A stretch of DNA of 64,000 nucleotides from an uncultured Paludibacter sp. (GTDB taxonomy: Bacteria > Bacteroidota > Bacteroidia > Bacteroidales > Paludibacteraceae). The notes beneath the pieces are model-generated. The model made no database searches. It saw only the letters and a program-made list of their open reading frames with translations, and was not told the DNA's origin. Position 1 is the first letter of the stretch, and each line of letters starts with the position of its first letter. Below, one piece after another: positions 1 through 64,000 of the stretch. Both the position numbers and the translations under genes were made by a program. The DNA lies in the NCBI GenBank assembly GCA_964390175.1, contig CAYMHE010000002.1, positions 13,930 through 77,929 on the forward strand, read 5' to 3'.

Positions 1-175
1 GGCCAAAAAAGATCACCTCGCTCCCATCCTCGACGCTCTGCAACAGGCAGGAGCCGTTGAAATAAAAACAATAGCAATGGGACAGGGAACCAAAATAAGC
101 CGTATTGTGGCCTGGACTTTTCTGAATAAAGCTCAGCAAAAGAAATGGCAGGACACAAAATGGAACGTGCTGTAA
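1..175 (+). CDS. rlmF: 23S rRNA m6A1618 methyltransferase, C-terminal part (truncated by window)
   Basis: Frame 2 reads ...VEIKTIAMGQGTKISRIVAWTF...*, the characteristic RlmF C-terminal motif; stop TAA 173-175. Confidence 0.8.
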   Translation, partial: AKKDHLAPILDALQQAGAVEIKTIAMGQGTKISRIVAWTFLNKAQQKKWQDTKWNVL

Positions 176-324
176 ATGCACGTTCCAATGTTCACATCCC
201 AATACAGGAAAACTTATGCTCTTTGCTATGAACTGTTTCACACAAAAAGATCATCCTGTTTGTTTTGTTGAAAGATTTTTTTGCGCCGACATCAATCGGT
301 AACATCAAAAAAAATGATAACAAT

Positions 325-1839
325 ATGAAATTTTTCAAGACCTCTCAGATCAGACAACTCGATCAATACACGATCGCCCATGAGCCCATCAGTTCATCCG
401 ATTTAATGGAACGGGCTGCTTTTGCACTTTTCAAACAGTATGCTCTCACATTTCATTGTAACGAGCCGATTCTCGTTATGGCAGGTCCGGGCAACAACGG
501 CGGAGATGCACTGGCGCTTGCAAAAAGATTATTGACTGCAGGACTCGATGTAAAAATACTGTTACTTCATACCGGAAAATTATCAGCCGATTGTAAAGAA
601 AAACTGACTTCACTTAAGGCCATACATGCAAAACACATCATTGAAATTGATAAAGAGTTTGTTGCTCCGGAGATTTCGCCCAACACCATACTTATCGACG
701 GACTTTTCGGGTCAGGGATCACTCGTCCGCTGCAGGGAATTTTTGCCGATGCAGTGAACTGGATGAATGCCACCAACAACACCATTGTTTCTATCGACAT
801 ACCTTCGGGATTACAGGGCGAAGAAAACGCCGACCTGACCGTTCCGATTGTAAAAGCAAAATACACTTTCAGTCTTCAATTTCCCAAATTAGCCTTTCTG
901 TTTGCTGATAGCGGAGCATTTACCGGCCAGTGGGAAGTGCTTGACATTGGAATTCATCCGCAGGCGATAGCCGACACCGAAAGCTGGTTTCACTATTTAG
1001 AAAAAGCGGAAGTGAGTAGGATTATAGCACCCCGTCCGAAGTTCTCGAATAAAGGCACCTTCGGACATTTGCTGCTACTGGCAGGAAGCAAGGATATGGC
1101 CGGAGCCGCAATCCTTTCAGGCAAAGCGGCATTGCGTAGCGGCGCGGGACTTGTTAGCATCCACAGTGCAGAATGCAATCGGGTAATTGTTCAAACCGCT
1201 ATACCCGAAGCCATTTTCCACTCGGACAAAGACATAAATACAATTACAGCATTTCCCGAATTAAGCAATTACAGTACAGTGGCCATTGGACCCGGCATTG
1301 GCCGCAGACCCGAAACAGCCCGGGCACTTGAACAACTGCTTCTGCAGCTACAAAAGCCCTGTGTTATTGATGCAGATGCATTAAATCTGATCTCGGAGAA
1401 CAAAAGTCTGTTTGATAAGATTCCGACCGGGAGCATACTTACCCCTCACCCTAAGGAATTTGAACGGTTGTTTGGACCGACAGACACACATTACAAAAGA
1501 ATGCTGCTGGCCAGCGAGAAAGCACAGCAACTCGAAGTTGTTATCGTACTGAAAGGTGCTCACACATTGATAGCGCTGCCCGATGGACAGTTGATTTTCA
1601 ATAGCACAGGAAACTCCGGCATGGCAACAGCAGGAAGCGGGGATGTGCTTACAGGTATACTTGGCGGATTACTTGCACAAGGCTATAACTCCGAAAAAGC
1701 AGCGATAGCCGGCGTTTACCTGCACGGTTTGGCCGGAGACCTGGCTTTAGAAACAGCATCCGAGGCCTCATTGATGGCCGGAGACATTGTAGCAGCTATG
1801 GGAAAGGCATACAAAAAACTCTCTCCGCTTCTTCAGTAA
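325..1839 (+). CDS. nnr: Bifunctional NAD(P)H-hydrate epimerase/dehydratase (YjeF_N + carbohydrate kinase-like)
   Basis: GPGNNGGD, DGLFGSG, DIPSG, DADALN, TPHPKEF and GSGDVLTG motifs; ATG at 325 preferred to the TTG at 265. Confidence 0.93.
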   Translation: MKFFKTSQIRQLDQYTIAHEPISSSDLMERAAFALFKQYALTFHCNEPILVMAGPGNNGGDALALAKRLLTAGLDVKILLLHTGKLSADCKEKLTSLKAIHAKHIIEIDKEFVAPEISPNTILIDGLFGSGITRPLQGIFADAVNWMNATNNTIVSIDIPSGLQGEENADLTVPIVKAKYTFSLQFPKLAFLFADSGAFTGQWEVLDIGIHPQAIADTESWFHYLEKAEVSRIIAPRPKFSNKGTFGHLLLLAGSKDMAGAAILSGKAALRSGAGLVSIHSAECNRVIVQTAIPEAIFHSDKDINTITAFPELSNYSTVAIGPGIGRRPETARALEQLLLQLQKPCVIDADALNLISENKSLFDKIPTGSILTPHPKEFERLFGPTDTHYKRMLLASEKAQQLEVVIVLKGAHTLIALPDGQLIFNSTGNSGMATAGSGDVLTGILGGLLAQGYNSEKAAIAGVYLHGLAGDLALETASEASLMAGDIVAAMGKAYKKLSPLLQ

Positions 1840-1888
1840 AAAAGAGACAGGGAGAGCTTAATCGTAACAAAAAGATAATAGTTCACAT

Positions 1889-3427
1889 TCAGGCAATAAG
1901 AAACTTCGACCAATCGCTGTTTTCTTTGTAATCTTCAATCACTACGGCCGTTTGTTTATAATTAAATTGTGCCATCAACTGATCAATTTCCTGATGAAGA
2001 ATAGAAATTGCATTCTCGATCAAATCTTTACGAAAACCCAGTTCTCCCAGCTGAACCACCAAATGGAGCGAACTGATACGACTAAGTGTTTTCCCAAACT
2101 CTACATATTTGCGTTGCGACATTTGGGTATCGATATTAAAATTCAGTAGTTTTTTTAATTTTTCTGCAGCAAGTTCCGTCAGTTTATGTTCTTTCAGAAA
2201 TGCAAAGACGTTATTTTCTTTTACTGCTTTCATTTGTTTCACAATGGCTTCGGTAATCTGGTTGTAAAGAATATCGTTTGCACCTTCGAAAATCTGAAAC
2301 GGACGACTATCCACAATACCTCTGCCCCCAATGTGGTTCAGTTTATAAGCTTCGGCACCCACCAGTTGCACCAAAGTCTGAGCAGACTCCTGCATCAAAT
2401 CAGTGCTGATTGTTTTAACTATATTGGCTTCCAAACCAAAAGGTTGTAAATCATTTTTGATATCGGCCAACTCACTGCTCTTGATGCTCAGCGCTGAAAT
2501 GATCGTAAAATTAGCCTGTAAGCGCGCCAAATGTTGTTGTACCTGATCGTACGAAAACAGATTTTTGCCACTCACCATGCGTTGCTGACAGTGAGCAATA
2601 GCCTCATCGAGCATTCGCTTTACAAACCCAAGCGCCATGCCCGGAAACTGCAAGCGACTGCGATGCAACAAATCGAGCAACATCATAACCCCCGTTGTTT
2701 TAGGTATCAGACGCTGATTTTTAGGTATTTTCACATCAAGCAGATTCCGTCCATAAGGAATCTGATAAAGACCCAGGTTCTCAAATTTTTCATCCACTAC
2801 AATTTTCTGATCGTGAGCAGAATTATCGCACACAAACAAATCAACGTCGCGTTGCAAACTACCTGTCGGTGTTTGTTTTCGGGCAGTCAACACCCAAAAA
2901 TCGGCCTGGCCGGTGAGTCCTGCCCAATGTTTGGTTCCCTTTAAAGCATAATGATCATCGTTCTCTGTATAAGCCGTCTGCATATTCAGCGCATCGCTAC
3001 CAAATCCGGGCTCTGTAATCATGAGTCCACCCATATTCTGTTCTTTTACAAAACGGTCGAAAACATTCTTTTTCACATCATCATGTCCATACTTAATCAC
3101 CGGCTGGAGGAAAAGAGCGCTGTTGATACCCATTGTGAGCGACAGTGCCAGTGATTCGTACGAAGCCGCAGAAAGCAACTGTAAATTTTCCTGGACATTT
3201 CCACCACGTCCTCCATATTCAACAGGAATAACAAGCGACATCGGCTGACATGACATGATTTTCTGAAGTACCTCAGGCTGCATTCCCCGTTGAATACTCA
3301 TTAGGTTAATGTCGTTCTCGTCATGAAAAACTGTTTGTAAAATTGATTTAAACTTAGTCAGATAATCATTAAATGTACCAGCAGGTTTGTTGTTTGAATG
3401 TAATGATTCGGTTGGATCTAATTGCAT
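1889..3427 (-). CDS. Acyl-CoA dehydrogenase family protein
   Basis: IPVEYGGRG, ITEPGFGSDA, GTKHW and IFEGANDIL motifs. Confidence 0.88.
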   Translation of the reverse strand: MQLDPTESLHSNNKPAGTFNDYLTKFKSILQTVFHDENDINLMSIQRGMQPEVLQKIMSCQPMSLVIPVEYGGRGGNVQENLQLLSAASYESLALSLTMGINSALFLQPVIKYGHDDVKKNVFDRFVKEQNMGGLMITEPGFGSDALNMQTAYTENDDHYALKGTKHWAGLTGQADFWVLTARKQTPTGSLQRDVDLFVCDNSAHDQKIVVDEKFENLGLYQIPYGRNLLDVKIPKNQRLIPKTTGVMMLLDLLHRSRLQFPGMALGFVKRMLDEAIAHCQQRMVSGKNLFSYDQVQQHLARLQANFTIISALSIKSSELADIKNDLQPFGLEANIVKTISTDLMQESAQTLVQLVGAEAYKLNHIGGRGIVDSRPFQIFEGANDILYNQITEAIVKQMKAVKENNVFAFLKEHKLTELAAEKLKKLLNFNIDTQMSQRKYVEFGKTLSRISSLHLVVQLGELGFRKDLIENAISILHQEIDQLMAQFNYKQTAVVIEDYKENSDWSKFLIA

Positions 3428-3783
3428 TAAAAAATTGTATTAGTTATATTATTGATTTCATTTTTGTTTTAAAACTCAAATTACAACAACACTTTTGTAA
3501 CTATTGTTTACTTGAAATGAGAGCTGAAAATCAATTCCTTGATCAGTTTTAGCACATTATAGTCTAAAACGTGCATATATCTTCGATATAGAGCCATAAT
3601 AATGAGAAAAGTAAGTGTCGGCCCTGTTGATTGAATTTATTATTGTTTTTTCTCTATTTTATTTGTACTTGATCACACTTTTCGTTGCTGAAACAAAAAA
3701 CCAGGACAAAGTAATGAAAAATTCAATTATTTTGCTTTACTTTGCAACATACCTAATAGTCCTATTAAATGAAACTATTAAAT

Positions 3784-4407
3784 ATGAAAAACAAAACCGA
3801 TCAAAATATGGAACAGGCAATACTTGAAGCAGCAGAACACTTGTTTCTAGAAAAAGGGTATGCCGCCACTTCAACCACTCAAATTGCCAAAGCTGTGGGC
3901 TGTAATCAGGCCCTTGTACATTATTATTTCAGGACGAAGGACAATTTATTCAATACGATATTCGAAAGCAAATTCAAATTGTTTTTTAAAAATATATTTG
4001 ACACAACGCAACTTGCGAGCATGAGTTTTCAACAGAAAATAAAGCACATAGTGGAAGCTCATTTTGATTTATTGATGCAAAACCCCAGATTGCCAATACT
4101 AATTTTGAACGAGTTATCCCGTAGGCCAGAACAATTGAACACACTGCGCGAAAAACTACACGACATACCTGAACAATTATTTACAATTATGAACCAGGAA
4201 CTGGAAACCGAGATTGCTGCCGGACGTGTCAAAGAACTAAGCTATATAGACATTGTAATAACAATTGTTTCGTTGAATGTGGCCTTATTCTCAATGTTGC
4301 CTATAGCATCCGAACTTATTAAACTCAGTAAAGAACAACGAAATTTACTACTGGTTCATCGGCGTTCCGAGAACGTAGACATTGTTCTAAGCTATATTCG
4401 TCCGTAA
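3784..4407 (+). CDS. TetR/AcrR family transcriptional regulator
   Basis: ILEAAEHLFLEKGYAATSTTQIAKAVGCNQALVHYYFRTKDNLF HTH; divergent from the acyl-CoA dehydrogenase; start 3769, 3784 or 3808. Confidence 0.92.
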   Translation: MKNKTDQNMEQAILEAAEHLFLEKGYAATSTTQIAKAVGCNQALVHYYFRTKDNLFNTIFESKFKLFFKNIFDTTQLASMSFQQKIKHIVEAHFDLLMQNPRLPILILNELSRRPEQLNTLREKLHDIPEQLFTIMNQELETEIAAGRVKELSYIDIVITIVSLNVALFSMLPIASELIKLSKEQRNLLLVHRRSENVDIVLSYIRP

Positions 4408-4494
4408 CTATCAAAAAAAAGGACGGAAGTAATGAGAAAATGATCTTTATAAAAAAAATCATGTCCTTAATGTGTTAACCAAAAGATTATTAAT

Positions 4495-4502
4495 TACCTT
4501 TG
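4495..4502 (+). promoter_or_regulatory. Bacteroidetes -7 promoter element TACCTTTG
   Basis: Matches TAnnTTTG upstream of the CDP-alcohol phosphatidyltransferase. Confidence 0.5.
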
Positions 4503-4672
4503 TCAATCGAAAAATGTAATTTTGAGTGAAAAGTCCGAGCGAAAAGCACGTAGTGCAACAAGAAAAAGGGCTGACCTAAAAACGCGCAACCGCAGCAACA
4601 ACTTCATTTTCATTGAAATAGAAATTCTAATATAAAGTTTATTTATATTTTTACAACTAAAAAACCAATCGC

Positions 4673-5374
4673 ATGGAAAACAAGAAGACACACGAAGAAC
4701 TAAACACATTAGTGATTATTTCGAAAGACAGAGAAAGAACCAATCTCCTGAAAAAATACGAACAAAAGACGATTGCCTATCTTGTAGAAAGGATTCCGGA
4801 GTTTATCAGCTCTGATATGTTGACGGGAATCGGGCTTTTCGGCAACGTAATTATTTTTGGATCTTTCATTTTGGCTCATTTCCTGCATCCTTATTATTTA
4901 CTGATCGGCGTTTTCGGTTTTTTAGTGAGCTGGTTTGGCGACTCGCTGGATGGCCGCATAGCTTACTACCGCAACAAACAACGGAAATGGTACGGTTTTT
5001 CACTCGACCTCACTACCGACTGGATAGGCATTGTACTTGTAGGGTTCGGGTTTGTAATTTATGCTCATAATGCCTGGGAATTTTTCGGAATCGGATTTGT
5101 AGTCCTATATGGTTGGGAAATGATGACCACCCTGCTACGTTACAAAATTACCGATCAGTATTCAATCGACTCGGGTAAACTCGGCCCTACCGAAGTACGA
5201 ATCGTGATATCATTGATCCTGATTCTTGAAGTATTTGTTGTGGGTTCGATCCATTATTCGGCTGTTCTTGCTTGTATTGTTCTGTTTATTTCAAACATTG
5301 TTGACTCCATAAAATTATTAAAATTAGCCAATGAGCGGGACAGAAGAGAAAAAGAAAGCGCTAAAAACGCATAA
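4673..5374 (+). CDS. CDP-alcohol phosphatidyltransferase family protein
   Basis: DSLDGRIAYYR..G..LD..TD signature, several TM helices. Confidence 0.9.
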   Translation: MENKKTHEELNTLVIISKDRERTNLLKKYEQKTIAYLVERIPEFISSDMLTGIGLFGNVIIFGSFILAHFLHPYYLLIGVFGFLVSWFGDSLDGRIAYYRNKQRKWYGFSLDLTTDWIGIVLVGFGFVIYAHNAWEFFGIGFVVLYGWEMMTTLLRYKITDQYSIDSGKLGPTEVRIVISLILILEVFVVGSIHYSAVLACIVLFISNIVDSIKLLKLANERDRREKESAKNA

Positions 5375-5798
5375 AATACTCAACAGAGTCTTTACATTTG
5401 CCAAAGCACAGGTATCGGCATTTATAGGCGGCTTAAGCGATTACGCCATAATGGTATTTGTAACAGAAGTTTTTCATGTACACTATACCATATCTATTGC
5501 AATTGGCGGAATTATCGGAGCCATTATCAATTTCAGTTTGAATAAAGCCTGGACATTTCGCAACAAAAGCCAACCTTACAAAAGCTCAGTTCGCAAGCAA
5601 TTGCTTAAATTTATTTTGGTTGTGCTGAACAGTATATTGTTGAAATCGAGCGGCACTTTCCTGATTACAAGTTTTATTCGCATTGACTATAAAATAAGCC
5701 GTATCATTGTGGATCTTATGGTTTCGCTGCTTTTCAATTACACACTGCAGAAACACTGGGTTTTCAACAAGGTGAAAATTCAAAAATTAGAGGATTAA
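5331..5798 (+). CDS. GtrA family membrane protein
   Basis: Four TM segments, NFSLNKAWTF and NYTLQKHWVF motifs; exact start uncertain. Confidence 0.85.
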   Translation: MSGTEEKKKALKTHKILNRVFTFAKAQVSAFIGGLSDYAIMVFVTEVFHVHYTISIAIGGIIGAIINFSLNKAWTFRNKSQPYKSSVRKQLLKFILVVLNSILLKSSGTFLITSFIRIDYKISRIIVDLMVSLLFNYTLQKHWVFNKVKIQKLED

Positions 5799-5966
5799 AT
5801 AGATTTTTCAGTTCCAATGCTGTATAATTAGAGTTCTCATTCGGAAAAGTATATTATTAAGTTGATAAATTTTTCATACTTCATTGTATCAACTACATTA
5901 AAAACACAACTTTTTATTAAATAAATTAGTCATAAATTCAAACGAATAACCACTATAGTCAATAAT

Positions 5967-5980
5967 AACAAACGTTTGCA
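5967..5980. promoter_or_regulatory. Candidate operator AACAAACGTTTGCA (12/14 match to TGCAAACGTTTGCA)
   Basis: Same palindrome recurs at 10564 and 20412 upstream of functionally related genes. Confidence 0.6.
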
Positions 5981-6041
5981 TAAGTTTAATTAACAAAGTT
6001 CATTAATTTTCTTTATTGAGAAATATTTAAATTAATCTCAA

Positions 6042-7259
6042 ATGACAAAAAAAACAGAATATCCGCTCGTTCAAATAATACTTTTGTTTGTTTTTTTACT
6101 GTTCGGACAGTTCAAAAGCTTCGCCAACGATTCTATTAATATCACGGCAGTCCGAACTAAAATTGAAGCTCAGTTAGATTCATTTAACCTACAATCGGAT
6201 GGAAAATCAGCAATAAAGGCGAACATCAATGAAAAGCAGCAAACTCAACTTATCGGAACAACCAATCGCCCGAAAGACTTCTTAACCCTGAAAGAAAGTT
6301 GGAGGAAAAGAAAAATTGAATTTACCGACAGTGTGCGCCTTCAATCAAATCCGGCTTTGGGAGATAAAGTATACGGACTCATCAATGTTTCGGTGGCGAA
6401 CCTTCGCTCCGAACCTCTGCACTCCGCCGAACTTTCGACACAGGCACTTTTAGGGACACCCATCAATATACTCGACAAAAAGAACAACTGGCTGCTGGTG
6501 CAAACTCCCGACAACTATGTTTCGTGGACAGAGGAAAGCACAGTAACCATTCTGAACCGACAAGAGATAAACAAGTGGATGGATGCCCGAAAAATAGTGT
6601 ACTACCAAAACTATGGTAGCAGCTACGAAAAAGCCGACACAAGATCTCAAACCATTTCGGATGTTGTGATTTGCAATATTTTCGAGTACATATCAGAAAA
6701 CAGAAATTTCATAAATGTAATGTACCCCGACAAAAGAGTGGCTTTTTTAAAGAAAACCGACTGTATCGACTACAGTAAATGGATCAACTTACCGAATCCA
6801 ACTCCAGCGGACATAATCAAAACAGCAAAAACATTTACAGGAATTCCTTACCTTTGGGGAGGAACATCCTCAAAAGGACTTGATTGCTCGGGCTTTACAA
6901 AACTCACATTTCTTATTTACGGCGTTATCATACAGCGCGATGCATCACAGCAAGCCAACTATGGATTTATTTCAAACGCTACAACTTTCGACAAACTACA
7001 ACCAGGCAACCTACTGTTTTTTGGCAGAAAAGATAAAGACACAGACAAGGTCTCCATCACACACGTGGCCATTTACACACACAACAACGAATATATTCAT
7101 GCTTCGGGAATGGTGAGTTACAACAGTTTCGACAGCAATTCACCCATTTTCAGCCCCTACCGTGCCAACTCGTTTACAAAGGCAAGCGACTATGTTTCGG
7201 CAATAGGCACTGCAAACATTACGAAAGTGAAAAACAGTATTTTTTACAACAAACACTAA
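6042..7259 (+). CDS. ykfC: SH3 + NlpC/P60 peptidase, YkfC-like gamma-D-Glu-diamino acid endopeptidase, exported
   Basis: N-terminal signal peptide; VSVANLRSEP..ELSTQALLG SH3b region; PYLWGG..GLDCSGF, RDASQQ and ITHVAIY catalytic motifs. Confidence 0.85.
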   Translation: MTKKTEYPLVQIILLFVFLLFGQFKSFANDSINITAVRTKIEAQLDSFNLQSDGKSAIKANINEKQQTQLIGTTNRPKDFLTLKESWRKRKIEFTDSVRLQSNPALGDKVYGLINVSVANLRSEPLHSAELSTQALLGTPINILDKKNNWLLVQTPDNYVSWTEESTVTILNRQEINKWMDARKIVYYQNYGSSYEKADTRSQTISDVVICNIFEYISENRNFINVMYPDKRVAFLKKTDCIDYSKWINLPNPTPADIIKTAKTFTGIPYLWGGTSSKGLDCSGFTKLTFLIYGVIIQRDASQQANYGFISNATTFDKLQPGNLLFFGRKDKDTDKVSITHVAIYTHNNEYIHASGMVSYNSFDSNSPIFSPYRANSFTKASDYVSAIGTANITKVKNSIFYNKH

Positions 7260-7281
7260 CATCATCTCAAATTATACAGTT

Positions 7282-8421
7282 ATGACTACAAATCGACGGG
7301 ATTTTCTGAAAATATCCGGACTTACACTGGGTTTATCCTTCATTGACACAAAATCGGCTGCAGCTCCGCTTATAAATTGTTTCGGTTCAAAAAAAACGCA
7401 AAAAATGAAACTATCATTCCAACTCTATAACTTAATGCTGAAACACACATTTACCGTGGCCAGCAATTCACGCACAACAACGCCTGTAGTATTAACCCAA
7501 ATTGAGTACGATGGCATCATTGGGTACGGAGAAGCATCAATGCCTCCCTACCTTGGCGAAACGCAGGCATCGGTCACAAAGTTTCTTTCAAAAGTCGACT
7601 TGTCGTCCTTTAACGATCCGTTTCAGCTGGATGAAATTCTGGCTTACATTGATGGAATTGAAGAAAAGAACACAGCCGCCAAAGCCGCCATCGACATTGC
7701 CCTGCACGATCTGACAGGCAAAATACTAAATCAGCCCATCCACAGAATATGGGGACTTTCGAAAAAAAACACGCCCAACACCTCATTCACAATAGGTATC
7801 GACACACCGGAAATTATAAAAGAGAAAACCCTTGAAGCCGGAAATCAATACAAAATATTAAAAGTAAAACTCGGGCGCAACAACGACAAGGAGATTATAG
7901 AAACCATACGCTCGGTGACCGACACGCCGCTTTGCGTAGACGTAAACCAGGGCTGGACCGACAAGAAAATGGCACTGGACATGATTTACTGGCTGAAAGA
8001 AAAAAATATAGTTTTCGTAGAACAACCCATGAGCAAAGAAAACATGGAAGATATGGCCTGGCTTACCCAACACAGTCCTCTGCCTGTCATAGCCGACGAA
8101 GCCGTTCAGCGACTTGCCGACGTAAAACATTTATACCAGGTTTATTCGGGCATTAACGTAAAACTAATGAAATGCGGAGGCATGCGCGAAGCTCACAAAA
8201 TGATAGAACTTGCACATGCACTGAATATGAAAACAATGATAGGCTGCATGACCGAGACATCCTGCGCTGTTTCAGCAGCTGCTCAACTATCGCCACTCAC
8301 TGATTGGGCCGATTTGGATGGCAACTTACTCATTACAAACGACGTATTTGAAGGCATCAAAATAATCAACGGAAAAGTCACCCTTAATGACAGACCGGGA
8401 ATAGGGATTAGAAAAGTTTAA
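7282..8421 (+). CDS. ykfB: L-Ala-D/L-Glu dipeptide epimerase (enolase superfamily) with Tat signal
   Basis: NRRDFLK twin-arginine motif; KVK, DVNQGW, EQP, ADE, KLMKCGG and DLDG motifs; follows the ykfC-like gene. Confidence 0.88.
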   Translation: MTTNRRDFLKISGLTLGLSFIDTKSAAAPLINCFGSKKTQKMKLSFQLYNLMLKHTFTVASNSRTTTPVVLTQIEYDGIIGYGEASMPPYLGETQASVTKFLSKVDLSSFNDPFQLDEILAYIDGIEEKNTAAKAAIDIALHDLTGKILNQPIHRIWGLSKKNTPNTSFTIGIDTPEIIKEKTLEAGNQYKILKVKLGRNNDKEIIETIRSVTDTPLCVDVNQGWTDKKMALDMIYWLKEKNIVFVEQPMSKENMEDMAWLTQHSPLPVIADEAVQRLADVKHLYQVYSGINVKLMKCGGMREAHKMIELAHALNMKTMIGCMTETSCAVSAAAQLSPLTDWADLDGNLLITNDVFEGIKIINGKVTLNDRPGIGIRKV

Positions 8422-8432
8422 CAGGATGATCA

Positions 8433-8622
8433 GGCAGACAGCTTAAAAGATCAGACTTCAACAGTTCAGGAGTTTTACCCCTCTCCACCCGACTCCTTAT
8501 GGGCACAACGATGTTTTATGTTTACTGTCTGCCACTTCGGGAGCTGCTATGTTTCCTGTTCTACTGCAGTCCCTCCCTTACATAGCCTTTTCATCACGGG
8601 ATGATTCAAAGTCACCCTGTGA
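8433..8622 (-). ncRNA. Candidate structured RNA / structured 3' tail downstream of the orphan gene
   Basis: Nested inverted repeats 8433-8441/8525-8533, 8444-8452/8510-8518, 8468-8473/8492-8497, 8546-8552/8580-8586, 8594-8600/8615-8622; GC-rich relative to other spacers; strand inferred. Confidence 0.35.
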
Positions 8623-8659
8623 AGATCGTCAGCACATCACCCTAAAAACACCAACGGCA

Positions 8660-9325
8660 TTAACCCGCTATTGTGGCACTTACAGTAACACTCCACGGTC
8701 CGGCTTCGCCACGCATATTTACCCAACGCAACCAGTAATACACCGTTTTACCAACCTTATTTCCATCAAATTTCATAACACAGGGACTAGCGGTGTTGGT
8801 AGCAACATAAATTAACTCCGAAACATCTTTAGGTGCTTCACCATCCACTTTCATGAAAATTTCGCACCCATGTACGCCGGCCGGTTTTGCATTGCTGTGG
8901 GCCGAGGCTTCGTCGTAATAACTAATGGAATGTTGCAAGCGCATCGAAAAATCAACAATCCCCACGGGACTTGTAGCAGGCACGGGAGTTGGCGTGCGTG
9001 TTCCGGTTTTTACAGTAAGCCCCATACGCGTGCGGTCGGCATCAGTTACTTTTGAGTTGTAGGCCAACCATTGCGATACAAAGCCACGGATTATTCTTTT
9101 ATACTGCCTGTTGGCTTCGTCTTTAGTAGCCACATCGGCCGAAGTGCGGTTTAGTTTGTTACTCGCCTTCGCATAAGCGATTTGCCACACTCTTTGCCCT
9201 GATTTTAGCGCTGCAAAATCGTCGGCATTAATACTCCAGGCGATTAGATTTGGCTCAATAATCGCTACTAAGTTTCCCTGCCATACATTAAAGTCGGCAT
9301 CGTTTTTCGAAATGTAGTCTGACAT
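8660..9325 (-). CDS. Hypothetical cytoplasmic protein: helical N-terminal domain, Pro/Thr linker, FN3-like C-terminal domain
   Basis: 221-aa ORF; TPTPVPATSP linker; C-terminal VYYWLRWVNMRGEAGPWS resembles the FN3 terminal strands; no signal peptide. Confidence 0.75.
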   Translation of the reverse strand: MSDYISKNDADFNVWQGNLVAIIEPNLIAWSINADDFAALKSGQRVWQIAYAKASNKLNRTSADVATKDEANRQYKRIIRGFVSQWLAYNSKVTDADRTRMGLTVKTGTRTPTPVPATSPVGIVDFSMRLQHSISYYDEASAHSNAKPAGVHGCEIFMKVDGEAPKDVSELIYVATNTASPCVMKFDGNKVGKTVYYWLRWVNMRGEAGPWSVTVSATIAG

Positions 9326-9430
9326 AATTTTAAGTTTTTAAATTAAACTTGATTTCTATTATTTCATATCTTATTGGTTATAAAACGTCTGTATTTAAAT
9401 TACTTTTCCTATCAACTTCATAATTTAAAA

Positions 9431-9682
9431 ATTTCTCCCGGGGCGGAAGCTTTTTCTCTCGGGGAAAAAACTTTTTCTCTCAGGAAAAATTTATTTTCTC
9501 TCGGGGGAAAAACCTTTTCTCTCAGGAGAAAAATGATCTCTCTCAAGGGAAAATCTTTTTCTTTTTGGACGGAAGCTTTTTCTCTAAAGAGAATGTCATT
9601 TTCTCTCAGGGGAAATTCTTTTTCTCTCAGGGAAAAAACTTTCTCTCCTAAAGTAGAATATTTCCGTCCTAAGGAAATTTTT
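9431..9682. repeat. Tandem array of 12 x 21-bp degenerate quasi-palindromic units (TTTTCTCTC-xGG-GAAAA-nnn)
   Basis: Units start at 9431, 9452, 9473, 9494, 9515, 9536, 9557, 9578, 9599, 9620, 9641 and 9662 with no indels. Confidence 0.9.
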
Positions 9683-9770
9683 CCATTCCTGACATAGCTT
9701 ATTGAATTGACCCTCTATTAGGAAAGCTGGATCAACTGACAATAATATTTCTGTATCAACATTTTCGGTT

Positions 9771-9827
9771 CAAATCTATAAATATAGATTGAGAAAAATG
9801 TCGCGTTTTTAAAAATGCGACATTTTT
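9771..9827 (-). promoter_or_regulatory. Minus-strand -7 box (TAGATTTG) overlapped by an 18-bp palindrome and next to a 34-bp near-perfect palindrome
   Basis: CAAATCTA 9771-9778; AATCTATA-AA-TATAGATT 9773-9790; AAAAATGTCGCGTTTTTAAAAATGCGACATTTTT 9794-9827. Confidence 0.5.
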
Positions 9828-10549
9828 GTTGAAAAGGGACAAAAATAAAGCTAAGTGAAAGGATCTGTTTTCAATATGTATATATATTTATAATTTTGAT
9901 TATGTGCAACTTAAAAATGGAGTGTGTGCCACCATAAGGCACAATAAATTCAATGTTAATGTTTGTGAATAGGGAATGCTTACAGGTGTTGTTTTGTATT
10001 TTATTTTTACGAATACGCGTTTTGCTCGCTGTATAAATATCAATAAATATTAGCTTATGTGGATTATAAAAGCAATTGACTATCAAAGGCACACTGGGCG
10101 TACAAAAACAGAAAACAAAAAACTTAAACTATGTATTGTCTGCCTTTTCAAGGAAACAAAAACCATGTTTATATTTCTTAAATAAAATTGCGTGCCTTAT
10201 GTGCCTTTTGTTGTGCTTTTCCACAATTAAATAAAACAAAAGATAATCATAAAATTTAAGCAATTTAAACACAACAATAAATAGTAAAAAACAAATCGCT
10301 TACATAAAGCCATCAACTGCTTTCAAAATTTAAATTATAGATTCTATAACAAATATGCATGTATTAGCTCCTTTACAAGCACTATTTTCACACTAAGCAA
10401 GCCACATTAACGCATTAAAACATTATTTAAATGAAAAAATACAGCATAACACCACCCCAAACAGAAACTCAAACATGCAAATTCATAATAAGTTATAAAA
10501 TGACAGCAAAAAAATAGAATCATTTTACATTTATTTAAAAAATATTATT

Positions 10550-10577
10550 TACATTTGTCGCGCTGCAAACGTTTGCA
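10550..10577 (+). promoter_or_regulatory. Promoter -7 box TACATTTG followed by operator TGCAAACGTTTGCA
   Basis: TAnnTTTG at 10550-10557; perfect 14-bp palindrome at 10564-10577 near the expected transcription start. Confidence 0.7.
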
Positions 10578-11120
10578 ACTTTAGTCAAAATGCATAAATT
10601 CTAAAGAACGATTAGCAAACATAAAAGAATGAAAGGCGAACAAACACTTTACACATTGCAGATGTAAGTTGAGGATAGCTTCCCTAAAGAGCTATTCAAT
10701 TTTCAATAACTATCAGTTGAGACAATTCTTGAAATAAATCATCTCAAAGATTTCTGTCGACAATGGCAAATAAACTTATTATAAGAACTAAATATCGTTA
10801 CCAACACAAGGGCTCTTTATGAAAACAACATACAGCATGAAGCAACTAACAAAATGCAAAGACCTGATAAACAAACATCATGTCGACAGCAATTTGTCTA
10901 CAAGCTACATATTTCAATAACAAAATATTAACATCACCCAACTCCGTTCATTTCTTGCTTCGCCATCAACAGATACAAAACAAGTTTTAACCGGACAACA
11001 GACACAATAAAACAAAAAAACCAACTTATACAATTTGAATTTAAGATGTGGACGCCTCAAGTCTTAAATTTTTTAATGAAGGCGCAATCAATCATTCATT
11101 TTATTTACAATTCCAAAGTT

Positions 11121-14100
11121 ATGATTAAAACAATTCGGGAAAAATGGATGCGTTTGGGTATAATACTCATAATGATGTTATTCACCATCACAGGAGCTTA
11201 TGCACAAAGCAAAGTAATTAAAGGTAAAGTAATTGACCAAAGCAAACAGCCAATCATTGGTGCCGCTGTGAAAATTATCGGCACTTCAAGTGGTACAATT
11301 ACAGATGTAGATGGGAATTTCGTTATCAATGCGACTCCCAAAAACATCATTTCAATCTCTTATATGGGATACAAACCCATCGAAGAAACTATTGGCGAAA
11401 GAACTATTATCAATGTCACAATGCAGGAAGATGCAAAAATGCTTCAGGAAACAGTTGTAACTGCCGAATTTGGCGTAAAAAGAATCGGCCGTTCCATTGG
11501 TGGTGCCGTTCAAAACATCAAAGGTTCGGACATTGCAGAATCAGGACGCGAAAACTTTATCAACTCACTCCAGGGAAGGGTTGCCGGTGTTAACATCACT
11601 GCCTCTTCCGGCTCTCCGGGAGCATCTTCTACTGTTGTGTTCAGAGCACCTACTTCAATTTCAGGCAACAACAGCCCTCTTTATGTCATCGACGGGATAC
11701 CAATGAGCAACAGCACATTTGACATGAACAGCCAGTGGGCTAAAGCACCTTCAACTGCCACCGTGGGAATGCAAAATGACTTTACGAACCGCGGTTCAGA
11801 CATCGACCCAAACAACATTGAAAGTATAAATGTATTGAAAGGCGCAACTGCTGCTGCATTATACGGCTCAGATGCTTCCAATGGAGCAATTATAATTACC
11901 ACAAAAAAAGGAAAATCGGGAAAAGCCAAGATGTCATATAACAACATGGTGAAGTACGATGTAGTAAACAGATATCCTGAAATTCAGACAATTTACGATC
12001 AGGGAAATTATGGGAGCACCAATTATTATAACACAGGAAAATGGGGGGCACCATACGCTCAGGGAACAAAGTTATACAACAACTTATCCGAACTTTTCCA
12101 AACAGGAGTAAGCCAACAACACAATCTTGTTTTCGATGCCGGTAATGATATAATGACAATACGCGCCTCGGCAAGCATACTTGATCAAACAGGTATCGTT
12201 CCGGTTGCTGGCTACAAACGCAAAAACCTTTCGGTTTCAGGTACAATAAAAGCAGCAAAGTGGATTAATCTGAGCGCTTCGATGCAATACATTAACAGCA
12301 CAAACAATAAAGTTGCAAAAGGCACCGGTGGAGTTTTAGACTTAGCAATGAAATGGCCATTGACTGATAACATGTCAAATTTCCTGGCTGAAGATGGAAC
12401 ATCTATTAAATATCCTGACAGATACGGAGATATTGATATTCTGAATCCATACTTTGACATCTACAGAAATAAACGGCAAGATGCTACTGATCGTTTCATT
12501 TCAACAATGAATGTAGCCCTTACACCGCTAGAAGGACTTGAAATAAGGGCTTTGGCAGGTTGGGATTTATCGTCAAGTACATATATAACATCTATAAATC
12601 CTCAATTTACAACTTCTAAAATAAAAAGCGGAAGCTACGATCAGTCCAATGTAGTGGAATCAAACCCAACATTGAACCTTATTGCTACGTATTCGAAAAA
12701 AATAGCCAAGTTCGATGTTTCATTACAGGGTGGATACAACCAATCAGAAACAGGGTCGAAAACTTTAGCCGTACACGGAGAAAATTTCTATGTTCAGGAT
12801 TTTCAATCAATTAATAACTGCGATCCATTGACAATTGTAAATTTACAAGCAACAAGAATACGCAGAGTTCAGGCTTTGTTTGGCTCATTTATGGCATCTT
12901 ACGACAATCTTTTGTTTTTAACCCTGAGAGGAAGAAACGATTGGTCGTCGACATTGCCAATTGAAAACAGATCGTATTTTTATCCTGCTGCCGACTTTAG
13001 CTTCATTCTATCAGATCTTCCATTCATGAAGAAACACGCTGACACATGGAGTTACGTAAAACTCAGAGGATCGGTAGCTCAGGTAGGTAAAGATGCACCT
13101 CCATTGTCTATTCAGCCTGCACTTCTATTGCAAACAACCACTGCAGCAGGATATGCTTATGGATTTACCGGACCGAACAAAAACTTAAAACCTGAAATTG
13201 ATCAGGCATGGGAGGTTGGTATCGAAGGACGATTGTTCGACAACAGATTGAATTTTGACCTGGCCTACTATAGCACCGAATCAAAAGATCAAATTATCAC
13301 AGGATTCCGCATGTCCTATGCAACAGGATTTATACTCAACAACAGAAACATGGGATCTTTCAAAACCAACGGAGCTGAATTCCTGGTTTCATATGACATT
13401 GTAAGAAGCAACGATTTACTCGTCAACATTGGCATAAACGGAAGTAAAAACTGGAGCGAAGTTCTGTCATTACCTCCGGGTGTTACAGAATATTATAATT
13501 CGGCAACCTGGGTTTCAGGAAACCTCAGAAACGGAATTATGGTGGGAAGTCCAATCACAACAATTACCGGACTCGACTATCAGCGCAATGACAATGGACA
13601 AATACTTGTTGACCCAACAAGCGGTTTGCCTTTGGTAAATAGCAAATGGTCGGTACTCGGCGACAGAGAACCTGAATTTTCGTACGGCTTCACAGGTAAG
13701 GCAATCTACAAGAACATTACATTCTCCTTCTTAATGAACGGAAAAGTAGGCACTCAGGTAGTAAACGGAACAAAAAGAGTAATGTTTGCCAATGGCTCGA
13801 GCATGGAATCTGTTGCTCAAAGAAGTTTAGGTGCAATTGTATTCAATGGCGTATTAAAAGATGGTCTTGAAAACAGCTCCAAACCAACACCGAACAATAT
13901 AGCTACAAAATTGAGCGACTTAGCAACCGGTTATGCCGGAGCCGATCCTGATTGGATTGAAAAAGACATAAATTATCTGAATCTATCAGAAGTAAGACTT
14001 TCGTATAACTTCGAAAAAGAATTATTACGAAAACTTACCGGCAATCTGATTTCATCTCTAACTGTTTATGCTGCAGGCACCGACCTATTCTTACTTACAA

Positions 14101-14231
14101 ACTACTCAGGCCTCGATCCTATTGGGAATGCAACATCTTCGGCCGTAGGAGGAACTGGTGGTGTAGGTTTCGACATGTTAAGCATAGGATCGCCAAGAGG
14201 ATTCTCATGTGGATTAAACGTTACTTTTTAA
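11121..14231 (+). CDS. susC: SusC/RagA family TonB-dependent outer membrane transporter
   Basis: Signal peptide, N-terminal CarboxypepD-like domain, PLYVIDG, DIDPNNIESINVLKGATAAALYGSDASNGAIIITTKKG, C-terminal F; start 11121 or 11148. Confidence 0.95.
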   Translation: MIKTIREKWMRLGIILIMMLFTITGAYAQSKVIKGKVIDQSKQPIIGAAVKIIGTSSGTITDVDGNFVINATPKNIISISYMGYKPIEETIGERTIINVTMQEDAKMLQETVVTAEFGVKRIGRSIGGAVQNIKGSDIAESGRENFINSLQGRVAGVNITASSGSPGASSTVVFRAPTSISGNNSPLYVIDGIPMSNSTFDMNSQWAKAPSTATVGMQNDFTNRGSDIDPNNIESINVLKGATAAALYGSDASNGAIIITTKKGKSGKAKMSYNNMVKYDVVNRYPEIQTIYDQGNYGSTNYYNTGKWGAPYAQGTKLYNNLSELFQTGVSQQHNLVFDAGNDIMTIRASASILDQTGIVPVAGYKRKNLSVSGTIKAAKWINLSASMQYINSTNNKVAKGTGGVLDLAMKWPLTDNMSNFLAEDGTSIKYPDRYGDIDILNPYFDIYRNKRQDATDRFISTMNVALTPLEGLEIRALAGWDLSSSTYITSINPQFTTSKIKSGSYDQSNVVESNPTLNLIATYSKKIAKFDVSLQGGYNQSETGSKTLAVHGENFYVQDFQSINNCDPLTIVNLQATRIRRVQALFGSFMASYDNLLFLTLRGRNDWSSTLPIENRSYFYPAADFSFILSDLPFMKKHADTWSYVKLRGSVAQVGKDAPPLSIQPALLLQTTTAAGYAYGFTGPNKNLKPEIDQAWEVGIEGRLFDNRLNFDLAYYSTESKDQIITGFRMSYATGFILNNRNMGSFKTNGAEFLVSYDIVRSNDLLVNIGINGSKNWSEVLSLPPGVTEYYNSATWVSGNLRNGIMVGSPITTITGLDYQRNDNGQILVDPTSGLPLVNSKWSVLGDREPEFSYGFTGKAIYKNITFSFLMNGKVGTQVVNGTKRVMFANGSSMESVAQRSLGAIVFNGVLKDGLENSSKPTPNNIATKLSDLATGYAGADPDWIEKDINYLNLSEVRLSYNFEKELLRKLTGNLISSLTVYAAGTDLFLLTNYSGLDPIGNATSSAVGGTGGVGFDMLSIGSPRGFSCGLNVTF

Positions 14232-14242
14232 TTTTTGAAAAT

Positions 14243-16051
14243 ATGAAAAAGAAAATAATATCATTTATAGCAATAATATCAATCATATTTTTTGCTGCTT
14301 CATGCGACGAATACTTAGATGTCAACAACAATGTTGACACGCCTGATTGGGTGCAACCGAACTTAAGATTAGCTCCTATTCTGTCCGGATTTGTTTCTAA
14401 TTACTACGATGTAAGAATCGTTGCACCAATGTGCCAATACTTTAACGGAACATCTGTTCCTGCCGCCACCTATGGCGCAAAAATGTATTATGCACCCGCT
14501 AGCGATTATGCAGAAACATGGAAAATGGTTTACTGGGAATGGGGACAAAACCTCGAAGACATGATCAACGATGGAAAATCCCTGAATCAACCTCTTTATG
14601 CCGGCATCGGTTTAGCAATAAAAGCCTATGGATGGCATCAATTATCTTCAATACATGGCGAGGCACCTTGTAAACAGTTTTTAGACCCGGGACGAACAGT
14701 ATTCGAGTATGATTCTCAGGAATATATATTCAACCAGACAAGAAACTGGGCAAAAGAAGCCATAGAGATATTAAGCAAACCAGATGCAACTGTATATCCG
14801 GCTTCATTGGCGACAAATGACCTTATGTACAAAGGCGACAGAAGCAAATGGTTGAAATTCGCCTACGGTGTATTGGCTAAAAATTATATGACTATTTCAG
14901 CGAAAAATCCGGCATATCTCGACTCGGCAATAATAGCAGTCAACAACTCAATGACAAGCGCTTCAGACGATGCAACAGTTATGGTTGCAGGTGGAACTGT
15001 ATCGGCTCAGGTCAACTTCTTTGGAGTTATGAGAGCTAATTTATCTACCCTTCTGAATCAATCAGACTACATGGTAGACCTGATGACCGGGAAGGTAAAA
15101 TATTATGACCCCAACACCGGTAACACTGTAACAAACAATGGTGTAGTACAATTGATGGATAAACAATATATCACAGATACATTGACTTTGGATCCAAGAG
15201 CAATCTGTTTCTTTGGAACAAAGGATACAATGCCAAATGATTTATCAACCATCAACACAAAAACATATAAATTCACAGGCACATTACCAGGTCAGGCAAG
15301 CCAGGGAACATTGTTCGGAACAACATCTGCACCCAGCGTAGCCACTTCAGGTACAGGCCGTTGGATTTTCAGAGACAATGCACCATATATCGTTATGACT
15401 TACTCGGAACTATTGTTTATTAAAGCTGAGGCGCAATATCGGAAAAATCTGACAGCGGATGCGTTGGCAACCTTTAAGGATGCTGTAGCTGCAAGTATGA
15501 AGACTACTTCTACTTACATTGTTCAGGGCACCCCGGTAAAAACAAATGGTAAACAAACATCAGTAATAGGCGACAAAATAAGCGCATCCGTATTCAACTC
15601 CCTATCCGATAGCTACCTGAACAGCAAATATGTAAATAATCTTTCTCTTAACGACTTTGAATTATCACATATTATGATGCAAAAGTATGTAGCCTTGTTC
15701 CCCTGGGGATTAGACACCTGGAATGATTTACGTCGTTATCATTATGATTTAAAAACAGGATCAAAAGGCATTCCAGAAGATGGAACTTCATGGTCAGTCA
15801 ACAGATCGTTTCATAAAGCTGATACTGATGCAGGCAGAATTTATAAAGGATTCTATCTTCCATCAGCCGATGTTACCAATAGAAGATCTTCCTTTGAAAG
15901 CACTAATTTAGGCTCGCCATCTTACCGTATAAGACCCCGGTATAATTCGGAATACATATGGAACTTAACAGCCCTGGAGTCACTTAAGCCTATTTCGGGC
16001 ATAGACGCAAATTACAACACATCAATGATGTGGTTCTGTTTACCTCAATAA
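14243..16051 (+). CDS. susD: SusD/RagB family nutrient-binding lipoprotein
   Basis: Lipobox FAASC; YLDVNNN; YSELLFIKAEA and IMMQKYVAL..WNDLRR motifs; follows susC. Confidence 0.92.
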   Translation: MKKKIISFIAIISIIFFAASCDEYLDVNNNVDTPDWVQPNLRLAPILSGFVSNYYDVRIVAPMCQYFNGTSVPAATYGAKMYYAPASDYAETWKMVYWEWGQNLEDMINDGKSLNQPLYAGIGLAIKAYGWHQLSSIHGEAPCKQFLDPGRTVFEYDSQEYIFNQTRNWAKEAIEILSKPDATVYPASLATNDLMYKGDRSKWLKFAYGVLAKNYMTISAKNPAYLDSAIIAVNNSMTSASDDATVMVAGGTVSAQVNFFGVMRANLSTLLNQSDYMVDLMTGKVKYYDPNTGNTVTNNGVVQLMDKQYITDTLTLDPRAICFFGTKDTMPNDLSTINTKTYKFTGTLPGQASQGTLFGTTSAPSVATSGTGRWIFRDNAPYIVMTYSELLFIKAEAQYRKNLTADALATFKDAVAASMKTTSTYIVQGTPVKTNGKQTSVIGDKISASVFNSLSDSYLNSKYVNNLSLNDFELSHIMMQKYVALFPWGLDTWNDLRRYHYDLKTGSKGIPEDGTSWSVNRSFHKADTDAGRIYKGFYLPSADVTNRRSSFESTNLGSPSYRIRPRYNSEYIWNLTALESLKPISGIDANYNTSMMWFCLPQ

Positions 16052-16073
16052 TAACTAATAATTATTTCACTTT

Positions 16074-16928
16074 ATGAAAAAGATATATTTTATAGTTTTA
16101 GCTATATTTGGCATGTTGATTACTTCCTGCCAAACCAATGAGATAACATTCCCATTTGAAGAGCTGAATACTGATCAGTTTTCGGAGATCAGACTTATAA
16201 ACGCTATACCTGTTACCGGAAGCAGCGACTCTTTGGTTATCAACGGAAACAGATATTCATCAGTAGCCACCTCATTAGGAAGTTACTACCCGGCATCTGC
16301 TGCCAAATATTTTGCTCTGCCGGTTGGCGACAACAGTGTATCGCTGCGCTTCTTAGCGAAAACTACCGCTCCTACTGTTGATGCATTTACTTATTCTGCT
16401 AGCATTAAAACAACAAAAGGCAAATGGTCAGCTTATATTTATGATAAAACCAAAAGCCCTGTTTTACTGCAAGATGCAGAATCAGTACCAACTACAGATG
16501 CATGGAAAGATACGGTATGTTTCATTCGGTTTGTAAACTTTTTCCACAAATCGGATGGGGTAACTCCATTCGGGAAAATAACATTGAAAGCAAAAAAGAA
16601 CCTTACCGGCGCAGCATGGGAAACCATAGCCACGGATATTGATTTTGGAACTCAATCTTCAGAGTATTTTATCTACAAACTGAAGAATGTAACAAATCTA
16701 AACCCATGGTCGGGTGCGGAGGCAAGTGTCACTATTGGTTTTTTTGATAGTGCTGGAAATCAATATCAACAGTTTTCGTCGGCAACTGCTTCTACAAAAT
16801 CGGCCTACTCAAGTACAGGATGGAGCTTTGCAAAAGGTAGGGCTTATGTCATCTATATTAATGGCAAAGAAGGATCTACAAACAATAAAGATCAATTTAT
16901 TCGGCTGGGGTCATTTCAAACTAAATAA
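16074..16928 (+). CDS. PUL-associated surface lipoprotein (DUF4397-like beta-sandwich repeats)
   Basis: Lipobox LITSC; two repeats of IRL/FVN-type strands; third gene of the susCD operon. Confidence 0.65.
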   Translation: MKKIYFIVLAIFGMLITSCQTNEITFPFEELNTDQFSEIRLINAIPVTGSSDSLVINGNRYSSVATSLGSYYPASAAKYFALPVGDNSVSLRFLAKTTAPTVDAFTYSASIKTTKGKWSAYIYDKTKSPVLLQDAESVPTTDAWKDTVCFIRFVNFFHKSDGVTPFGKITLKAKKNLTGAAWETIATDIDFGTQSSEYFIYKLKNVTNLNPWSGAEASVTIGFFDSAGNQYQQFSSATASTKSAYSSTGWSFAKGRAYVIYINGKEGSTNNKDQFIRLGSFQTK

Positions 16929-16950
16929 ACTCGGCTGAACAAGCAACTTT

Positions 16951-17038
16951 ACAACCACTTAAAATTCAATTTTTTATTGAACAATCATTGATAAATTTCA
17001 ATGAAATAAAATGGAAAATTGAATTTTTAAGTGGTTGT
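16951..17038. terminator. Long imperfect hairpin between convergent genes (probable bidirectional terminator)
   Basis: ACAACCACTTAAAATTCAATTTT ... AAAATTGAATTTTTAAGTGGTTGT arms. Confidence 0.6.
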
Positions 17039-17194
17039 TTTTTCAATAAAAATCATTCTTAATACTGCAACGATCAACTCTTAAACATTTACAAAATGCA
17101 AGCAGACAGTTGAAAACAAGCTACTGAACCACCCATAAAAAATGCCGACAAAAGCCGGCATTTGTTGGAATAAAGCAATGACTAAACAACACAA

Positions 17195-17698
17195 TTACTT
17201 TTTTTCCAATTCAAGTTCGAGATATGGATACACAGGATTGTGGAAACCTACCGAACGGTATAGTTTTTCGCCGGCAACGGTAGTATGCAAAGCAAGCTTG
17301 GCAACTCCCTGCTGTTGAGCCTCATCAATCAACCGAAGCAGAAGCATTTTAGAAATCCCCCGACGTCTTGCTTCTGGTACAGTATACATATTCAATACAT
17401 CGCCTTCAACATAAGCAGCGCTGTTGAAATCGCCGGGAACAGAACGTAGCACAACGGCTCCATAAGCAACAGCCTTACCACCAAACACTGCAACCAATGC
17501 AATTACACTTCCATTTTGAATGCCTGAAGTGAAATATCGGGTGAGTTCACTCGTCAACGCTTTCACTACAGCTGCTGGTCTTTCACCCTGTAATTCTGCA
17601 AGATATTGAATCCGGCAGGCTATCATCGCTTCTACATCGCTTGTCCCTACGCGGGTTATTATAATTTTATCCAGATCAATATTCATAGTCAGCAGCAA
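17195..17698 (-). CDS. GNAT family N-acetyltransferase
   Basis: NMYTVPEARRRGIS motif A; LYRSVGF. Confidence 0.88.
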   Translation of the reverse strand: MLLTMNIDLDKIIITRVGTSDVEAMIACRIQYLAELQGERPAAVVKALTSELTRYFTSGIQNGSVIALVAVFGGKAVAYGAVVLRSVPGDFNSAAYVEGDVLNMYTVPEARRRGISKMLLLRLIDEAQQQGVAKLALHTTVAGEKLYRSVGFHNPVYPYLELELEKK

Positions 17699-17702
17699 TG
17701 TA

Positions 17703-18569
17703 TTAATACGGGCGTGCTACAACAATTCCGGTAGCAGATTTAGCAGCCTTGAGATAATCTTCCAATGTTTCATCCGAAACCAGTACTTTCATGTATTTCT
17801 GACTGGCATGAAGCATATGAATTCTTCCATTTTTTCGGAAAGCCAACACCACATGCTGAATATCAAGCCCCTGGATATTGGTAGTAATACCCAATATATC
17901 ACCATCTTTCAACTGATCTTCTATGGCAGCAATTTTACTCTCCGGAACGAAGCATTGTTTTCTTTTCGAAATCTCAACTTCCTGTGTTGCTATTACTTCA
18001 ATATACTTTCGGTTATTTCTTAGCTGAGTGTATTTTTCGGAATGCGTGCTCATAAAATCAACATTGAAATTAGTATTAGCCGTATTTAATTCGCAACTTA
18101 TACTTTTCACTATCTCTTTTTGCTCATTGTTATAAATCCAGTCGCTGAAATAATGCAAACGGGAGCTGTAATCAGTTAATTTTTTATTTCTATACCTTAT
18201 ACTCCTTAATTCATTCACGAAAGTAGCGAAATTCGGAGTTGCTGACTGAGCTGTACGAGCCAGGGCTAAACAATTTTCGGCAAAAGTAGTACAATCAAGC
18301 GCTCGCAGGTTAATAATCAGCTTTTCTGCTGCTCCACCATCTAAAGTATTTGCAACGTAGGGCGTTCCCACCAGCATTTTTCCGCCTGCAATGATCAGAT
18401 CACCTGTCGATAAAGTGGTTTTATTCTTGAGAGTTCCGAGAATATTTTCGACAATCAGGCTATCCTTTTTGTCAAAAGAAACAACACTTCTGCCATTCTG
18501 AGCTTCGGTTTTAAGATAAAAGCTCAACAGAAATGCAGTTAGAGAAATTAACAGAAATGATTGTTTCAT
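17703..18569 (-). CDS. N-acetylmuramoyl-L-alanine amidase-like protein (DUF1460/AmiA-type, NlpC/P60 fold), exported
   Basis: Signal peptide; GTPYVANTLD, LDCTTF, RLHYFSDW, GLDIQHV and HAS motifs. Confidence 0.85.
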   Translation of the reverse strand: MKQSFLLISLTAFLLSFYLKTEAQNGRSVVSFDKKDSLIVENILGTLKNKTTLSTGDLIIAGGKMLVGTPYVANTLDGGAAEKLIINLRALDCTTFAENCLALARTAQSATPNFATFVNELRSIRYRNKKLTDYSSRLHYFSDWIYNNEQKEIVKSISCELNTANTNFNVDFMSTHSEKYTQLRNNRKYIEVIATQEVEISKRKQCFVPESKIAAIEDQLKDGDILGITTNIQGLDIQHVVLAFRKNGRIHMLHASQKYMKVLVSDETLEDYLKAAKSATGIVVARPY

Positions 18570-18588
18570 TGTGCAAAAAATTTAATCC

Positions 18589-19413
18589 TTATTTATTATG
18601 CTGTAATTTAAAAGCATCCACCGCTTTTTTTACCGAGCCCTGAATAAGCAGGATATTTTTAGCATGTTCGTAATCAATCCCAAGCTCTTCCACTATCATT
18701 CGGGCGCCACGGTCCACAAGCTTTGCATTCGACAACTGCATATTCACCATTTTATTCCCTTTTACGCGTCCGAGTTTAATCATCGTAATGGTGGTTATCA
18801 TATTCAATATCAACTTCTGAGCAGTCCCGGATTTAAGGCGGGTACTTCCAGTTACAAACTCCGGTCCCACAATGGCTTCGATTTTAATCTCAGCTTCCTG
18901 AGCAATAGGTGAATCCGGATTACAAGAAACTGAAGCAGTAAGGATACCATTGGCACGTGCATTGCGTAAAGCGCCAATCACATACGGTGTTGTACCCGAA
19001 GCTGCTATCCCTATTACAGTATCGTTCTGATTTATATTTCTTTCCTGCAATTCCTGCCATCCTTTTTCAATATCATCTTCGGCATTTTCCACCGGATTAC
19101 GCAAAGCTGTTTCACCTCCGGCAATTAAACCTACTACCAAACTCGAAGGCATTCCAAAGGTTGGTGGAATTTCGGACGCATCTAGCACACCTAAACGGCC
19201 ACTGGTACCAGCTCCCAAATAAAAAATCCTACCTCCACGCTTCATTCTCTCTACTATTTTCTCGACAAGTTCTTCTATTTGTGGTAAGGCTCTTGAAACA
19301 GCCAAAGGAACTTTCATGTCCTCTTCGTTCATTTCGATCAACAAATCATGCACCGATTTTTTATCTAAATTTTCGTGTAGTGAATTTTGCTCTGTAATTT
19401 TTTGAAATGCCAT
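18589..19413 (-). CDS. murQ: N-acetylmuramic acid 6-phosphate etherase
   Basis: GAGTSGRLGVLDASEIPPTF, GIAASGTTPYV, VGPEFVTGSTRLKSGTAQK. Confidence 0.96.
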   Translation of the reverse strand: MAFQKITEQNSLHENLDKKSVHDLLIEMNEEDMKVPLAVSRALPQIEELVEKIVERMKRGGRIFYLGAGTSGRLGVLDASEIPPTFGMPSSLVVGLIAGGETALRNPVENAEDDIEKGWQELQERNINQNDTVIGIAASGTTPYVIGALRNARANGILTASVSCNPDSPIAQEAEIKIEAIVGPEFVTGSTRLKSGTAQKLILNMITTITMIKLGRVKGNKMVNMQLSNAKLVDRGARMIVEELGIDYEHAKNILLIQGSVKKAVDAFKLQHNK

Positions 19414-19470
19414 ATGTTCTGATTTTGATTATTTTATTTATTGATGTCAACTTTCCGAAAAATAGAAATA

Positions 19471-20313
19471 CTATTGCTGACGTGCATGATATTTTATCAA
19501 GCCCTGCATTGGACTTTTCATAATACTACCAACAGTAACGCCGCAATCGGCCGCCGCTTCAAGCAATATCTCTTCAAAATGAAATGCTACCGAACCTACA
19601 AAAGAAGTTTTCATTGACTGAAAATTGTATTGCATTACGTTTCTTTTGAAAAAAGTCACGAATCCGTTGTATACAATATCCCGAATCGCAGGTTCGGAAA
19701 TATTTTCGCTGAGGAAAGGAGTAAAGGCTGCAAGATACCGATTCGGAAATGGTTTTTTATATACATTTTCGAGTACTACAGCCGGGGTGAGTTCGTATTT
19801 ATCCATAAAAACTTTTCTCAATTCGGCAGGAATCTGATTTTTCAAACAATCGGCCATAAAAGTTTTTGACAGTACCGCACCACTTCCTTCATCTCCCAGA
19901 ATAAAACCCAAAGGAGAAACATTGTCCACTATTTCGGAACCATCGTAGTAGCACGAATTCGATCCGGTACCCAAAATACAGGCTATCCCATTTTCGGTTC
20001 CACACAGAGCACGCGCAGCCGCCAGTAAATCGCTCTGCACTTCGATGGGAATGTGTTTAAAGTAAAAACCGAGGGCATTGCAAACGATTGCTTTTTTGTC
20101 GGGAAAAGAACAACCGGCGCCATAAAAGCAGATCGAACTGATGGGCAAGTCGCCTAATTCGGGCAACAAAAAGCATTCTATCTCAGACTTAATTTCACTC
20201 TCGGTCTGATAAAACGGATTGATCCCTTTAGTGAAAATTTGCTTTACCACCCCGGAATTTTCAACTACAAGCCACTCTGTTTTGGTGGATCCACTGTCTA
20301 CAATTAACTGCAT
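19471..20313 (-). CDS. BadF/BadG-type N-acetylglucosamine/N-acetylmuramate kinase (MurK-like)
   Basis: DSGSTKTEW, FYGAGC, ILGTGSN and LGDEGSG motifs; directly upstream of murQ; true start MQLIVD at 20313. Confidence 0.85.
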   Translation of the reverse strand: MQLIVDSGSTKTEWLVVENSGVVKQIFTKGINPFYQTESEIKSEIECFLLPELGDLPISSICFYGAGCSFPDKKAIVCNALGFYFKHIPIEVQSDLLAAARALCGTENGIACILGTGSNSCYYDGSEIVDNVSPLGFILGDEGSGAVLSKTFMADCLKNQIPAELRKVFMDKYELTPAVVLENVYKKPFPNRYLAAFTPFLSENISEPAIRDIVYNGFVTFFKRNVMQYNFQSMKTSFVGSVAFHFEEILLEAAADCGVTVGSIMKSPMQGLIKYHARQQ

Positions 20314-20411
20314 AAACACTCTATTCTTATTAATATGTCTTTTTTCAAAGTGCAAAATAACGCAAAAGGTTTCACCTAACCAAGGGAAAACAGAAAAATT
20401 TGAGTTTTCGG

Positions 20412-20461
20412 TGCAAACGTTTGCATTAAATTTGAAAAATCCGATTTTTTTTGTAATTTTG
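20412..20461 (+). promoter_or_regulatory. Operator TGCAAACGTTTGCA and promoter TTTG-N19-TAATTTTG in the kinase / nagB-like divergent region
   Basis: Palindrome 20412-20425; -33 TTTG 20431-20434; -7 box 20454-20461. Confidence 0.7.
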
Positions 20462-20500
20462 TCGCAAAATATTACACACAAATAACTCAGAACACATTAT

Positions 20501-22483
20501 ATGAGAACAAATTTAAGCTCGCAAATAACGCTGACACGTATATCGAAAAGATATTATCAGCCCGATGATGTATTTGAACTCTCACGCGTTACCCGATTCG
20601 AAAAAGTAGCAACCGAAATATTCGAAAACGAAAAAGATGGTTCATTAAAAATTGCCGAAGAAATCGCCGAACTTATCAAATCAAAACAGGCTACTGGTGA
20701 AAATTGCATTTTAGGACTTACAAACGGGAAATCGACAGTAGGCATCTACAACGAACTGATCCGTTTGCACAAGAAAGCAGAACTCAGTTTTAAAAACGTC
20801 ATCGTATTTAATCTTTTCGAATACTACCCACTGAACAATACAACGAAAAGCTGTCTGGCACAAATGCACGAAATGCTTTTCGACCACATAGACATTCCGG
20901 CTGAAAACATTTACTCCCCCGATGGTATGCTCGATAAATCGGAAATCATGGGAGCTTGCAAAAGCTACGAACAAAAGATTGCCGATTTTGGAGGAATTGA
21001 CTTGCAAATACTGGGCATTGGTCGCTCGGGAAACATTGGTTTTAACGAACCAGGATCGCAGGCCAATTCGGGCACAAGGTTAATTCTGCTCGATAATATC
21101 TCGCGAAAAGATGCCGCCGAACTCTTCGGAAGCGTGGAGTCAGTTCCTATCAGCGCCATTACACTGGGTGTAGGTACTATTCTCAAAGCAAAAAAAATCA
21201 TTCTTGCTGCCTGGGGCGAACACAAAACATCAGTCATTAAAAGCGCAGTGGAAGGAGCGGTTTCGGAACACACACCGGCATCCTACCTACAGCTGCACTC
21301 CAACGTGAAAATGGTAATCGATCTGCATGCAGCAGGCGAACTTACCCGCATCAGTCGCCCATGGTCGGTGACTTCGTGCGATTGGGACGATAAACTCATC
21401 CGCCGCGCCATTGTTTGGCTTTGCATGAAGGTAAACAAACCTATTCTGAAACTCACCAACAAAGATTATAACGAAAATGGGTTGAGCGAATTATTGGCAC
21501 TCTACGGATCGGCCTATAATGTAAATATAAAAATTTTCAATGATTTGCAGCACACAATTACAGGATGGCCCGGAGGCAAGCCCAACGCCGACGATAGCAA
21601 CCGCCCTGAACGTGCATTGCCATTTCCAAAAAAAGTATTAATTTTCAGCCCGCATCCCGACGATGACGTTATATCAATGGGCGGTACGTTCAAAAGACTT
21701 ATCGACCAGAACCACGATGTGCATGTCGCTTATCAGACTTCAGGTAACATTGCCGTTGCCGACGATGAAGTAATACGCTTCCTTGCCTTCCTGAAAGGAT
21801 TCAAAAACATATACGACTCAGAAAATGAAGTACTTGAAAACAAATACAACGAATTCAGAACTTTCATTCTTCAGGATAAAAAAGAAGGAGATTCCGATAC
21901 GCGTGAAATTCTCGATCTGAAAGCATTGATCCGTCGTGGCGAAGCCAAAGCCGCATGTCGCTACATTGGCTTGCCATCGAAGAATATTCATTTTCTGAAT
22001 CTTCCGTTCTACGAAACAGGATCTGTAAAAAAATCACCTATCAGTCAGGCAGATGTGGACATAGTAAAAGCGCTGCTCGAAGAGCTGAAACCGCACCAGA
22101 TATATGTAGCAGGTGATCTTGCCGATCCGCACGGGACTCATAAAGTTTGTCTGGACGCCATTTTGGCCGCCATCGACGAAATGAAAGATGAAGCATGGAT
22201 GAAGGATTGCCGTGTATGGATGTATCGTGGCGCCTGGAAAGAATGGGAAATTGACCACATCGAAATGGCAGTTCCAATCAGCCCTGAAGAGTTACGCAAT
22301 AAACGCAACGCCATTCTTCGCCACCAATCCCAAATGGAAAGTGCACCTTACATGGGGAACGATGAAAGACTTTTCTGGCAGCGTTCAGAAGACCGCAACA
22401 GAGCCACTGCCGAATTGTATTCTCAATTAGGACTGGCCTCGTACGAAGCTATAGAAGCATTTGTTCAATACATTCCGGTTTAA
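20501..22483 (+). CDS. Glucosamine-6-phosphate deaminase-like domain (degenerate active site) fused to a PIG-L/LmbE deacetylase
   Basis: NagB fold with FNLFEY and GRSGNIGFNEPG; C-terminal SPHPDDD and DPHGTH metal motifs. Confidence 0.88.
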   Translation: MRTNLSSQITLTRISKRYYQPDDVFELSRVTRFEKVATEIFENEKDGSLKIAEEIAELIKSKQATGENCILGLTNGKSTVGIYNELIRLHKKAELSFKNVIVFNLFEYYPLNNTTKSCLAQMHEMLFDHIDIPAENIYSPDGMLDKSEIMGACKSYEQKIADFGGIDLQILGIGRSGNIGFNEPGSQANSGTRLILLDNISRKDAAELFGSVESVPISAITLGVGTILKAKKIILAAWGEHKTSVIKSAVEGAVSEHTPASYLQLHSNVKMVIDLHAAGELTRISRPWSVTSCDWDDKLIRRAIVWLCMKVNKPILKLTNKDYNENGLSELLALYGSAYNVNIKIFNDLQHTITGWPGGKPNADDSNRPERALPFPKKVLIFSPHPDDDVISMGGTFKRLIDQNHDVHVAYQTSGNIAVADDEVIRFLAFLKGFKNIYDSENEVLENKYNEFRTFILQDKKEGDSDTREILDLKALIRRGEAKAACRYIGLPSKNIHFLNLPFYETGSVKKSPISQADVDIVKALLEELKPHQIYVAGDLADPHGTHKVCLDAILAAIDEMKDEAWMKDCRVWMYRGAWKEWEIDHIEMAVPISPEELRNKRNAILRHQSQMESAPYMGNDERLFWQRSEDRNRATAELYSQLGLASYEAIEAFVQYIPV

Positions 22484-22534
22484 TTTTTTCATGATTCTTG
22501 TATAAAACTAAAAACACATATTTACTACAACCTA

Positions 22535-23989
22535 ATGAAACAAATCAATTGCTTTATTGCATTTAAAGATGCAGCTCAAACACGTGAGACTGTAGAGAAT
22601 TTACTAAAATCAGCTACTGTAAACAAAGTTTATCTATTGGCTACCGAGCCTACAAACGAAACAGTTCCCGGATGCGAAATGTTATTCATTGATGCAATGA
22701 ACAGCAGCGCCACCGTTCGGAAAATTGCAGAAAAATCGGATACTGAATACAGCCTTATTTACACGAAATTCACGACACTCGAGCCGGGACAATATGCTCT
22801 CGAACGCTTTCTCAGAGTGGCCAACGACACCCGCGCCGGCTTGGTTTATTCGGATTATTACCAGATTGCCGACGGCGTTCGTTCCAATTTGCCTGTAATT
22901 GACTATCAACAAGGCAGTTTGCGCGACGATTTTAATTTTGGTTCTGTTTTATTCTACAATGCAAGCTGTTTGAAAAAAGCAGTTGAGGAAACCACTCAGG
23001 AATACAAATTTGCAGGACTCTACAACCTGCGCCTGAAAGTTTCGGAATATGCCGAACTCTTCCACATGAACGAATACCTGTATTCGGAAGTAGAATCGGA
23101 TACAAGAAAAAGTGGCGAAAAGATTTTCGACTACGTGGATCCGAAAAACAGAACAGCACAAATTGAAATGGAAGTGGCCTGCACCGAACACCTGAAAAAA
23201 ATCGGAGCTTATCTGGCACCTCAATTCAAAAAAATTGAGTTCAACGAAGGTAAATTCCCTGTGGAAGCTTCGGTGATTATTCCTGTGCGCAACCGCGTAA
23301 AAACAGTGGAAGATGCTATCGTATCGGTGTTGTCTCAGAAAACTGACTTTGCATTCAACCTCATCATTGTTGACAATTACTCAACCGACGGCACCACCGA
23401 AATCATCGAAAAACATGCAAAAGCCGATAGCCGACTGATTCACCTGATACCCGAACGTACCGACCTTGGTATAGGCGGATGCTGGAATGCAGGCGTGGAC
23501 TCAGCACTTTGCGGAAAATTTGCAGTGCAGCTGGACAGCGACGATGTGTACGAAAACGAAAATACTTTACAAACCATAGTAAATGCTTTTTACGAGCAAA
23601 ACTGCGCCATGGTAATCGGCTCGTACACAATGACCAACTTTGCCATGGAAACCATTGCTCCCGGACTGATTGACCACAAGGAATGGACGCCCGAAAACGG
23701 CAGAAACAATGCTTTGCGCATCAACGGACTGGGCGCACCACGCGCTTTCTACACACCGGTATTGCGTAACATCAAAGTACCAAACACAAGCTATGGCGAA
23801 GATTACGCCCTCGGACTGGCCATAAGCCGCGAGTACCAAATCGGACGTATTTACAATTCGGTTTACCTCTGCCGCCGCTGGGACGACAACTCGGATGCTT
23901 CGCTCGACGTAGTGAAAATGAACGGACACAACTTCTACAAAGATAAAATCCGTACCATTGAACTGATGGCCCGAAAGAACAGAAATTAA
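22535..23989 (+). CDS. Two-domain glycosyltransferase family 2 protein
   Basis: C-terminal SVIIPVRNR, VDNYSTDGT, QLDSDD and YGEDY motifs; N-terminal degenerate GT-A-like domain (LVYSDY). Confidence 0.85.
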   Translation: MKQINCFIAFKDAAQTRETVENLLKSATVNKVYLLATEPTNETVPGCEMLFIDAMNSSATVRKIAEKSDTEYSLIYTKFTTLEPGQYALERFLRVANDTRAGLVYSDYYQIADGVRSNLPVIDYQQGSLRDDFNFGSVLFYNASCLKKAVEETTQEYKFAGLYNLRLKVSEYAELFHMNEYLYSEVESDTRKSGEKIFDYVDPKNRTAQIEMEVACTEHLKKIGAYLAPQFKKIEFNEGKFPVEASVIIPVRNRVKTVEDAIVSVLSQKTDFAFNLIIVDNYSTDGTTEIIEKHAKADSRLIHLIPERTDLGIGGCWNAGVDSALCGKFAVQLDSDDVYENENTLQTIVNAFYEQNCAMVIGSYTMTNFAMETIAPGLIDHKEWTPENGRNNALRINGLGAPRAFYTPVLRNIKVPNTSYGEDYALGLAISREYQIGRIYNSVYLCRRWDDNSDASLDVVKMNGHNFYKDKIRTIELMARKNRN

Positions 23990-24148
23990 ATCACTTATCA
24001 GGCTTCCTTACTGTTCGGAACGTTAATTATCGCCAATTATGGAGACAAAGCAATTAACTTAAATGAAAAAGGCACAGAAGAAGGGAATTTGAATTTTAAC
24101 GGAATGAAATTTGCTGCATAAGAAACATAATTTAAAAATAAAATAGAA

Positions 24149-25597
24149 ATGAAAAAGCATTACATTTTTAGCTTGTGTTTGTGTTTCTTATGCACAACTT
24201 TTTTGTCCCGCCTATCGGCACAGGAGTACAACAATTTCGATTTAAACAAGTACTACACACCAGACATTGTGCGCAATGCGCTGGATTTAGACTTTAGCTC
24301 TTCCGGTCAATTTGCAAATGTATATAACGAGTTTGATCATCTGTCCGTTACCAACGAGTCTTTTTCTTCGAACATTGCTGGCACAATAAATTCCTCATTC
24401 AGCACCTATAGAAATACGCGGAAAAGAATTTCGTCGCTGATGCTTAACGGATCTTTCTCAGGATCTTATTCCTCAATCCGGGAGACAACCGGATCCACCA
24501 ACAAAAATAACAGCAACACTGGTGGTCTGAACTTAAATTATTCCGACAAGTTTTATAAAACATCAACACTTTTTCTTTCAGCAGGTATAATAGCTCGGTT
24601 AATCCCAACATACAACAAACAACAGTTGCAATCCGATCCAAATCCAAAAGAAATAAATGAGAAAATTAACCGATATTATTTTAATCCATCTATAGGAATA
24701 GGTATAGGAAGAATAGAGCAGGTACAGGATGCCCGTCAGGCCATCTACCTGTTGAATGATTTATCAAAAAAAGGGGTTTTAAGCCGACAACTAACAAATA
24801 ATGAAGTTTTCAGTCTTGCACAGCAAATGTCGAAGATAAAAAACAAACGCTTCCTCGATTCACGTTTGCGCTTGATCGAAGAAGTTACAACCATCGATGC
24901 TTTCTTTGTAAACAATGGTTTACTTAACAAATCGGATGCTGCCTATTTTACAACTTTGTACGACAATTGGTTGTATGGAGCCGCTTTTGAAAGAAAATCG
25001 GGACAGACTTTTGAATTTCAAATCAACGGTGACTTTATAAAAAGTTACGGTAAAACTGAAACAAACTTTACCGTTCAGGATTCAGTCTATTGGACCAAAT
25101 ACAACTCCAATCTGGGCCATGGCGGATTGGCTTTGCTTTACACATTCGAAAAACCGTTTAAGCTCAACTGGCAACATTCAGTAAATGCAGTATTAAACGC
25201 TTTTACCGAACCTACCGAGCATACAAATTCGAATAGCAACAGCACAACCAAAAGCATTGCCTCTTTTAACAACAGCCAGATATCGCTTTCCGGAAATTAC
25301 ATTTTGGGTTATTACCCAAATTCACGTACAAATCTTCAGCTTGGAATAAGTCAGTTATTTGGTCGGCAGATTACAAAAAGCACAACGGTTAATGTAGCTG
25401 CAAATCAAACTAAAAACATCAACGCCAGAACACAAATCGATTTTTCGACCTACTATTATTTATCCCCGCAATTAAGAATTTCGGGAACAGTATGGGCATA
25501 CAAAACTTATCATAGAAGGAATTATGCAGATTCCGGTTCAAAAGCTAATAATTTTAACGCGCAGTTTAATGCCACTTTGAACTACGCATTTTTCTAA
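24149..25597 (+). CDS. Hypothetical exported protein, probable outer-membrane beta-barrel
   Basis: Signal peptide; alternating beta-strand pattern; C-terminal LNYAFF. Confidence 0.6.
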   Translation: MKKHYIFSLCLCFLCTTFLSRLSAQEYNNFDLNKYYTPDIVRNALDLDFSSSGQFANVYNEFDHLSVTNESFSSNIAGTINSSFSTYRNTRKRISSLMLNGSFSGSYSSIRETTGSTNKNNSNTGGLNLNYSDKFYKTSTLFLSAGIIARLIPTYNKQQLQSDPNPKEINEKINRYYFNPSIGIGIGRIEQVQDARQAIYLLNDLSKKGVLSRQLTNNEVFSLAQQMSKIKNKRFLDSRLRLIEEVTTIDAFFVNNGLLNKSDAAYFTTLYDNWLYGAAFERKSGQTFEFQINGDFIKSYGKTETNFTVQDSVYWTKYNSNLGHGGLALLYTFEKPFKLNWQHSVNAVLNAFTEPTEHTNSNSNSTTKSIASFNNSQISLSGNYILGYYPNSRTNLQLGISQLFGRQITKSTTVNVAANQTKNINARTQIDFSTYYYLSPQLRISGTVWAYKTYHRRNYADSGSKANNFNAQFNATLNYAFF

Positions 25598-25618
25598 ACA
25601 ACAACACTTTTTTTATTA

Positions 25619-26515
25619 ATGAACAATCTCAACAATCAGGTAAAATCTTTATTCGACGAGCAAGTTGCCAACTGGGAACTTGCCCGTCGGAATTTTGCAG
25701 GACTCAAAACCGTACAAACCAAGACCTTTAATTTCGGCGATTTCGACATAAAAGTACAGTTTAACCCGGCGCGCATTGTATCCTCAGGAGCAAAAGTCGA
25801 CGCCAAAACCATAGCCGAACGCAAATGCTTCCTGTGCAGCGAGCATTTGCCAACGGAACAAAAAGGAATAGAGGCGGGAAATTATACCATTTTGGTGAAC
25901 CCCTTCCCTATTTTTCCTGAACATTTCACAATTCCGCACACCGAACATATTCGCCAGCAGATAAAACCGTTTTTTGGCGATATGCTCGAACTTGCCAAAG
26001 CAATGGACGATTATCTGATTTTTTACAACGGGCCCAAATGTGGCGCTTCGGCACCCGACCATATGCACTTTCAGGCAGGCACCAAGGACTTTTTACCGCT
26101 GATCAGCGATTATAAAAGGCTCAAAGCTACCCACACTGATGTGTTGGTAGAAGATGATGAGTACACGGTATTCTGCATGAAAAATTACCTGCGCACCGTT
26201 TATTGCATTGAATCGGGAAATGCTAAAGAATCGAAACTGGTATTTAATTCGCTATACACCAACCTTCAGCAATCGAACACCGAAGAGCCCATGATGAATG
26301 TTGTGTGTACTTTCGAAGATGGCATATGGTACACCTTCGTCCTTCCCCGCAAGGAGTTCCGGCCATGGCAATTTACTGCCGAAGGAGATCAGCAGCTAAT
26401 GGTAAGTCCGGCTACGGTAGAGATGTGTGGCATTTTTATAACTCCCATTGAGCAGCATTTCGAAAAAATAACAAAAGAAGATGTGATCAGCATACTTGAA
26501 CAAGTGAGTCTTTGA
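25619..26515 (+). CDS. DUF4922-like protein; HIT-superfamily HxHxQ nucleotidyltransferase/phosphorylase
   Basis: QFNPARI, CFLC, LVNPFPI..H and YNGPKCGASAPDHMHFQ motifs. Confidence 0.8.
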   Translation: MNNLNNQVKSLFDEQVANWELARRNFAGLKTVQTKTFNFGDFDIKVQFNPARIVSSGAKVDAKTIAERKCFLCSEHLPTEQKGIEAGNYTILVNPFPIFPEHFTIPHTEHIRQQIKPFFGDMLELAKAMDDYLIFYNGPKCGASAPDHMHFQAGTKDFLPLISDYKRLKATHTDVLVEDDEYTVFCMKNYLRTVYCIESGNAKESKLVFNSLYTNLQQSNTEEPMMNVVCTFEDGIWYTFVLPRKEFRPWQFTAEGDQQLMVSPATVEMCGIFITPIEQHFEKITKEDVISILEQVSL

Positions 26516-26543
26516 AAAGACACAGTGAACATATAATTTTTTA

Positions 26544-26774
26544 GAAAATGCTATTTCAAAAAAAGGAAAGGCACTTAAAAAAACAGAAAAAACTATTTAA
26601 AAAATAGCAGAAGCTATATCAAAAACAAGAGAAGCACTTTCAAAAACAAGAGAAGCACTTTCGAAAACACGAGAAGCACTTTCGGAAACAAGAGAAGCAC
26701 TTTCGGAGACAAGAAAAGCACTTTCGGAGACACGAGAAGAATCTATATAGAAAGACAAAGCATTTCAGAAGAAG
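26544..26774. repeat. Tandem array of ~11 x 21-bp units (core AGAGAAGCACTTTCRRAAACA)
   Basis: Five near-identical units at 26628-26732 with degenerate flanking units in the same register. Confidence 0.9.
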
Positions 26775-26848
26775 TAAAAACACCTTAAATTTACCCTTTT
26801 ATTGCAGAAATAATATTATCTTTATAAGCAAATAAAAAACAATATGGT

Positions 26849-27217
26849 ATGAACACAAACATTATGTCAGCCGACGAAACCAAAAACAACATGCCACACA
26901 ACGGCAAGCTTCTTACAGATTATCTGCTGAAAAACGACATCAATCGCGCAGCGCTTGCCCGCAAAATGAATGTATCGAACACAAGTGTGTATCAGTACGC
27001 CGTAAGTCCATCGTTACAAATGAGCATTTTGTGGAAAGCAAGTATTGCACTCAACCATAACTTCGTAGCCGAACTGGGCGAACTGCTCCCCGTGGAACAC
27101 AAAACGGGCAACGAGATACAATTGGAAGAAGAAATAAAAGCTTTAGAAGCTCAGCTGGAAAAACTGAACCTTGAACTATCGGTTTACAAGGATGTGATCA
27201 GCAAATTCAAGCCATAA
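26849..27217 (+). CDS. XRE/Cro-C1 HTH protein with C-terminal coiled coil
   Basis: HNGKLL..INRAALARKMNVSNTSVYQY HTH; leucine heptads LEEEIKALEAQLEKLNLEL. Confidence 0.75.
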   Translation: MNTNIMSADETKNNMPHNGKLLTDYLLKNDINRAALARKMNVSNTSVYQYAVSPSLQMSILWKASIALNHNFVAELGELLPVEHKTGNEIQLEEEIKALEAQLEKLNLELSVYKDVISKFKP

Positions 27218-27221
27218 TGCA

Positions 27222-28406
27222 ATGAGATACAAGCTAACATCCATTCTGTTGCTATACTTCGCAGTGCTTGTTTCAGCTCAAAGCACGGCCAGATACGTCG
27301 ACACCGACGTGCGCGCCATGCAAATACCAAAAGCATCAACAAGAACAGTGGAGGATATTGCTGCCTACATTAAGGCTAACTTCAGTACCGACGAAGAGAA
27401 AGCACGTGCCGTTTTTTACTGGATTTCGCAAACCATAAGTTACGACATTGCCAACATGTACACTACCAACTATTACGACAATGAACAGCAGGTGGTGGAT
27501 GAGGTAATGAAATGGCGCAAAGGAGTGTGCATGCATTATGCCACGCTGATGAGCTGGATTTGCAACCGGACAGGCGTGAAAACCTTTGTGGTGGGCGGCT
27601 ATACCCGCCAGAACGGTAAAGTCGACATTCTTTCGCACGCCTGGAATGTAAGCTTTGTAAATGGAAAATGGCAAATGATCGACCCTACCTGGGGCACAGG
27701 TCAAATAGTCAACGGCAAATTCGTACGCCAGCTGAACAATGAGTTTTTTCTGATGCAACCGGAAGAAAGCATCAAATCGCACTGTCCGTTCGACCCAATG
27801 TGGCAATTGCTACAGTACCCTATCGACAACAATAACTTTTCGAAAGGAATTGTAGCCATCGACAAAAGCAAACCCCTGTTCAGTTTCAACGATTCGATTG
27901 CAGCTTACGAAAAAGCAGATGAACTGACCCGTCAGAAAACGGAGCTGCGCCGAATGGAAAACAATGGTATCAACAGCAAACTCCTTCAGGAAAACCAGCA
28001 TAACATCAAGAACAGAATCAACGGCATTCAGAAAAACGCATCGATAGAGATATTAAACAATGCAGTGAATACGCTCAACCAGGGAGTGAACGACCTGAAT
28101 GAATTTATCAATTATCGCAACAAACAATTTACACCCAAAAGATCGGATGCTGCGCTCAAACTAATGCTTGAGAACATTGAAGTAACCCTTGCCCGGTACA
28201 AAACAGAAGTGGCCGGCATAGCCTATGCCGATCCGGGTATAAAATACTCATTGAGCGAACTCAACAAAACAATGCAAAGCATGGAGGAAGCATTGGCAGA
28301 ACAGAGAACTTTTTTAGATAAATATTTGTCAACCTCAAAAATATTCAGAAAATCATTATTTTATAACTATAATTGGCTGGGAATACCCCTTCATCAAAGC
28401 AAATGA
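27222..28406 (+). CDS. Exported transglutaminase-like (papain-fold Cys-His-Asp) protein
   Basis: Signal peptide; GVCMHYA, HAWN and IDPTW triad motifs; helical C-terminus. Confidence 0.8.
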   Translation: MRYKLTSILLLYFAVLVSAQSTARYVDTDVRAMQIPKASTRTVEDIAAYIKANFSTDEEKARAVFYWISQTISYDIANMYTTNYYDNEQQVVDEVMKWRKGVCMHYATLMSWICNRTGVKTFVVGGYTRQNGKVDILSHAWNVSFVNGKWQMIDPTWGTGQIVNGKFVRQLNNEFFLMQPEESIKSHCPFDPMWQLLQYPIDNNNFSKGIVAIDKSKPLFSFNDSIAAYEKADELTRQKTELRRMENNGINSKLLQENQHNIKNRINGIQKNASIEILNNAVNTLNQGVNDLNEFINYRNKQFTPKRSDAALKLMLENIEVTLARYKTEVAGIAYADPGIKYSLSELNKTMQSMEEALAEQRTFLDKYLSTSKIFRKSLFYNYNWLGIPLHQSK

Positions 28407-29743
28407 ATCATAAAGAACCGGTAATACAAGTAGGTATTTTAACCTCAGAAAAAATTGAATTTGTGCTGAATGGCATTTTCATAGCACAAACAGGAAAAGA
28501 TTATAGCGGCCATCAAACTGCCGCCTACGACAATGGCAAAGTGCTTTTCGACGAAAAAGAGTTCGATGAGCTGATTTTCGAACCCATCAACGGCGAAACA
28601 TCATTCGACCTTATCAATGTGGTCATCGGCATTAATTTTCACTGGGAACGCAAAGAAGACCAGCGTTTCAAAGGCGCGCTGCGCATCATTGCTGAAGAAA
28701 ACAACATCACTGCCATCAACCGTATCGGCGTTGAAGACTATCTCACAAGTGTAATTTCGAGCGAAATGAGTGCAACTGCCTCCGACGAATTGCTCAAAGC
28801 ACATGCAGTAATTTCGCGCAGTTGGTTACTCAAACCGCTACACGAACAAGATAGCGCGAGCCACGAGCCGGCAGCTCCAACAGAATTCAACACTGTGGAT
28901 ACAGAAAATGCAATTGAAACACACATCAAATGGTACGAACGCGACGCCCATACGCACTTCGATGTTTGTGCCGACGATCATTGTCAGCGCTACCAGGGCA
29001 TTACGCGCGCTACTACCAAAGCGGTGGAAAAAGCCATCGAGGCTACCCGCGGCGAAGTATTGATGGCAGGAGATGAAATATGCGATGCACGTTTTTCAAA
29101 ATCCTGCGGCGGCGTTTCCGAGACTTTCGAGAACTGCTGGGCGCCCAAACATTACACGTATCTTTCGAAAGTGATAGACAACCTGACTGCACCCGAGGGC
29201 TTCGAACTCGATTTAACCATTGAAGCCAATGCCGATCGATGGATTCGTCAGTCGCCCGAAGCATTTTGCAACAGTACCGACAAAAAAGTCTTATCGCAGG
29301 TGCTCAACAATTACGACCAGGAAACCACCGACTTCTACCGCTGGAAAGTAGAGTACAGCCAATCGGAACTATCAGAATTATTGCTTCGTCGTTCGGGCAT
29401 CGATTTTGGCTACATCGTCGACCTGGTGCCTGTAAAACGAGGAGAATCGGGACGACTTGTCGAACTCAAAATTATTGGAACAAAACGAACCGTCATCGTA
29501 GGCAAAGAATTAGAAATTCGCAAATGGCTTTCGAATTCTCATCTCTACAGTTCGGCTTTCGTAGTTGACAAAACGGCTATCGAAAATAACATTCCACAAC
29601 AATTCATACTTACAGGAGCCGGTTGGGGACATGGAGCAGGCCTTTGTCAGATAGGCGCTGCCGTTATGGGAGAAAAAGGTTATCAATACAAACAAATCTT
29701 GTTACACTATTTCAGAGGAGCATCGTTGGAGAAAATATACTAA
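28403..29743 (+). CDS. SpoIID/LytB domain protein (lytic transglycosylase family)
   Basis: EDYLTSVISSEM, LKAHAVISRS, CADDHCQRYQG, GWGHGAGLCQ and ILLHYF motifs; ATG overlaps the upstream stop (ATGA). Confidence 0.9.
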   Translation: MNHKEPVIQVGILTSEKIEFVLNGIFIAQTGKDYSGHQTAAYDNGKVLFDEKEFDELIFEPINGETSFDLINVVIGINFHWERKEDQRFKGALRIIAEENNITAINRIGVEDYLTSVISSEMSATASDELLKAHAVISRSWLLKPLHEQDSASHEPAAPTEFNTVDTENAIETHIKWYERDAHTHFDVCADDHCQRYQGITRATTKAVEKAIEATRGEVLMAGDEICDARFSKSCGGVSETFENCWAPKHYTYLSKVIDNLTAPEGFELDLTIEANADRWIRQSPEAFCNSTDKKVLSQVLNNYDQETTDFYRWKVEYSQSELSELLLRRSGIDFGYIVDLVPVKRGESGRLVELKIIGTKRTVIVGKELEIRKWLSNSHLYSSAFVVDKTAIENNIPQQFILTGAGWGHGAGLCQIGAAVMGEKGYQYKQILLHYFRGASLEKIY

Positions 29744-29859
29744 TCCAACAGTTGTTACAATTCAACAAACCGGTCGGATAAAAATCCGACAAGGAAATGA
29801 ATCATCAGAGAACAACCTCAAATTTAAAACAGAAAACAAGAAATTAAACTTCAATACAA

Positions 29860-31728
29860 ATGGAAAACAAACAAACAAAGAAGAGCTCACCCTGGGCATG
29901 GATACCTACCCTCTATTTTGCAGAAGGCTTACCCTATGTAGTGGCCATGACGGTAGCAGTAATTATGTACAAACGTCTCGGCATTTCGAACACCGATATT
30001 GCCCTTTACACAAGTTGGCTGTATTTGCCATGGGTTATTAAACCTTTCTGGAGTCCGTTTGTGGATTTGATAAAAACAAAACGCTGGTGGATTGTCAGTA
30101 TGCAAATGCTGATCGGCGCCGGTCTGGCCGGAGTGGCATTCCTCATCCCTATGCCCTTCTTCTTTCAGGCTACACTGGCTGTGCTTTGGCTCATTGCCTT
30201 CAGTTCGGCAACACACGATATCGCCGCCGATGGATTTTATATGTTGGCGCTCAATAGTTCACAGCAGTCTTTCTTTGTGGGCATCCGCAGCACCTTTTAT
30301 CGCCTGGCTATGATTTCGGGACAAGGCGTACTGATTATCATTGCCGGTAGCCTCGAAAGCTGGACAGGACTTGAACCCATGCAATTTACGGTCCAATCGT
30401 CCAATACGGCACAAACAGAAATAATACTGCCGTCACCAAATACAAACATTGCCCCTACCGACGAAATGACTTTTATTGCATTTCCCGAAAACCTTGTTCT
30501 GAACACAAACAACATCAGTGTCGATTCTTTGAATAAAATCAGGACTTTTGCTTCGGAACAAAATCAGGTAAATGGCTTTGTTGCTATCGAAAAGACAGCT
30601 GCTGAAATTAAAAAAGACGATGCTTCATGGTGGACACACAATGTTTCGGCACCTTTGGGTCATTTTATAAAAACAAATTTTGGCGAAAAAAGAGAGATCG
30701 TTTCGGGCAGTGATGGGAAAGTGGGAAATGCCGGCGTTGTAGCTGTTCGGCTGAGTAAAAAACCTGAACCCGGACAGGATGTGGTACTTAATTCAAGTTT
30801 TGGCAAAGGAGACAAGAGCATCTCTTTGCTCTCAGGCGAACGCGTAGTATTTAACGAAAGCAACTGGGACAAACCCGCTTATCTGGTTGTTCAGCTCGAT
30901 TATAAACTCAGAGACGAAGTAAAAAGCGAATTCAAAGGTATTTCGGGCAATATAAAGCTGGCCTGGAGCATCACCTTCTTTATTCTTGCCGGTATGTTTA
31001 TATTGTTCTTTGTTTACCACAGATTTGTACTTCCCCGCCCGACTTCCGACCATGCCACTGCCACCCATTCGGCAAGCGACATCTTGCGCGAATTCGGAGG
31101 AACTTTCAAATCGTTCTTCCAGAAACCGGGAGTAGGACTTGCCATTACCTTTATGCTTCTCTACCGTTTAGGCGAAGCCATGTTGGTAAAAATGGCATCG
31201 CCATTCCTGCTCGATGCCCGTGAAGTTGGAGGACTTGGACTTACAACAGGTCAGGTAGGGTTGGTATATGGAACTGTTGGTATCATTGCACTCACACTCG
31301 GAGGTATAGTAGGAGGTATTGCAGCATCGCACAAGGGACTTAAATTCTGGATATGGCCCATGGCTTTGTGTATTACATTACCACACTTGGCCTTCCTTTA
31401 TTTATCGTGGTTTCTACCCGAAAATTTATTCCTGATCAATGCAGCGGTGGCCTTCGAACAGTTCGGATATGGATTCGGATTTACAGCTTACATGCTATAT
31501 ATGATTTATTTTGCCGATGGAGAACACAAAACAGCGCACTATGCCATTTGTACCGGTTTTATGGCCATGGGCATGATGCTCCCGGGCATGATAGCCGGCT
31601 GGTTGCAGGATTTGCTGGGTTACAATCATTTCTTTATCTGGGTAATGATTTGTGCCATTCCTACACTAGCTGTTATACCATTTATGAAAATCGACAAAAA
31701 CTATGGTATAAAAAAGAAAGAAGCTTAA
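29860..31728 (+). CDS. ampG: AmpG-like MFS muropeptide permease with a large inserted soluble domain
   Basis: LYFAEGLP, LPWVIKPFWSPFVD, SATHDIAADG and LYRLGE motifs; ~190-aa hydrophilic insert. Confidence 0.85.
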   Translation: MENKQTKKSSPWAWIPTLYFAEGLPYVVAMTVAVIMYKRLGISNTDIALYTSWLYLPWVIKPFWSPFVDLIKTKRWWIVSMQMLIGAGLAGVAFLIPMPFFFQATLAVLWLIAFSSATHDIAADGFYMLALNSSQQSFFVGIRSTFYRLAMISGQGVLIIIAGSLESWTGLEPMQFTVQSSNTAQTEIILPSPNTNIAPTDEMTFIAFPENLVLNTNNISVDSLNKIRTFASEQNQVNGFVAIEKTAAEIKKDDASWWTHNVSAPLGHFIKTNFGEKREIVSGSDGKVGNAGVVAVRLSKKPEPGQDVVLNSSFGKGDKSISLLSGERVVFNESNWDKPAYLVVQLDYKLRDEVKSEFKGISGNIKLAWSITFFILAGMFILFFVYHRFVLPRPTSDHATATHSASDILREFGGTFKSFFQKPGVGLAITFMLLYRLGEAMLVKMASPFLLDAREVGGLGLTTGQVGLVYGTVGIIALTLGGIVGGIAASHKGLKFWIWPMALCITLPHLAFLYLSWFLPENLFLINAAVAFEQFGYGFGFTAYMLYMIYFADGEHKTAHYAICTGFMAMGMMLPGMIAGWLQDLLGYNHFFIWVMICAIPTLAVIPFMKIDKNYGIKKKEA

Positions 31729-31734
31729 GAAGCT

Positions 31735-31961
31735 AATGTGCCAATAAGTCAATGTGCCAATGTGCCAATGAGAGAAATGTTGGAATGTAAAAACAAAAAT
31801 TTGAAAACTCTTCTGTAAAATCGATTCAGAACAAAAAATATCTCATTTTGCGAAATCAAAAATAAGATATAAAATTCTATCGCATTGTTTTCTTATTCGT
31901 TTTTCGTTTCAATGACTCATTGGCACATTGGCTCATTAGTATATTGGCACATTGACTTATT
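31735..31961. repeat. Inverted-repeat element built from AATGTGCC 8-mers
   Basis: Perfect 19-bp IR 31743-31761/31943-31961 and perfect 16-bp IR 31757-31772/31916-31931. Confidence 0.85.
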
Positions 31962-32065
31962 TTCTTTACTTTTGCACACAATAATTCTGTTCAATATAAC
32001 ATTTAATAATTTGTCCCGACTGAAAGTCTCCCTTACATGGTTGACTTTGGGGACTGGAGTTTTAT

Positions 32066-32839
32066 ATGAAGATATTAGTTCTTGGTGCCGGGAAAATGGG
32101 CACATTTCTGACCGATGTATTGTGTATTCAACACGAAGTTGCACTTTTCGATACCGACCCTAAACGCCTGCGTTTTGTGTTCAACACCTTTCGAATGACT
32201 CAATACGAGGAAGTTCGGGAATTTGAACCGGAGTTGGTTATCAACTGCGTCACCCTTAAATATACAATCGATGCTTTTCAGACAATACTACCTTTTCTGC
32301 CAAAAAACTGTATCATTTCAGATATCGCTTCGGTAAAAACAGGATTACAAGCTTACTACGAAAGCACCGGTATGCGTTATGTTTCAACACATCCGATGTT
32401 TGGCCCTACCTTTGCCACGCTCGACAACCTGAGCACACAAAGCGCCATTATCATTTCTGAATCCGACCATATGGGAAAAGCTTTTTTCAAAGATTTGTAT
32501 GGTTCGCTGCACCTCCGTATTTTTGAATATACTTTCGACGAGCACGACGAAACAATCGCCTACTCGCTGTCTATTCCTTTTGCATCCACACTGGTTTTTG
32601 CTTCGGTAATGAAACATCAGGAAGCCCCGGGAACAACATTTAAACGCCACATGGACATTGCCAAAGGGCTGCTTTCGGAGGACGATTATTTATTGACAGA
32701 AATTCTGTTCAATCCCAATACCCCCAAACAAATCAACAATATCCGCGCTGAGCTAAAAAACCTGCTGGATATGATTGAAAACAAAGACACTGAAAAGATG
32801 CAGGCATTTCTGACGAAAGTGAGAAAAAACATAGAATAG
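32066..32839 (+). CDS. tyrA: Prephenate dehydrogenase
   Basis: GAGKMG Rossmann motif; DIASVK; HPMFGP; EHDE. Confidence 0.9.
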   Translation: MKILVLGAGKMGTFLTDVLCIQHEVALFDTDPKRLRFVFNTFRMTQYEEVREFEPELVINCVTLKYTIDAFQTILPFLPKNCIISDIASVKTGLQAYYESTGMRYVSTHPMFGPTFATLDNLSTQSAIIISESDHMGKAFFKDLYGSLHLRIFEYTFDEHDETIAYSLSIPFASTLVFASVMKHQEAPGTTFKRHMDIAKGLLSEDDYLLTEILFNPNTPKQINNIRAELKNLLDMIENKDTEKMQAFLTKVRKNIE

Positions 32840-32915
32840 ATTTACCTTTGATGGTATAAAGGAAGAAAAACAATAGATTTGCAATTCGTATTCATTTATT
32901 AAAAATTCGTATCAA

Positions 32916-33092
32916 ATGGAAACAAAAGAACAAGTATTGGACGCCATGAAAAAAGCAGGCGCACCCGTCAACGCAGGAAAACTCGTTGAGTTAACAGGCC
33001 TTGATCGCAAGGAAGTTGACAAAGCCATGAAAGCATTAAAAGCCGATGGCTCTATAGAATCTCCTAAAATGTGCTACTGGCAACCTAAATGA
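32916..33092 (+). CDS. Small (58 aa) winged-helix protein, not in the ORF track
   Basis: [58 protein letters not shown]. Confidence 0.8.
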
Positions 33093-33319
33093 GAAATGTA
33101 ATTGTATCGTCCCGAAAAGTGTGTTTTTCGGGACGATGCTTTTATATCGGTTACCCGGACATTAATTGAATCACATTTTAAAGTAGCCGGAGTGGAATTG
33201 AAAAGCTTTCCGGATGATCTACACACAAAATCTATGTTTTTTTTCGGCATCAAAACTGCTTATATAATGCAACATACCCAACACGCACTTGTCAAAACAA
33301 AATATTTAAGCAATAAAAA

Positions 33320-33350
33320 TTTGTTTCGTAGTAAAAAAGCAGTATCTTTG
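33320..33350 (+). promoter_or_regulatory. Bacteroidetes promoter TTTG-N19-TATCTTTG for tRNA-fMet
   Basis: Consensus -33/-7 match 14 nt upstream of the tRNA. Confidence 0.7.
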
Positions 33351-33364
33351 CACTCACAAAATAT

Positions 33365-33436
<72 letters not shown>

Positions 33437-33442
33437 CTTAAT

Positions 33443-33475
33443 AAGGATTCATGATTTTCGTGAGTCCTTTTTTTT
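33443..33475 (+). terminator. Intrinsic terminator after tRNA-fMet
   Basis: AAGGATTCATGA-TTT-TCGTGAGTCCTT hairpin plus T tract. Confidence 0.75.
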
Positions 33476-33629
33476 GCTTAATATGCATAAAAAATTTGAA
33501 CTTATTTATTTTAATTCATTTGGAATACTGTTTCATTGAATTTTATGTTTATAATAAAAAAAATGCTATATTTGCACCTCGTTTGAAAAAATTGAAATAA
33601 TTAATGTTTTATCTTTAAATAAATTTTCC

Positions 33630-36600
33630 ATGCAAAACAAAGGACTTATCAGGATTTTTGCAGTAGCACTCACTTTGGTGTGTTTGTTTTACCTGTCCTT
33701 TACTGTTGTTACAAGTACCTACAATAAAAAAGCAGTTGACTACGCAGCAGGGGACAAAATGAAAGAGTTTCAGTACCTGGACTCTGTGGCCAACGAAAAC
33801 GTTTGGTTAGGTTACACTTTGAAAGAATGTCGCGAAAAAGAAATCAATCTAGGTCTCGACTTGAAGGGTGGTATGAACGTTACGCTCGAAGTATCGGTTC
33901 CGGACATTATCCGTTCGCTATCAGGGTATAACACTACTCCTAATTTCAACAAAGCACTCGCTACTGCATCTGAGAAACAAAAAACAAACAGTCAGGTTCA
34001 ATACCTTGATTTATTTGTTAAAGCGTACAAAGAATTAGATCCTAACGCTAAGCTGTCTACAGTTTTCAGCACTTTCGAATTAAAAGATAAGATTTCGTTG
34101 ACCACTTCAAACGAAGACGTGGTAAAAGTATTAAAAGAAGAAATTGATGGTGCTATCAGTAACTCGTTCAATGTGCTTCGTACACGTATCGACCGTTTCG
34201 GGGTTGTGCAGCCAAACATACAGCGCGACAACAACAACACAGGTCGTATTTTGATTGAACTACCGGGTATTAAAGAACCTGAACGTGTACGTAAATTACT
34301 TCAGGGATCGGCTAACCTCGAATTCTGGGAAACATACGAATTATCGGAAATTATCAATAACATATCGCAAGCCAATCAGGTGGTTGCTTCATTGACAAAC
34401 GCAAACACAGCACCGGCAGCAGTAGCCGACACTACAAAGGCTGCAACTACCGAAACCGCTGCTGCTCCTGCAAAACCAGCTTCGGGCGTCGACAGTTTGA
34501 AAGCAGCATTGGGCAAAAAAACAGATGCATCTGCCGATTCAACAAAAATGCAACAAGAGTGGGCCAAAGAAAACCCTTTGATCTCAATTCTTCAGTTAGC
34601 AATGAATGGCAATCAGGTGAGTCGTGGTCCGATCATTGGTATGGCACACAGCAAAGACACTGCTAAAATCAATGCTTATTTTGCAATGAAACAAGTGAGA
34701 GAAGTACTTCCGCGCGACTTAGGTTTACGCTGGACTGTAAAAGCACTTGACACAAACGGAGAGATATTCCAGTTAATTGCCATTAAAGTTACAAATCGTG
34801 ATGGTCGCGCACCTTTAGCCGGAAACGTGATTACCGATGCACGTGCAGATTTCAGTCAGACTTCAGCTTATGCCAATGTATCGATGACAATGAATGCCGA
34901 AGGAGCTAAAACCTGGGCACGTATGACCAAAGATAATATTGGAAAATCTATTGCTATTTCTCTGGATGGTTATATTTATTCATTCCCTACTGTAAATGGC
35001 GAAATTACAGGTGGTAGTTCTCAGATTACAGGTAACTTTACTGTAGAAGAAGCCAAGGATTTGGCTAACACTTTGAAATCGGGTAAAATGCCGGCACCTT
35101 GCCGCATTGTACAGGAAGATGTTGTAGGTCCTTCATTGGGTCAGGAAGCTATTAACAACGGTCTTTGGTCGTTTGTAATTGCCTTTATCTTCGTACTTAT
35201 TTACATGATGCTTTATTACGGTTTCATTCCGGGACTTATTGCCGATATTGCCTTATTCATTAACGTATTCTTCCTGATGGGTATTCTTGCTTCCTTCCAG
35301 GCGGTACTTACACTACCGGGTATTGCAGGTATTGTGCTTACACTGGGTATGGCCGTGGATGGTAACGTATTGATATACGAACGTGTGCGTGAAGAGCTTA
35401 TCAAAGGCAAAACGATGAAAAAAGCAATTCAGGATGGATTCAGCAACGCTATTTCAGCAATTATCGATGCCAACGTAACTACATTGATTGCAGGTATTGT
35501 ATTAGCTGTGTTTGGTTCAGGACCAATTTTGGGTTTTGCCACCACTTTAATTATTGGTATTATTACTTCGTTTGTAACTTCGGTTTTCTTAACCCGTTTG
35601 ATGCTGGAAATATATGCCAACAGAGAAAATGCAAAACAATTGCCATTTACAACCAAAGCTACTGAAGCCTGGTTCCAAAACACAAAGATCGACTTTATCG
35701 GTAAACGCAAAACATGGTATATCGTTTCATCTATTGTCATTGTAATTAGCTTAGGTTCATTAGCAACCAGAGGATTAAGTTTGGGAATTGACTTTAGTGG
35801 AGGACGTAACTATATCGTTCGTTTCGATCAACCAGTATCGACCGAAAATGTGCGTGATTTACTCGAAGGTCAATTCGAAGGTTCAAGTGCTTCGGTGATC
35901 AGCATTGGAAATGAAAATCAGGTACGTATATCGACAAAATATAAAATTGATGACAACTCTGAAAATGTTGGGGGCGAAATTGAAGGTAAATTATACACCG
36001 GCTTGAAATCTTTATTGAAAGCAGATGTAACACAGGAACAATTTGTTGAGAACAACATTAAGAGTTCTCAGAAAGTAGGTCCAACCATTGCCGACGATAT
36101 TAAAACGGGTGCTATCTGGGCTGTAATTGTTGCCTTGTTTGGTATTTCGTTATACATTCTGATCCGATTCAGCGATATAGCATTCTCCATTGGAGCTATG
36201 GCTTCTCTGTTCCACGATGTGATTATCATTTTGGGTGCTTACTCTTTGCTGTATAGTATAATGCCTTTCTCAATGGAAATGGACCAATCGTTTATTGCCG
36301 CCATTCTTACTTATGTAGGGTTCTCGGTGAACGATACGGTGGTTATCTTCGACCGTATCCGCGAAAACATAGGTCTTTATCCAAAACGAAGCAGAGAAGA
36401 TATCATGAACGAATCGCTGAACGAAACGCTTAGCCGTACCTTTAGTACTTCTGCCAGTGTATTGGTGGTAATGATTGCTATCTTTGTTTGGGGTGGTGAA
36501 ACTATCCGCGGATTTATCTTTGCACTGTTGATTGGTACAATTTTAGGAGTTTACTCTACGCTCTTCGTAGCAGTACCTATTGCTCATGATATTGTTTTGA

Positions 36601-36659
36601 AAAAGAAAAAGAAAAAAGAGTTGGCCTCAGCTAAAACTGCTGCCACAGAAAAAAAATAA
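33630..36659 (+). CDS. secDF: Protein translocase subunit SecDF (fused)
   Basis: LGLDLKGG, RIDRFGVVQP, VGPSLGQ, GIDFSGG and DTVVIFDRIRE motifs. Confidence 0.97.
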   Translation: MQNKGLIRIFAVALTLVCLFYLSFTVVTSTYNKKAVDYAAGDKMKEFQYLDSVANENVWLGYTLKECREKEINLGLDLKGGMNVTLEVSVPDIIRSLSGYNTTPNFNKALATASEKQKTNSQVQYLDLFVKAYKELDPNAKLSTVFSTFELKDKISLTTSNEDVVKVLKEEIDGAISNSFNVLRTRIDRFGVVQPNIQRDNNNTGRILIELPGIKEPERVRKLLQGSANLEFWETYELSEIINNISQANQVVASLTNANTAPAAVADTTKAATTETAAAPAKPASGVDSLKAALGKKTDASADSTKMQQEWAKENPLISILQLAMNGNQVSRGPIIGMAHSKDTAKINAYFAMKQVREVLPRDLGLRWTVKALDTNGEIFQLIAIKVTNRDGRAPLAGNVITDARADFSQTSAYANVSMTMNAEGAKTWARMTKDNIGKSIAISLDGYIYSFPTVNGEITGGSSQITGNFTVEEAKDLANTLKSGKMPAPCRIVQEDVVGPSLGQEAINNGLWSFVIAFIFVLIYMMLYYGFIPGLIADIALFINVFFLMGILASFQAVLTLPGIAGIVLTLGMAVDGNVLIYERVREELIKGKTMKKAIQDGFSNAISAIIDANVTTLIAGIVLAVFGSGPILGFATTLIIGIITSFVTSVFLTRLMLEIYANRENAKQLPFTTKATEAWFQNTKIDFIGKRKTWYIVSSIVIVISLGSLATRGLSLGIDFSGGRNYIVRFDQPVSTENVRDLLEGQFEGSSASVISIGNENQVRISTKYKIDDNSENVGGEIEGKLYTGLKSLLKADVTQEQFVENNIKSSQKVGPTIADDIKTGAIWAVIVALFGISLYILIRFSDIAFSIGAMASLFHDVIIILGAYSLLYSIMPFSMEMDQSFIAAILTYVGFSVNDTVVIFDRIRENIGLYPKRSREDIMNESLNETLSRTFSTSASVLVVMIAIFVWGGETIRGFIFALLIGTILGVYSTLFVAVPIAHDIVLKKKKKKELASAKTAATEKK

Positions 36660-36683
36660 TTTTTTATACGTTTTATAAAGCCC

Positions 36684-36730
36684 TCAAGAGCTTCGCTGAT
36701 CATTTCGGCGAAGCTCTTTTGTTTTGAGCG
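36684..36730 (+). terminator. secDF terminator; copy 1 of a 47-bp direct repeat
   Basis: AAGAGCTTCGCTGA-TCATT-TCGGCGAAGCTCTT hairpin plus T tract; identical to 39497-39543. Confidence 0.85.
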
Positions 36731-36839
36731 TAAATTTAATAATGATCGTAAGTTAATAAATGAATAATTTTGCAGATTCAAATAACTTTCATTAATTTGT
36801 ATCGAAAATCACGTTCTACATTTTTGATCATCCAGAAAT

Positions 36840-37001
36840 ATGTTTACCAAAAGACATTGCTTCCTAACCATTTTTCTTATCTGCTGCATCGTATTGCACG
36901 CTCAGGAGTTCACTCCAATTGTGAAACAGTTTGTAAAAAAAGATTATAATGCCGCTAATCAGAACTGGGCGGTAGGGCAGACTTCAGATGGGGTAATGTA
37001 A
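36840..37001 (+). pseudogene. Truncated N-terminus of a beta-propeller/Y_Y_Y-type PUL sensor-regulator
   Basis: 53 aa: signal peptide then EFTPIVKQFVKKDYNAANQNWAVGQTSDGVM*, which resembles the first propeller blade (NQNW..QD..G.MY) and stops abruptly. Confidence 0.65.
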
Positions 37002-37104
37002 AAAATAAAACGACTTGAAATCCTCATGATAAAAAATGAGAAGAAAATTTTTAAATAATTTCGCAATGTAGGAATTTCAATTGAAAACAAAAAAACATGT
37101 ACAG

Positions 37105-39468
37105 ATGAAAACAAAAATCTTATTATTAGCCATTAGTTGTTTATTTATCAGCAACATTCAGGCTCAGAAAAGCAAGATGAAAAACAATTCAAAGGCAGTT
37201 ACAGAGGAAATCAAACCCGAACTACCAAGAGGCAAATCACTCTATTTCAAAGCTGACACCAAAATGGATCATTTCATCGACGACCTTATGTTACGAATGA
37301 CTTTGGACGAAAAAATCGGACAACTGAATCTGCCTTCTTCGGGGGATTTTGTGACTGGGCAAGCAACAAATTCCGATATTGGGAAAAAAGTGGAAGAAGG
37401 AAAAGTGGGAGGATTATTCAACATAAAGGGGGTCGAAAAAATTCGAGACATACAAAGAGTGGCTGTTGAAAAAAGCCGGTTGAAAATACCAATGATCTTC
37501 GGCATGGACGTTATCCATGGGTATGAAACCAATTTTCCAATTCCATTGGGTCTTGCTTCTTCATGGGATATGAACCTGATCGAACAATCGGCACGTATTG
37601 CTGCTCAGGAGGCTACAGCAGATGGCATTTGCTGGACATTTTCACCTATGGTGGATATTTCCAGAGACCCGCGTTGGGGACGAGTAGCCGAAGGATCAGG
37701 CGAAGATACTTATCTTGGGTCGCAAATTGCAAAAGCAATGGTTTACGGCTATCAGGGCAAAAGCTTAGCCGACAACAACACCATGATGGCCTGCGTAAAA
37801 CACTATGCGCTATATGGCGCCTCCGAAGCCGGACGCGACTACAACACTGTTGACATGAGTAGGATCAGAATGTACAACGAATACTTTCCGCCCTACAAAG
37901 CTGCTGTCGATGCAGGCGTAGGCAGTGTAATGGCCTCATTCAATGAAGTTGATGGCATTCCGGCAACCGCCAACCGTTGGTTACAAACGGATGTACTCCG
38001 TAATCAGTGGGGTTTCGGTGGTTTTGTAGTGACTGATTATACCGGTATTAACGAAATGATTGATCATGGTCTCGGAAATCTTCAGGAGGTATCTGCTCAA
38101 GCTTTGAAAGCCGGCATCGATATGGATATGGTTGGCGAAGGATTTCTCACTACCCTGAAAAAATCATTGACCGAGGGTAAAATTACTTACGAACAAATTG
38201 ACATAGCTGTGCGTCGGGTTCTTGAAGCTAAATATCGTTTAGGTTTGTTCGAGAATCCTTATAAATATTGCGACTTGAATCGTGCCAAAGCTGAAATTTA
38301 CAGTCAACAGCATCGTACTATTGCCCGTAATATTTCGAGCCAGTCAATGGTGTTGATGAAAAATGAAAAGGGAGTCTTACCGCTGAAAAGCGCAGGAACT
38401 GTTGCTGTTATTGGTCCTTTGGCTGATAATGCAGAGAATATGCCCGGAACATGGAGCGTTGCAGCGAAACATGCTCAATCGATCTCTTTATTAAAAGGGC
38501 TCAAAGAAACAATGGGCGAAAAAGTTAATTTCGTATATGCCAAAGGAAGCAATATAGATTATGATGCGGAAATGGAAAAACGTGCCGCCGCATTTGGAAA
38601 AAACACCTATCGTGACGAAAGACCAGTAGAACAACTACTGACAGAAGCTGTGGAAACCGCAAAGAAAGCAGATGTGATTTTACTTGCCATTGGCGAAACA
38701 GCCGAAATGAGTGGCGAAAGTAGTTCCCGAACCAATATTAGCATACCTCAGGCGCAAAAAGACTTGTTGAAAGAATTAAAAAAAACAGGAAAACCGATTG
38801 TGCTTATTCTTTTTACAGGTCGGCCGTTGGTGCTAAACGAAGAAAATGAAATCGCCGTCGCTATACTCAATGTATGGTTCCCAGGCAGCGAAGCCGGTTA
38901 TGCCATTTCGGATGTGGTATTCGGAAAAGTAAATCCATCAGGCAAATTACCTATGACCTTTCCACGTAATGTGGGACAAATACCTCTTTTTTACAATCAC
39001 AAAAACACTGGTCGACCCGAAAATGCAACAGACAAATATGACAAATTCAGGTCGGTGTATATGGATTCACCTAACTCCGCCTTATTTCCGTTTGGCTACG
39101 GACTTAGTTACACCACTTTTGCATATAGCAACATTACCCTAAGCGCAACACAACTCGAGGGAATTAAAACATTAAAAGCCAGTATAACAATCACTAACAC
39201 AGGAAAATTTGATGGTGCCGAAATAGTTCAGCTTTATATTCGCGATGTAGTGGGAAGCAACACACGTCCGGTAAAAGAGCTGAAGGGCTTTCAGAAAATA
39301 CTGCTCAAAGCAAGTGAAAGCAAAACAGTGACATTCGATATAACTCCCGAAGATCTGAAATTCTACAACCATAATTTAACTTATGATTGGGAAGGCGGTG
39401 ATTTTGAAATCGGAATCGGAAGTAATTCTACAGACCTGAAAAAAGCCACGGTAAACTGGAGTAAGTAG
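37105..39468 (+). CDS. bglX: Periplasmic GH3 beta-glucosidase
   Basis: DVIHG, RDPRWGRVAEGSGED, KHY, VVTDY nucleophile, FPFGYGLSYTTF, C-terminal FN3-like domain. Confidence 0.93.
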   Translation: MKTKILLLAISCLFISNIQAQKSKMKNNSKAVTEEIKPELPRGKSLYFKADTKMDHFIDDLMLRMTLDEKIGQLNLPSSGDFVTGQATNSDIGKKVEEGKVGGLFNIKGVEKIRDIQRVAVEKSRLKIPMIFGMDVIHGYETNFPIPLGLASSWDMNLIEQSARIAAQEATADGICWTFSPMVDISRDPRWGRVAEGSGEDTYLGSQIAKAMVYGYQGKSLADNNTMMACVKHYALYGASEAGRDYNTVDMSRIRMYNEYFPPYKAAVDAGVGSVMASFNEVDGIPATANRWLQTDVLRNQWGFGGFVVTDYTGINEMIDHGLGNLQEVSAQALKAGIDMDMVGEGFLTTLKKSLTEGKITYEQIDIAVRRVLEAKYRLGLFENPYKYCDLNRAKAEIYSQQHRTIARNISSQSMVLMKNEKGVLPLKSAGTVAVIGPLADNAENMPGTWSVAAKHAQSISLLKGLKETMGEKVNFVYAKGSNIDYDAEMEKRAAAFGKNTYRDERPVEQLLTEAVETAKKADVILLAIGETAEMSGESSSRTNISIPQAQKDLLKELKKTGKPIVLILFTGRPLVLNEENEIAVAILNVWFPGSEAGYAISDVVFGKVNPSGKLPMTFPRNVGQIPLFYNHKNTGRPENATDKYDKFRSVYMDSPNSALFPFGYGLSYTTFAYSNITLSATQLEGIKTLKASITITNTGKFDGAEIVQLYIRDVVGSNTRPVKELKGFQKILLKASESKTVTFDITPEDLKFYNHNLTYDWEGGDFEIGIGSNSTDLKKATVNWSK

Positions 39469-39496
39469 TGGAAAGTGGCTGTAATAAAAAATAATT

Positions 39497-39543
39497 TCAA
39501 GAGCTTCGCTGATCATTTCGGCGAAGCTCTTTTGTTTTGAGCG
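39497..39543 (+). terminator. bglX terminator; copy 2 of the 47-bp direct repeat
   Basis: Identical to 36684-36730. Confidence 0.85.
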
Positions 39544-39714
39544 CAAATTGAATCGTATTGTTTATTCACAGAATCACCGGACAAACACCATTTTGACTAT
39601 CGAAAATAACTCCACTCCTATTCTTTCATGAAAACATCTGGTGTTTTTCATTCAATTTTTATACCTTTACATCAACAATAATTTCAAAAAATATTTCACC
39701 ACAACAGTTTGATA

Positions 39715-40161
39715 ATGTCAGCTTTAAAATTAAGCAGTTCATCTACGCTCGATATCTATTCGTCCGACACCGATAGTATTCTCGATTTACCCTTATTGAC
39801 CGGAATAAGTGCAGGATTCCCTTCGCCGGCCATGGACTTTATTGATTTAAATATCGACCTGAACCGGCATTTGATAAAACACCCAACAGCAACTTTCTAC
39901 GGAAGAGTGAAAGGCGAATCGATGAAAGATGCAGGAATAAACGATGGCGATTTACTTATTATTGACAAAAGCATTGCACCTGTCGACGGAAGAATAGCCG
40001 TATGTTTTGTGGATGGTGATTTTACGCTGAAACGAATTAAAACAGATAAAGATGGAGTATGGCTTATTCCGGCCAACGAGAGTTATCAACCCATACATCT
40101 TACCGAATCGAACGACCTTCGGATCTGGGGAGTGGTTACACATGTAATTAAGTCAGTATAA
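39715..40161 (+). CDS. umuD: DNA polymerase V subunit UmuD (S24 autopeptidase)
   Basis: SAGFPSPA cleavage region, GESM serine, FTLKR lysine. Confidence 0.93.
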   Translation: MSALKLSSSSTLDIYSSDTDSILDLPLLTGISAGFPSPAMDFIDLNIDLNRHLIKHPTATFYGRVKGESMKDAGINDGDLLIIDKSIAPVDGRIAVCFVDGDFTLKRIKTDKDGVWLIPANESYQPIHLTESNDLRIWGVVTHVIKSV

Positions 40162-41420
40162 TGTTTGCGCTGGTCGACTGTAATAATTTTTATGCTTCGT
40201 GCGAGCGGGTGTTTCGTCCCGACTTGAATGGCAAACCTGTCGTTGTGTTATCCAACAACGATGGCTGTGTCATTGCCCGAAGCAACGAAGCCAAAAAAGC
40301 AGGAGTTCCTATGGGCGCACCGGCATATCAGTACAAACAATTATTCGAGACACAACATATTGAGGTTTTCTCAGCTAATTTTGCATTGTACGGTGACATG
40401 AGCAACCGTGTAATGAGTATTTTGGGCATGTTCTGTCAGAATATCGAAATTTACAGTATCGACGAAGCCTTTATGAATTTCAACGGATACGAACTGCATG
40501 ATTTGGAAACACTTGGAGCTAAGATAAAAAAACAGGTGGAACAATGGACCGGCATACCCGTAAGTATAGGGTTTGCACCCACCAAGGCATTGGCGAAAGC
40601 AGCCAACAGAATTGCAAAAAAATTCCCCGAACACACAAAAGGCGTTTATCTTATCGACACCGAAGACAAACGTATCAAAGCATTGAAATGGCTGAAAGTA
40701 GAAGATGTGTGGGGAATAGGTCGCAGACACGCCCGCAGATTACAGGGCATTGGTATCCATACTGCTTTCGACTTTTGCACTATGAGCGAACAATGGATCA
40801 AAAAAAACATGTCGGTTGTGGGCGTGCGGTTGCTAAAAGAGCTGCAGGGCACCCCTGTATTAGAAATGGAAGAAACGCAAGCCCGAAAAAGCATAGCCAC
40901 CACCCGCACTTTCGATGGCAATTACACCGATAAAGATAAAATACGCGAACGTGTGGCCAGTTTTGCAGTATCCTGCGCCGAAAAGCTACGCAGGCAAGGA
41001 TCGTGCTGCAAAAGCCTCATGGTGTTTATAACCACCAACGGACATCGGGACGATTTGCCACAACACAGCCAGAGCGTAGTCATTAAACTGCCCTTTGCCA
41101 CCAATTCGTCTATCGACCTTGTGAAATTCGCCACAGCAGGTTTCGAACGATTATTCAAAAAAGGTTATGCCTACAAAAAAGCAGGCGTTATCCTTATGGA
41201 TTTTTCGTCGGAGGCGCAGCAGCAACTAACCCTGTTCGAAGCCCAAAACCCAAAACACCGGCCACTAATGAAAGTGATAGACAGAATTAACGCTTCGTAC
41301 GGACAGCAAAAAATAAGACTGGGTGCACAGGATACCGGAAGAGTATGGAAAATGAAACAGGAAAAACTGTCGCCACGCTACAGCACCAATCTGAACGAAA
41401 TTATAACTATAAAAGTCTGA
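40161..41420 (+). CDS. umuC: Y-family DNA polymerase V subunit UmuC
   Basis: LVDCNNFYASCE, VLSNNDGC, YSIDE and C-terminal LSPRYST motifs. Confidence 0.95.
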   Translation: MFALVDCNNFYASCERVFRPDLNGKPVVVLSNNDGCVIARSNEAKKAGVPMGAPAYQYKQLFETQHIEVFSANFALYGDMSNRVMSILGMFCQNIEIYSIDEAFMNFNGYELHDLETLGAKIKKQVEQWTGIPVSIGFAPTKALAKAANRIAKKFPEHTKGVYLIDTEDKRIKALKWLKVEDVWGIGRRHARRLQGIGIHTAFDFCTMSEQWIKKNMSVVGVRLLKELQGTPVLEMEETQARKSIATTRTFDGNYTDKDKIRERVASFAVSCAEKLRRQGSCCKSLMVFITTNGHRDDLPQHSQSVVIKLPFATNSSIDLVKFATAGFERLFKKGYAYKKAGVILMDFSSEAQQQLTLFEAQNPKHRPLMKVIDRINASYGQQKIRLGAQDTGRVWKMKQEKLSPRYSTNLNEIITIKV

Positions 41421-41428
41421 ATTCAGGA

Positions 41429-42352
41429 TCAGTACAGCTCGTCGTTTTTATATTTTTCAACGATAGTTTCGATAATTGAATCCTGCTCTTTGTGAAACTC
41501 GGTTTTCAAATCGGTTCCAAAAATTTTACCCACACCATACCAAAAAGTAGCCGAAAAAGCTCCACGATAGTTTTTAATAATTTCGTACCCTGTTTTATCG
41601 GTTTCCCGGGCGATTAATTTAAGCAGTAGCTTTCCCTGAGCCACCGACATAGTGCGTACGGCTGTTTCGTATTGCTGAAACAGAATTTTTTCTGTTTCCT
41701 TGATTAGTTTTTTACGCTCCGATTCACTTTCTATCTGACTCAAACGCGCATCCAAATCGGCCATAAGATCCCGGGTTTTCAAAGCATAAGGATATACTTT
41801 TTTGAAATTACGGATATTTCGATAATTTTTTTGATGAAATTTATAGTTTTCGCTGTCCTTGTGATACTGGCGTTCAGCCCCTTGTTTTTGAGTAGCGGCT
41901 TTTGCTATTTCACGTATTTCGGCCACTACAGCCACATCATCGGGCAGTGTCTTTACCGAATCAACTTTCAACGCTTGCATCACCTCAATTTTCTTCATTA
42001 CCGTATCTTCGGCTACCACTTTTTCTTCAATTATACTTTCGGGAAGCGGAGCTGGCGTCGGATCGCTGACTTTAAACGAACCTTTATCGGTCGATGTGCT
42101 TTCCGATGCTTTGTCGGAGTTTTCATTCACAACATCCCCTTTTCCGTCGGGCTTGGGTAAAGCATCGTCATTTATGTTCTCGGCCATCATATCCTCCATC
42201 AGTAGTTCAAGATCATCAATCTCTGCATCTGTCATCTGCCCCGACTTATCACCCGAAAGATCGGACTGAAAAAGCGCGAATATGAGCAAACAGATCAGAA
42301 GCGTACCTGCTGAAGCAAAATAATGACTATTTATTTTTTTTAAAGAAAACAT
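41429..42352 (-). CDS. Membrane-anchored protein with acidic/Pro linker and C-terminal DUF4294-like domain
   Basis: N-terminal TM helix; KKVYPYA, QGKLLLKLIARET and FGTDLK motifs; last gene after exbB-exbD. Confidence 0.7.
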   Translation of the reverse strand: MFSLKKINSHYFASAGTLLICLLIFALFQSDLSGDKSGQMTDAEIDDLELLMEDMMAENINDDALPKPDGKGDVVNENSDKASESTSTDKGSFKVSDPTPAPLPESIIEEKVVAEDTVMKKIEVMQALKVDSVKTLPDDVAVVAEIREIAKAATQKQGAERQYHKDSENYKFHQKNYRNIRNFKKVYPYALKTRDLMADLDARLSQIESESERKKLIKETEKILFQQYETAVRTMSVAQGKLLLKLIARETDKTGYEIIKNYRGAFSATFWYGVGKIFGTDLKTEFHKEQDSIIETIVEKYKNDELY

Positions 42353-42424
42353 TTCGGCGAATTATAAACACACAGTTTTACAGGCATTTTATAAATTTAA
42401 ACTTGAAGCACATCGGGGAAAAAT

Positions 42425-42820
42425 CTATTCTTTCTTAGTGGCCAAAATCATTTTCACATTCAGACTATTTCCAATCTCCAGTACGTTCACCAATTGCTGA
42501 ACGGTGAGTGAGTTATCGCACCGCACAACCACAAGCGCTTCAGGAGCTTTGCTGATTTCATTTTGCAAAGTCGGACGAAGCATCTCAAAGGCAACCTGCT
42601 TGTTGTTCACAAAATAATGCAGTTCTTTGTTCACCGACAGCAAAATTTCCTTTTTGTGAATAGACTGGGTATTTTCGGCTTTTGGAAGATTGAGCTTAAC
42701 CACATTCGGGCTCAAAAGTGTAGAAACAATGATAAAGAATAACATTAGAAAAAACATAATGTCATTCATGGCAGATGTAAAAATCTCAGCTTTTACTTTA
42801 TTTTGGGAGCGCAAATTCAT
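42425..42820 (-). CDS. exbD: Biopolymer transporter ExbD/TolR
   Basis: MNDIMFFLMLFFII TM helix with the conserved Asp; LNLPKA. Confidence 0.92.
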   Translation of the reverse strand: MNLRSQNKVKAEIFTSAMNDIMFFLMLFFIIVSTLLSPNVVKLNLPKAENTQSIHKKEILLSVNKELHYFVNNKQVAFEMLRPTLQNEISKAPEALVVVRCDNSLTVQQLVNVLEIGNSLNVKMILATKKE

Positions 42821-43524
42821 CTTTTGTTGTCTTTCAGGAAATCGAGGAAATCAACAGCATTCCGTTCCATTCGGTTCACTATTTTACCCACCTTAATATT
42901 CAGCCAGTTATAAAAAATATATGCCAAAACGCCTACAACAAGACCGGCAGCACTCGAAACCATTTTCACATAAAGACCGGCCGAAACTACCCCGATACTT
43001 ACATCTGCCGTTTGAGAAATATCGAAAAATATTTTGATAACACCCAAAATTGTTCCTAAAAACCCAAACATTGGTGCAATACCAGCTATAACAGCCAACA
43101 CGGGCAATCCTTTTTCGAGCTCATACACCTCGAACTTTCCCACTATTTCAATCGATTCTTCAATTTCCTTTATCGGACTTCCGATACGCCCGATTCCTTT
43201 TTCCACCATGCGGGCAATGGGTAAATCCTTACGGGCGCACAACCGAAGTGCATCTTCAATTTCATTTGCTTCGATGAGTTGTTTGGTTTCCTTTATGAAA
43301 TTGCCCTCGTTGGCCGAAGCTCTTTGGATTGAAATAAACCTTTCGATAAAAATGTAAATGGCCAACACAAACAAAAAACCAATAGGAATCATGATAAGAC
43401 CACCTTTTTGGATAATTTCCCACATACTGAATGCCGAAGCACCGGGAACTACCGGAAGCGTATTGATTTGCGAACCTACTGTGTCAGCAGCAAGAGGTGC
43501 CTGAAGAAGAATTGAAAATATCAT
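42817..43524 (-). CDS. exbB: MotA/TolQ/ExbB proton channel
   Basis: APMFGFLGTILG motif; three TM helices; overlaps exbD. Confidence 0.92.
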   Translation of the reverse strand: MIFSILLQAPLAADTVGSQINTLPVVPGASAFSMWEIIQKGGLIMIPIGFLFVLAIYIFIERFISIQRASANEGNFIKETKQLIEANEIEDALRLCARKDLPIARMVEKGIGRIGSPIKEIEESIEIVGKFEVYELEKGLPVLAVIAGIAPMFGFLGTILGVIKIFFDISQTADVSIGVVSAGLYVKMVSSAAGLVVGVLAYIFYNWLNIKVGKIVNRMERNAVDFLDFLKDNKR

Positions 43525-43796
43525 TTTTATTGTAAGTATTTAATAATATATAAGTTATATGCATGGAAACGAAAACGCGAATATCCATGTGCCATCGGGC
43601 AAAGCAAACACAAAAGTAAGAATTTTAATTTATTAATTTCAATTCCATTAAAAACAAACGTGTTACCGTCCTTATTATTTCACATCTTTATATTTCACAC
43701 TTATAAAACGTTAAAACAACACAAAACAGAACACCTTCTTCCAGACACAATAAAGTTACAGTTGGAAATAAGAAAAGTCAAATGATGCAGAAAACG

Positions 43797-46088
43797 CTAA
43801 TCCAGGTATTTATTATTGAATAATAAAAATCCTATGTTCAATCCAAAATTCCAGCGGCTTGCTCCATCGCTGTAATGATTCACAAATACGCCTGCTGATG
43901 CCACCTTAAAATCGAACACCAAAGTAGATTCGACCATATACTCAGTAGAGAAATAAGGCGTTGTTAATCCTGCAGAATTATCGGCTTGTTTGTAGAAACT
44001 CCGATAAGGCACAAACCAATAAATTTCGTTCCGAAAATGCAACTGATCAGTAATCACATAAACAGGTTTGACACCAAGGGCCACATACTGATGCGCACTG
44101 AAGGTGGGATTGAAAACGACTTTGCTATGAGGTGTGGGACGAAATGCCGGAGACTGAATAATCGTTGCAGTATAATTGTTCGAGTGCGCCCGCCCCGTAT
44201 AGGACACCTCGGCAAATGCCCCCAAAGTAAGATGACGTGCAACAGAATAATACTTATCCGATTTAAGCTTGAACTGCAACCACATAGACGTATTCTCATC
44301 ATTGTGAATTTCGGGAGCCAGACTTGATTTAAATTGTTCGTCGCCACCAACAAATTGCAGACTTGCCATATAGCTATGACCCTTTGTCGGGTACACTACA
44401 TTGTTGAGCGTGTAAGATTCTACTCTCCCGAAAACACTTCCCAGATTATAGATACTTTGATTCATGCCGCTTGTTCCACTGGATAAATTCTGCCTGTATT
44501 TATCGGTAAACCGGCCAAATCCGATCCCAAATTCCATTCGCCCTTTCATGGTGAGTGGAAAGCCAAAACTAAATTTACTGAACAACTCGGATTGATTAAA
44601 GTAGGAAGTTCGGTCATCATTATAAAACACTCTGTCCCCTTCGTAATAGTCGAAACGATGAATATTGAAGACAAGTTTCATATACCAGTCTTTTGCTGTA
44701 GGCAAATCAATGCGCGAACCAATACTCAGACCATTGTATGCCCTGCCAAACTGTGCATCAAGGTAGGCTGTTTGCGAATATTCTTTAAGATTCTGATAAG
44801 TGAGCCCAAAATAGGCCTCGTTGGATGTAGATGAAGATATATTTCCACCCAGTGCTACTTTTAGTTGGTTTTCGGCACGCACTCTCAAACGCAAATCGAA
44901 ATTCCCTGTCGAATCGTTATAAATAGCACGGGGCATAACTTCCGAAATTTTATCGTCGGCAATAAGTTTAAAGTATCCTTCTTTAAATTCCTTTGCATCA
45001 AACTCCTTATTTCCGGCGTGAAATATATTCTCTACATATTGTTTCTGCAAACTATCGACGCCAACAACGTATACATTTTTAAATTTCAACGCGGGCAGTT
45101 GGTTTTTAAAATGGGCGCGCCGCAGCACCATCTCTTCTTTACTCACCCTGCGTTGCACTCTCTGCATGATTTCCGGCATACGCTTCATCACCTCATCGTA
45201 ACCCAACTTCACCAGCTGATCTACTTTGCTAAAATCAAAAGTATTCACGTTTTCAAGCTTAAAATTAAGCATTACCCCTTCCGCCTCAGGAATACTGTAA
45301 TCCGACTTACTCATAATCATATTTTCAATCTGCCTTACAATATCATTCTCATCGGGTTTGGGCGGATTGTTTGAGACAGCACTCCCCAGCATAAAATCCG
45401 GTTTGAAATCGGAGCGCATCACATCCACCGGAAAATTATTGAAAATACCCCCGTCGAATAATAATTGATTGTTAATCATAATAGGTTTATACATAAACGG
45501 AAAAGTCATTGATGCCCGAACGGCATCTCCCAGGCTTCCGCTACGGAATGCCACCGCTTCCTTTCTATAAATATCGGAAGCTATACAGCGGAAAGGCACA
45601 AAAAGATTGTCGAAATTTCCTTTTGCCAACGCATTAGCCCTGCTGAACAATTCAACAAAAGCATAATTCATTTGACGGGGCGAAACTATATTTGTAGGCA
45701 AAAAAGTAGGTCTGAAGTTTATAGAGTCAAGTTGTTTGGGGTTGAAATACAACTCTGCTACGATTGGTTTTGGGTCGGCATTCCGGTAGTAATACACATA
45801 TTCAGGATCGATCTCGCCGGTGGACCAGCGTTTAAAATCCTCGGACTTCAGTACCGCAACTATATCGTCGGGCGAGTAACCCATAGCGTATAGACTCCCC
45901 ACGATAGCACCCATTGATGTGCCCGTTACGTAATCTACAGGGATATTATTGTCTTCAAGAGCTTTAATGACTCCAATGTGCGCAATTCCTTTAGCACCTC
46001 CACCACTAAGCACCAAACCAATCTTCTGGGCGGAAATCCATCCACTCAGCAGTATGCAAGTTACTAATAATTGATATTTTCTTCTCAT
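43797..46088 (-). CDS. Patatin-like phospholipase with POTRA-like and beta-barrel C-terminal region (PlpD-like)
   Basis: Signal peptide; GGGAKG, GTSMG and DGG motifs; C-terminal beta-strand pattern. Confidence 0.85.
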   Translation of the reverse strand: MRRKYQLLVTCILLSGWISAQKIGLVLSGGGAKGIAHIGVIKALEDNNIPVDYVTGTSMGAIVGSLYAMGYSPDDIVAVLKSEDFKRWSTGEIDPEYVYYYRNADPKPIVAELYFNPKQLDSINFRPTFLPTNIVSPRQMNYAFVELFSRANALAKGNFDNLFVPFRCIASDIYRKEAVAFRSGSLGDAVRASMTFPFMYKPIMINNQLLFDGGIFNNFPVDVMRSDFKPDFMLGSAVSNNPPKPDENDIVRQIENMIMSKSDYSIPEAEGVMLNFKLENVNTFDFSKVDQLVKLGYDEVMKRMPEIMQRVQRRVSKEEMVLRRAHFKNQLPALKFKNVYVVGVDSLQKQYVENIFHAGNKEFDAKEFKEGYFKLIADDKISEVMPRAIYNDSTGNFDLRLRVRAENQLKVALGGNISSSTSNEAYFGLTYQNLKEYSQTAYLDAQFGRAYNGLSIGSRIDLPTAKDWYMKLVFNIHRFDYYEGDRVFYNDDRTSYFNQSELFSKFSFGFPLTMKGRMEFGIGFGRFTDKYRQNLSSGTSGMNQSIYNLGSVFGRVESYTLNNVVYPTKGHSYMASLQFVGGDEQFKSSLAPEIHNDENTSMWLQFKLKSDKYYSVARHLTLGAFAEVSYTGRAHSNNYTATIIQSPAFRPTPHSKVVFNPTFSAHQYVALGVKPVYVITDQLHFRNEIYWFVPYRSFYKQADNSAGLTTPYFSTEYMVESTLVFDFKVASAGVFVNHYSDGASRWNFGLNIGFLLFNNKYLD

Positions 46089-46485
46089 AACAGAATGCTT
46101 TTTATAGTTGCCGTAAAATTACTAAAAAGCAATATAGCTTGTATATTGTTGAAAAATAAAAAAGCTAAAAATCATTGATATTATTTACGGTTCCCGACAT
46201 TCAAACAAAACAATGCTCCGATATCCATAATAAACAAAGAACCGCCTCTTCCTTAACGGAAAAGGCTATCATAAGAAATGTTCCTTATTTCACAAATTTA
46301 GTAGAAACTCCATTCACACGAATAATGTAAATACCACTGTTCAAAGCTTAGCTATAATTGCTATTGACAAACCCAATCCGCATCCACTCGAAACAATTAG
46401 ACTATTAAAAAGTTAAAGTACTGATAAAATCATTTGTAAACAGTTTTTTTTCTTTACTTTTGCTTTTCAGCCACATTAAATAAAT

Positions 46486-47487
46486 ATGAATTTTTCGATT
46501 AAAAAATCTACCCTCATTTTTTCACTTGTTATATTTTGTTTTGTATTCAGAGCAAATGCTCAAACTTCTGCTACGAATGACAGTACAAGCGAACTTACAA
46601 TCTACACAATGCCTACATTGCATCCGCTCGATTGGAGCAGTCCGGCCTCATTGTACAAAAGCATGAAAAACTGCTATCTAAAGACAATCACTCAATCCGA
46701 CAATTATCTTTTAGGACATGTGGCCATAATGCTAAAATCACCCCTACTTCCCAAACCTCTGTTAGTAGCTCAAGCATCAGCATCGGCTCGCGAAAGAATT
46801 GATTTAGTACTGAACCAAAAGGTCGGATTCGGCATCATGGGCATCACCCTCAAAGGGCGACTGGAAACAGAAGCCGAACTTAATCACAAATTAAATGTTT
46901 ATACAAAAAGAGAAAAGCTGGCATTTATAAAATACAAGATAAACCACAAAGCTGCTCAACGGATTATCGAATTTCTTCAACACTACTCCACCAAAACGAA
47001 CAACAACTTTGCTCCATGCGACTTTTATGGCGGAGCTTTTTGGCCCAGGTATCACAACGAGGGTGCCGGTTGTTCTGCGTTCGGCATTACATTACTTGAG
47101 CTAGCCAATGTTCTGCCTCCGGAAGCAAACGAATGGAAAATCGATGTAAACATCCCTATGAGTATTATTGGAGGAGAAATTAATCAACATAAAAAAATCA
47201 GAAACAGAACAATAAAGAAAACCAACAGCTGGTACACAGGCAATGGCAAGGCAAACATTGATTATATAAGATATTTTGTTTACGAACCAAGCATAATGTT
47301 CGAATGGATACTTAACAAACGGAAATCGAATGATGCAACATACAGTTCAATTACTGAAAACGGAGCGCCCGGATTAATAGTTGATGCCAGCACTCAGGAA
47401 ATTGACGAAACTCAAGACATTTTTTATCAACGCCCCGAACCAAATCTGTTTATTGATTATTTTTACAAAAGGATAGAGGTTAAATAA
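46486..47487 (+). CDS. Hypothetical exported protein
   Basis: Signal peptide ending ANA-Q; 333-aa ORF; preceded by a TACTTTTG promoter box. Confidence 0.7.
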   Translation: MNFSIKKSTLIFSLVIFCFVFRANAQTSATNDSTSELTIYTMPTLHPLDWSSPASLYKSMKNCYLKTITQSDNYLLGHVAIMLKSPLLPKPLLVAQASASARERIDLVLNQKVGFGIMGITLKGRLETEAELNHKLNVYTKREKLAFIKYKINHKAAQRIIEFLQHYSTKTNNNFAPCDFYGGAFWPRYHNEGAGCSAFGITLLELANVLPPEANEWKIDVNIPMSIIGGEINQHKKIRNRTIKKTNSWYTGNGKANIDYIRYFVYEPSIMFEWILNKRKSNDATYSSITENGAPGLIVDASTQEIDETQDIFYQRPEPNLFIDYFYKRIEVK

Positions 47488-47606
47488 GATTCCTGAATCT
47501 GAATACGTTCATCTCATTTTTATTGCTTCACTCATTACCTATTTGAAAGAAGAACAATAAACCATACAAATCAAAACAAAGAAATCAACACAATTAGAAA
47601 ATAAAT

Positions 47607-50021
47607 ATGAAAAAACTGCTTATAATAACACTTACATTAATAATGTCAATTACAATCACCAAAGCCCAGGAAAACCTGAGCTATCAGCTTCCTGCCGAAA
47701 GTATTCTTCAACTCGCCGATTATCAGCGACCACCCGCAGTAACAATCGATTCAAAAAAAGAATATATGCTGCTAAGTTATCGCGACACCTATAAATCGCT
47801 GAATGATCTTAATCAGCAGGAAATAAGTCTGGCCGGACTGCGCGTAAATCCAATCACAAACATAAGCTCATCCACCAATTACATCACCAATCTGAAAATC
47901 AGAAAAGTAAGCGACAATGAAGCCATACAGGTAAAAGGACTACCTGCGCAACCACGCATCACCTATCTCACCTGGTCGCCCGACGAAACAAAAGTCGCGT
48001 TTACGAATACCACTACCGAAGGAGTTGAATTATGGACAGTGGACTTGGTAACGGCTCAGGCTAACAAACTTACAGCGGCCGTTTTAAACGCCAACCTTGG
48101 CAACCCCTTCAATTGGTATCGCGATAGTAAATCGTTATTAGTAAGAACACTACAACCCAACCGACAAACCCTGATCGACCCTAAAAAAGCATTACCGGCC
48201 GGACCAATCATTTCAATAAGCGATGGCTCGAAAGCACAAAACAGAACTTATCAGGACATGCTTAAAAACCCTTCGGATGAAGCAAACTTTGTCACGCTCA
48301 CCACTTCCGAACTTTACAAAATTGAATTAAACGGAACGAAAACACTCTTCAAAAGCGCTGACATGTATGCAGGCGAAAACTTTTCTCCCGATGGCAACTA
48401 CATTTTGATAACTACTTTAAGCAAACCATTTTCGTACATAGTTCCTCTGAACAGATTTCCTCAATCAAGTTCGGTGTACGACCTTACAGGAAATCTTGTA
48501 AAAACAGTAAATCAGGTACCGCTAACAGAAGTGCTACCCAAAGGATTTATGGCCGTTCGGAAAGGAAAACGAGCGATGAACTGGCGTTCGGACGAACCGG
48601 CAACATTGTTCTTTGCCGAAGCGCTCGACGAAGGAGATCCTAAAATTGAAGTTGAATATCGCGATGCAATTTACCTTTGGAAAGCTCCTTTCAATCAGAA
48701 CCCGACACTACTTACAAAAACAAATCTCCGTTTTTCGCATATTGTTTGGGGAAATGCAACTACCGCCATCCTTCAGGACGAATGGTACGACACTCGTCAG
48801 GTAAAAACATACTTATTTAACCCCTCGGATTCAAAACAGAAACCGAAAGTGATTGTCGATCGCAATTATCAGGATCTATATTCTGACCCGGGCGATTTCG
48901 AAACAAGCAAAAATGAATACGGAAAATATGTATTGACAATTTACAAAAATAATATCTATATGATTGGCGAAGGATTCACTCCCAACGGGCAATTTCCGTT
49001 TATCGACGAGTTGAACCTGAAATCATTGAGTAAAAAACGTATATATCAGTCGACCTACACCGATAAGATGGAAGAGATTTTCGACATAATGGATGTGTCA
49101 AAAGGCGAGGTACTTGTAAGACTTCAATCTAAAAATGAGTTCCCAAACTACTACATTCGTCATCTTAAAAAACGAATGGCACCTATGCAACTGACTCATT
49201 TCCCCAATCCATTCGAAAGCATTAAAAACGTCTTCAAAGAACTCATCAAATACAAACGCGAAGATGGAGTTGAACTTTCGGGCACTTTATACCTGCCAGT
49301 TGGTTACGACAGAAAAGCAAAAAACGAAAAATTGCCTTTGCTCATTTGGGCGTATCCAGCCGAATACAAAGACAAGAACAGCGCCGGACAAAGCACTGCC
49401 AACCCTAATGAATTCACTTTTCCTTATTATGGATCGTTTGTTTATTGGGTGACGCGTGGTTATGCCGTTCTCGATGACGCTTCGTTTCCCATCGTGGGCG
49501 AAGGAAAAACAGAGCCCAATGACACCTTTATTGAACAACTGGTGGCCAATGCAAAAGCTGCAATCAATGCTGTAAATGAACTTGGCTATATTAATCCTAA
49601 AAAAGTAGCAGTCGGCGGCCATTCGTATGGAGCATTTATGACCGCTAACCTACTGACCCATTCCGATTTATTTGCATGCGGCATTGCCCGAAGTGGTGCT
49701 TACAATCGTACCCTGACTCCATTCGGATTTCAGAGCGAACAACGCAACTACTGGGAAGCACCGGAAGTGTACGATGCCATGTCGCCATTTATGCAGGCTC
49801 ATAAAATGAAAACACCTATGCTCCTTGTACATGGCGAAGCCGACAACAATCCCGGCACCTTTACTCTGCAAACCGAACGCTACTTTCAGGCACTAAAAGG
49901 ACTCGGAGGACCGGCGCGCATGGTAATACTCCCCAAAGAACAACACAGCTATGTGGCTCGAGAGAATATTATGCATCTACTTTGGGAACAGGATAAATTT
50001 CTGGAAAAACACCTTAAATAG
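47607..50021 (+). CDS. S9 family (prolyl oligopeptidase-like) serine peptidase
   Basis: GGHSYGAF, HGEADNN and EQH catalytic triad; propeller N-terminal region; signal peptide. Confidence 0.92.
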   Translation: MKKLLIITLTLIMSITITKAQENLSYQLPAESILQLADYQRPPAVTIDSKKEYMLLSYRDTYKSLNDLNQQEISLAGLRVNPITNISSSTNYITNLKIRKVSDNEAIQVKGLPAQPRITYLTWSPDETKVAFTNTTTEGVELWTVDLVTAQANKLTAAVLNANLGNPFNWYRDSKSLLVRTLQPNRQTLIDPKKALPAGPIISISDGSKAQNRTYQDMLKNPSDEANFVTLTTSELYKIELNGTKTLFKSADMYAGENFSPDGNYILITTLSKPFSYIVPLNRFPQSSSVYDLTGNLVKTVNQVPLTEVLPKGFMAVRKGKRAMNWRSDEPATLFFAEALDEGDPKIEVEYRDAIYLWKAPFNQNPTLLTKTNLRFSHIVWGNATTAILQDEWYDTRQVKTYLFNPSDSKQKPKVIVDRNYQDLYSDPGDFETSKNEYGKYVLTIYKNNIYMIGEGFTPNGQFPFIDELNLKSLSKKRIYQSTYTDKMEEIFDIMDVSKGEVLVRLQSKNEFPNYYIRHLKKRMAPMQLTHFPNPFESIKNVFKELIKYKREDGVELSGTLYLPVGYDRKAKNEKLPLLIWAYPAEYKDKNSAGQSTANPNEFTFPYYGSFVYWVTRGYAVLDDASFPIVGEGKTEPNDTFIEQLVANAKAAINAVNELGYINPKKVAVGGHSYGAFMTANLLTHSDLFACGIARSGAYNRTLTPFGFQSEQRNYWEAPEVYDAMSPFMQAHKMKTPMLLVHGEADNNPGTFTLQTERYFQALKGLGGPARMVILPKEQHSYVARENIMHLLWEQDKFLEKHLK

Positions 50022-50153
50022 AACTTTACGTTCAATAGGTAATTTTTCAGCGTAAAACTTCATTTAACAGTGAACAAAATCAGATGAAAGAAACTGAAAA
50101 TGAAAAGATAAAGAAGGAGAATCAAGTTAACAGAATAAAAAACAAGAAAAGGT

Positions 50154-50184
50154 TTTGAAATTTCGAAATGATTATCTATCTTTG
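50154..50184 (+). promoter_or_regulatory. Promoter TTTG-N19-TATCTTTG for rpsU
   Basis: Consensus Bacteroidetes -33/-7 match. Confidence 0.7.
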
Positions 50185-50233
50185 CAGACCAAATTTGAAA
50201 CAAATAAATAAACATATTAAATAACTAATAATT

Positions 50234-50425
50234 ATGATCGTAGTACCCGTAAAAGAAGGCGAAAACATTGAGAGAGCATTGAAAAAATTCAAACGTAAAT
50301 TTGAAAAAACTGGCGTCGTAAAAGAATTACGTCGTCGTCAGTGCTTCGACAAACCTTCAGTAGTAAATCGTGAAGAAAAAATGCACGCGATTTACGTACA
50401 AAAAATGCAATTAGGCGAAGAATAA
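50234..50425 (+). CDS. rpsU: 30S ribosomal protein S21
   Basis: GENIERALKKFKRK..KELRRR..FDKPS. Confidence 0.97.
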   Translation: MIVVPVKEGENIERALKKFKRKFEKTGVVKELRRRQCFDKPSVVNREEKMHAIYVQKMQLGEE

Positions 50426-50503
50426 AAAAGCAAAAAAATCAGACATATATTTGCCTGACTGATTTTTTTATCTTATTTTCGTTGCAGAATTGAACCTACG
50501 GTT

Positions 50504-51385
50504 ATGATCAACGAATTTCTGCAATATTTACAGTATGAGAAGAATTTTTCCTCTCATACTGTTTTGTCGTATCATACCGACCTTATTCAGTTTTGCGAAT
50601 TTCTCTCTACCGACACCGACAAGTTCAACCCTACCCTCGTAGAACCAGAGCAAATACAACAATGGGTATTGGCTTTGATGACTTCTGAACTATCGGCACG
50701 CACCCTTTCCCGAAAAATATCAACACTCAGATCTTTTTGGCGTTTTTTGCTCATTCGGAGCTATGCCACAAAAAATCCGACCATAAAAATCATTCTGCCA
50801 AAAACAAATAAGCCCCTCCCCTTGTTTTTCAAACAAAGAGAAATGGAAACTGTGCTCAGCGAGAATTTTCTTCCCGACAACTTCATTGCCCTACGGAATC
50901 ACCTGATCATTGAAACATTTTATCTTACAGGAATCAGGCTCTCAGAATTGATTGGCATCAAAGATACTGATGTTGATGTAGCCGAATGTAATTTACGGGT
51001 AATAGGAAAACGGAACAAAGAAAGGATAATTCCATTCAGCAACGATTTCTCAATAAAAATTGAACAGTACATACGTTTTCGAAACGAAAAGATTGAAGCT
51101 ACCACGCCCTACTTATTCGTTCGCGAAAACGGCAAGAAATTATATCCCTACATGGTATACAACCTTATTCACAATACGATGTCGCAAATAAGCAGCCTTT
51201 CCAAAAAAAGTCCACACATACTGCGCCACACTTTTGCCACAGGAATGCTCAACGAAGGGGCCGATATTAACGCGGTCAAAGAACTTCTTGGACACAGCAG
51301 CCTGTCTGCAACACAAATTTACACACACACGAGTTTTGACGAATTATACAATATATATAAACACACCCACCCAAGGGTAAAATAA
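50504..51385 (+). CDS. xerC: Tyrosine recombinase XerC-like
   Basis: TGIRLSEL, GKRNKER, HILRHTFAT and LLGHSSL..TQIY motifs; rpsU-xerC-hpf synteny. Confidence 0.9.
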   Translation: MINEFLQYLQYEKNFSSHTVLSYHTDLIQFCEFLSTDTDKFNPTLVEPEQIQQWVLALMTSELSARTLSRKISTLRSFWRFLLIRSYATKNPTIKIILPKTNKPLPLFFKQREMETVLSENFLPDNFIALRNHLIIETFYLTGIRLSELIGIKDTDVDVAECNLRVIGKRNKERIIPFSNDFSIKIEQYIRFRNEKIEATTPYLFVRENGKKLYPYMVYNLIHNTMSQISSLSKKSPHILRHTFATGMLNEGADINAVKELLGHSSLSATQIYTHTSFDELYNIYKHTHPRVK

Positions 51386-51400
51386 AAAAAGGAGGTATTT

Positions 51401-51700
51401 ATGAAACTAAGGATTCAATCCATCAATTTTGATGCAACAACAACATTAGAATCGTACATCAACAAGAAAATATCAAAATTGGACAAATTTTTCGATGAGA
51501 TTATCAATATAGAAGTATATTTAAAAGTAGTAAAGCCAGAAACAGCAACAAACAAAGAAGCAGAAATTAAAATTTCAATTCCTAATGTAGATTTTTTTGC
51601 TTCGAAAACCTGCGATTCTTTTGAAGAAGCAATTGACCTAACGGTAGATGCATTGGAGAAGCAAATACGCAAACACAAGGAAAAAACAATCAAAAAATAA
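51401..51700 (+). CDS. hpf: Ribosome hibernation promoting factor
   Basis: IQSINFDAT..YINKKISKL..SFEEAIDL..LEKQIRKHK. Confidence 0.92.
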   Translation: MKLRIQSINFDATTTLESYINKKISKLDKFFDEIINIEVYLKVVKPETATNKEAEIKISIPNVDFFASKTCDSFEEAIDLTVDALEKQIRKHKEKTIKK

Positions 51701-51813
51701 AATAATCATAGAAATGTTTTGTAGTCCAAAATAATTTCGTACATTTGCAAGCCGTTTGAATAGCAGTATTTAAACGGCTTTTTACTCTGTAAAGAGCTGA
51801 TAAAAAGTACTTC

Positions 51814-51887
51814 GCCTCTTTAGCTCAGTTGGCCAGAGCACGTGATTTGTAATCTCGGGGTCGTTGGTTCGAATCCGACAAGAGGCT
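51814..51887 (+). tRNA. tRNA-Thr (TGT)
   Basis: Cloverleaf GCCTCTT/AAGAGGC, TGT anticodon, TTCGAAT T-loop. Confidence 0.93.
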
Positions 51888-51894
51888 CAAAAAC

Positions 51895-51966
51895 AATTCA
51901 TAATGCAAAATTCATAATGCATAATATCCATGAGTGGAACAATTATGCATTATGAATTGTGAATTG
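51895..51966. repeat. Inverted repeat of 7-mer units (AATTCAT/AATGCAT) in a tRNA spacer
   Basis: AATTCATAATGCATAAT ... ATTATGCATTATGAATT arms. Confidence 0.75.
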
Positions 51967-51988
51967 AAAAACAAAAAAAAATGATTTT

Positions 51989-52074
51989 GGGCAGTTACCA
52001 AAGTGGCCAACTGGGGCTGACTGTAACTCAGCTGTCTTTCGACTTCGGAGGTTCGAATCCTTCACTGCCCACCA
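51989..52074 (+). tRNA. tRNA-Tyr (GTA)
   Basis: GGGCAGT/ACTGCCC stem, GTA anticodon, long variable arm, encoded CCA. Confidence 0.95.
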
Positions 52075-52081
52075 CTAATTT

Positions 52082-52170
52082 ACCAATGAATTAATATGCC
52101 AATGTGCCAATATTAATTCAGCCGATAAATATAATTGGCACGTTGACAAATTTTTAAATTGGCACATTAA
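52082..52170. repeat. Degenerate AATGTGCC inverted-repeat element in a tRNA spacer
   Basis: ATGCCAATGTGCCAAT ... ATTGGCACG ... ATTGGCACATT; same unit as 31735-31961. Confidence 0.7.
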
Positions 52171-52174
52171 AATT

Positions 52175-52250
52175 GCGGAAGTAGCTCAGTCGATAGAGCA
52201 TTAGCCTTCCAAGCTGAGGGTCGCGGGTTTGAGTCCCGTCTTCCGCTCCA
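52175..52250 (+). tRNA. tRNA-Gly (TCC)
   Basis: GCGGAAG/CTTCCGC stem, TCC anticodon, encoded CCA. Confidence 0.92.
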
Positions 52251-52293
52251 TAATGGAGTGTAAAATCGGAATCGATTGATAAAATCCATTCTT

Positions 52294-52365
<72 letters not shown>

Positions 52366-52420
52366 CAACTTTGTAAGCTTTTATAAAACATATAATTAAT
52401 TTTTAAATAATCTTTGAGTT

Positions 52421-53608
52421 ATGGCAAAAGAAAAATTTGACAGGTCAAAACCCCACGTTAACGTAGGTACCATTGGACACGTTGACCACGGCAAAACTAC
52501 CTTGACCGCTGCAATTACCACAGTACTTGCAAAAAAAGGACTTTCTGAATTGCGTTCATTCGATTCAATCGATAATGCACCTGAAGAAAAAGAACGTGGT
52601 ATTACTATTAATACTGCACACGTAGAATACCAAACTGCATTACGTCACTATGCACACGTTGACTGTCCGGGTCACGCCGATTACGTTAAGAACATGGTTA
52701 CCGGTGCTGCTCAAATGGACGGTGCTATCATTGTAGTAGCTGCTACTGATGGTCCTATGCCTCAAACTCGCGAGCACATCCTTTTGGCTCGTCAGGTAAA
52801 CGTTCCTCGCTTGGTTATTTTCATGAACAAATGTGACCAGGTTGATGACGAAGAAATGCTTGAATTAGTAGAAATGGAAATGCGTGAATTGCTTTCATTC
52901 TACGAATTCGATGGAGATAACACTCCTGTAATCCGCGGTTCTGCTCTTGGTGGACTGAACGGAGTTCCACAATGGGAAGATAAAATCATGGAATTGATGG
53001 ATGCAGTTGACACTTGGATTGAATTACCTCCACGTGCTGTTGATAAACCATTCTTGATGCCAGTTGAAGACGTATTCTCGATCACTGGTCGTGGTACAGT
53101 TGCTACAGGTCGTATCGAAACAGGTATTATCAAAACTGGTGAAGAAGTTCAAATCATTGGTCTTGGTCAGGGAGCTAAAAAATCAGTTGTAACAGGTGTG
53201 GAAATGTTCCGCAAAATTCTTGACGAAGGTCAGGCTGGTGACAACGTAGGTTTATTGCTTCGTGGTATCGATAAAGAAGAAATTAAACGTGGTATGGTTA
53301 TTACTCACCCGGGTAAAGTAACTCCTCACACTACTTTCAAGGCTGCAGCTTATATCCTGAAGAAAGAAGAAGGTGGTCGTCACACTCCATTCCACAACCG
53401 TTACCGTCCTCAGTTCTACATCCGTACATTGGACGTAACTGGTGAAATCACTTTACCAGAAGGAACAGACATGGTAATGCCAGGTGACAACTTGGAATTA
53501 ACAGTAACATTAATTTACCCAGTAGCTTGTAACGTAGGTTTACGTTTCGCTATCCGCGAAGGTGGACGTACAGTAGGTTCTGGTCAGATTACTGAATTGT
53601 TAGACTAA
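52421..53608 (+). CDS. tuf: Elongation factor Tu
   Basis: [14 protein letters not shown] and NKCD motifs. Confidence 0.99.
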
Positions 53609-53681
53609 GATCACTGTCCTCTAAAGGGGAAAACATACAAACAAAACCCTCAACACCCTTTTTAGGGGTTGAGGGTCATAC

Positions 53682-53754
53682 ACGGGCGTAGCTCAGTTGG
53701 TAGAGCACTGGTCTCCAAAACCAGGTGTCGGGAGTTCGAGCCTCTCTGCCCGTG
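53682..53754 (+). tRNA. tRNA-Trp (CCA)
   Basis: ACGGGCG/TGCCCGT stem, CCA anticodon; tuf-trnW-secE synteny. Confidence 0.93.
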
Positions 53755-53771
53755 CAAATTATATTTACAAT

Positions 53772-53963
53772 ATGAAGATAATTAACTATATCAAAGAGTC
53801 TTATACAGAACTGGTACATAAGGTTTCGTGGCCTTCGCGCTCCGAACTTACCAACAGTGCAATTGTGGTATTGATTGCTTCCATCATTATTGCGCTAATT
53901 GTTTGGATTATGGATACAGGTTTTGAGAAGCTTATGACTATTATCTACGATGCACTGTCGTAA
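53772..53963 (+). CDS. secE: Preprotein translocase subunit SecE
   Basis: ELVHKVSWPS motif plus one TM helix; start corrected to ATG 53772. Confidence 0.95.
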   Translation: MKIINYIKESYTELVHKVSWPSRSELTNSAIVVLIASIIIALIVWIMDTGFEKLMTIIYDALS

Positions 53964-53987
53964 TTTTTAATTTAGGGAGGAAAAAAA

Positions 53988-54536
53988 GTGTCCGAAACAA
54001 CAAATTTCAAATGGTACGTTATGCGTGCCATAAGCGGAAAAGAGAACAAGGTGAAAGAGTATATTGATGCAGAAATCAAAAACTCTGATCTTGGTCAGTA
54101 TGTTGCGCAGGTACTCATACCTACTGAGAAAGTTTATCAGATTCGTAACGGCAAAAAAATTACAAAAGAACGTAGTTGTATGCCGGGATATGTGTTAATT
54201 GAAGCTTATCTATCCGGAGAAATTGTTCATCGTCTACGAAACACACCCAACGTAATCGGTTTTCTTGAAGAAAAAAGCCATTTACCTATTCCCGTTCGCC
54301 AATCAGAAGTGAACAGGATTTTAGGTACTATGGACGAAATGCAGGAAACTGGCGAAGAAATGCTAACACCATACTTCGTTAACGAGAATGTGAAAGTAAT
54401 TTTCGGTCCATTCAGTGGTTTCAGTGGCGTTATCGAAGAAGTGAACACCGAGAAGAAAAAACTCAAAGTTATGGTTATGATATTCGGTCGGAAAACTCCG
54501 CTCGAATTAGCGTTTACGCAAGTAGAAAAGGAATAA
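53988..54536 (+). CDS. nusG: Transcription termination/antitermination factor NusG
   Basis: WYV..SGKE, PGYVLI, GPFSGF and IFGRKTPLEL motifs. Confidence 0.97.
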   Translation: MSETTNFKWYVMRAISGKENKVKEYIDAEIKNSDLGQYVAQVLIPTEKVYQIRNGKKITKERSCMPGYVLIEAYLSGEIVHRLRNTPNVIGFLEEKSHLPIPVRQSEVNRILGTMDEMQETGEEMLTPYFVNENVKVIFGPFSGFSGVIEEVNTEKKKLKVMVMIFGRKTPLELAFTQVEKE

Positions 54537-54593
54537 TTCCGTTTAAGTTACAACTCGGAACGATTCCACTTTAACAACAAAAATTATACAATT

Positions 54594-55037
54594 ATGGCTA
54601 AAGAAATTGCTGGACTTATTAAATTACAGATTAAAGGAGGCGCGGCAAATCCATCTCCTCCAGTAGGACCTGCATTAGGTTCTAAGGGGATCAATATTAT
54701 GGAGTTTTGCAAACAATTCAATGCCAGAACCCAAGACAAACCAGGTAAGATTTTGCCAGTTGTCATCACCTATTATACAGATAAATCATTCGAATTCGTC
54801 GTTAAAACACCTCCTGTAGCAATTCAGTTACTCGAAGCAACAAAGCTTAAGAGCGGTTCAGCAGAACCAAATCGTAAGAAAGTTGCTGAAATCAGCTGGG
54901 ATCAGGTTACAACCATTGCTCAGGATAAAATGGTGGATTTGAATTGTTTTGAGATAGAAGCAGCTATGAAAATGGTTGCCGGTACAGCAAGAAGTATGGG
55001 TATCACCGTAAAAGGTGCATTTCCGGGTAATAATTAA
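54594..55037 (+). CDS. rplK: 50S ribosomal protein L11
   Basis: [12 protein letters not shown]. Confidence 0.98.
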
Positions 55038-55054
55038 TTAACACTTCAATTACA

Positions 55055-55750
55055 ATGAGTAAACTGACAAAAAATCAAAGGTTAGCTTTAGAAAAAATTG
55101 AAGCAGGAAAAACCTATTCGCTCAAAGAAGCAGCCACATTGGTAAAAGAAATTTCTACTACCAAATTTGATGCTTCTGTTGATATTGATGTACGCTTAGG
55201 CGTTGACCCCCGTAAAGCCAACCAAATGGTTCGTGGCGTTGTTTCGCTACCCAATGGTACAGGTAAACAAGTAAGGGTTCTAGCATTATGTACTCCCGAT
55301 CAGGAAGCAGCAGCCAAAGAAGCTGGTGCCGACTATGTAGGGCTCGATGAATACATCGAAAAAATTAAAGGAGGCTGGACAGATGTTGATGTTATCATCA
55401 CTATGCCTGCAATTATGGGTAAATTAGGAGCTTTAGGACGTGTTCTCGGTCCACGTGGATTGATGCCAAATCCTAAAAGTGGTACTGTTACCAATGAAGT
55501 AGGCAAAGCAGTTAAAGAAGTAAAACAGGGAAAAATCGACTTTAAAGTTGACAAATATGGTATCGTACACACTTCGGTGGGTAAAGTATCGTTTACTCCT
55601 GAGCAAATCATTGGCAATGCCAAGGAATTTGTTGGAACTTTGATGAAACTGAAACCAACTTCGGCTAAAGGTACTTATGTGAAGAGCATTTATCTTTCGA
55701 GCACAATGAGTGCGGGTATTAAAATCGACCCAAAATCAATTGAAGAATAA
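55055..55750 (+). CDS. rplA: 50S ribosomal protein L1
   Basis: [14 protein letters not shown]. Confidence 0.98.
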
Positions 55751-55762
55751 AATCAAAAGTTT

Positions 55763-56290
55763 ATGAAAAAGGAAGATAAAAGCGCGATTATAAAACAACT
55801 CGAGACTACTATCAGTGAGTATGCTCACTTCTATTTGACTGATATTGCAGGCTTAAACGCAGCACAAACCAGTGAATTACGTCGTGTATGCTACAAACAG
55901 GATATTAAACTTGTTGTTGTAAAAAATACATTGCTTCAAAAAGCACTTGAAAACTCAACAGTGAACTTCAGTGAACTTTATGGTTCGTTGAAGGGGGAAA
56001 CATCTTTGTTACTTTCGAACACAGGAAATGCACCTGCTAAAGTTATTGAAGACTTCAGCAAGCAAAAAAGCAATAAGCTTAAAAAACCCGTACTGAAAGC
56101 AGCTTACGTAGAACAGAGCTTCTACATTGGCGAAAATCAATTAGATGCGTTACTTCACATCAAGAGTAAAAACGAACTTATCGGAGAACTTATTGGATTG
56201 CTCCAATCTCCTGCTAAGAACGTTGTGTCCGCACTCCAATCGGGAGGAACTACTATCCACGGCGTGTTGAAAACATTGTCCGAAAGATAA
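55763..56290 (+). CDS. rplJ: 50S ribosomal protein L10
   Basis: VVKNTLL motif; position in operon. Confidence 0.96.
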   Translation: MKKEDKSAIIKQLETTISEYAHFYLTDIAGLNAAQTSELRRVCYKQDIKLVVVKNTLLQKALENSTVNFSELYGSLKGETSLLLSNTGNAPAKVIEDFSKQKSNKLKKPVLKAAYVEQSFYIGENQLDALLHIKSKNELIGELIGLLQSPAKNVVSALQSGGTTIHGVLKTLSER

Positions 56291-56339
56291 TTTCTCATAT
56301 TTAAAACAAAAAAATAAAATCATAAAAAAATAAAATAAA

Positions 56340-56714
56340 ATGGCAGATTTGAAAGCTTTTGCAGAACAATTGGTTAACTTAACAGTTAAAGAAGTAAATG
56401 AGTTAGCTCAAATTTTGAAAGATGAGTATGGTATCGAACCAGCTGCTGCAGCTGTTGCTGTTGCTGCAGGTCCTGCAGCCGCTGCTGAAGCAGTAGAAGA
56501 AAAATCATCTTTTGATGTAGTATTGAAAGCCGCCGGTGCTAATAAACTAGCTATCGTTAAATTAGTAAAAGAATTAACAGGTCTTGGCTTGAAAGAAGCT
56601 AAAGATTTAGTTGATGCTGCTCCTTCAGCAATCAAAGAAGGTGCAACTAAAGACGAAGCTGAAGCTTTGAAGAAAGCATTGACTGAAGGCGGAGCTGAAG
56701 TTGAACTTAAATAA
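56340..56714 (+). CDS. rplL: 50S ribosomal protein L7/L12
   Basis: Ala-rich hinge; [12 protein letters not shown]. Confidence 0.98.
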
Positions 56715-56737
56715 ATTTACCTGTATATCAGGCCCTT

Positions 56738-56776
56738 GGTTTAGATTCCCTTTATTAAAGGGATTCTAAACCTTTT
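56738..56776 (+). terminator. Intrinsic terminator/attenuator between rplL and rpoB
   Basis: GGTTTAGATTCCCTTT-ATT-AAAGGGATTCTAAACC hairpin plus T tract. Confidence 0.75.
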
Positions 56777-56826
56777 CTTGTCTATAAAATAATTGAGTTC
56801 ACCGCAACCAAATAAACTCTTTGAAA

Positions 56827-59800
56827 ATGTCTTCAATTACCCAAAATCAAAGAATCAATTTTGCTTCGATTAAAAATCAGTTGGAATATCCTGATTTTTT
56901 AGAAGTACAATTAAAATCTTTCCAAGACTTTTTTCAGATGGACACTGCTCCTGAAAAAAGAAAAACTGAAGGTTTGTATAAAGTTTTTTCCGAAAACTTT
57001 CCTATCGCCGACACAAGAAATAACTTCATCCTCGAATTTCTCGACTACTACGTTGACCCACCACGTTATTCGATTGAAGAATGTATTGACCGCGGCCTTA
57101 CTTACAGCGTTCCGCTAAAAGCAAAATTAAAACTTTATTGTACTGATCCTGATCATGAGGATTTTGATACAGTAATTCAGGATGTATACCTGGGGCCTAT
57201 CCCTTACATGACTCCCAAAGGCACATTTGTAATCAATGGTGCCGAACGTGTGATTGTTTCGCAGCTGCACCGCTCTCCGGGTGTATTCTTCGGACAAAGC
57301 ATTCATGCCAACGGATCAAAACTTTATTCAGCTCGTATTATTCCTTTCCGCGGCTCGTGGATAGAATTTGCAACTGATATCAACAACGTGATGTATGCAT
57401 ACATCGATCGTAAAAAGAAATTACCGGTTACCACCTTACTGCGTGCCATAGGTTTCGAAAGCGATAAAGACATCCTGGAAATATTCGACCTTGCAGAAGA
57501 AGTTAAAGTAAGCAAAACCGCTCTTAAAAAAGCTGTGGGTCAAAAATTAGCTGCCCGCGTACTTAAAACATGGATTGAAGACTTTGTGGATGAAGATACC
57601 GGTGAAGTGGTTTCGATTGAACGTAATGAAGTAATTATCGACCGTGAAACTGTTCTTGAAAACAGTCATATCGACGAAATTCTTGAATCAAAGACCCCAA
57701 CCATTTTATTACACAAGCCAGAAGCTAATCAGAACGACTACGCAATTATTTACAATACACTTCAGAAAGACCCGAGTAACTCGGAAAAAGAAGCTGTGTT
57801 GTACATATATCGTCAGTTGCGTAATGCTGTACCAGCAGATGATTCTTCAGCTCGCGAAGTAATTAACAACTTATTCTTCTCTGAAAAACGTTATGACCTG
57901 GGTGATGTTGGTCGCTTCCGTATTAATCGGAAACTAAATCTGAACATCGATCCGGATGTAAAGGTACTTACAAAAGAAGATATTATTGAAATCATCAAAT
58001 ACCTCATCGAGCTTATCAACTCAAAAGCCGATGTGGATGATATCGACCACTTGAGTAATCGTCGTGTACGTACCGTTGGCGAACAGCTTCACAATCAGTT
58101 TGGAGTTGGATTATCGCGTATGGCTCGTACTATTCGTGAACGTATGAATGTTCGCGACAACGAGGTGTTTACTCCTATCGATTTGATTAATGCGAAAAGT
58201 ATTTCGTCGGTTATCAACTCGTTTTTCGGAACCAACGCGCTTTCTCAGTTTATGGACCAACAAAATCCATTGGCCGAGATCACACACAAACGCCGTATGT
58301 CTGCTCTCGGGCCTGGCGGTTTGTCGCGTGAACGTGCAGGCTTCGAGGTGCGTGACGTACACTATACTCACTACGGACGTTTATGTCCGATTGAAACTCC
58401 GGAAGGACCAAACATTGGTCTTATTTCGTCGTTGTGTATTTACGCAAAAATCAACGAACTTGGATTTATCGAAACACCATACCGAAAAGTAGAAAATTCA
58501 AAAGTAGACATTTCGAACGAAGGTATTGAATATTTCACTGCTGAAGAAGAAGAAAACCTAACTGTAGCACAGGGAAATGCTCCATTGAATGATGATGGAA
58601 CATTTATCCGTACGAAGGTTAAATCACGTCTTGGCGCTGATTTTCCTGTAGTAGCCCCTTCTGAAGTTAATCTGATGGACGTTTCTCCATCTCAGATTGC
58701 GTCTATCGCGGCAGCACTGATTCCATTCCTTGAGCATGATGATGCGAACCGTGCATTGATGGGTTCGAACATGATGCGCCAGGCAGTACCTTTATTGCGT
58801 TGCGAAGCACCGATTGTTGGAACCGGCATCGAAGGTCAGTTAATTCGTGACTCAAGAACTCAGGTTACAGCCGAAGGTGAAGGTATAGTTGAATATGTAG
58901 ATGCCAATTGTATTAAAATCCGTTACGATCGTAGCGAAGATGAAGAATTTGTTAGCTTCGATTCGGCCGTAAAAGAATATAAATTGCCAAAATTCCAGAA
59001 GACAAATCAGAATACAACAATCGATCTTCGTCCTACAGTTAGGGTTGGACAAAAAGTGAAGGCCGGTATGATTCTGACTGAAGGTTACTCCACTCAAAAC
59101 GGAGAACTTGCCATTGGTAAAAACCTGAAAGTTGCCTTCATGCCTTGGAAAGGTTATAACTTTGAGGATGCAATCGTAATTAACGAACGTGTTGTACGCG
59201 AAGATATCTTTACTTCGATTCACGTGGTTGAACAATTGCTTGATGTTCGTGAAACAAAACGTGGTATCGAAGAGTTTACATCTGACATTCCAAACGTGAG
59301 CGAAGAAGCCACTAAAGATCTGGACGAAAACGGAATTATCCGCATCGGTGCACGCATCGAGCCGGGCGATATCATTATTGGTAAAATTACTCCTAAGGGA
59401 GAATCTGATCCTTCACCCGAAGAAAAACTTCTTCGCGCTATTTTTGGCGACAAAGCAGGTGATGTGAAAGATGCTTCACTAAAAGCAACTCCATCATTAT
59501 CGGGAGTAGTTATTGGTAAACGTCTTTTCTCAAAAGCTCAGAAAAACAGAAGATCGAAACTAGCCGACAAAGCTGTATTGCCACGTTTGGACGAAGAATT
59601 TGAGGCACAAGCCAGTATTCTTCGCGAAACATTGATTGATAAATTGATGATCCTCGTTGGCGATAAAACATCAGCCGGTGTAAAAGACTTTTTAGGATCT
59701 GATATTATTTCGCGCAACAGCAGGTTTACTCCTGAACGTTTGCGTGAAATTGATTACAGCATTATACAATTAAGTAAATGGACTTCTGACAATCATAAAA

Positions 59801-60639
59801 ACGAACTTATCAAGCAATTGATAATGAATTATCTGAAAAAACACAAAGAACTGGATGCTCAGATAAAACGTCAGAAATTTAATATCACTATAGGCGATGA
59901 ACTGCCTAATGGTATTGTTCAAATTGCAAAAGTATACATTGCTAAGAAACGTAAAATCCGCGTAGGTGATAAAATGGCAGGACGTCACGGAAACAAAGGG
60001 ATTGTATCCCGTATCGTGCGTCAGGAAGATATGCCATTCCTTGCAGATGGAACACCTGTAGATATTTGTTTAAATCCACTTGGTGTACCTTCGCGTATGA
60101 ACCTTGGACAGATTTTCGAAACTGTATTAGGTTGGGCCGGAAAAGAATTAGGTTTGCGTTTTGCAACCCCAATTTTCGATGGTGCCAGTCTTGATGACTT
60201 GAATGCATGGACTGATAAAGCAGGTGTGCCAAACTACGGTAAAACTTATCTTTACGATGGTGGAACCGGTGAACGTTTTGACCAAACTGCAACTGTAGGT
60301 GTGATTTACATGTTGAAACTGGGCCACATGGTCGAAGACAAAATGCACGCCCGTTCGATTGGACCATACTCGCTTATTACACAACAGCCGCTTGGAGGTA
60401 AAGCTCAATTCGGGGGACAACGTTTCGGGGAAATGGAAGTTTGGGCGCTTGAAGCATTCGGTGCTGCACACATTCTTCAGGAAATCCTTACTGTTAAGTC
60501 CGATGATGTTATGGGTCGTGCCCGTACCTATGAGGCAATTGTAAAAGGTGATCCAATGCCAACTCCGGGAATCCCTGAATCACTCAATGTATTATTACAT
60601 GAGCTTCGCGGTTTAGGTTTGAGTATCAATTTAGACTAA
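56827..60639 (+). CDS. rpoB: DNA-directed RNA polymerase subunit beta
   Basis: [20 protein letters not shown] and [14 protein letters not shown] motifs. Confidence 0.99.
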
Positions 60640-60738
60640 ATGTGTTGAATCCTTCAATGATTGAATCATTAGAAATATAACATTTATAATGCGTCAACAA
60701 GGATAAGCAGTTAAACAGTTAAAAGAAAAACAAAGATT

Positions 60739-63700
60739 ATGGCTTTTAAAAACGATAATAAGCTTAAAAGTGGTTTTAATAAAATTTCGATCGGACTTGC
60801 ATCGCCCGAAGAAATATTAAAATTATCAAGTGGCGAGGTACTCAAACCTGAAACCATCAACTATCGTACCTACAAACCCGAACGTGATGGTTTGTTTTGC
60901 GAACGCATTTTTGGTCCTACAAAGGATTTTGAATGTCATTGCGGAAAATACAAACGTATTCGCTATAAAGGAATTGTTTGCGACCGTTGTGGGGTTGAAG
61001 TAACAGAGAAAAAAGTTCGTCGCGAGCGAATGGGACACATCCAGTTGGTAGTGCCTGTAGCTCACATTTGGTACTTCCGTTCATTGCCGAATAAAATCGG
61101 TTATTTGCTGGGAATGCCAACAAAAAAATTAGATTCAATCATATATTACGAAAAATATGTGGTTATTCAGGCAGGTATTGCCGACAATACTGCTACTGCT
61201 GCAACAGGTGAACTCCTGATTGCTCAGGGCGAGTTAATTTCGGAAGAAGAATACCTCGATTTACTCGAAAAATTGCCACGCGAAAATCAATTACTTGAAG
61301 ACAGCGATCCAAATAAATTCATTGCTAAAATGGGTGCAGAAGCTATCTACGATATGCTAACGCGTCTCGATTTAGATGCTTTATCATACGATTTACGTCA
61401 CAAAGCAAATACCGATACTTCTCAGCAACGTAAAAACGAAGCACTTAAACGTCTGCAAATTGTAGAATCGTTCCGCGCTTCGAAAATGCGCAATAAACCA
61501 GAATGGATGATTGTCAAAATTGTTCCGGTTATTCCGCCCGAATTACGTCCATTGGTGCCATTGGATGGTGGTCGTTTTGCCACCTCCGATTTGAACGACC
61601 TGTATCGCCGCGTAATTATCCGTAACAACCGTCTGAAACGACTGATTGAAATTAAAGCGCCAGAAGTAATTTTACGTAATGAAAAACGTATGCTTCAGGA
61701 ATCTGTTGACTCATTGTTCGATAACTCACGTAAATCGAGCGCTGTTAAAACAGAAGCCAATCGCCCGTTGAAATCTCTTTCAGATTCGTTGAAAGGGAAA
61801 CAAGGACGTTTCCGTCAGAACTTATTAGGTAAACGTGTTGATTATTCTGCACGTTCGGTAATCGTCGTTGGACCGGAATTGAAGATGCACGAGTGCGGCT
61901 TACCTAAAGATATGGCAGCCGAACTTTTCAAACCGTTTGTTATTCGCAAACTGATTGAACGCGGCATTGTAAAAACTGTGAAATCAGCGAAGAAAATCGT
62001 TGATCGCAAGGATCCTGTTATCTGGGATATTCTGGAGTACGTGATGAAAGGACATCCTGTACTGCTCAACCGTGCTCCGACTTTGCACCGTTTGGGTATT
62101 CAGGCTTTCCAGCCCAAAATGATTGAAGGAAAAGCTATTCAGCTTCACCCACTTTCGTGCACGGCTTTCAACGCCGACTTTGATGGTGACCAGATGGCCG
62201 TTCACTTGCCTCTTGGAAACGAAGCAGTGCTCGAAGCTCAAATGCTTATGCTTGCATCACATAATATTTTGAACCCAGCCAACGGAGCTCCTATTACGGT
62301 ACCTTCTCAGGACATGGTGCTTGGATTGTATTATATTACGAAACCACGCACAGGGGCTTTAGGCGAAGGCTTAATTTTCTATTCTCCTGAAGAAGCTGAA
62401 ATAGCTTATAATGAGAAGAAAGTTACGCTTCATGCATGGATCAAGGTAAGAACCAAAGATTTAAATGAAAATGGCGAAATAGTAACAAAATTAATCGAAA
62501 CTACTGTTGGACGAATTTTATTCAACAAATGTGTTCCGATTGAAGTAGGTTACATCAACGAATTGCTTTCGAAAAAATCGCTTCGTGATATTATCGGTAA
62601 TGTTATCGATGTTTGCGGGGTTGCCCGTACAGCTCAATTCCTCGACGACATCAAAGATTTGGGTTACTACATGGCTTTCAAAGGTGGATTGTCGTTTAAC
62701 TTAGGTGACGTTATTATCCCACCCGAAAAAGAAGTTTTGGTAAAAGAAGGTAATGCCGAAGTTGAAGAAATTATGAATAACTACAACATGGGATTCATAA
62801 CCAACAACGAACGTTACAATCAGATCATCGATACATGGACACACGTAAACTCGAAATTGTCGAATATTTTGATGAAACAATTATCAAGCGACAATCAGGG
62901 TTTCAACTCTGTGTACATGATGTTGGATTCTGGAGCGCGTGGTTCTAAGGAACAGATCCGTCAGCTTTCTGGTATGCGTGGTTTGATGGCAAAACCTCAG
63001 AAATCAGGTGCCGAAGGTGGTCAGATTATTGAAAACCCAATTTTGGCTAACTTTAAGGAAGGCCTTTCAGTATTGGAATACTTTATTTCTACCCACGGTG
63101 CCCGTAAAGGTTTGGCCGATACAGCTCTTAAAACTGCCGATGCCGGTTATCTTACCCGTCGTTTGGTAGACGTATCGCAGGACGTAATCATCAACGAAGA
63201 GGATTGCGGAACTTTACGTGGACTGATTGCAACCGAAATGAAAAATAATGAAGATGTAATTTCTTCATTGTACGAAAGAATTCTTGGACGTGTTTCGGTA
63301 CACGATATTTACCATCCTCTGTCGGGCGAGTTAATCGTTTCGTCGGGTGAGCAAATTACTGAATCGTTAGCACGAAAAATTCAGGAATCTCCAATCGAAC
63401 GCGTCGAAATTCGCTCGGTATTAACCTGCGAATCGAAAAAAGGAGTTTGTGCAAAATGTTACGGTCGTAACCTGGCTACCAACAAAATGGTACATATTGG
63501 TGAGGCTGTGGGAGTTATTGCTGCTCAATCGATTGGTGAACCAGGTACTCAGCTGACACTTCGTACTTTCCACGTCGGTGGGGTTGCTTCGAACGTTGGA
63601 GCTGAATCAAAAATTGTATTGCGTTATGATGGTCGCATCGAATTTGATGAACTTCGTACCGTAGATGCAGTAGACGAAAATACAAATGCTTATCAGGTAG

Positions 63701-64000
63701 TTGTAAGCCGTTTAGCCGAAATGCGTGTTATCGACACAAATACAGGCATAGCCCTTACAACTCAGAATATCCCATATGGTTCTAAACTTTACGTGAAAGA
63801 TGGCCAAATGGGAACCAAAGGTTTGACTGTCTGTGAATGGGATCCATTTAATGCTGTAATTATTGCAGAAAACGAAGGTAAAATTGAATTTGAAGATGTG
63901 GTTGAAAACCAAACATTCAAAACAGATACCGACGAAGCTACAGGATTGAAAGAGAAAATCATTATTGAATCGAAAGATCGTAACAAAGTACCAAGTGCTC
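60739..64000 (+). CDS. rpoC: DNA-directed RNA polymerase subunit beta' (runs off window end; absent from ORF track)
   Basis: ATG 60739 MAFKNDNK..; KPETINYRT, Zn-finger cysteines and the NADFDGD motif near 62170. Confidence 0.98.

Follow-up and report, generated by a model that had tools for sequence, protein, structure and literature searches.

An operator shared by starch and peptidoglycan-salvage promoters of Paludibacter points to a possible dual-acting starch-locus LacI regulator

Distribution and promoter placement of a 14-nt palindrome suggest that a maltose-responsive, OsuR-like LacI-family regulator acts in both directions in part of the genus Paludibacter, activating alpha-glucan use and repressing peptidoglycan scavenging; we give this reading a probability of roughly 0.6. 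The palindrome was noted in a 64,000-nucleotide stretch of an uncultured Paludibacter genome (here G000), referred to below as the window.

A conserved palindrome in a peptidoglycan-salvage locus

The genes beside the palindrome had been read as a peptidoglycan-salvage set, and the labels hold by Pfam, NCBIfam and PDB comparison, from which the descriptions below are taken. The -7 boxes were assigned to -12 to -5 following PMC9723704, and transcription start sites throughout are those inferred from the promoter consensus, which predicts starts at 10562 for susC and 20466 for nagBA, 5 nt past the respective box.

5967-5980, palindrome: weak operator copy (12/14), 61 nt before ykfC
6042-7259, plus strand: ykfC-like stem-peptide peptidase, NlpC/P60 and SH3 (PDB dipeptidyl-peptidase VI, 3pvq)
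7282-8421, plus strand: ykfB-like enolase-superfamily dipeptide epimerase, below equivalog cut-offs
10550-10557, plus strand: predicted -7 box of the susC operon, TACATTTG, 6 nt before the susC operator copy
10564-10577, palindrome: perfect operator at susC, predicted +3 to +16 of the transcript, a repressor position
11046-14231, plus strand: SusC-type TonB-dependent transporter (TIGR04056), likely start 11121
14207-16051, plus strand: SusD-like lipoprotein, second gene, set with susC
16074-16928, plus strand: lipoprotein, third gene of the susCD unit, matching no Pfam/NCBIfam family
17195-17686, minus strand: GNAT acetyltransferase, closing the kinase-murQ-amiA unit
17703-18569, minus strand: AmiA-like MurNAc-L-Ala amidase
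18589-19413, minus strand: MurQ etherase
19471-20313, minus strand: MurK-like MurNAc/GlcNAc kinase (PDB 8oqw/8ow9)
20079-20092, palindrome: 12/14 copy within the kinase gene
20353-20360, minus strand: predicted -7-like box of the kinase promoter, ending 73 nt from the operator start
20412-20425, palindrome: perfect operator in the kinase/nagBA divergent region, predicted -54 to -41 of the nagBA promoter
20431-20461, plus strand: predicted nagBA promoter (-33 box 20431-20434, -7 box 20454-20461)
20501-22483, plus strand: NagB-like deaminase fused to a PIG-L deacetylase domain (PRK02122)
22535-23989, plus strand: GT2 protein, 3' of nagBA
25619-26515, plus strand: DUF4922 protein, conserved downstream cluster member
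28373-31728, plus strand: SpoIID/LytB-domain protein and AmpG-like MFS (below cut-off), members of the same cluster without an operator of their own

The two perfect copies and the weaker one before ykfC were found exactly as first described, the susC copy lying just downstream of its -7 box; no canonical -7 box was found at the ykfC copy. The copy inside the kinase gene had been overlooked. It is the top-scoring in-gene match in G000 and a possible auxiliary operator. Two perfect copies in the window compare with 0.0003 expected, and three per genome with 0.012; intergenic copies with at most two mismatches numbered 13, against a mean of 1.4 (maximum 5) for composition-matched palindromes (n=60). 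At up to three mismatches the window holds 7 matches where 6.4 are expected, which is the chance level, so that the case for the ykfC copy is one of conservation: it is identical in G005, G002 and G023 have stronger copies before ykfC, and the same 14-mer recurs before GH97. Rfam gave no match between 4000 and 33000.

It is very improbable that the palindrome is a chance pattern or a side effect of the TTTGC with which Bacteroidota promoter boxes end. Its right half does look like the last part of a -7 box and is itself able to act as a -33 box (the +39 class), and the chance-level count at three mismatches fits such an origin; yet the TA of the -7 box is missing from the palindrome, which is conserved amid diverging flanks, occurs far more often than shuffled controls and thins out where the regulator described below was not found. 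Judged by these comparisons, it is a genuine conserved DNA site. Its form is that of a LacI operator, as originally suggested: an even palindrome with a central CG and, at position 6 from the centre, the G that according to PMC2978694 is read by an Arg of the TVSR helix.

The same site precedes starch and glycogen genes

Elsewhere in G000 the site stands before namZ and seven starch/glycogen or sugar-transport promoters, namely those of glycogen phosphorylase, two GH77 genes, GH13, GH97, a sugar MFS and the divergent promoter shared by starch susC and the LacI gene of the starch locus. A matrix was built from 20 sites of the starch regulon in 12 genomes that have no kinase-promoter site. When G000 was scanned with it, joint first place went to namZ and both perfect copies of the window, and the top 11 intergenic matches comprised 4 cell-wall and 7 alpha-glucan or sugar-MFS promoters. 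These 11 predicted sites reach the size set out for global LacI regulons in PMC4052901 (more than 15 genes, at least 7 operons, more than one pathway). Perfect copies also occur at GH13 pairs, and the alpha-glucan sites are retained in relatives without the kinase-promoter site.

The predicted site set is thus that of starch/glycogen plus cell-wall genes, rather than of a cell-wall-only regulon. The original prediction of a dedicated cell-wall regulon sensing GlcNAc-6P or MurNAc-6P is not supported, since the site also precedes starch/glycogen genes and tracks the starch-locus LacI. Genome-wide occurrence before unrelated catabolic genes had been named as what would overturn it; the scan went half that way, placing the site before one other pathway, alpha-glucan use, besides the cell-wall genes. 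In the mostly open-access literature searched, we found nothing published about this operator in Bacteroidales, nor about peptidoglycan genes being controlled by starch, and the core motif does not occur as text in the supplements of PMC3878776, where logos are images.

A starch-locus LacI is the candidate regulator

None of the 43 window ORFs scanned encodes a LacI protein, and the regulator had accordingly been placed elsewhere in the genome. Both statements stand: the candidate is the LacI gene of the starch locus G000:C36, which has the site in its promoter, is transcribed divergently from starch susCD-susE/F and is followed by a sugar MFS and GH65. The protein comprises an HTH with the recognition helix PSTVSR and a sugar-binding domain, has CcpA and PurR among its best PDB matches and falls below all named NCBIfam cut-offs; a homologue search returned no informative names among its matches. 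It is 62% identical to the Parabacteroides distasonis locus regulator, and G005 carries a full-length copy (L065:7290-8300). Of 15 orthologues in the genus, 14 have the site no more than 500 nt upstream (about 910 nt in the fifteenth), as do 5/7 homologues from other families, and orthologues with an upstream site occur across Bacteroidales. Among genomes at least 90% complete, degenerate-motif counts were 7-17 in the 13 with the regulator vs 1-5 in the 4 without.

Four relatives (G005, G728, G726 and G671, 98-100% complete) have two LacI HTHs each. The second, located at uxaC with the recognition helix EGTVDR, is a uronate regulator, and in G000 a different palindrome lies upstream of it. A dedicated amino-sugar repressor of the MurR/RpiR, ROK NagC/NanR or GntR NagR families was not found where the sites are: PF01418 (RpiR) had no match in 5/5 genomes, the ROK matches in G000 and G005 were a glucokinase-sized protein and a weak kinase match, and the GntR proteins of these two genomes, typed by inspection, lie in unrelated contexts. 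Two regulator candidates within the window were set aside, a TetR gene (3769-4407) that adjoins an acyl-CoA dehydrogenase and a 122-aa HTH-like ORF (26849-27217) that is missing from that place in G023. Site and gene distribution together suggest that one regulator, the starch-locus LacI, very probably serves both gene sets.

Operator position separates two promoter classes

Relative to the -7 box the operators fall into two non-overlapping position classes. In 36 of 42 alpha-glucan promoter rows, covering 8 of 9 gene families, the distance between the operator start and the end of the -7 box is 75-77 nt, against a background rate of 0.008; the rows come from kin and are not independent, and both the spacing range and the relaxed box pattern were fixed after part of the data had first been seen. 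Alpha-glucan promoters fetched later show the same spacing in 10/11 and 10/10 cases, as does starch susC of G151, G124, G667, P. distasonis and Prevotella sp. oral taxon 299; the spacers themselves are unconserved. The operator centre lies near -73.5, an activator position. Some genes of this class lack a known family and some adjoin GH30 genes; others, initially unlabelled, proved to include GH57, GH13 and an X25 pullulanase-domain protein. The MFS promoter follows the rule in only 1/5 rows, with one later miss, and farther out, among class-level homologues, the regulator often has the site nearby, mostly without the 75-77 spacing. The lack of a -33 box at alpha-glucan promoters (present in 0/36 vs a 13% genome baseline) was not significant (P = 0.28, 9 families) and was discarded as proof of activator need.

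None of the 47 cell-wall rows has the 75-77 spacing. The operator covers the start site at window susC and namZ and the -33 box at susC paralogues and the secreted amidase, which makes these repressor positions at cell-wall uptake promoters. The repressor role first proposed is borne out in geometry at the susC copy; at alpha-glucan promoters the operator occupies the activator position. On these placements, activation of alpha-glucan genes by the regulator is highly likely, and repression at window susC and namZ is every bit as likely.

The operator is placed differently at all three window units. The kinase promoter has a spacing of 73 or 62 (centre -70.5 or -59.5), the nagBA operator is centred at -47.5, and the regulator's own promoter in Paludibacter has a spacing of 74; the kinase and own-regulator promoters, near the activator position, fit pure cell-wall repression poorly. 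In P. distasonis and G124 the operator is at +40 in the regulator's own promoter and at +76/77 at susC, i.e. a geometry predicting autorepression next to activation. A Cur-like box abuts the operator at five cell-wall susC promoters and at amiA in relatives; none was found beside the 42 alpha-glucan sites, and no perfect one at the window sites.

Cell-wall sites are patchily conserved within the genus

The namZ site is perfect in all seven first-sample relatives having namZ, and 23 of 24 close nagBA orthologues carry a near-perfect site. The operator at 20412-20425 is retained beside nagBA or GT2 also in loci that lack the kinase, and in two loci where nagBA does not precede it GT2 lies directly under the operator. 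Among orthologous susC genes, those of G000 and G023 have a clear operator and that of G009 a degenerate one, while the G688 gene has none. The kinase-promoter site is absent from 7 of 16 genus genomes with the regulator; G729 has a regulator gene fragment and starch sites but no site at nagBA. The cell-wall sites could not be taken as the mark of one subclade, since the label needs 5 changes on an RpoB tree and 40 of 500 shuffles were as low (FastTree, 24 rows, with G007, G012, G016 and G019 left out for want of an RpoB match). The idea that nagBA is missing where the sites are missing did not hold: homologues, falling into one close and one distant group, occur in 71 of 102 genus genomes. 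Outside the genus, no intergenic site was found within 1.5 kb of namZ at 29/29 loci, an uninformative result given that namZ is mostly operon-internal there, nor upstream of the kinase at 7/7 loci in other families or of nagBA in 3 more distant records.

Close orthologues of the window SusD occur in 5 of the 102 genus genomes, each time adjoined by cell-wall salvage genes (ykfB/ykfC, amiA, namZ-like or ampG), so that in all five a tandem susC/susD stands beside enzymes for one glycan, the gene content of a peptidoglycan PUL. The PDB matches of SusD are distant and do not name a ligand; the window SusC is a candidate importer of peptidoglycan fragments.

Relation to known systems

Bacteroides fragilis OsuR (osuABCD) is reportedly a LacI-family, maltose-dependent activator mediating induction of the starch susC operon. 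We know of no operator sequence, fixed -73.5 position or peptidoglycan-gene repression described for OsuR. The kind of regulator is probably already known in this protein. The G000:C36 locus is of the type described for the B. fragilis and B. uniformis sus loci, with LacI, MFS and GH65 and without SusR (PMC11633381). SusR, the maltose-sensing starch activator of B. thetaiotaomicron (PMC3878776, PMC6989115), is a membrane sensor of another family, unlike the LacI-type regulator here, and the B. thetaiotaomicron LacI regulons given in PMC3878776 are all uronate regulons. The Cur-like boxes abutting the operator in relatives' cell-wall promoters recall B. thetaiotaomicron Cur/BT4338 (PMC3878776, PMC6989115).

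Streptococcus pneumoniae MalR, with footprinted operators CGCAAACGTTTTCC and CGCAAACGTTTGCGT, is likewise a LacI-family regulator of a maltose/alpha-glucan regulon (PMC4451989). It is described as a maltose-released repressor of a single pathway, whereas here the geometry predicts activation and repression of a second pathway; a repressor of this type would have operators overlapping maltose promoters, while 36/42 of the alpha-glucan operators here are centred near -73.5 from inferred starts. Lactococcus lactis MalR is cited in the same paper as an activator. Position-predicted activation or repression across several pathways, and growth of a local regulator into a wider regulon, are features of Cra/FruR, CcpA and PckR (PMC4052901), but these control central metabolism and none is reported for Bacteroidota in that survey. 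In Tannerella forsythia (MurT-MurK-MurQ) a MurK-like kinase also adjoins MurQ, for exogenous MurNAc (PMC5790795); the material from that paper used here mentions no operator or regulator. In the window, by contrast, the set also includes SusCD, YkfC/YkfB, AmiA and NagBA and stands under the site of a starch regulator.

Proposed mechanism and alternatives

Maltose or maltodextrin would enter via the locus MFS and cause the regulator to bind DNA by PurR/CcpA-type allostery; the ligand-bound form is probably the DNA-binding one, although most LacI proteins bind DNA without ligand (PMC4052901), which counts against this allostery. Bound at about -73.5, the regulator would recruit RNA polymerase to starch susC, GH13, GH57, GH77, GH97 and glgP, and the same binding would cover the start site at window susC and namZ and the -33 box at susC paralogues and the secreted amidase operon. 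On exhaustion of alpha-glucan it would be released and the cell-wall genes would open, some apparently aided by a starvation activator of the Cur/BT4338 type, with its box directly adjoining the operator. SusCD would then take up the fragments, amidase, NamZ and YkfC/YkfB would cleave them, and the products would pass to MurK, MurQ and NagBA. Starch is predicted to be eaten first and the walls of dead bacteria second. More tentatively, at somewhat less than even odds, a LacI activator that senses starch may have been recruited to exert catabolite repression on peptidoglycan feeding, with one operator activating from a fixed -73.5 and repressing from the core promoter, the two main sugars of dead bacteria ranked with glycogen before cell wall, and the repressed targets forming a dedicated peptidoglycan-utilization system.

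It is unlikely that the same regulator is a plain maltose-released repressor everywhere, with maltodextrin from lysed cells co-inducing a 'dead-cell food' regulon. A lone site centred at -73.5 cannot directly block polymerase, repression needs no spacing fixed within 1 nt across 8 unrelated gene families, and with 0/42 alpha-glucan sites carrying a Cur-like box there is no visible partner for anti-activation. This must be set against the nearly identical operator at which S. pneumoniae MalR represses (PMC4451989), the role of bacterial alpha-glucan as a necromass signal inducing alpha-glucan PULs in marine Flavobacteriia (PMC11093988), the detection of the source stretch in wastewater and sludge runs, and the kinase and regulator promoters, both near the activator position, so that position may not give sign.

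Slightly less likely still is a Cra-like dual regulator that binds ligand-free and keeps alpha-glucan genes active as its default state, until a metabolite derived from glucose or an amino sugar releases it and the cell-wall genes open. Allostery of this kind is the norm among LacI proteins, with Cra and PckR as examples of dual regulators (PMC4052901), the same geometry is compatible with it, and part of the amino-sugar inducer first envisaged would be retained. However, an altered ligand pocket was not seen in genomes with cell-wall sites (comparison with those without gave two weak positions and no consistent regulator substitution), and genomes in which no cell-wall sites were found have the regulator beside a sugar MFS and GH65, a setting that suggests a maltose-type ligand. 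A separate cell-wall-salvage repressor on a look-alike site, sensing an amino-sugar phosphate as in the original prediction, is more doubtful again. The cell-wall copies are mostly perfect palindromes, whereas degenerate copies are common among the starch sites, the scatter of cell-wall sites over the RpoB tree would suit a module that carries its own regulator, and G000 is 92% complete; but the four near-complete relatives with the same sites have just two LacI HTHs, no RpiR or ROK repressor was found among the regulator families searched, perfect copies occur at GH13 pairs, and ykfC and GH97 share an identical weak copy.

Implications

The ranking of one glycan over another in Bacteroidales is mostly an open question, and we know of no CcpA-type system in this order. 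If true, the dual-regulator reading would provide a case of one PUL regulator silencing another PUL, and the repressed targets would mark out a Bacteroidota peptidoglycan-utilization system made up of secreted amidases and at least three separate groups of SusCD. It names candidate SusCD importers for peptidoglycan fragments, which is relevant to dead-biomass recycling in sludge and sediments. The 75-77 spacing would become a usable rule for activated Bacteroidales promoters, and the reading predicts the operator and working distance of the starch regulator in tractable gut genera: Parabacteroides, Prevotella and probably Bacteroides fragilis.

A conserved operator beyond cell-wall genes

The window (G000:C2:13930-77929) belongs to a 2.87 Mb assembly that is 92% complete (G000, the source genome), and its susC stretch is contained in wastewater and sludge sequencing runs. 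A sequence scan confirmed the positions of three copies of a 14-nt palindrome and the labels of the neighboring genes, as originally predicted, and located a fourth copy:
5967-5980, operator at ykfC
10564-10577, operator at susC
20412-20425, operator between the kinase-murQ and nagBA units
20079-20092, 12/14 match inside the kinase gene

The genome holds three perfect copies against 0.012 expected by chance, and 13 intergenic copies with at most two mismatches against a mean of 1.4 for shuffled palindromes (n = 60). The palindrome is a real, conserved operator. The copy inside the kinase gene is the genome's best in-gene match, 333 nt away from the main operator. Very close relatives retain it, and it may represent either an auxiliary operator or a chance match.

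The original prediction confined this operator to a cell-wall-salvage regulon, a restriction that a genome-wide motif scan of G000 contradicts: the operator also precedes alpha-glucan and sugar-MFS promoters. The third perfect copy precedes namZ (contig C156), and near copies lie upstream of glycogen phosphorylase, two GH77 enzymes, GH13, GH97, and a sugar MFS. On contig C36, a 3-mismatch copy separates a LacI gene from a starch susC, in a locus further containing MFS, GH65, one GH13, and susD/E/F genes. A scoring matrix built from 20 starch-regulon sites of 12 other genomes ranked the two perfect window copies and the namZ copy joint first in G000, and its 11 best intergenic matches comprise four cell-wall and seven alpha-glucan or sugar-MFS promoters; because the training sites were chosen by likeness to the predicted palindrome, the test's independence extends to the target genes but not to the motif. 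In both G000 (L019, C156) and its relative G005 (L062:2274-7110), namZ is divergent from methylglyoxal synthase and followed by an FAD-linked oxidase/4Fe-4S protein, which could oxidize the D-lactate freed by MurQ.

Other features of the window were also catalogued:
8660-9325 (-), 221-aa ORF without a Pfam or NCBIfam family, between ykfB and the susC promoter
9410-9661, 21-nt tandem repeat in the same interval, with one extra unit in one RNA-run contig
10578-11120, predicted susC leader without an Rfam match, about 550 nt versus about 210 nt in the relative G023
39709-41420, ordinary umuD/umuC-like pair (Peptidase_S24 and IMS-family polymerase)
The stretch 8660-9661 is absent from that place in G023, G005, and G728.

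Candidate regulator

G000 encodes two LacI proteins. Orthologues of the C36 LacI (at least 74% identity) occur in 16 of 24 genus genomes, and the operator lies within 500 nt upstream of 14 of the 15 with upstream DNA (about 910 nt in the fifteenth), as well as upstream of 5/7 homologues from other families. Runs of N interrupt the G000 regulator gene and the neighboring MFS (L030:4785-5324, C36); these are assembly gaps and no sign of a broken gene, and the gene is intact in G005. Four relatives that are 98-100% complete (G005, G728, G726, G671) possess cell-wall sites and two LacI HTHs each. The second LacI is linked to uxaC and its helix reads EGTVDR; in G000 it is preceded by a palindrome other than the operator. 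Between this uronate LacI and uxaC (G000:C45, L029:5460-5552) lie two copies of an imperfect palindrome that differs from the operator, a candidate site for this LacI.

In 13 well-assembled genomes that carry the regulator, a degenerate form of the motif is found 7-17 times, versus 1-5 times in four without it. Copy numbers are 10-15 in three incomplete genomes (69-76%) where the regulator was not matched, and six in G008 (87% complete). The target sequence of Streptococcus pneumoniae MalR (PMC4451989) is almost identical to the operator.

Distribution across the genus

The kinase-promoter operator is present in 9 of 23 relatives, all with the regulator, and absent from the 7 other regulator-bearing relatives and the 7 without a regulator match; alpha-glucan sites are retained in three genomes (G001, G019, G024) whose kinase promoter has no operator. 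The namZ operator is perfect in all seven first-sample relatives possessing the gene. At nagBA it accompanies 22/24 close orthologues (23/24 after passing an inserted gene in G726) and 0/6 distant homologues. Further cell-wall targets in relatives include other susCD pairs, amiA, and a secreted Amidase_3 operon. Genomes with cell-wall sites are scattered over the RpoB tree, and no regulator substitution matches their presence.

The susCD pair behind ykfB and this operator is a different one in close relatives (L339:7445-12000 in G005, L410 in G728, L297 in G002). At least three distinct SusC groups occur at cell-wall loci under the operator, which suggests cassette swapping. An operator-led operon in G728, G671, and G726 (L409, L412, L415) encodes what N-terminal likeness identifies as a PD40 protein and a secreted Amidase_3, plus a third protein; it adjoins orthologues of window 46486-47487, and window 46088-46486 holds no counterpart.

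Operator position and the -7 box

We measured the distance from operator start to the end of the T[A/T]nnTTTG box, leaving out 13 other-family loci. At alpha-glucan promoters the box ends at 75-77 in 36/42 rows (background 0.008), as do the majority of rows in 8/9 alpha-glucan gene families, with unconserved spacers; for cell-wall promoters the count is 0/47. Promoters added later fell at 75-77 in 10/11 and 10/10 cases. The box ends at 76-77 at the starch susC of P. distasonis, Prevotella sp. oral taxon 299, and three further Bacteroidales genomes. What is shown is the gene content, the shared motif, and the spacing. The operator also stands at 75-77 before several secreted proteins without a known family (L017, L078, L349, L169, L180, L301, L314), some adjoining GH30 genes; these may represent new proteins that bind or cleave alpha-glucan.

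The Bacteroidota -7 box was placed at -12..-5, following PMC9723704. This centers the alpha-glucan operator at -73.5. Upstream activators, e.g. class I CRP, typically bind there. The operator spans +3..+16 at the window susC and about +5..+18 at namZ, covering the predicted start in the manner of lac O1. In the 39-40 class (susC paralogues and the amidase operon) it overlies the -33 box, and a perfect box like that of Cur/BT4338, the B. thetaiotaomicron activator, adjoins the operator in five loci, suggestive of a lac-like activator-plus-repressor layout. At cell-wall susC promoters (L009, L013, L083, L089, L235, L072) a perfect Cur-like box lies 17 nt before the operator (amiA: 26). At nagBA or GT2 (50-51) the operator sits just upstream of -33, and it remains with that operon where the kinase is gone (G712, G713). 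The ykfC promoter yielded no canonical -7 box. With start sites that we infer, operator position likely indicates sign, with activation predicted at alpha-glucan promoters and repression at cell-wall uptake promoters.

Against this positional reading, the 75-77 rule is mostly broken at the MFS promoter, the regulator's own promoter in the genus lies at 74, and the kinase promoter at 73, 71, or 62. The absence of -33 boxes from alpha-glucan promoters is not significant. At orthologous susC the operator is clear in just two of the four genomes where it could be assessed, and starch sites occur in G729 with none at nagBA.

Proposed mechanism

The regulator is probably of an already known kind. 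OsuR, a LacI-family protein of B. fragilis, is reportedly a maltose-dependent activator of its own starch operon. The sus loci of B. fragilis and B. uniformis comprise LacI, MFS, and GH65, without SusR (PMC11633381). The operator, the spacing rule, and the reach into peptidoglycan scavenging were not found in the published work searched.

Among the main rivals, a separate repressor could be dedicated to the cell-wall genes; no RpiR or ROK repressor was found in G000 or G005, and their GntR genes lie elsewhere. Another main rival is Cra-like allostery of the regulator itself. A maltose-released repressor could also co-induce one necromass regulon (PMC11093988, whose passages on necromass never mention peptidoglycan).

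In the simplest logic for a dual-sign regulator, whose DNA binding and ligand we infer, it would occupy its DNA sites in the presence of maltose or maltodextrin. Once bound, it would activate alpha-glucan genes and keep the uptake and hydrolysis of peptidoglycan blocked for as long as starch and glycogen last.

Follow-up and report, generated by a model that had tools for sequence, protein, structure and literature searches.

A run of genes for peptidoglycan salvage surrounds a SusC/SusD pair at positions 6042..31728 of the window (the whole 64,000-nucleotide stretch of uncultured Paludibacter sp. DNA analyzed here), and the question raised by this locus is what the pair carries across the outer membrane. 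The initial annotation had read it as a PUL for feeding on the cell walls of other bacteria. We favor a narrower reading, with a probability of roughly 55%: the pair is likely an importer of soluble wall fragments that bear peptides, and the operator of the salvage promoters is predicted to be read by the LacI protein of a starch cluster. The evidence favors uptake of soluble fragments over whole-wall feeding, because no muramidase, endo-amidase or T9SS-tailed enzyme was found among the scanned ORFs of the span, leaving the locus without a surface endo-enzyme.

All genes named in the initial annotation were recovered in place by ORF calls and profile searches, and the span comprises four transcription units rather than a single one. 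A YkfC-type gamma-D-Glu-mDAP peptidase (SH3-NlpC/P60; 6042..7259, +), with a signal peptide and DCSG/H/H catalytic motifs, has Bacteroides YkfC 3pvq as closest solved structure (E 2e-65). It is followed by an L-Ala-D/L-Glu epimerase of the enolase family (7282..8421, +; 3iji, E 4e-154), whose twin-arginine-like leader has RRxF in the window copy and in 20/20 orthologs printed. Beyond the SusCD genes, the - strand encodes a GNAT acetyltransferase (17195..17698), which is a conserved neighbor of amiA, an AmiA/DUF1460 anhydro-muramyl-L-Ala amidase with a signal peptide (17703..18569), MurQ (MurNAc-6-phosphate etherase, over cut-off; 18589..19413), and a BadF-type sugar kinase (19471..20313) with a weak Pfam match only, below cut-offs, that we assign to MurK by position. 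The + strand then carries a NagB-like and PIG-L deacetylase fusion (NF002557; 20501..22483), a GT2 protein without a signal peptide (22535..23989), a 482-aa exported, outer-membrane-like protein of no family that ends in Phe and is patchy among relatives (24149..25597), a DUF4922 nucleotide-phosphorylase-like protein with an HxHxQ motif (HMHFQ; 25619..26515), an exported protein resembling transglutaminases (papain-fold), its C-H-D triad intact (27222..28406), a SpoIID/LytB-family protein (28403..29743) with no signal peptide visible in 7/7 printed N-termini, and a long-form AmpG permease (29860..31728) in which residues 168-361 form an insertion (about 190 residues). The genes at 17195, 24149 and 27222, and two small ORFs, were absent from the initial annotation. 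No glycoside hydrolase lies within the span; a BglX-type GH3 is found at 37081, past tyrA and secDF.

YkfC, the epimerase, AmiA, SpoIID, MurQ and AmpG are co-located enzymes for one polymer. To call the pathway near-complete, as had been done, is an overstatement: AnmK and NagA were each found in 0/5 genomes searched, and no NagZ scored over cut-off in the genome of the window. When the NagB-like domain was aligned to the canonical NagB of the same genome, encoded separately on contig C25, it lacked the catalytic Asp and His (D->F, D->S, H->N), which we take to be Asp72 and His143 in E. coli. The PIG-L fusion is likely a GlcNAc-6-P deacetylase replacing NagA. A murA gene scored over cut-off in this genome, and salvage would therefore be nutritional or economical, not obligatory.

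The susC (11046..14231, +) and susD (14207..16051, +) genes are in tandem with a 25-bp overlap. The SusC TonB-dependent transporter scored 624 bits against TIGR04056 (cut-off 368), and its nearest solved chain is BT2264, over the full length (E 3e-87). The SusD lid lipoprotein (PF12771/PF12741; model pLDDT 91.6) has no close solved relative; it did not match BT2263 by sequence and was 13-14% identical to it in a fold search. That search did not single out a ligand, since peptide-, chitin- and glucan-binding SusDs were tied at TM <=0.62 and 13-18% identity. A surface lipoprotein with two predicted beta-sandwich domains (16074..16928, +) accompanies this SusCD clade. Its best fold match was the extracellular domain of PepT2 (Z 12.6, rmsd 3.6, 178 aligned); this was set aside as a shared fold only, and BT2261/62 were not among the structural matches listed for its model.

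Could this be an ordinary self-recycling cluster whose periplasmic peptidases have gained, as a neighbor, a BT2263-64-like importer for peptides in general? The available part of PMC7782687 describes BT2264 as crystallized with a peptide, but the low identity of the window SusD to BT2263 weakens the parallel. The neighborhoods point both ways. Core salvage genes were present near 26 of the 80 SusD orthologs with fetched loci, against 3.1% of equal-sized windows in the genome of the window. The linkage was concentrated in the subclade of the window (8/10) and in a Prolixibacteraceae-rich one (16/17), with 2/53 elsewhere; the SusD tree (FastTree) was used for clustering only and gives no direction of transfer. 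The other 51 of these 53 loci had no core salvage gene, and frequent neighbors in this group were DUF4251 (40), lpxK (23), M24 aminopeptidase (14) and S12 serine hydrolase (13), the last two as a peptide importer might have. The two linked subclades, in contrast, are tied to NamZ, AmpG, a GH3-beta-lactamase fusion and Amidase_3 in gene orders that differ between them, with the epimerase (17 loci) and ykfC (16 loci) as commonest partners. The synteny check that had been proposed thus yields a wall link in two separate SusD subclades, but not in most of the remaining loci, and we consider the general peptide importer unlikely. A second SusCD clade, found in 38/93 genomes of the genus, lies <=15 kb from murQ in 18 of these and within 37 kb in 24/24 cases where both share a contig; in G028, genes for a T9SS-tailed Amidase_3 and a GHL10 protein lie behind it.

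The SusCD genes, which likely serve the import of wall fragments, are carried on an exchanged cassette of 8.7 kb (8422..17130). Its flanks match the closest relatives at 86-93%, and the cassette itself has no DNA match in them. It also contains a 221-aa ORF matching no known family (8660..9325, -); this ORF is followed by a repeat of low complexity (about 9420-9680), to which contig C112 carries a relative. In G005, G075, G341, G025 and G308 the same slot holds an unrelated SusCD pair. Its SusC has the dextran-utilisome SusC 8aa4 as nearest match (E 5e-190), and the more distant orthologs of the pair (61-69%) lie away from salvage genes in 7/7 cases. Searching the whole order for the SusD of G005 type gave 0/251 at an E 1e-110 cut-off, which is uninformative. 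The window pair is present in only 3/61 related genomes. An assembly chimera is unlikely: in a related strain, one contig from an independent run connects GNAT/amiA with the lipoprotein gene, and G023 has the order ykfC-epimerase-susCD, as in the window. By these alignments the importer is shown to be an exchangeable cassette, which may vary at strain level.

A perfect 14-bp palindrome, TGCAAACGTTTGCA, is located at 10564, before susC, and at 20412, between murK and the nagB-like gene. The former (10564-10577) follows a -7-like element (10550..10577 together, +), assigned on what we take to be the Bacteroidetes consensus; the latter (20412..20425), in the divergent murK/nagB-like promoter region, is kept in many genus members. 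Genome-wide, three perfect sites were counted, the third at namZ on a different contig (namZ is located on C156 and C3), and none in each of five shuffles. With <=2 mismatches the count was 16 vs. 6-10 in shuffles, so that the site with two mismatches upstream of ykfC (5967..5980) rests on its counterparts (0-2 mismatches) upstream of ykfC in G005, G002, G023 and G308. The operator precedes only 2/9 over-cut-off SusC genes of this genome, those of the window and of the starch cluster, and among orthologous susC genes it was found only at two Paludibacter loci (2/6, 0/31, 0/24).

The shared operator noted in the initial annotation is therefore real, but it is not wall-specific. It likewise marks glycogen/maltodextrin genes, and of 67 perfect sites in a genus sample 28 were at wall genes vs. 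19 at alpha-glucan genes. Because the site marks alpha-glucan genes and, in the closest relatives, a dextran-importer-like SusCD stands under it in the same slot, the operator does not discriminate between substrates, and co-regulation is no proof of what the pair imports. No wall-specific regulator was found in or near the locus, and no regulator gene within it. The sole fitting LacI (C36) is in the starch cluster, beside a separate starch-type SusCD, and at loci L104, L118, L121 and L152 perfect sites lie between a LacI gene and its susC. Like the pneumococcal MalR site, the operator is a CG-centered palindrome; it occurs next to the regulator gene as well as at genes for alpha-glucan use. 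LacI genes number two in G000, G005 (one contig, 99%), G028 and G072, three in G009 and five in G023; another LacI, or a protein outside the LacI family, may instead read the wall-gene sites. A TetR gene is located at 3769.

It is also conceivable, but rather improbable, that the importer mainly recovers the cell's own turnover fragments leaked over the outer membrane, and not the walls of other species. The lack of a surface lytic enzyme in the locus would suit such recapture, as would the substrate described for AmiA in the available text of PMC4600125, the anhydro product of the cell's own lytic transglycosylases. Optional foraging is a better fit to the catabolic MurQ, to an operator of carbon-source type and to the presence of the pair in only 3/61 related genomes, and the operator is common to namZ, a trimmer of muramidase-type ends. 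We consider it very unlikely that the pair takes up alpha-glucan or some other glucan and owes its position solely to the MalR-controlled promoter of the slot: the operator marks glucan genes and matches the footprinted pneumococcal sites (PMC4451989, available part), and the alternative cassette of the closest relatives is dextran-importer-like, but neither glucanase nor starch-binding genes are among the recurrent neighbors of this SusD clade, a separate SusCD of starch type is encoded beside LacI in this genome, and the cassette came with its own operator copy.

If the pair imports soluble wall fragments, we propose the following scheme. SusD-SusC and the lipoprotein would bind muropeptides or stem peptides from lysing neighbors or from the cell's own shedding. 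As judged from their families and signal sequences, AmiA would split the stem from GlcNAc-anhydroMurNAc in the periplasm, YkfC would take off mDAP/Lys there, and the Tat-exported epimerase would convert L-Ala-D-Glu to L-Ala-L-Glu. AmpG, by family, would move the disaccharide inward. MurNAc could then be converted to GlcN-6-P by MurK, MurQ and the PIG-L domain and passed to the canonical NagB, with a gap at the opening of the anhydro ring without AnmK, for which the leaderless SpoIID protein is a candidate. The importer is the exchangeable part, and the salvage genes might be derepressed by one MalR-type LacI along with those for amylases, glucanotransferases and glucan phosphorylase.

With the same site at starch/glycogen genes, one repressor is predicted to switch on dead-cell feeding as a whole. 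Only tentatively do we extend this to a necromass regulon, in which (i) a MalR-type LacI would couple alpha-glucan use to peptidoglycan scavenging, with maltodextrin from lysed bacteria as cue; (ii) at least three unrelated SusCD clades would be interchangeable; and (iii) the cytoplasmic leaderless SpoIID would replace AnmK.

The stretch is present in wastewater, sludge and digester runs. RNA-library contigs covered susC-susD-lipoprotein in 4/4 runs, and the upstream non-coding stretch was without cover in three of those, a weak hint of transcription. The ykfC-epimerase genes were without RNA cover in two runs, which we did not count as evidence. The locus supplies concrete SusCD candidates, and a regulator candidate, for the passage of wall fragments across the Bacteroidota outer membrane. 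As far as the accessible portions go, searches of the open-access literature found no SusCD demonstrated as a peptidoglycan importer and no joint maltodextrin/wall LacI regulon, with nothing on either in PMC11382707, PMC11467351 and PMC4052901. In the available part of a 2026 review, the targets of 35 characterized Sus-like systems include no peptidoglycan (PMC13543919), and for Tannerella a SusCD role in wall-fragment uptake is merely suggested (PMC13764152, in part). The joint regulon, if true, would give a sludge/digester anaerobe a single switch for two necromass polymers, and would complement studies of how marine Bacteroidota use alpha-glucan necromass (PMC11093988, in part).

The comparisons with known systems hold for the available parts of the cited sources. 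In the Tannerella forsythia salvage cluster (Tanf_08345-08385; bioRxiv 10.1101/2021.12.02.470905; PMC7670621), two glycosyltransferase-annotated genes, lytB, ampG, murK and murQ are clustered and AnmK is lacking, as in the window, where the GT2-DUF4922-lytB/spoIID-ampG run and murK-murQ are present. Unlike Tannerella, the window adds SusCD, ykfC, the epimerase, amiA and the nagB-like gene, and has no namZ or murT among the ORFs of the span; namZ is in the cluster in Tannerella, whereas here it is linked by the operator, on another contig. MurA is present here, in contrast to Tannerella, whose MurNAc auxotrophy goes with a lack of MurA/MurB, and no such auxotrophy is therefore expected. The periplasmic route AmiA-YkfC (BT1314)-epimerase (BT1313) is a proposed self-recycling route in B. 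thetaiotaomicron (PMC4600125), and the window encodes a close homolog of each of the three, exported and with catalytic motifs kept. The enzyme set is thus not new, and the enzymes by themselves are explained by published self-recycling. The published account has no outer-membrane importer, whereas here the enzymes are tied to SusCD and sugar catabolism by one operator.

The BT2261-64 system of B. thetaiotaomicron (PDB 5fq6), listed as of unknown function in the available part of PMC13543919, provides the nearest solved SusC and shares the broad SusD group, an accessory lipoprotein and the absence of a glycoside hydrolase, but the window SusD is distant from it and the neighborhood here is one of wall salvage. 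The LacI-family MalR maltose regulon of Streptococcus pneumoniae (PMC4451989, in part) has a near-identical operator core and amylase-type/glucan targets. In contrast to pneumococcal MalR, the putative Paludibacter site is also found at murK/nagB-like, namZ, ykfC, amiA and wall-linked SusC genes.

All the genes listed between 6042 and 31728 in the initial annotation were borne out by ORF calling and family scans, and their spacings divide the region into four units: ykfC-epimerase (+), susC-susD-lipoprotein (+), murK-murQ-amiA-GNAT (-) and nagB-like-GT2-OMP-DUF4922-(122 aa)-transglutaminase-like-spoIID-ampG (+). We favor, with a probability of about 0.55, a model in which the SusCD pair imports peptide-bearing wall fragments. 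These would be handed to a periplasmic amidase, then a peptidase, then an epimerase, and the sugar part would be processed by AmpG, MurK, MurQ and PIG-L. The nearest solved chain to SusC is BT2264, described as having a bound peptide and an unknown function in the available text of two reports (PMC7782687; PMC13543919). The SusD and lipoprotein models were confident, and neither gave a ligand clue.

The stretch occurs in runs from wastewater, sludge and digesters; 14 DNA runs contain at least 0.72 of its words, and 4 of them are possible sources. The genome itself consists of 172 contigs and is 92% complete. RNA-library contigs (4 runs from three studies), which can neither rank genes nor prove co-transcription, covered susC-susD-lipoprotein and nagB-like/GT2, and three of the 4 runs left 8984-10975 uncovered; one run (X17) covers silent DNA as well and may contain DNA. 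Two low-complexity tandem repeat tracts, at 9420-9680 (with a relative on contig C112) and 26560-26730, are each adjoined by a small ORF of no known family (221 and 122 aa, respectively). The tests run show no tie between the locus and two genes that lie beyond secDF (37081-40161), a GH3 of the BglX type and a UmuD-like one.

SusD has 112 relatives in the GTDB genomes scanned. Among the best 80, the cognate susC was present wherever the contig reaches, and the lipoprotein gene at nearly all loci. Core salvage genes (ykfC, epimerase, amiA, murQ, murK, nagB-like, GT2, DUF4922, spoIID, ampG, NamZ, Amidase_3 and the GH3-beta-lactamase fusion) were found in 26 of these 80 loci, which span 3-22 kb, so that part of the misses are short contigs; the background is 3.1% of the own genome's 21.8-kb windows. 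In identity bands set independently of the tree, and leaving out one locus (L088) whose SusD ORF was not called, linkage was 8/10 at ≥59%, 16/39 at 47-59% and 2/30 below 47%. On a tree built with FastTree from 73 full-length orthologs, the salvage-link label required 5 changes vs. 20.6 when shuffled, which shows clustering only, because kin are not independent. The proposed link of this SusCD clade to salvage genes holds in two subclades, the window's own (8/10) and a Prolixibacteraceae-rich one (16/17), but in only 2 of the remaining 53 loci (groups drawn post hoc from the tree, with five short loci placed by identity and the unlinked sister L033 counted in the remainder). The context of the remainder is mostly housekeeping (lpxK) or adjacent to M24 or S12 peptidase-family genes, which leaves room for a general peptide importer, a reading that we consider rather unlikely.

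The region had been read as a polysaccharide utilization locus (PUL) for feeding on the walls of other bacteria, with SusCD as the probable importer of exogenous muropeptides. Its predicted working is PUL-like, but a surface endo-enzyme is lacking; since that feature is absent and the SusCD ligand is a predicted one, we do not file the locus as a demonstrated PUL. That the pair recaptures the cell's own fragments only is somewhat less probable still than general peptide import. In the mainly open-access literature we found neither a demonstration of SusCD import of peptidoglycan nor a report of a joint alpha-glucan and wall regulon.

The importer slot, between the epimerase and GNAT genes, is exchangeable. 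Window-type SusD occurs in 3 of 61 related genomes. In three others (G005, G075 and G341), which share 86-93% identity in the flanking DNA, nothing matches window 8422-17130 and a different SusCD pair occupies the slot, with the operator ahead where the contig reaches. For this G005-type pair the closest matches are the dextran-utilisome chain 8aa4 for SusC (E 5e-190) and 6gcz and 9sje for SusD. Among the 13 of 15 matches whose neighborhoods were examined, the G005-type pair adjoins ykfC-epimerase at 6/6 loci with at least 74% identity and at 0/7 fetched at 61-69%. A fourth pair fills the slot in G002. The recurrent placement of importers by these enzymes is suggestive; position alone is insufficient to fix the substrate, as a dextran-like pair occupies the same slot. 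Import of glucan by the window's own pair is improbable. A third SusCD clade is present in 38 of 93 genus genomes, the window's own not among them, and in 18 its distance from murQ is at most 15 kb. In G028 (L173:459-18160) and G072 (L174) it stands beside murQ, under a perfect operator and together with PKD, GHL10, NAGPA and Amidase_3 genes; in G028 these genes follow it, and three of them carry T9SS tails. This clade resembles a complete wall PUL more than the window does, and is the stronger candidate for wall degradation. No murA match was obtained in G028 (99% complete) with one query only, and this genome is possibly a MurNAc auxotroph.

The operator that was said to be shared by importer and salvage genes is real, with three perfect palindromes in the genome: before susC (10564), between murK and nagB-like (20412) and before namZ (contig C156, locus L090, 2272). 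It is not wall-specific, however. Weaker intergenic copies lie upstream of glucan phosphorylase, two GH77 genes, GH97, GH13, an MFS transporter gene and susC in a cluster on contig C36. Perfect sites occur in 23 of 41 genus genomes, and a reversed control pattern gave none; of the 67 sites, classed by hand, 28 are at wall genes, 2 at probable wall genes, 19 at alpha-glucan genes and 18 are unassigned, and six genomes have both kinds. The own genome, like G005, G028 and G072, has two LacI genes. By labels drawn partly from sequence reading, one lies within a hexuronate-like cluster and the other on C36, where its neighbors are an MFS gene, a SusCD and a gene of amylase type; perfect sites flank orthologs of the latter in four genomes. 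At susC and namZ the operator is directly behind a TAnnTTTG consensus element, a placing expected of a repressor site. Footprinted pneumococcal MalR sites, in the accessible part of PMC4451989, are nearly identical to it. The alpha-glucan sites, the starch-type context of the C36 LacI and this MalR likeness argue for a broad carbon-source switch. Outside Paludibacter, the operator was not found before orthologous susC. Methylglyoxal synthase diverges from the namZ operator, and several genus members retain this layout. Unassigned perfect operators at seven loci (L112, L123, L125, L127, L134, L144 and L146) recur upstream of two exported families, ~300-aa PD40-repeat proteins and one family without Pfam hit, both possible further regulon members. 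The main value of the locus lies in a testable joint regulon and named importer candidates.

The locus enzymes are already known: close solved homologs exist for YkfC (3pvq, 3npf), the epimerase (3iji) and AmiA (2p1g, 4h4j). The available text of PMC4600125 gives free stem peptides as the only YkfC substrate and GlcNAc-anhydroMurNAc-peptide as that of AmiA, and puts forward AmiA-YkfC-epimerase as a recycling route in the periplasm. The ykfC and amiA products have signal peptides and all printed epimerase orthologs a twin-arginine-like leader (read by eye); predicted export of the three is consistent with that route. Neither AnmK nor NagA was detected in the five genomes searched, and no NagZ exceeded the cut-off in the own genome, which has one GH20 away from the locus. 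MurA was found in four of the five, the own genome included. The NagB-like domain of the 20501-22483 fusion is without catalytic residues, its PIG-L domain retains HPDD and a canonical NagB is on contig C25, so the fusion is a likely stand-in for NagA. SpoIID/LytB (28403-29743) keeps the SEM motif, and no leader is visible in the window or six orthologs (7/7), which is odd for a lytic transglycosylase; given these N-termini and genomes without AnmK, its site of action may be the cytoplasm, with the imported anhydro-disaccharide as substrate. AmpG (29860-31728) has a ~190-residue insertion between its two halves, and relatives have a long (588-643 aa) or a short form (420-440 aa). AnmK is missing in Tannerella too, according to the accessible part of PMC7670621. 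The GT2-DUF4922-spoIID-ampG run and murK-murQ in the window mirror the Tannerella cluster.

Follow-up and report, generated by a model that had tools for sequence, protein, structure and literature searches.

A non-coding DNA array with a two-helical-turn period upstream of an orphan helical and FN3-like protein gene in an uncultured Paludibacter

The locus and its strain-variable block

We analyzed a window of 64,000 nucleotides from an uncultured Paludibacter sp., and all positions below are counted from its first letter. On the minus strand, an open reading frame at 8660..9325 encodes a 221-aa protein and is flanked by a dipeptide-epimerase-type gene (7282-8421) on one side and a SusC-type gene (11046) on the other, with an NlpC/P60 gene also among the neighbors in the window. 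Read along the minus strand, the gene is preceded by a putative -7 promoter box, TAGATTTG (9778-9771), which matches the Bacteroidota -7 consensus TAnnTTTG, and then, starting about 90 bp downstream of the box, by a non-coding array of 12 degenerate 21-bp units (9429..9680). An AT-rich spacer (9326..9428) separates the array from the start codon, and a 3' flank (8422..8659) follows the gene.

The box and two adjacent palindromes were found where the preliminary description had placed them. The first palindrome, 34 bp long (9794-9827) and 95% complementary, ends 15 bp 5' of the -7 box and is a candidate operator. In six other loci similar palindromes end at precisely this distance, 15 bp, from a TAnnTTTG box (L100, L088, L095, L172, L174 and L177), of which L095 was the one non-seed match, the other five having seeded the palindrome matrix, and an AraC-family gene is upstream in all four loci scanned (L088, L095, L100 and L174). 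AraC binding is thus a candidate role for the palindrome, which is likely a distinct site that belongs to an AraC-type regulator and stayed behind as the block described below came to this locus. An origin with a WYL regulator found no support, and the AraC neighbors fit better. The second palindrome is AT-rich and overlaps the -7 box (9772-9790). Substitutions break it in L100, a homolog of 85% identity, while the box is kept there as it is in L098 and L099; this palindrome is probably incidental.

The promoter region, the array and the gene, along with the larger part of the 3' flank, belong to a strain-variable block of about 1.6 kb (8494..10101, minus strand) that is missing from other strains. 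In contigs from two runs of one study, 8493 is joined to 10102 with 117 other letters between them. Four related genomes pass from the epimerase gene to a SusC-type gene with the block missing, and a fifth contig carries non-block sequence and ends about 135 bp past the stop. A comparison with relatives, as had been proposed, therefore did find the block missing, the alternative allele being the 117 other letters and not a clean empty site. No direct or inverted end repeats of at least 7 bp were found between 8400-8480 and 10300-10570, ranges that lie outside the exact block ends (8494 and 10101). Array-gene blocks occupy many unrelated contexts. Among 82 neighbor genes scanned, 3 were transposase-like, no transposase or integrase was consistently linked, and none matched Rep initiator or ParA/ParM/TubZ families; out of 15 candidate viral contigs, 0 were confirmed.

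The array proved free of indels, as described, with its twelve units in register from 9680 to 9429. It had also been called a palindrome array, a label that needs qualifying: the units are only quasi-palindromic (dyad test on the consensus, p = 0.093), and 11 of 32 family arrays have significantly palindromic consensus units (dyad test p < 0.05). Variation extends over the full length of the units, leaving no unique spacers, and unit identity to the consensus is flat along the array (0.74-0.80), which speaks against polarized growth. Comparison with strain L098 gave 23 substitutions in 242 bp of array and 7 in 666 bp of gene, so that the array mutates about nine times as fast as the gene. The sole length change observed inside the array among other strains is the gain of a complete 21-nt unit, and the seven 1-nt indels are all listed outside it. 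As a possible terminator between array and gene, the window offers only a 6-pair stem at 9449-9435. The genome has one other copy of the array (C112), consisting of the array only, at 76% identity and with shared flanks of at most about 35 bp.

The protein had been described as a helical, FN3-like orphan, and the models agreed. The full-length AlphaFold2 model (pLDDT 85.8) combines a three-helix bundle, with three long helices and a short one at residues 9-101 (~9301-9023, minus strand) and helices 18-28 residues long, with an FN3 domain at residues 113-221 (8989-8663, minus strand) that fold searches also recovered (Foldseek E 4e-5; VIA Z 11.3, rmsd 2.3 over 98 residues). Modeled alone, the N-terminal domain reached pLDDT 91.7; its best VIA match (Z 8.5) was to generic bundles, and its Foldseek search gave no match at E 0.001, which is evidence neither of kinship nor of novelty. 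The protein matched no Pfam, NCBIfam or PADLOC family, and a hydropathy proxy (1.63) gave no signal-peptide-like stretch, in keeping with the earlier reading. The homolog family comprises 5313 clusters at 50% identity and has conserved basic positions (68, 72, 80, 98, 147, 200 and 205), a neutral pI (median 7.0) and, in 0/149 members at E 0.01, a match to a helix-turn-helix Pfam family. In the protein atlas only unnamed clusters matched, one with fn3 in 18% of its members, and PHROGs gave a weak tail-fibre match at the FN3 end only (E 0.002). Phylum-wide genome searches with a loose filter, which do not prove absence from a genome, yielded 2/301 and 5/401 genomes, the window's own included.

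Arrays, genes and 3' flanks across homologous loci

Homologs had been proposed as a place to look for 21-bp periodicity in the flanks, and an array was present upstream of the gene in 72/81 loci, with unit sequences unrelated among loci. In the metagenome subset, arrays were upstream in 41/49 loci and in 0/52 downstream controls. The best lag was always 21, 42, 63, 84, 44, 66 or 88, with a mean of 10.52 bp per turn; the periods thus always equal an even number of helical turns (10.5 bp per turn). Mean self-match was 0.61-0.65 at 21 and 42 and at background (0.22-0.24) at lags of 1, 3 and 5 turns. That odd-turn lags remain at background suggests a protein with a footprint larger than one turn, since simple curvature would permit odd turns. 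Across proteins of 25-30% identity, family arrays stay near 200-250 bp, 5' of the gene and at even turns, and the array-to-gene gap has a median of 110 bp (IQR 88-155). The array is a non-coding DNA element whose two-turn period is conserved upstream of this gene family. Where the preliminary description had joined array, protein and RNA into one module, its array-gene part held in the 72/81 loci and its RNA tail part, treated below, did not. The homologous loci support the view that array and gene form a single conserved module and are not chance neighbors.

Unit sequence is far less constant. It is almost wholly replaced in L100 at 85% protein identity, below 65% protein identity array profiles resemble each other little more than background, and paralogs in one genome carry unrelated units. 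Covariation between protein positions and unit sequence (68 loci, 1419 pairs, 50-80% identity) ranked positions 1, 4, 7, 8, 10 and 214 highest, in a test that is confounded by linkage and kinship and in which clear covariation is confined to the first ten residues, the nearest in DNA. Some arrays have no gene, including C112 in this genome, which is kept in G691 too. Locus L085 keeps array, leader and ten codons, suggesting that array-gene units gave rise to at least part of the gene-less arrays. Among broken genes, L016 is without an array, and L206 and L262 retain one.

The even-turn rule also holds in four further orphan helical families, one of them DUF6261 (18/21, 17/18, 11/16 and 20/28 across the four), and family periods include 21, 22, 41, 42, 61 and 83. 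DUF6261 arrays repeat at 41-42 and show nothing at 21 (0.24, n = 17); within this genome, DUF6261 at C8 has 41/82 and the others have 21. The two halves of DUF6261 match one another (probability 71%, E 4e-5), and this profile comparison gives DUF6261 the appearance of a duplicated three-helix unit of the same kind. The 221-aa protein matches each half at probability 31-37% and E ~5e-4, a weak level for bundles that match by chance. A ruler in which the period reflects protein size fits DUF6261 and fails for the C70 and C22 families (~230-240 aa, two-unit by eye), which mostly keep period 21, and we therefore retain the period only as family-specific. Downstream controls of the C22 family held arrays at 21 or 66 in 4/19. 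Depending on the family, the array may precede or follow the -7 box, and with a box between array and gene in 13/17 loci of this sister family, C70-type arrays are probably outside the gene transcript. Other orphan proteins of the genome did not match this family significantly in single-sequence hhalign (probability <=3%), so their putative kinship rests on layout.

These periods bear on whether the array codes for a short peptide of 7-residue repeats, either a leader peptide or a small protein. One frame per strand is open across the array, and the database proteins P0208 and P0223 begin with 7-residue repeats. The plus-strand frame (9374..9697, 107 codons of 7-residue repeats) matched no Pfam or NCBIfam family, and we regard it as a consequence of the 21-bp period. 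Family arrays had open frames about as often as column-permuted controls would predict (sense strand 16/32 vs 12.3; any frame 20/32 vs 18.3), and many array periods are not divisible by three, those of the further families including 22, 41, 43, 61, 62, 65, 82, 83, 85 and 88. Open-frame counts and periods together largely refute the peptide, which we consider extremely unlikely.

Alternatively, the array may be transcribed in the leader and act as RNA, as a row of hairpins or as ~21-nt products, and in that form be bound by the protein, whether or not the tail takes part. In this family a -7 box is rarely inside the array-gene gap (1/72 loci, vs 176/488 within 100 bp of this genome's genes) and stands before the array in 23/66 loci, and some units are palindromic. 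Array and gene both appear in contigs assembled from four metatranscriptome runs, all from one study, a single contig spanning 8392-9708, and it is plausible that the array lies within a transcribed leader. The RNA libraries also cover intergenic stretches, however, so the contigs may have come from DNA. Folding was better on the sense strand in 35/72 arrays, which is no strand bias, and a terminator-like hairpin was present in the array-gene gap of 1/72 loci. Besides the C70 family, 6/20 DUF6261 loci have the box between array and gene, contrary to what an RNA role would predict. The periods also center on 10.5 bp per turn, as in B-DNA, whereas an RNA helix has ~11 bp per turn.

The RNA tail fared no better. 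The 3' flank had been described as ~200 nt of nested stems, and on the gene strand 8422-8659 gave a folding z of -0.31, with 67/200 shuffles equally good (z -2.16 on the opposite strand). It had no Rfam match at the gathering score and no second copy in the genome, and among all loci fetched it matched only two near-identical strains. The 77 downstream regions fell into 40 clusters, none shared with this flank beyond near-identical strains, and the block edge at 8493/8494 cuts through it. Stability, Rfam, copy and conservation tests thus rule out the flank as a conserved RNA. The proposed ribonucleoprotein system finds no support, the tail being neither unusually stable nor conserved and the arrays folding no better on the sense strand, and we hold an RNA role for the array to be very unlikely.

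Possible roles of the array

The layout is not unique to this spot. The locus had been put forward as the best candidate in the window for an undescribed system; that no named system was found agrees with this, but the same genome has 32 non-coding arrays of period 20-22 or 41-43, most without an adjoining family gene. Altogether it holds 67 arrays, of which 17 are non-coding at period 21 with differing units, and arrays also lie upstream of small HTH genes (26543-26770; C92).

Such numbers would suit an element of DNA geometry read by a shared host protein, nucleoid-associated or RNA polymerase-linked, with the encoded protein as regulated cargo. Period and length are kept while sequence is free, most of the 32 arrays adjoin no family gene, unrelated HTH genes are preceded by arrays too, and the encoded protein has no known DNA-binding domain. 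Yet the period is family-specific within one genome, as DUF6261 at C8 illustrates, some gene-less arrays appear to be remnants of array-gene units, as in L085, and a general factor leaves it unexplained that five orphan helical families are the main carriers. Unrelated units among paralogs of one genome argue further against a shared sequence-specific host factor. We consider a host factor unlikely.

Equally, the array might be a by-product minisatellite with no binding role, its unit length set by replication, recombination or capture. The block is strain-variable and found in many unrelated contexts, the array gains whole units and outpaces its gene about ninefold in mutation, and gene-less copies are common. 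Against a by-product, the scan of neighbors linked no transposase or integrase consistently (3/82 transposase-like), no end repeats were found and no viral locus was confirmed, and there is no reason for a neutral repeat to stay 5' of the gene, at ~200-250 bp and even turns, when the proteins retain only 25-30% identity. A neutral minisatellite seems distinctly improbable.

We tentatively favor, with somewhat less than even confidence, an array that serves as a same-face DNA platform coated by its cognate protein, which would repress its own gene. With a period of two helical turns, the platform would be bound cooperatively, one unit per two turns, and the bound protein would repress transcription. 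Recognition would come mainly through spacing and backbone contacts, with a loose sequence preference, and the contact surface may be the basic stripe of helix 3 (68, 72, 80 and 84) together with basic FN3 residues. At this locus the coated array, ~90 bp downstream of the -7 box, could form a roadblock to RNA polymerase. The loci show the array-gene pairing, a fixed period with free sequence, length change only by whole units, no coding signal and a block present in some strains and not in others; we infer that the element works as DNA, with the adjacent protein as binder, spacing-led recognition and a roadblock. The near-total turnover of units at 85% identity is unlike a tight operator and argues against binding by the gene's own protein.

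The protein belongs to no recognized DNA-binding family and family pI is neutral, only 11/32 consensus units are significantly palindromic, and some arrays have no gene or precede HTH genes; these observations point against a platform.

A broader reading, possible though on the doubtful side, is that a three-helix-bundle superfamily, in tandem or fused to FN3, would constitute new DNA-coating proteins that read spacing and not sequence. Each would have a private array at two or four turns on which its product polymerizes, and the mobile units, often heading variable cargo genes, would leave gene-less arrays behind. Such leftovers would explain the constant-length 20-21-nt repeats of bacterial genomes.

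Relation to known repeats and systems

Non-coding bacterial tandem repeats of 20-21 nt with constant length and variable sequence have been described in Bacillus, where two helical turns were noted and a protein polymerizing on the repeats was proposed (Subirana and Messeguer 2021, PMC8161180). Their definition, at least 4 constant units of 20-21 nt, includes the 12 x 21 bp in register found here, and our 17 period-21 arrays likewise form several non-coding sequence families of one length. The available text of that paper contains no Bacteroid- taxa, no "upstream" and no gene family (PMC8161180). Unlike those repeats, the present arrays stand 5' of particular orphan protein families and so come with a candidate binder.

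KfrA of plasmid RA3 is a helical protein encoded beside a row of repeats; this operator mediates its autorepression, and on DNA bearing its sites KfrA builds long filaments (PMC7783346). It is our model for how the present array and protein may work. By the available text, KfrA has an N-terminal helix-turn-helix and a long coiled-coil tail, its operator consists of five 9-bp repeats that share a fixed sequence and lie over the promoter, and its role is in plasmid maintenance (PMC7783346). Here we found a three-helix bundle with FN3, 12 x 21 bp of free sequence and chromosomal housekeeping genes around. In place of a helical tail and promoter-overlapping repeats, the C-terminal half is an FN3 beta-sandwich and the array lies ~90 bp past the -7 box.

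The 22-bp iterons of R6K type with Rep, and F sopC with SopB, are protein-binding repeats at whole turns beside the gene of their binder. In iteron and centromere arrays the repeat sequence is preserved, and a gene for a replication initiator or a partition ATPase stands beside them, whereas no initiator or partition gene adjoins this array and its unit sequence is not conserved with the protein. Type III toxin-antitoxin systems (ToxIN, CptIN, TenpIN) also place a promoter and repeat array before a single gene, with longer, near-identical RNA antitoxin repeats, a terminator and an endoribonuclease. At this locus there is no ToxN/CptN/TenpN-type domain (Pfam, NCBIfam, PADLOC) and no RNA signature, and a terminator between array and gene occurs in only 1/72 loci. 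CRISPR and TIGR-type arrays alternate constant repeats with unique spacers and accompany Cas or Nop-domain genes; here there are no unique spacers, no Rfam match and no such protein domain.

DUF6261 (PF19775) comes closest, with the same layout and, judging from a weak profile match, probably the same three-helix block. It differs in its four-turn period, its lack of a two-turn signal and the absence of FN3 in aligned members, and is itself an uncharacterized family. The 221-aa protein does not match PF19775, and its first three helices give a weak profile-profile match (probability 36%). Porphyromonas gingivalis hagB, which we take to be a DUF6261 member, reportedly has 42-bp repeats upstream. 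In the same species, the BrickBuilt MITE is an intergenic degenerate minisatellite with reported promoter activity in its flanks, and the available text describes a gene-less element, a single 23-nt sequence family present 19 times, that has a leader, a tail and terminal inverted repeats (PMC4596501). By comparison, the present array has one other copy (C112) and travels with a gene. The system-by-system comparison thus found no named system with this layout, as the preliminary description had supposed.

Literature searches, which covered few subscription papers, turned up no publication that connects arrays of this kind with these genes, and the available text of PMC6749651 and PMC13390158 contains nothing on an array-gene link. 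The constant-length 20-21-nt repeats are already published; their link to genes is absent from the literature found. A published puzzle, sequence-free 20-21-nt repeats presented in the available text without a partner protein (PMC8161180), is now tied to small soluble proteins, a tie that makes it testable by one gel shift. Should binding occur, the combination of three-helix bundle and FN3 would be a DNA-binding architecture without a solved-structure match in our searches, able to accept complete replacement of its site sequence as long as phase is kept. With more than 5000 sequence clusters and many paralogs per genome, the family could be a source of orthogonal, spacing-defined regulators.

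Organization of the array-gene locus

The window comes from contig C2 of a genome with 172 contigs and 2.87 Mb in total. The locus is flanked by an enolase-superfamily epimerase gene (7282-8421, plus strand), itself preceded by an NlpC/P60 gene, and by a SusC-type gene (from 11046, plus strand). Tandem Repeats Finder and a repeat finder both returned the period of 21 bp claimed in the preliminary description, and the twelve units run in register from 9680 to 9429 (minus strand) with zero indels and a loose dyad symmetry (consensus p = 0.093). The sequence also bears out the TAnnTTTG box (9778-9771) and the two palindromes, and the 221-aa open reading frame (8660-9325, minus strand) is indeed an orphan that matches no family in Pfam, NCBIfam or PADLOC. 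Another 21-bp array, unrelated to the first and of ~10 units, lies at 26543-26770, directly 5' of a 122-aa gene (26849-27217, plus strand) with weak HTH matches, and contig C92 carries a 42-bp array 5' of an AraC-like HTH gene.

The proposed structured RNA tail (8422-8659, minus strand) did not hold up. Its fold z was -0.31 on the gene's strand and -2.16 on the opposite strand, no Rfam family came near its gathering score, no second copy was found elsewhere in the genome, and among all fetched loci the tail was matched only in two near-identical strains. The 77 homolog downstream regions sorted into 40 clusters. In 6 of these 77 regions (L001, L004, L006, L013, L109 and L124, in a cluster that counts 18 similar regions), a hairpin-like motif whose loop contains GCGCA is conserved 60-150 bp past the stop and before further genes; the window lacks it. 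At L001, L003-L006, L008, L102, L112, L149 and L161, REP-like short palindromes that differ in sequence type occur 3' of the stop codon, and may be the source of hairpins in the homologs' tails.

Array-gene pairing and turnover among homologs

Our first homolog set comprised 38 loci (among them the window, two duplicates and a partial match), with upstream sequence in 37. The best lags were 21/42/63 in 33 loci and 22/44/66 in three; the gene at the one locus without an array has an internal stop. At 95% protein identity, 58 of the 80 metagenome loci were distinct, and 49 had 450 bp upstream. The periodicity sought in homolog flanks was found upstream, at 21, 42 or 63, in 41 of these 49 loci, versus 0/52 in downstream controls. 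When the sets were pooled, leaving out the window, the partial match, duplicate loci and those with short flanks, an array was present in 72/81 loci, a bare count over kin that are not independent. Pooled best lags were 21, 42, 63, 84, 44, 66 and 88, with a mean of 10.52 bp per turn, and the self-match was at background for lags of one, three and five turns. The detected array core had a median length of 200 bp and ended a median of 110 bp 5' of the start codon. Family genes on C35 and C36 of the same genome had no upstream array. Arrays of period 22 (L025, L035, L037) go with a subclade of proteins whose second helix is longer; L023 and L038, of the same subclade, still have period 21.

Distant loci have unrelated unit sequences, as do paralogs within one genome, and unit similarity is near background once protein identity falls below 65%. 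At L100, whose protein is 85% identical, the register and the promoter region persist but the units have been replaced. Relative to strain L098, there are 23 substitutions over 242 bp of array, plus one extra 21-nt unit, and 7 over the 666 bp of the gene. In sequencing-run contigs the sole length change listed within the array was one whole unit, with seven 1-nt indels outside it. Constraint falls on 5' position, length and an even count of helical turns, with sequence free. We consider it improbable that the array is a mutational by-product.

In four related genomes the epimerase gene leads on to a SusC-type gene with the block absent, and a fifth contig ends shortly past the stop, in non-block sequence. 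Contigs from two runs of one study join 8493 to 10102 via 117 other letters, which defines a block of 1608 bp (8494-10101) with an edge inside the proposed tail. The intergenic region 10008-10262 matches, over 100-250 bp at 70-78% identity, intergenic DNA of other genomes at unrelated sites; L096, L097 and L193 share such a stretch, once beside a gene of C70, another array-bearing orphan family.

Homolog contexts vary: of the scanned loci, 9 have DUF3244 and 5 have AraC upstream, and the neighbours downstream are T9SS-type, LRR, KAP NTPase, SIR2-like, FRG and others (82 ORFs scanned). The genes directly 3' of L127, L130, L159, L125, L160 and L095 include KAP NTPase, SIR2-like, FRG, HATPase and MACPF domains, a make-up like that of variable or defence-like cargo. 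A gene-less copy of the window's array lies in the same genome (C112:163-436, locus L044; also L086); it is 76% identical, has ~35 bp of leader, precedes an unrelated membrane-protein gene and is retained at the same site in another genome, G691. At L085:1640-1960 (minus strand), 3' of a DUF3244-like gene, a homolog has been reduced to its first ten codons behind the array and the leader; this is an orphan array left by gene loss, one route to such orphans.

Sister families, promoter position and coding potential

The window's own genome has 67 non-coding periodic arrays, 32 with a period of 20-22 or 41-43 bp. Another 18 of the 67 have period 14 or 16 and are 7- and 8-bp microsatellites, a second abundant repeat class. 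Several arrays lie 5' of other orphan proteins of 204-253 aa, namely those of C22, C44, C70, C160 and C19 and a DUF6261 gene (C8). Among the 25-30 best loci gathered for each of four families, even-turn arrays were found in 18/21 (C44), 17/18 (C70), 11/16 (C22) and 20/28 (DUF6261), with downstream control arrays in 0/21 (C44), 0/20 (C70) and 4/19 (C22). DUF6261 arrays repeat at 41-42, with the 21 signal absent, and DUF6261 may be two copies of a helical unit present once in the 221-aa protein: its halves match each other with a probability of 71% (E 4e-5), and the 221-aa family matches each half at 31-37%. The C70 and C22 proteins appear two-unit by eye, yet their period is mostly 21. Kinship of C44, C160, C70 and C22 with the 221-aa family was not significant by hhalign. 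At L039 (C22:14217-16874 of the same genome), a 488-aa gene that encodes Cas6 domains plus an additional C-terminal part is followed directly, on its 3' side, by a 21-bp array and an orphan helical gene.

The -7 box (TAnnTTTG) lies between array and gene in 1/72 loci of the 221-aa family, against a background of 176/488 for a box within 100 bp of a gene. It precedes the array by ≤300 bp in 23/66, versus 79/500 coding windows and 281/488 gene upstreams. For C70-family loci the count between array and gene is 13/17. The array therefore stands on either side of the promoter, by family, which favours action as DNA. It also argues against an RNA role for the array, as does RNA folding with no strand bias (sense lower than antisense in 35/72), and we regard such a role as quite improbable. 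Metatranscriptome contigs span 8392-9708 in one piece; the same libraries cover intergenic DNA too, so this coverage is no proof of transcription. That the array encodes a peptide is very improbable indeed. In 32 arrays (five duplicate, broken, partial or distant loci removed), open frames were close to column-permuted controls (sense 16/32 versus 12.3 expected; any frame 20/32 versus 18.3), and periods in the 221-aa and sister families include 22, 41, 43, 61, 62, 65, 82, 83, 85 and 88. The array is non-coding and without RNA signal.

A 34-bp palindrome recurs exactly 15 bp before the -7 box in six other homolog loci, five of which were among the seeds of its matrix. Four of the six have an AraC-family gene upstream, and the single strong match in the own genome is the window locus; we infer an AraC-type site. 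A perfect 14-bp palindrome (10564-10577) just past a TAnnTTTG box, before the SusC-type gene, is kept in related genomes and resembles a LacI-type operator.

The protein and a possible mode of action

Relatives of the 221-aa protein number 398 by word-index search, and a profile search gave 5313 clusters at 50% identity, with named relatives from Paludibacter and other Bacteroidales records. The family is present in 20/201 genomes of the same taxonomic family, often in several copies each, in 5/401 phylum-wide genomes (the window's own counted), and on none of the viral contigs. The predicted model (pLDDT 85.8, pTM 0.55) places helices at residues 9-26, 34-55, 62-89 and 95-101, with a beta domain starting at residue 112. 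By structure comparison this domain is an FN3 (Foldseek E 4e-5; VIA Z 11.3 and rmsd 2.3 across 98 residues). Modelled alone, the helical domain (pLDDT 91.7) matched generic bundles only (best Z 8.5). Across 149 diverse members, with a median pI of 7.0, the best-kept K/R positions were 68 (96%), 80 (95%), 147 (96%), 72 (79%; Asn in the window's protein), 98 (87%), 200 (93%) and 205 (83%). For two distant homologs, P0208 and P0223 (identity class of about 35%), the annotation gives 7-residue repeats at the N-terminus; the repeats are probably upstream arrays translated by gene callers.

The constrained features would fit a row of same-face DNA sites for an oligomerising protein. That one host factor reads all the arrays is rather unlikely, given that the period is specific to the family and that paralogs have unrelated units; for the same reasons we tentatively prefer the adjacent protein as the binder, whose recognition would have to be loose in view of the fast unit turnover.

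The array belongs to the constant-length 20-21-nt repeats of Subirana and Messeguer, for which the available portion of PMC8161180 names no associated gene; here it is coupled to one. On the tested features the module is not a type III toxin-antitoxin system, guide array or BrickBuilt-type MITE, and stands outside the KfrA-type and iteron/centromere arrays, though it may work like either. The literature searched, of incomplete coverage, gave no description of the array-gene link. We conclude that this is a real array-gene module without an RNA tail, apparently undescribed, and infer a mechanism in which the protein would repress its own gene, by analogy with KfrA as presented in the available part of PMC7783346.

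Follow-up and report, generated by a model that had tools for sequence, protein, structure and literature searches.

Murein recycling of the E. coli type runs through AmpG, NagZ, AnmK and MurQ, AnmK being the standard enzyme for the reuse of anhydro-MurNAc, and a Pseudomonas-type shortcut uses AmgK and MurU. In Tannerella forsythia, the ampG operon (Tanf_08345-08385) is described, in the available parts of PMC5388701 and bioRxiv 10.1101/2021.12.02.470905, as xanthan-lyase-like, gtf, gtf, lytB, ampG, namZ1, murT, murK and murQ. The same parts report that the operon is co-transcribed and that AmpG transports both disaccharides, enter "function unknown" for each of the two gtf genes, call lytB a putative lytic transglycosylase, and mention neither the GDPGP1-like nature of the second gtf, nor a signal-less LytB, nor a trade-off with AnmK. 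T. forsythia, from which AnmK is absent, grows on GlcNAc-anhMurNAc via AmpG and poorly on free anhMurNAc; its extracts release some free anhMurNAc, and the authors consider an import limit possible for the poor growth (PMC7670621). The anhydro route in this organism, in the words of its investigators, "remains to be explored". In the literature outside subscription papers and supplements, we found no published function for the two gtf genes and lytB or their relatives, the matches to "DUF4922" being eukaryotic.

The order of the T. forsythia operon matches Bacteroides-type loci (Golvesin-like, GT2, DUF4922, SpoIID, AmpG, NamZ, MurT). The gtf-gtf-lytB-ampG order, with murK and murQ nearby, is also found in the DNA analyzed here, a 64,000-nucleotide window from an uncultured Paludibacter sp. 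(GCA_964390175.1 CAYMHE010000002.1:13930-77929), with three genes inserted (Table 1). From their position, the GT2, DUF4922 and SpoIID proteins, which we call the module, would be the counterparts of Tanf_08350/08355/08360. Unlike in T. forsythia, the murK-like gene and murQ are divergent, just upstream of the module, and namZ lies elsewhere.

Table 1. Features of the module locus, in positions of the window
Feature	Position	Strand	Status	Match
AmiA-like amidase, secreted-looking	17703..18569	-	associated	PF07313 E 5e-52; N-terminus inspected
MurQ MurNAc-6-phosphate etherase	18589..19413	-	associated	TIGR00274 325 bits, cut-off 302
BadF-type sugar kinase	19471..20313	-	associated	PF01869 E 3.7e-4, below cut-off
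NagB deaminase fused to PIG-L-type de-N-acetylase	20501..22483	+	associated; directly upstream of GT2	
GT2, two-domain GT-A protein, 484 aa	22535..23989	+	core	PF00535 E 1.7e-22
Secreted-looking hypothetical, 482 aa	24149..25597	+	local insertion	Pfam/NCBIfam matches: none
DUF4922 / GDPGP1-like HxHxQ nucleotidyl-transferase or phosphorylase, 298 aa	25619..26515	+	core	PF16269 E 3.9e-65
Small HTH-like protein, 122 aa	26849..27217	+	local insertion	weak HigA match E 0.0045
Secreted-looking transglutaminase-like protein, 394 aa	27222..28406	+	local insertion	PF01841 E 1.1e-15
Signal-less SpoIID/LytB, 446 aa	28403..29743	+	core	TIGR02669 160.6 bits, cut-off 83.3
AmpG-like MFS permease, 622 aa	29860..31728	+	core	TIGR00901 E 6.8e-49, below cut-off

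An earlier note on this DNA had described four co-oriented genes. Their coordinates and strand are correct, but the span 22535..31728 holds seven genes on the + strand, four core genes interspersed with three local insertions. The hypothetical, HTH-like and transglutaminase-like genes recur in 1, 0 and 0 of 140 related loci, which rules them out as module members. The end of the last (28406) overlaps the SpoIID start (28403). At the site of the hypothetical gene, a related contig carries 1262 other letters, and we regard this gene as a variable cassette outside the module. The BadF-type kinase gene is present in 44/140 related loci and is probably MurK-like, judging by its place before murQ. 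The AmiA-like amidase, being secreted, would yield peptide-free glycan. A sigma-70 pattern, ill-suited to Bacteroidota, gave 17 promoter-like sites against 26.1 expected, and 15 terminators were found against 14.5, none above chance.

AmgK, MurU, AnmK and NagZ are indeed missing from the locus, as first noted. Elsewhere in the genome, contig C76 carries an AmgK-like/MurU-like pair, of which neither gene reaches its NCBIfam cut-off and the AmgK-like one has a fused RapZ-like tail. This pair would take MurNAc, placing the module upstream of the Pseudomonas-type shortcut and not in its place. AnmK was found neither in this genome (92% complete) nor in the B. thetaiotaomicron control. A NagZ-type GH3 did not turn up in this genome either, at a cut-off that splits the ~1000-aa GH3 forms and may therefore miss some.

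The GT2 protein belongs to the GT2 family by PF00535 (80.6 bits, gathering score 23.3), GT-A fold, DxD motif and catalytic ED. Its C-terminal domain carries the invariants D334-S-D336-D337, E422-D423 and R447-R448-W449 (alignment A1; D334-S-D336 and E422-D423 across 67 rows) and a family-specific segment, HKEWxxxNGxNNALRINGLGAPRAF. The N-terminal GT-A domain is degenerate and has no DxD motif, with 14/165 invariant positions versus 63/244 in the C-terminal domain. The AF2 model has a pLDDT of 92. For residues 242-484, the matches to GT2 structures reach Z 20-23 with rmsd 2-3.8, and the best match is chondroitin polymerase, with two GT-A domains; the fold searches returned no structure that tells the donor or acceptor.

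The DUF4922 protein contains the motif H148-M-H150-F-Q152, and C70, C73, H102, H110, H148, H150 and Q152 are invariant (alignment A2). DUF4922 together with GDPGP1_C (PF26216) occurs on 82-100% of the proteins in the three atlas clusters closest to it and on most fused homologs. GDPGP1 and plant VTC2 share with it the HxHxQ motif and, through its relatives, this domain pair; the protein studied here differs in being bacterial and tied to GT2 and SpoIID, and it is a candidate phosphorylase. GDPGP1 converts GDP-glucose to glucose-1-P and GDP (PMC7041677). An Ap4A phosphorylase of the Apa1/Apa2 type was rejected (PF19327 19.3 bits, cut-off 23.1), the yeast Apa2 profile indicating distant homology (E 2.3e-6). 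A complex prediction for GT2 and DUF4922 scored 0.02 against a mark of 0.32 and was counted neither for nor against contact.

The third enzyme is a SpoIID/LytB protein by domain model, fold (5I1T, E 3.4e-14), catalytic Glu and zinc-type ligands. Glu121 and the motif H183/C189/H193/C194 are invariant (alignment A3). In the alignment, E121 falls on chain position 77 of 5I1T, corresponding to C. difficile E101 with a 24-residue offset. H183-x5-C189-x3-H193-C194 is one residue shorter than H-x5-C-x4-H-C and was paired with H134/C140/H145/C146 by motif, not by the aligner. The protein has the fold, catalytic Glu and zinc-type motif in common with SpoIID lytic transglycosylases (B. anthracis 4RWR, C. 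difficile 5I1T, chlamydial SpoIID). It differs from them in lacking an export signal, in an extra N-terminal beta domain of ~100 residues, in its 18% identity and in being fused, in relatives, to cytoplasmic enzymes. The earlier observation that none of the three enzymes has a signal peptide was upheld, their N-termini being either polar or already part of the domain's first strand. SpoIID could also begin at a TTG at 28373, which would add 10 polar residues. No signal was seen in the orthologs, which also form the C-terminal part of triple fusions: 30 of 31 start at most 10 residues from the domain or follow DUF4922 in a fusion, and the other has a 34-residue upstream extension that stems from the first-ATG rule. 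In a hydrophobicity screen, which alone gives no separation, SpoIID scored 1.95 versus 2.1-2.8 for secreted proteins.

The AmpG-like permease has a central non-membrane insert and does not reach the TIGR00901 cut-off (166.6 bits, cut-off 350), which is passed by 0/161 genomes of the order; T. forsythia AmpG itself is 24% identical to E. coli AmpG, according to the available part of PMC5388701. Transport of GlcNAc-(anh)MurNAc has been published for T. forsythia alone and is predicted for the permease here.

Clustering of the module genes is far beyond chance. Within the order, 39/161 genomes are DUF4922-positive, and all 39 contain GT2, SpoIID and an AmpG-like gene. In the phylum set, which covers other classes and from which six weak DUF4922 matches (E 2e-6 to 4e-4) were excluded before counting, a SpoIID ortholog accompanies the module in 34/34 genomes, even where not adjacent. 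GT2 and DUF4922 form the tightest pair (121/140 related loci), and an AmpG-like gene is near DUF4922 in 80/140. Among the best 120 long GT2 homologs, 118 are GT2-DUF4922-SpoIID fusions with the catalytic motifs kept (nine clusters at 70%, 103 homologs in one of them), and among the best 120 long DUF4922 homologs, 118 are DUF4922-SpoIID fusions (26 clusters at 70%). The triple fusion is found in Segatella and Paraprevotella. The proposed link to murein recycling of GT2, DUF4922, AmpG and a SpoIID in the cytoplasm is supported, ampG being present in 39/39 DUF4922 genomes; a fixed partnership with murQ (20/39) is not. The module likely enables many gut, oral and sediment Bacteroidota, most of which have no AnmK, to break down recycled cell-wall disaccharides without this kinase; its range beyond Bacteroidota comes from 80/591 loci and one atlas row.

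The module's trade-off partner is anmK, not amgK/murU. In the 161 genomes of the order, both module and AnmK occur in 7, the module alone in 32, AnmK alone in 103 and neither in 19, an odds ratio of 0.04 that kinship overstates. In the phylum set, AnmK is missing in 19/34 module genomes (five families) versus 7/142 others, or 51/186 others when the 44 genomes of family f18, which have neither, are counted as well. AnmK stands alongside the module in 7/39 genomes of the order, 15/34 of other classes and 8/10 hand-picked genomes. The trade-off may partly follow lineage or lifestyle; a swap within a family was seen in a single case (f48, order set). Four of the ten hand-picked genomes, which may be incomplete, have GT2 and DUF4922 and apparently lack a SpoIID ortholog; all four keep AnmK, and three carry a signal-less short NagZ beside DUF4922. 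Such a short NagZ occurs in 0/39 full-module genomes. The ~1000-aa GH3 form is found in 7/39 at E<=1e-35, with more possibly just below threshold, and the forms seen in loci look secreted by eye. NagZ adjoining the pair in three genomes also fits a task of the pair other than NagZ's.

AmgK-like genes are present in 32/39 module genomes, and the seven without them all contain MurQ, so that a MurNAc kinase sink always remains. No module genome lacks both AmgK (32) and MurQ (20), a pattern with p about 0.005, which suggests that the module product is likely free MurNAc and not UDP-MurNAc. In the five module genomes tested that lack both AmgK and AnmK, the MurU ortholog is missing in 5/5 and murK/murQ are kept.

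Taken together, the module probably processes AmpG cargo in the cytoplasm and stands in for AnmK. In our preferred reading, to which we give a probability of about 0.4, the module and the AmpG-like permease would yield GlcNAc-1-phosphate and free MurNAc from imported GlcNAc-(anhydro)MurNAc, with no need for AnmK or for a NagZ in the cytoplasm. The division of labor among the three enzymes is put forward only tentatively, since steps two to four are family chemistry run backwards. First, AmpG would import peptide-free GlcNAc-anhMurNAc and GlcNAc-MurNAc, as published for T. forsythia and carried over by gene order. Second, the SpoIID-like enzyme would open the 1,6-anhydro ring of the disaccharide by lytic-transglycosylase chemistry in reverse with water, which would make AnmK dispensable; chlamydial SpoIID has both hydrolytic and lytic activity (PMC6635528). 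The earlier idea that imported glycan is cut by SpoIID agrees poorly with the substrates published for AmpG, because GlcNAc-(anh)MurNAc disaccharides lack the MurNAc-GlcNAc bond that SpoIID cleaves. Third, the inverting GT2 working in reverse would move GlcNAc from the disaccharide to a nucleoside diphosphate, freeing MurNAc. Fourth, by analogy with GDPGP1/VTC2, DUF4922 would release GlcNAc-1-P from NDP-GlcNAc by phosphorolysis, which would give back the NDP and draw the third step forward, so that the two would jointly act as a split glycoside phosphorylase. Finally, MurNAc would pass to AmgK/MurU or MurK/MurQ. Compared with E. coli recycling, with which AmpG import of the anhydro-disaccharide and the MurQ sink would be shared, this route would open the ring without using ATP and would save the glycosidic energy as GlcNAc-1-P. 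That Bacteroidales and Ignavibacteria possess in this a third, ATP-free anhydro-sugar route, with a SpoIID ring hydrolase and a reversed GT2 plus GDPGP1/VTC2 homolog as a two-part disaccharide phosphorylase, is possible but more speculative.

It is less likely that the reversed GT2 itself opens the anhydro ring with NDP, turning (GlcNAc-)anhMurNAc into NDP-alpha-MurNAc, from which DUF4922 would make MurNAc-1-P, while SpoIID trims longer glycans and another hexosaminidase removes GlcNAc. Going from beta-anhydro to alpha-NDP would suit an inverting enzyme, SpoIID would retain its normal reaction, and the tightness of the GT2-DUF4922 pair and its persistence beside a cytoplasmic NagZ agree with this scheme. 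However, MurNAc-1-P requires MurU, which the five genomes without AmgK and AnmK also lack, and all the SpoIID-less pair genomes keep AnmK. We also know of no intramolecular GT2 reaction of this kind.

We consider it quite improbable that GT2 and DUF4922 take the place of AmgK/MurU by supplying UDP-GlcNAc and UDP-MurNAc directly, with DUF4922 transferring UMP in the manner of GalT, a scheme close to what the earlier note had proposed. The HxHxQ motif and CxxC/His zinc-type ligands are laid out as in GalT, and AmgK is missing in 7/39 module genomes versus 9/122 others (p 0.07). Nevertheless, the AmgK-like genes kept in most module genomes and in this one led us to reject a module in place of AmgK/MurU, with MurQ covering all seven losses. 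GalT itself was rejected, as the protein scores 16.6 bits against a TIGR01239 cut-off of 650 and has the motif alone in common, and the domain pair of its relatives is that of GDPGP1. UDP would be one candidate for the module's nucleotide, the closest annotated relatives acting on GDP-sugars.

Forward transfer is the norm for GT2 enzymes, and GT2 might make a glycoconjugate (a protein glycan or modified muropeptide) while DUF4922 sanitizes the NDP-sugar pool like GDPGP1, the ampG link being regulatory. The T. forsythia operon is called glycosylation-related in the available part of PMC5388701, and GT2 and DUF4922 occur without recycling neighbors in several Ignavibacteria-type, Acidobacteriota and Verrucomicrobiota loci. 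This view is very unlikely given the SpoIID fusions and the SpoIID ortholog in every phylum-set module genome even when unlinked; it also leaves the AnmK trade-off unexplained, and a partnerless GT2 relative adjoining murK-murQ has lost its catalytic motifs. Least probable of all is a primer cycle in which SpoIID condenses anhydro-disaccharides to a tetrasaccharide, the two-domain GT2 peels GlcNAc and MurNAc from the non-reducing end onto NDP and DUF4922 drains the products, for the N-terminal GT-A domain is DxD-less and less conserved and the condensation is likely unfavorable at cellular concentrations. In its favor, it needs only the exact reversal of the known SpoIID reaction and no new chemistry, an alternating polymerase with two domains is the best structural match, and triple fusions could channel intermediates.

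The module supplies three soluble, conserved candidates for AnmK-less reuse of anhydro-MurNAc. If the preferred reading is true, it would comprise two reactions of an unusual kind, the hydrolysis of an anhydro ring by a SpoIID and, coupled to an NDP-sugar phosphorylase, a GT2 that runs in reverse under physiological conditions, and would give DUF4922 its first bacterial function. It would explain how T. forsythia, a MurNAc auxotroph, lives on the anhydro-disaccharide, where the pathway would offer a candidate target for drugs, and would bear on the consumption of NOD-active cell-wall fragments by dominant gut and oral anaerobes. Part of the window is included, as assembled contigs, in 18 RNA runs.

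The four genes to which the earlier note had drawn attention are all present within a run of seven genes: a GT2 glycosyltransferase (PF00535), a DUF4922 protein (PF16269) with an HMHFQ motif, a SpoIID-like protein (TIGR02669), and an AmpG-like permease, whose TIGR00901 score lies below the family cut-off. The other three, a secreted-looking hypothetical, an HTH-like, and a transglutaminase-like gene, are local insertions, as they were found in 1, 0, and 0 of 140 related loci, respectively. Elsewhere in the source genome (G000, Paludibacter-like judging by its closest named homologs, 92% complete), an AmgK-like/MurU-like pair, murA, and two NamZ genes were identified; neither AnmK nor a NagZ-type GH3 was found in it.

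Features of the locus and of related loci (window positions unless a locus is named)
Feature	Position	Strand	Remark
NlpC/P60-SH3 peptidase, then enolase-family epimerase	6042-8421	+	Pfam; ~10 kb ahead of the sugar-recycling cluster
SusC/SusD-like pair and lipoprotein	11046-16928	+	recognized by eye; directly adjoins the recycling cluster
GNAT acetyltransferase	17195-17698		
NagB/de-N-acetylase fusion	upstream of span	+	
BadF-type kinase, murQ, AmiA-like amidase	upstream of span	divergent to span	
Seven-gene span	22535-31728	+	
GT2	22535-23989	+	
Swappable cassette	24289-25607		between GT2 and DUF4922
DUF4922	25619-26515	+	
SpoIID-like	28403-29743	+	no signal peptide
AmpG-like permease	29860-31728	+	central non-membrane insert
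Golvesin_C/fn3 protein	L028:11666-14665		~1000 aa, secreted-looking
AmgK-like kinase fused to RapZ-like C-terminal domain	L061:1432-2859		G000 contig C76; MurU-like gene adjoins
GT2 relative	L147:4250-5689		28% identity, motifs lost

The peptidase and epimerase are presumably YkfC-like and YkfB-like stem-peptide recycling genes. In a related contig, position 24288 is joined to 25608 via 1262 different letters, and loose ends occur at these positions in other runs; the resident cassette gene has a lower GC content (0.376) and no family match. Orthologs of the permease are either short (~430 aa) or long (~550-640 aa).

GT2, DUF4922, and SpoIID form one unit. Among 161 genomes of the order (137 families, G000 included), DUF4922 occurs in 39, all of which also carry orthologs of GT2 and SpoIID as well as an AmpG-like gene. 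Outside these 39, GT2 was found in G074 and G351, SpoIID in G074 and G323, and AmpG-like genes in 23 more genomes; the G351 GT2 adjoins murK-murQ and retains neither its catalytic motifs nor a Pfam match, and the G074 pair has altered motifs. The GT2 relative in L147 directly precedes murK-murQ although its genome lacks DUF4922 and SpoIID, which suggests decay or a regulatory leftover. In the phylum set (221 genomes, 35 with a strong DUF4922 match, six weak matches left out), SpoIID accompanies DUF4922 in all 34 genomes other than G000, and two further genomes gave partial SpoIID matches.

The distribution of AnmK provides good comparative evidence that the cluster fills the AnmK gap in murein recycling. 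In the order set, AnmK and the module occur together in 7 genomes; 32 have just the module, 103 have just AnmK, and 19 have neither (odds ratio 0.04, with kin not independent). Across the phylum, AnmK is absent from 19 of 34 module genomes, in five families. Among the others it is absent from 7 of 142, a figure that becomes 51 of 186 when a family with neither AnmK nor module (f18) is retained. The Bacteroides thetaiotaomicron control has DUF4922 and lacks AnmK. AnmK and the module nevertheless coexist in 15/34 phylum, 7/39 order, and 8/10 hand-picked genomes, and the trade-off is therefore not strict. As a separate observation, an AmpG-like match at E<=1e-25 was obtained in only 23 of 122 module-free order genomes, and most of the AnmK-positive ones gave none. 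This suggests that anhydro-sugars have a second entry route that does not depend on AmpG.

The cluster is real, conserved, and partly published, and no functional assignment for its enzymes was found in the literature searched. Tannerella forsythia has a co-transcribed gtf-gtf-lytB-ampG-namZ1-murTKQ operon (PMC5388701), in which we infer from gene order that Tanf_08355 is the DUF4922 gene. The AmpG cargo is given as GlcNAc-MurNAc and GlcNAc-anhMurNAc; the organism lacks AnmK, grows on GlcNAc-anhMurNAc and poorly on free anhMurNAc, and its anhydro-sugar route "remains to be explored" (PMC7670621). In the NamZ preprint, LytB is listed as a putative lytic transglycosylase, and the function of both gtf genes is given as unknown (10.1101/2021.12.02.470905).

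The predicted GT2 model (pLDDT 92) has two GT-A domains. Structurally it is closest to chondroitin polymerase, in which the domains are arranged differently (rmsd 21); residues 242-484 fit single GT2 domains (rmsd 2-3.8). The DxD, ED, and RRW motifs are retained in the C-terminal domain; the N-terminal domain lacks a DxD and shows lower conservation. DUF4922 conserves C70, C73, H102, H110, H148, H150, and Q152 and falls below the cut-offs of both the GalT and Apa models. Its nearest atlas clusters combine DUF4922 with GDPGP1_C, the domain make-up of GDP-glucose phosphorylase, which yields glucose-1-P and GDP (PMC7041677). SpoIID matches 5I1T and 4RWR; E121 corresponds in the alignment to C. 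difficile E101, and the zinc-type motif is conserved (comparison residues from PMC6221140). As its orthologs have no signal peptide and it forms the C-terminal part of fusions, the enzyme is very likely cytoplasmic.

AmpG cargo requires two cytoplasmic steps: GlcNAc must be separated from MurNAc, and the anhydro ring must be opened. The imported disaccharides lack the MurNAc-GlcNAc bond that SpoIID ordinarily cleaves; its catalytic Glu, however, works at the same anomeric carbon, so the reverse chemistry with water would open the ring. A chlamydial SpoIID has both lytic and hydrolytic activity (PMC6635528). It is rather unlikely that GT2 itself opens the ring. Among ten hand-picked genomes, the SpoIID ortholog is missing in four, all of which have AnmK, and in three of them a signal-less short NagZ adjoins DUF4922. 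This NagZ type occurs in seven order genomes, none with the module.

With SpoIID as the ring-opening enzyme, GT2 would run in reverse to release GlcNAc. This reaction is uphill against the cellular UDP-GlcNAc pool, and GT2 would thus depend on a second enzyme to remove the NDP-sugar; phosphorolysis by DUF4922 could do so, the sum being a near-equilibrium phosphorolysis. As relatives use GDP, the nucleotide is by analogy probably one other than UDP, in which case the wall precursor would also be spared from draining.

Retention of MurNAc sinks suggests that the module releases free MurNAc. AmgK is present in 32 of 39 module genomes and MurQ in 20, and none lacks both (0/39, p about 0.005); no MurU ortholog was found in the five of seven AmgK-less module genomes that also lack AnmK. 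These counts argue against the direct delivery of UDP-MurNAc put forward in the earlier note, and direct UDP-sugar output is improbable. A forward glycosylation role for GT2 seems slightly less probable still, and a primer cycle is the least likely of all. Import followed by SpoIID, reversed GT2, and DUF4922 would account for the AnmK trade-off, the persistence of MurNAc kinases, and the reappearance of NagZ and AnmK where SpoIID is missing. The AmgK-like/RapZ-like kinase, found in 145 of 161 order genomes and as two separate genes in some, may couple recycling to amino-sugar sensing.

Neighborhoods were compared in 140 loci (38/38 order loci, 22/34 phylum loci, and the best 80 of 591 genome-scan loci; these sets possibly share loci, and they include short contigs). 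Near DUF4922 were GT2 (121), SpoIID (90), AmpG (80), Golvesin-like (45), kinase (44), NamZ (41), and MurQ (26) genes. The best 120 long DUF4922 homologs comprise 118 DUF4922-SpoIID and two GT2-DUF4922 fusions, and 118 of the best 120 long GT2 homologs are GT2-DUF4922-SpoIID fusions with intact catalytic motifs. As 103 of these 120 form a single cluster at 70% identity, they represent a few independent fusion events, not 118.

The Golvesin_C/fn3 protein, ahead of GT2 in 45/140 loci and also on G000 contig C44, takes the place of the "xanthan lyase" in the T. forsythia operon and is a candidate for an upstream peptidoglycan-processing step. GNAT acetyltransferases of three kinds are repeatedly inserted in or beside the module (L005, L008, L009, L012, L018, L049, L054-L060, L080, L093, L104, L106, L113, L136). 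In several Ignavibacteria-type loci (L039, L043-L047, L050, L053), the genes after GT2-DUF4922 encode a SpoIIE-type response regulator, a STAS protein, a PAS histidine kinase, and a sigma-54 activator.
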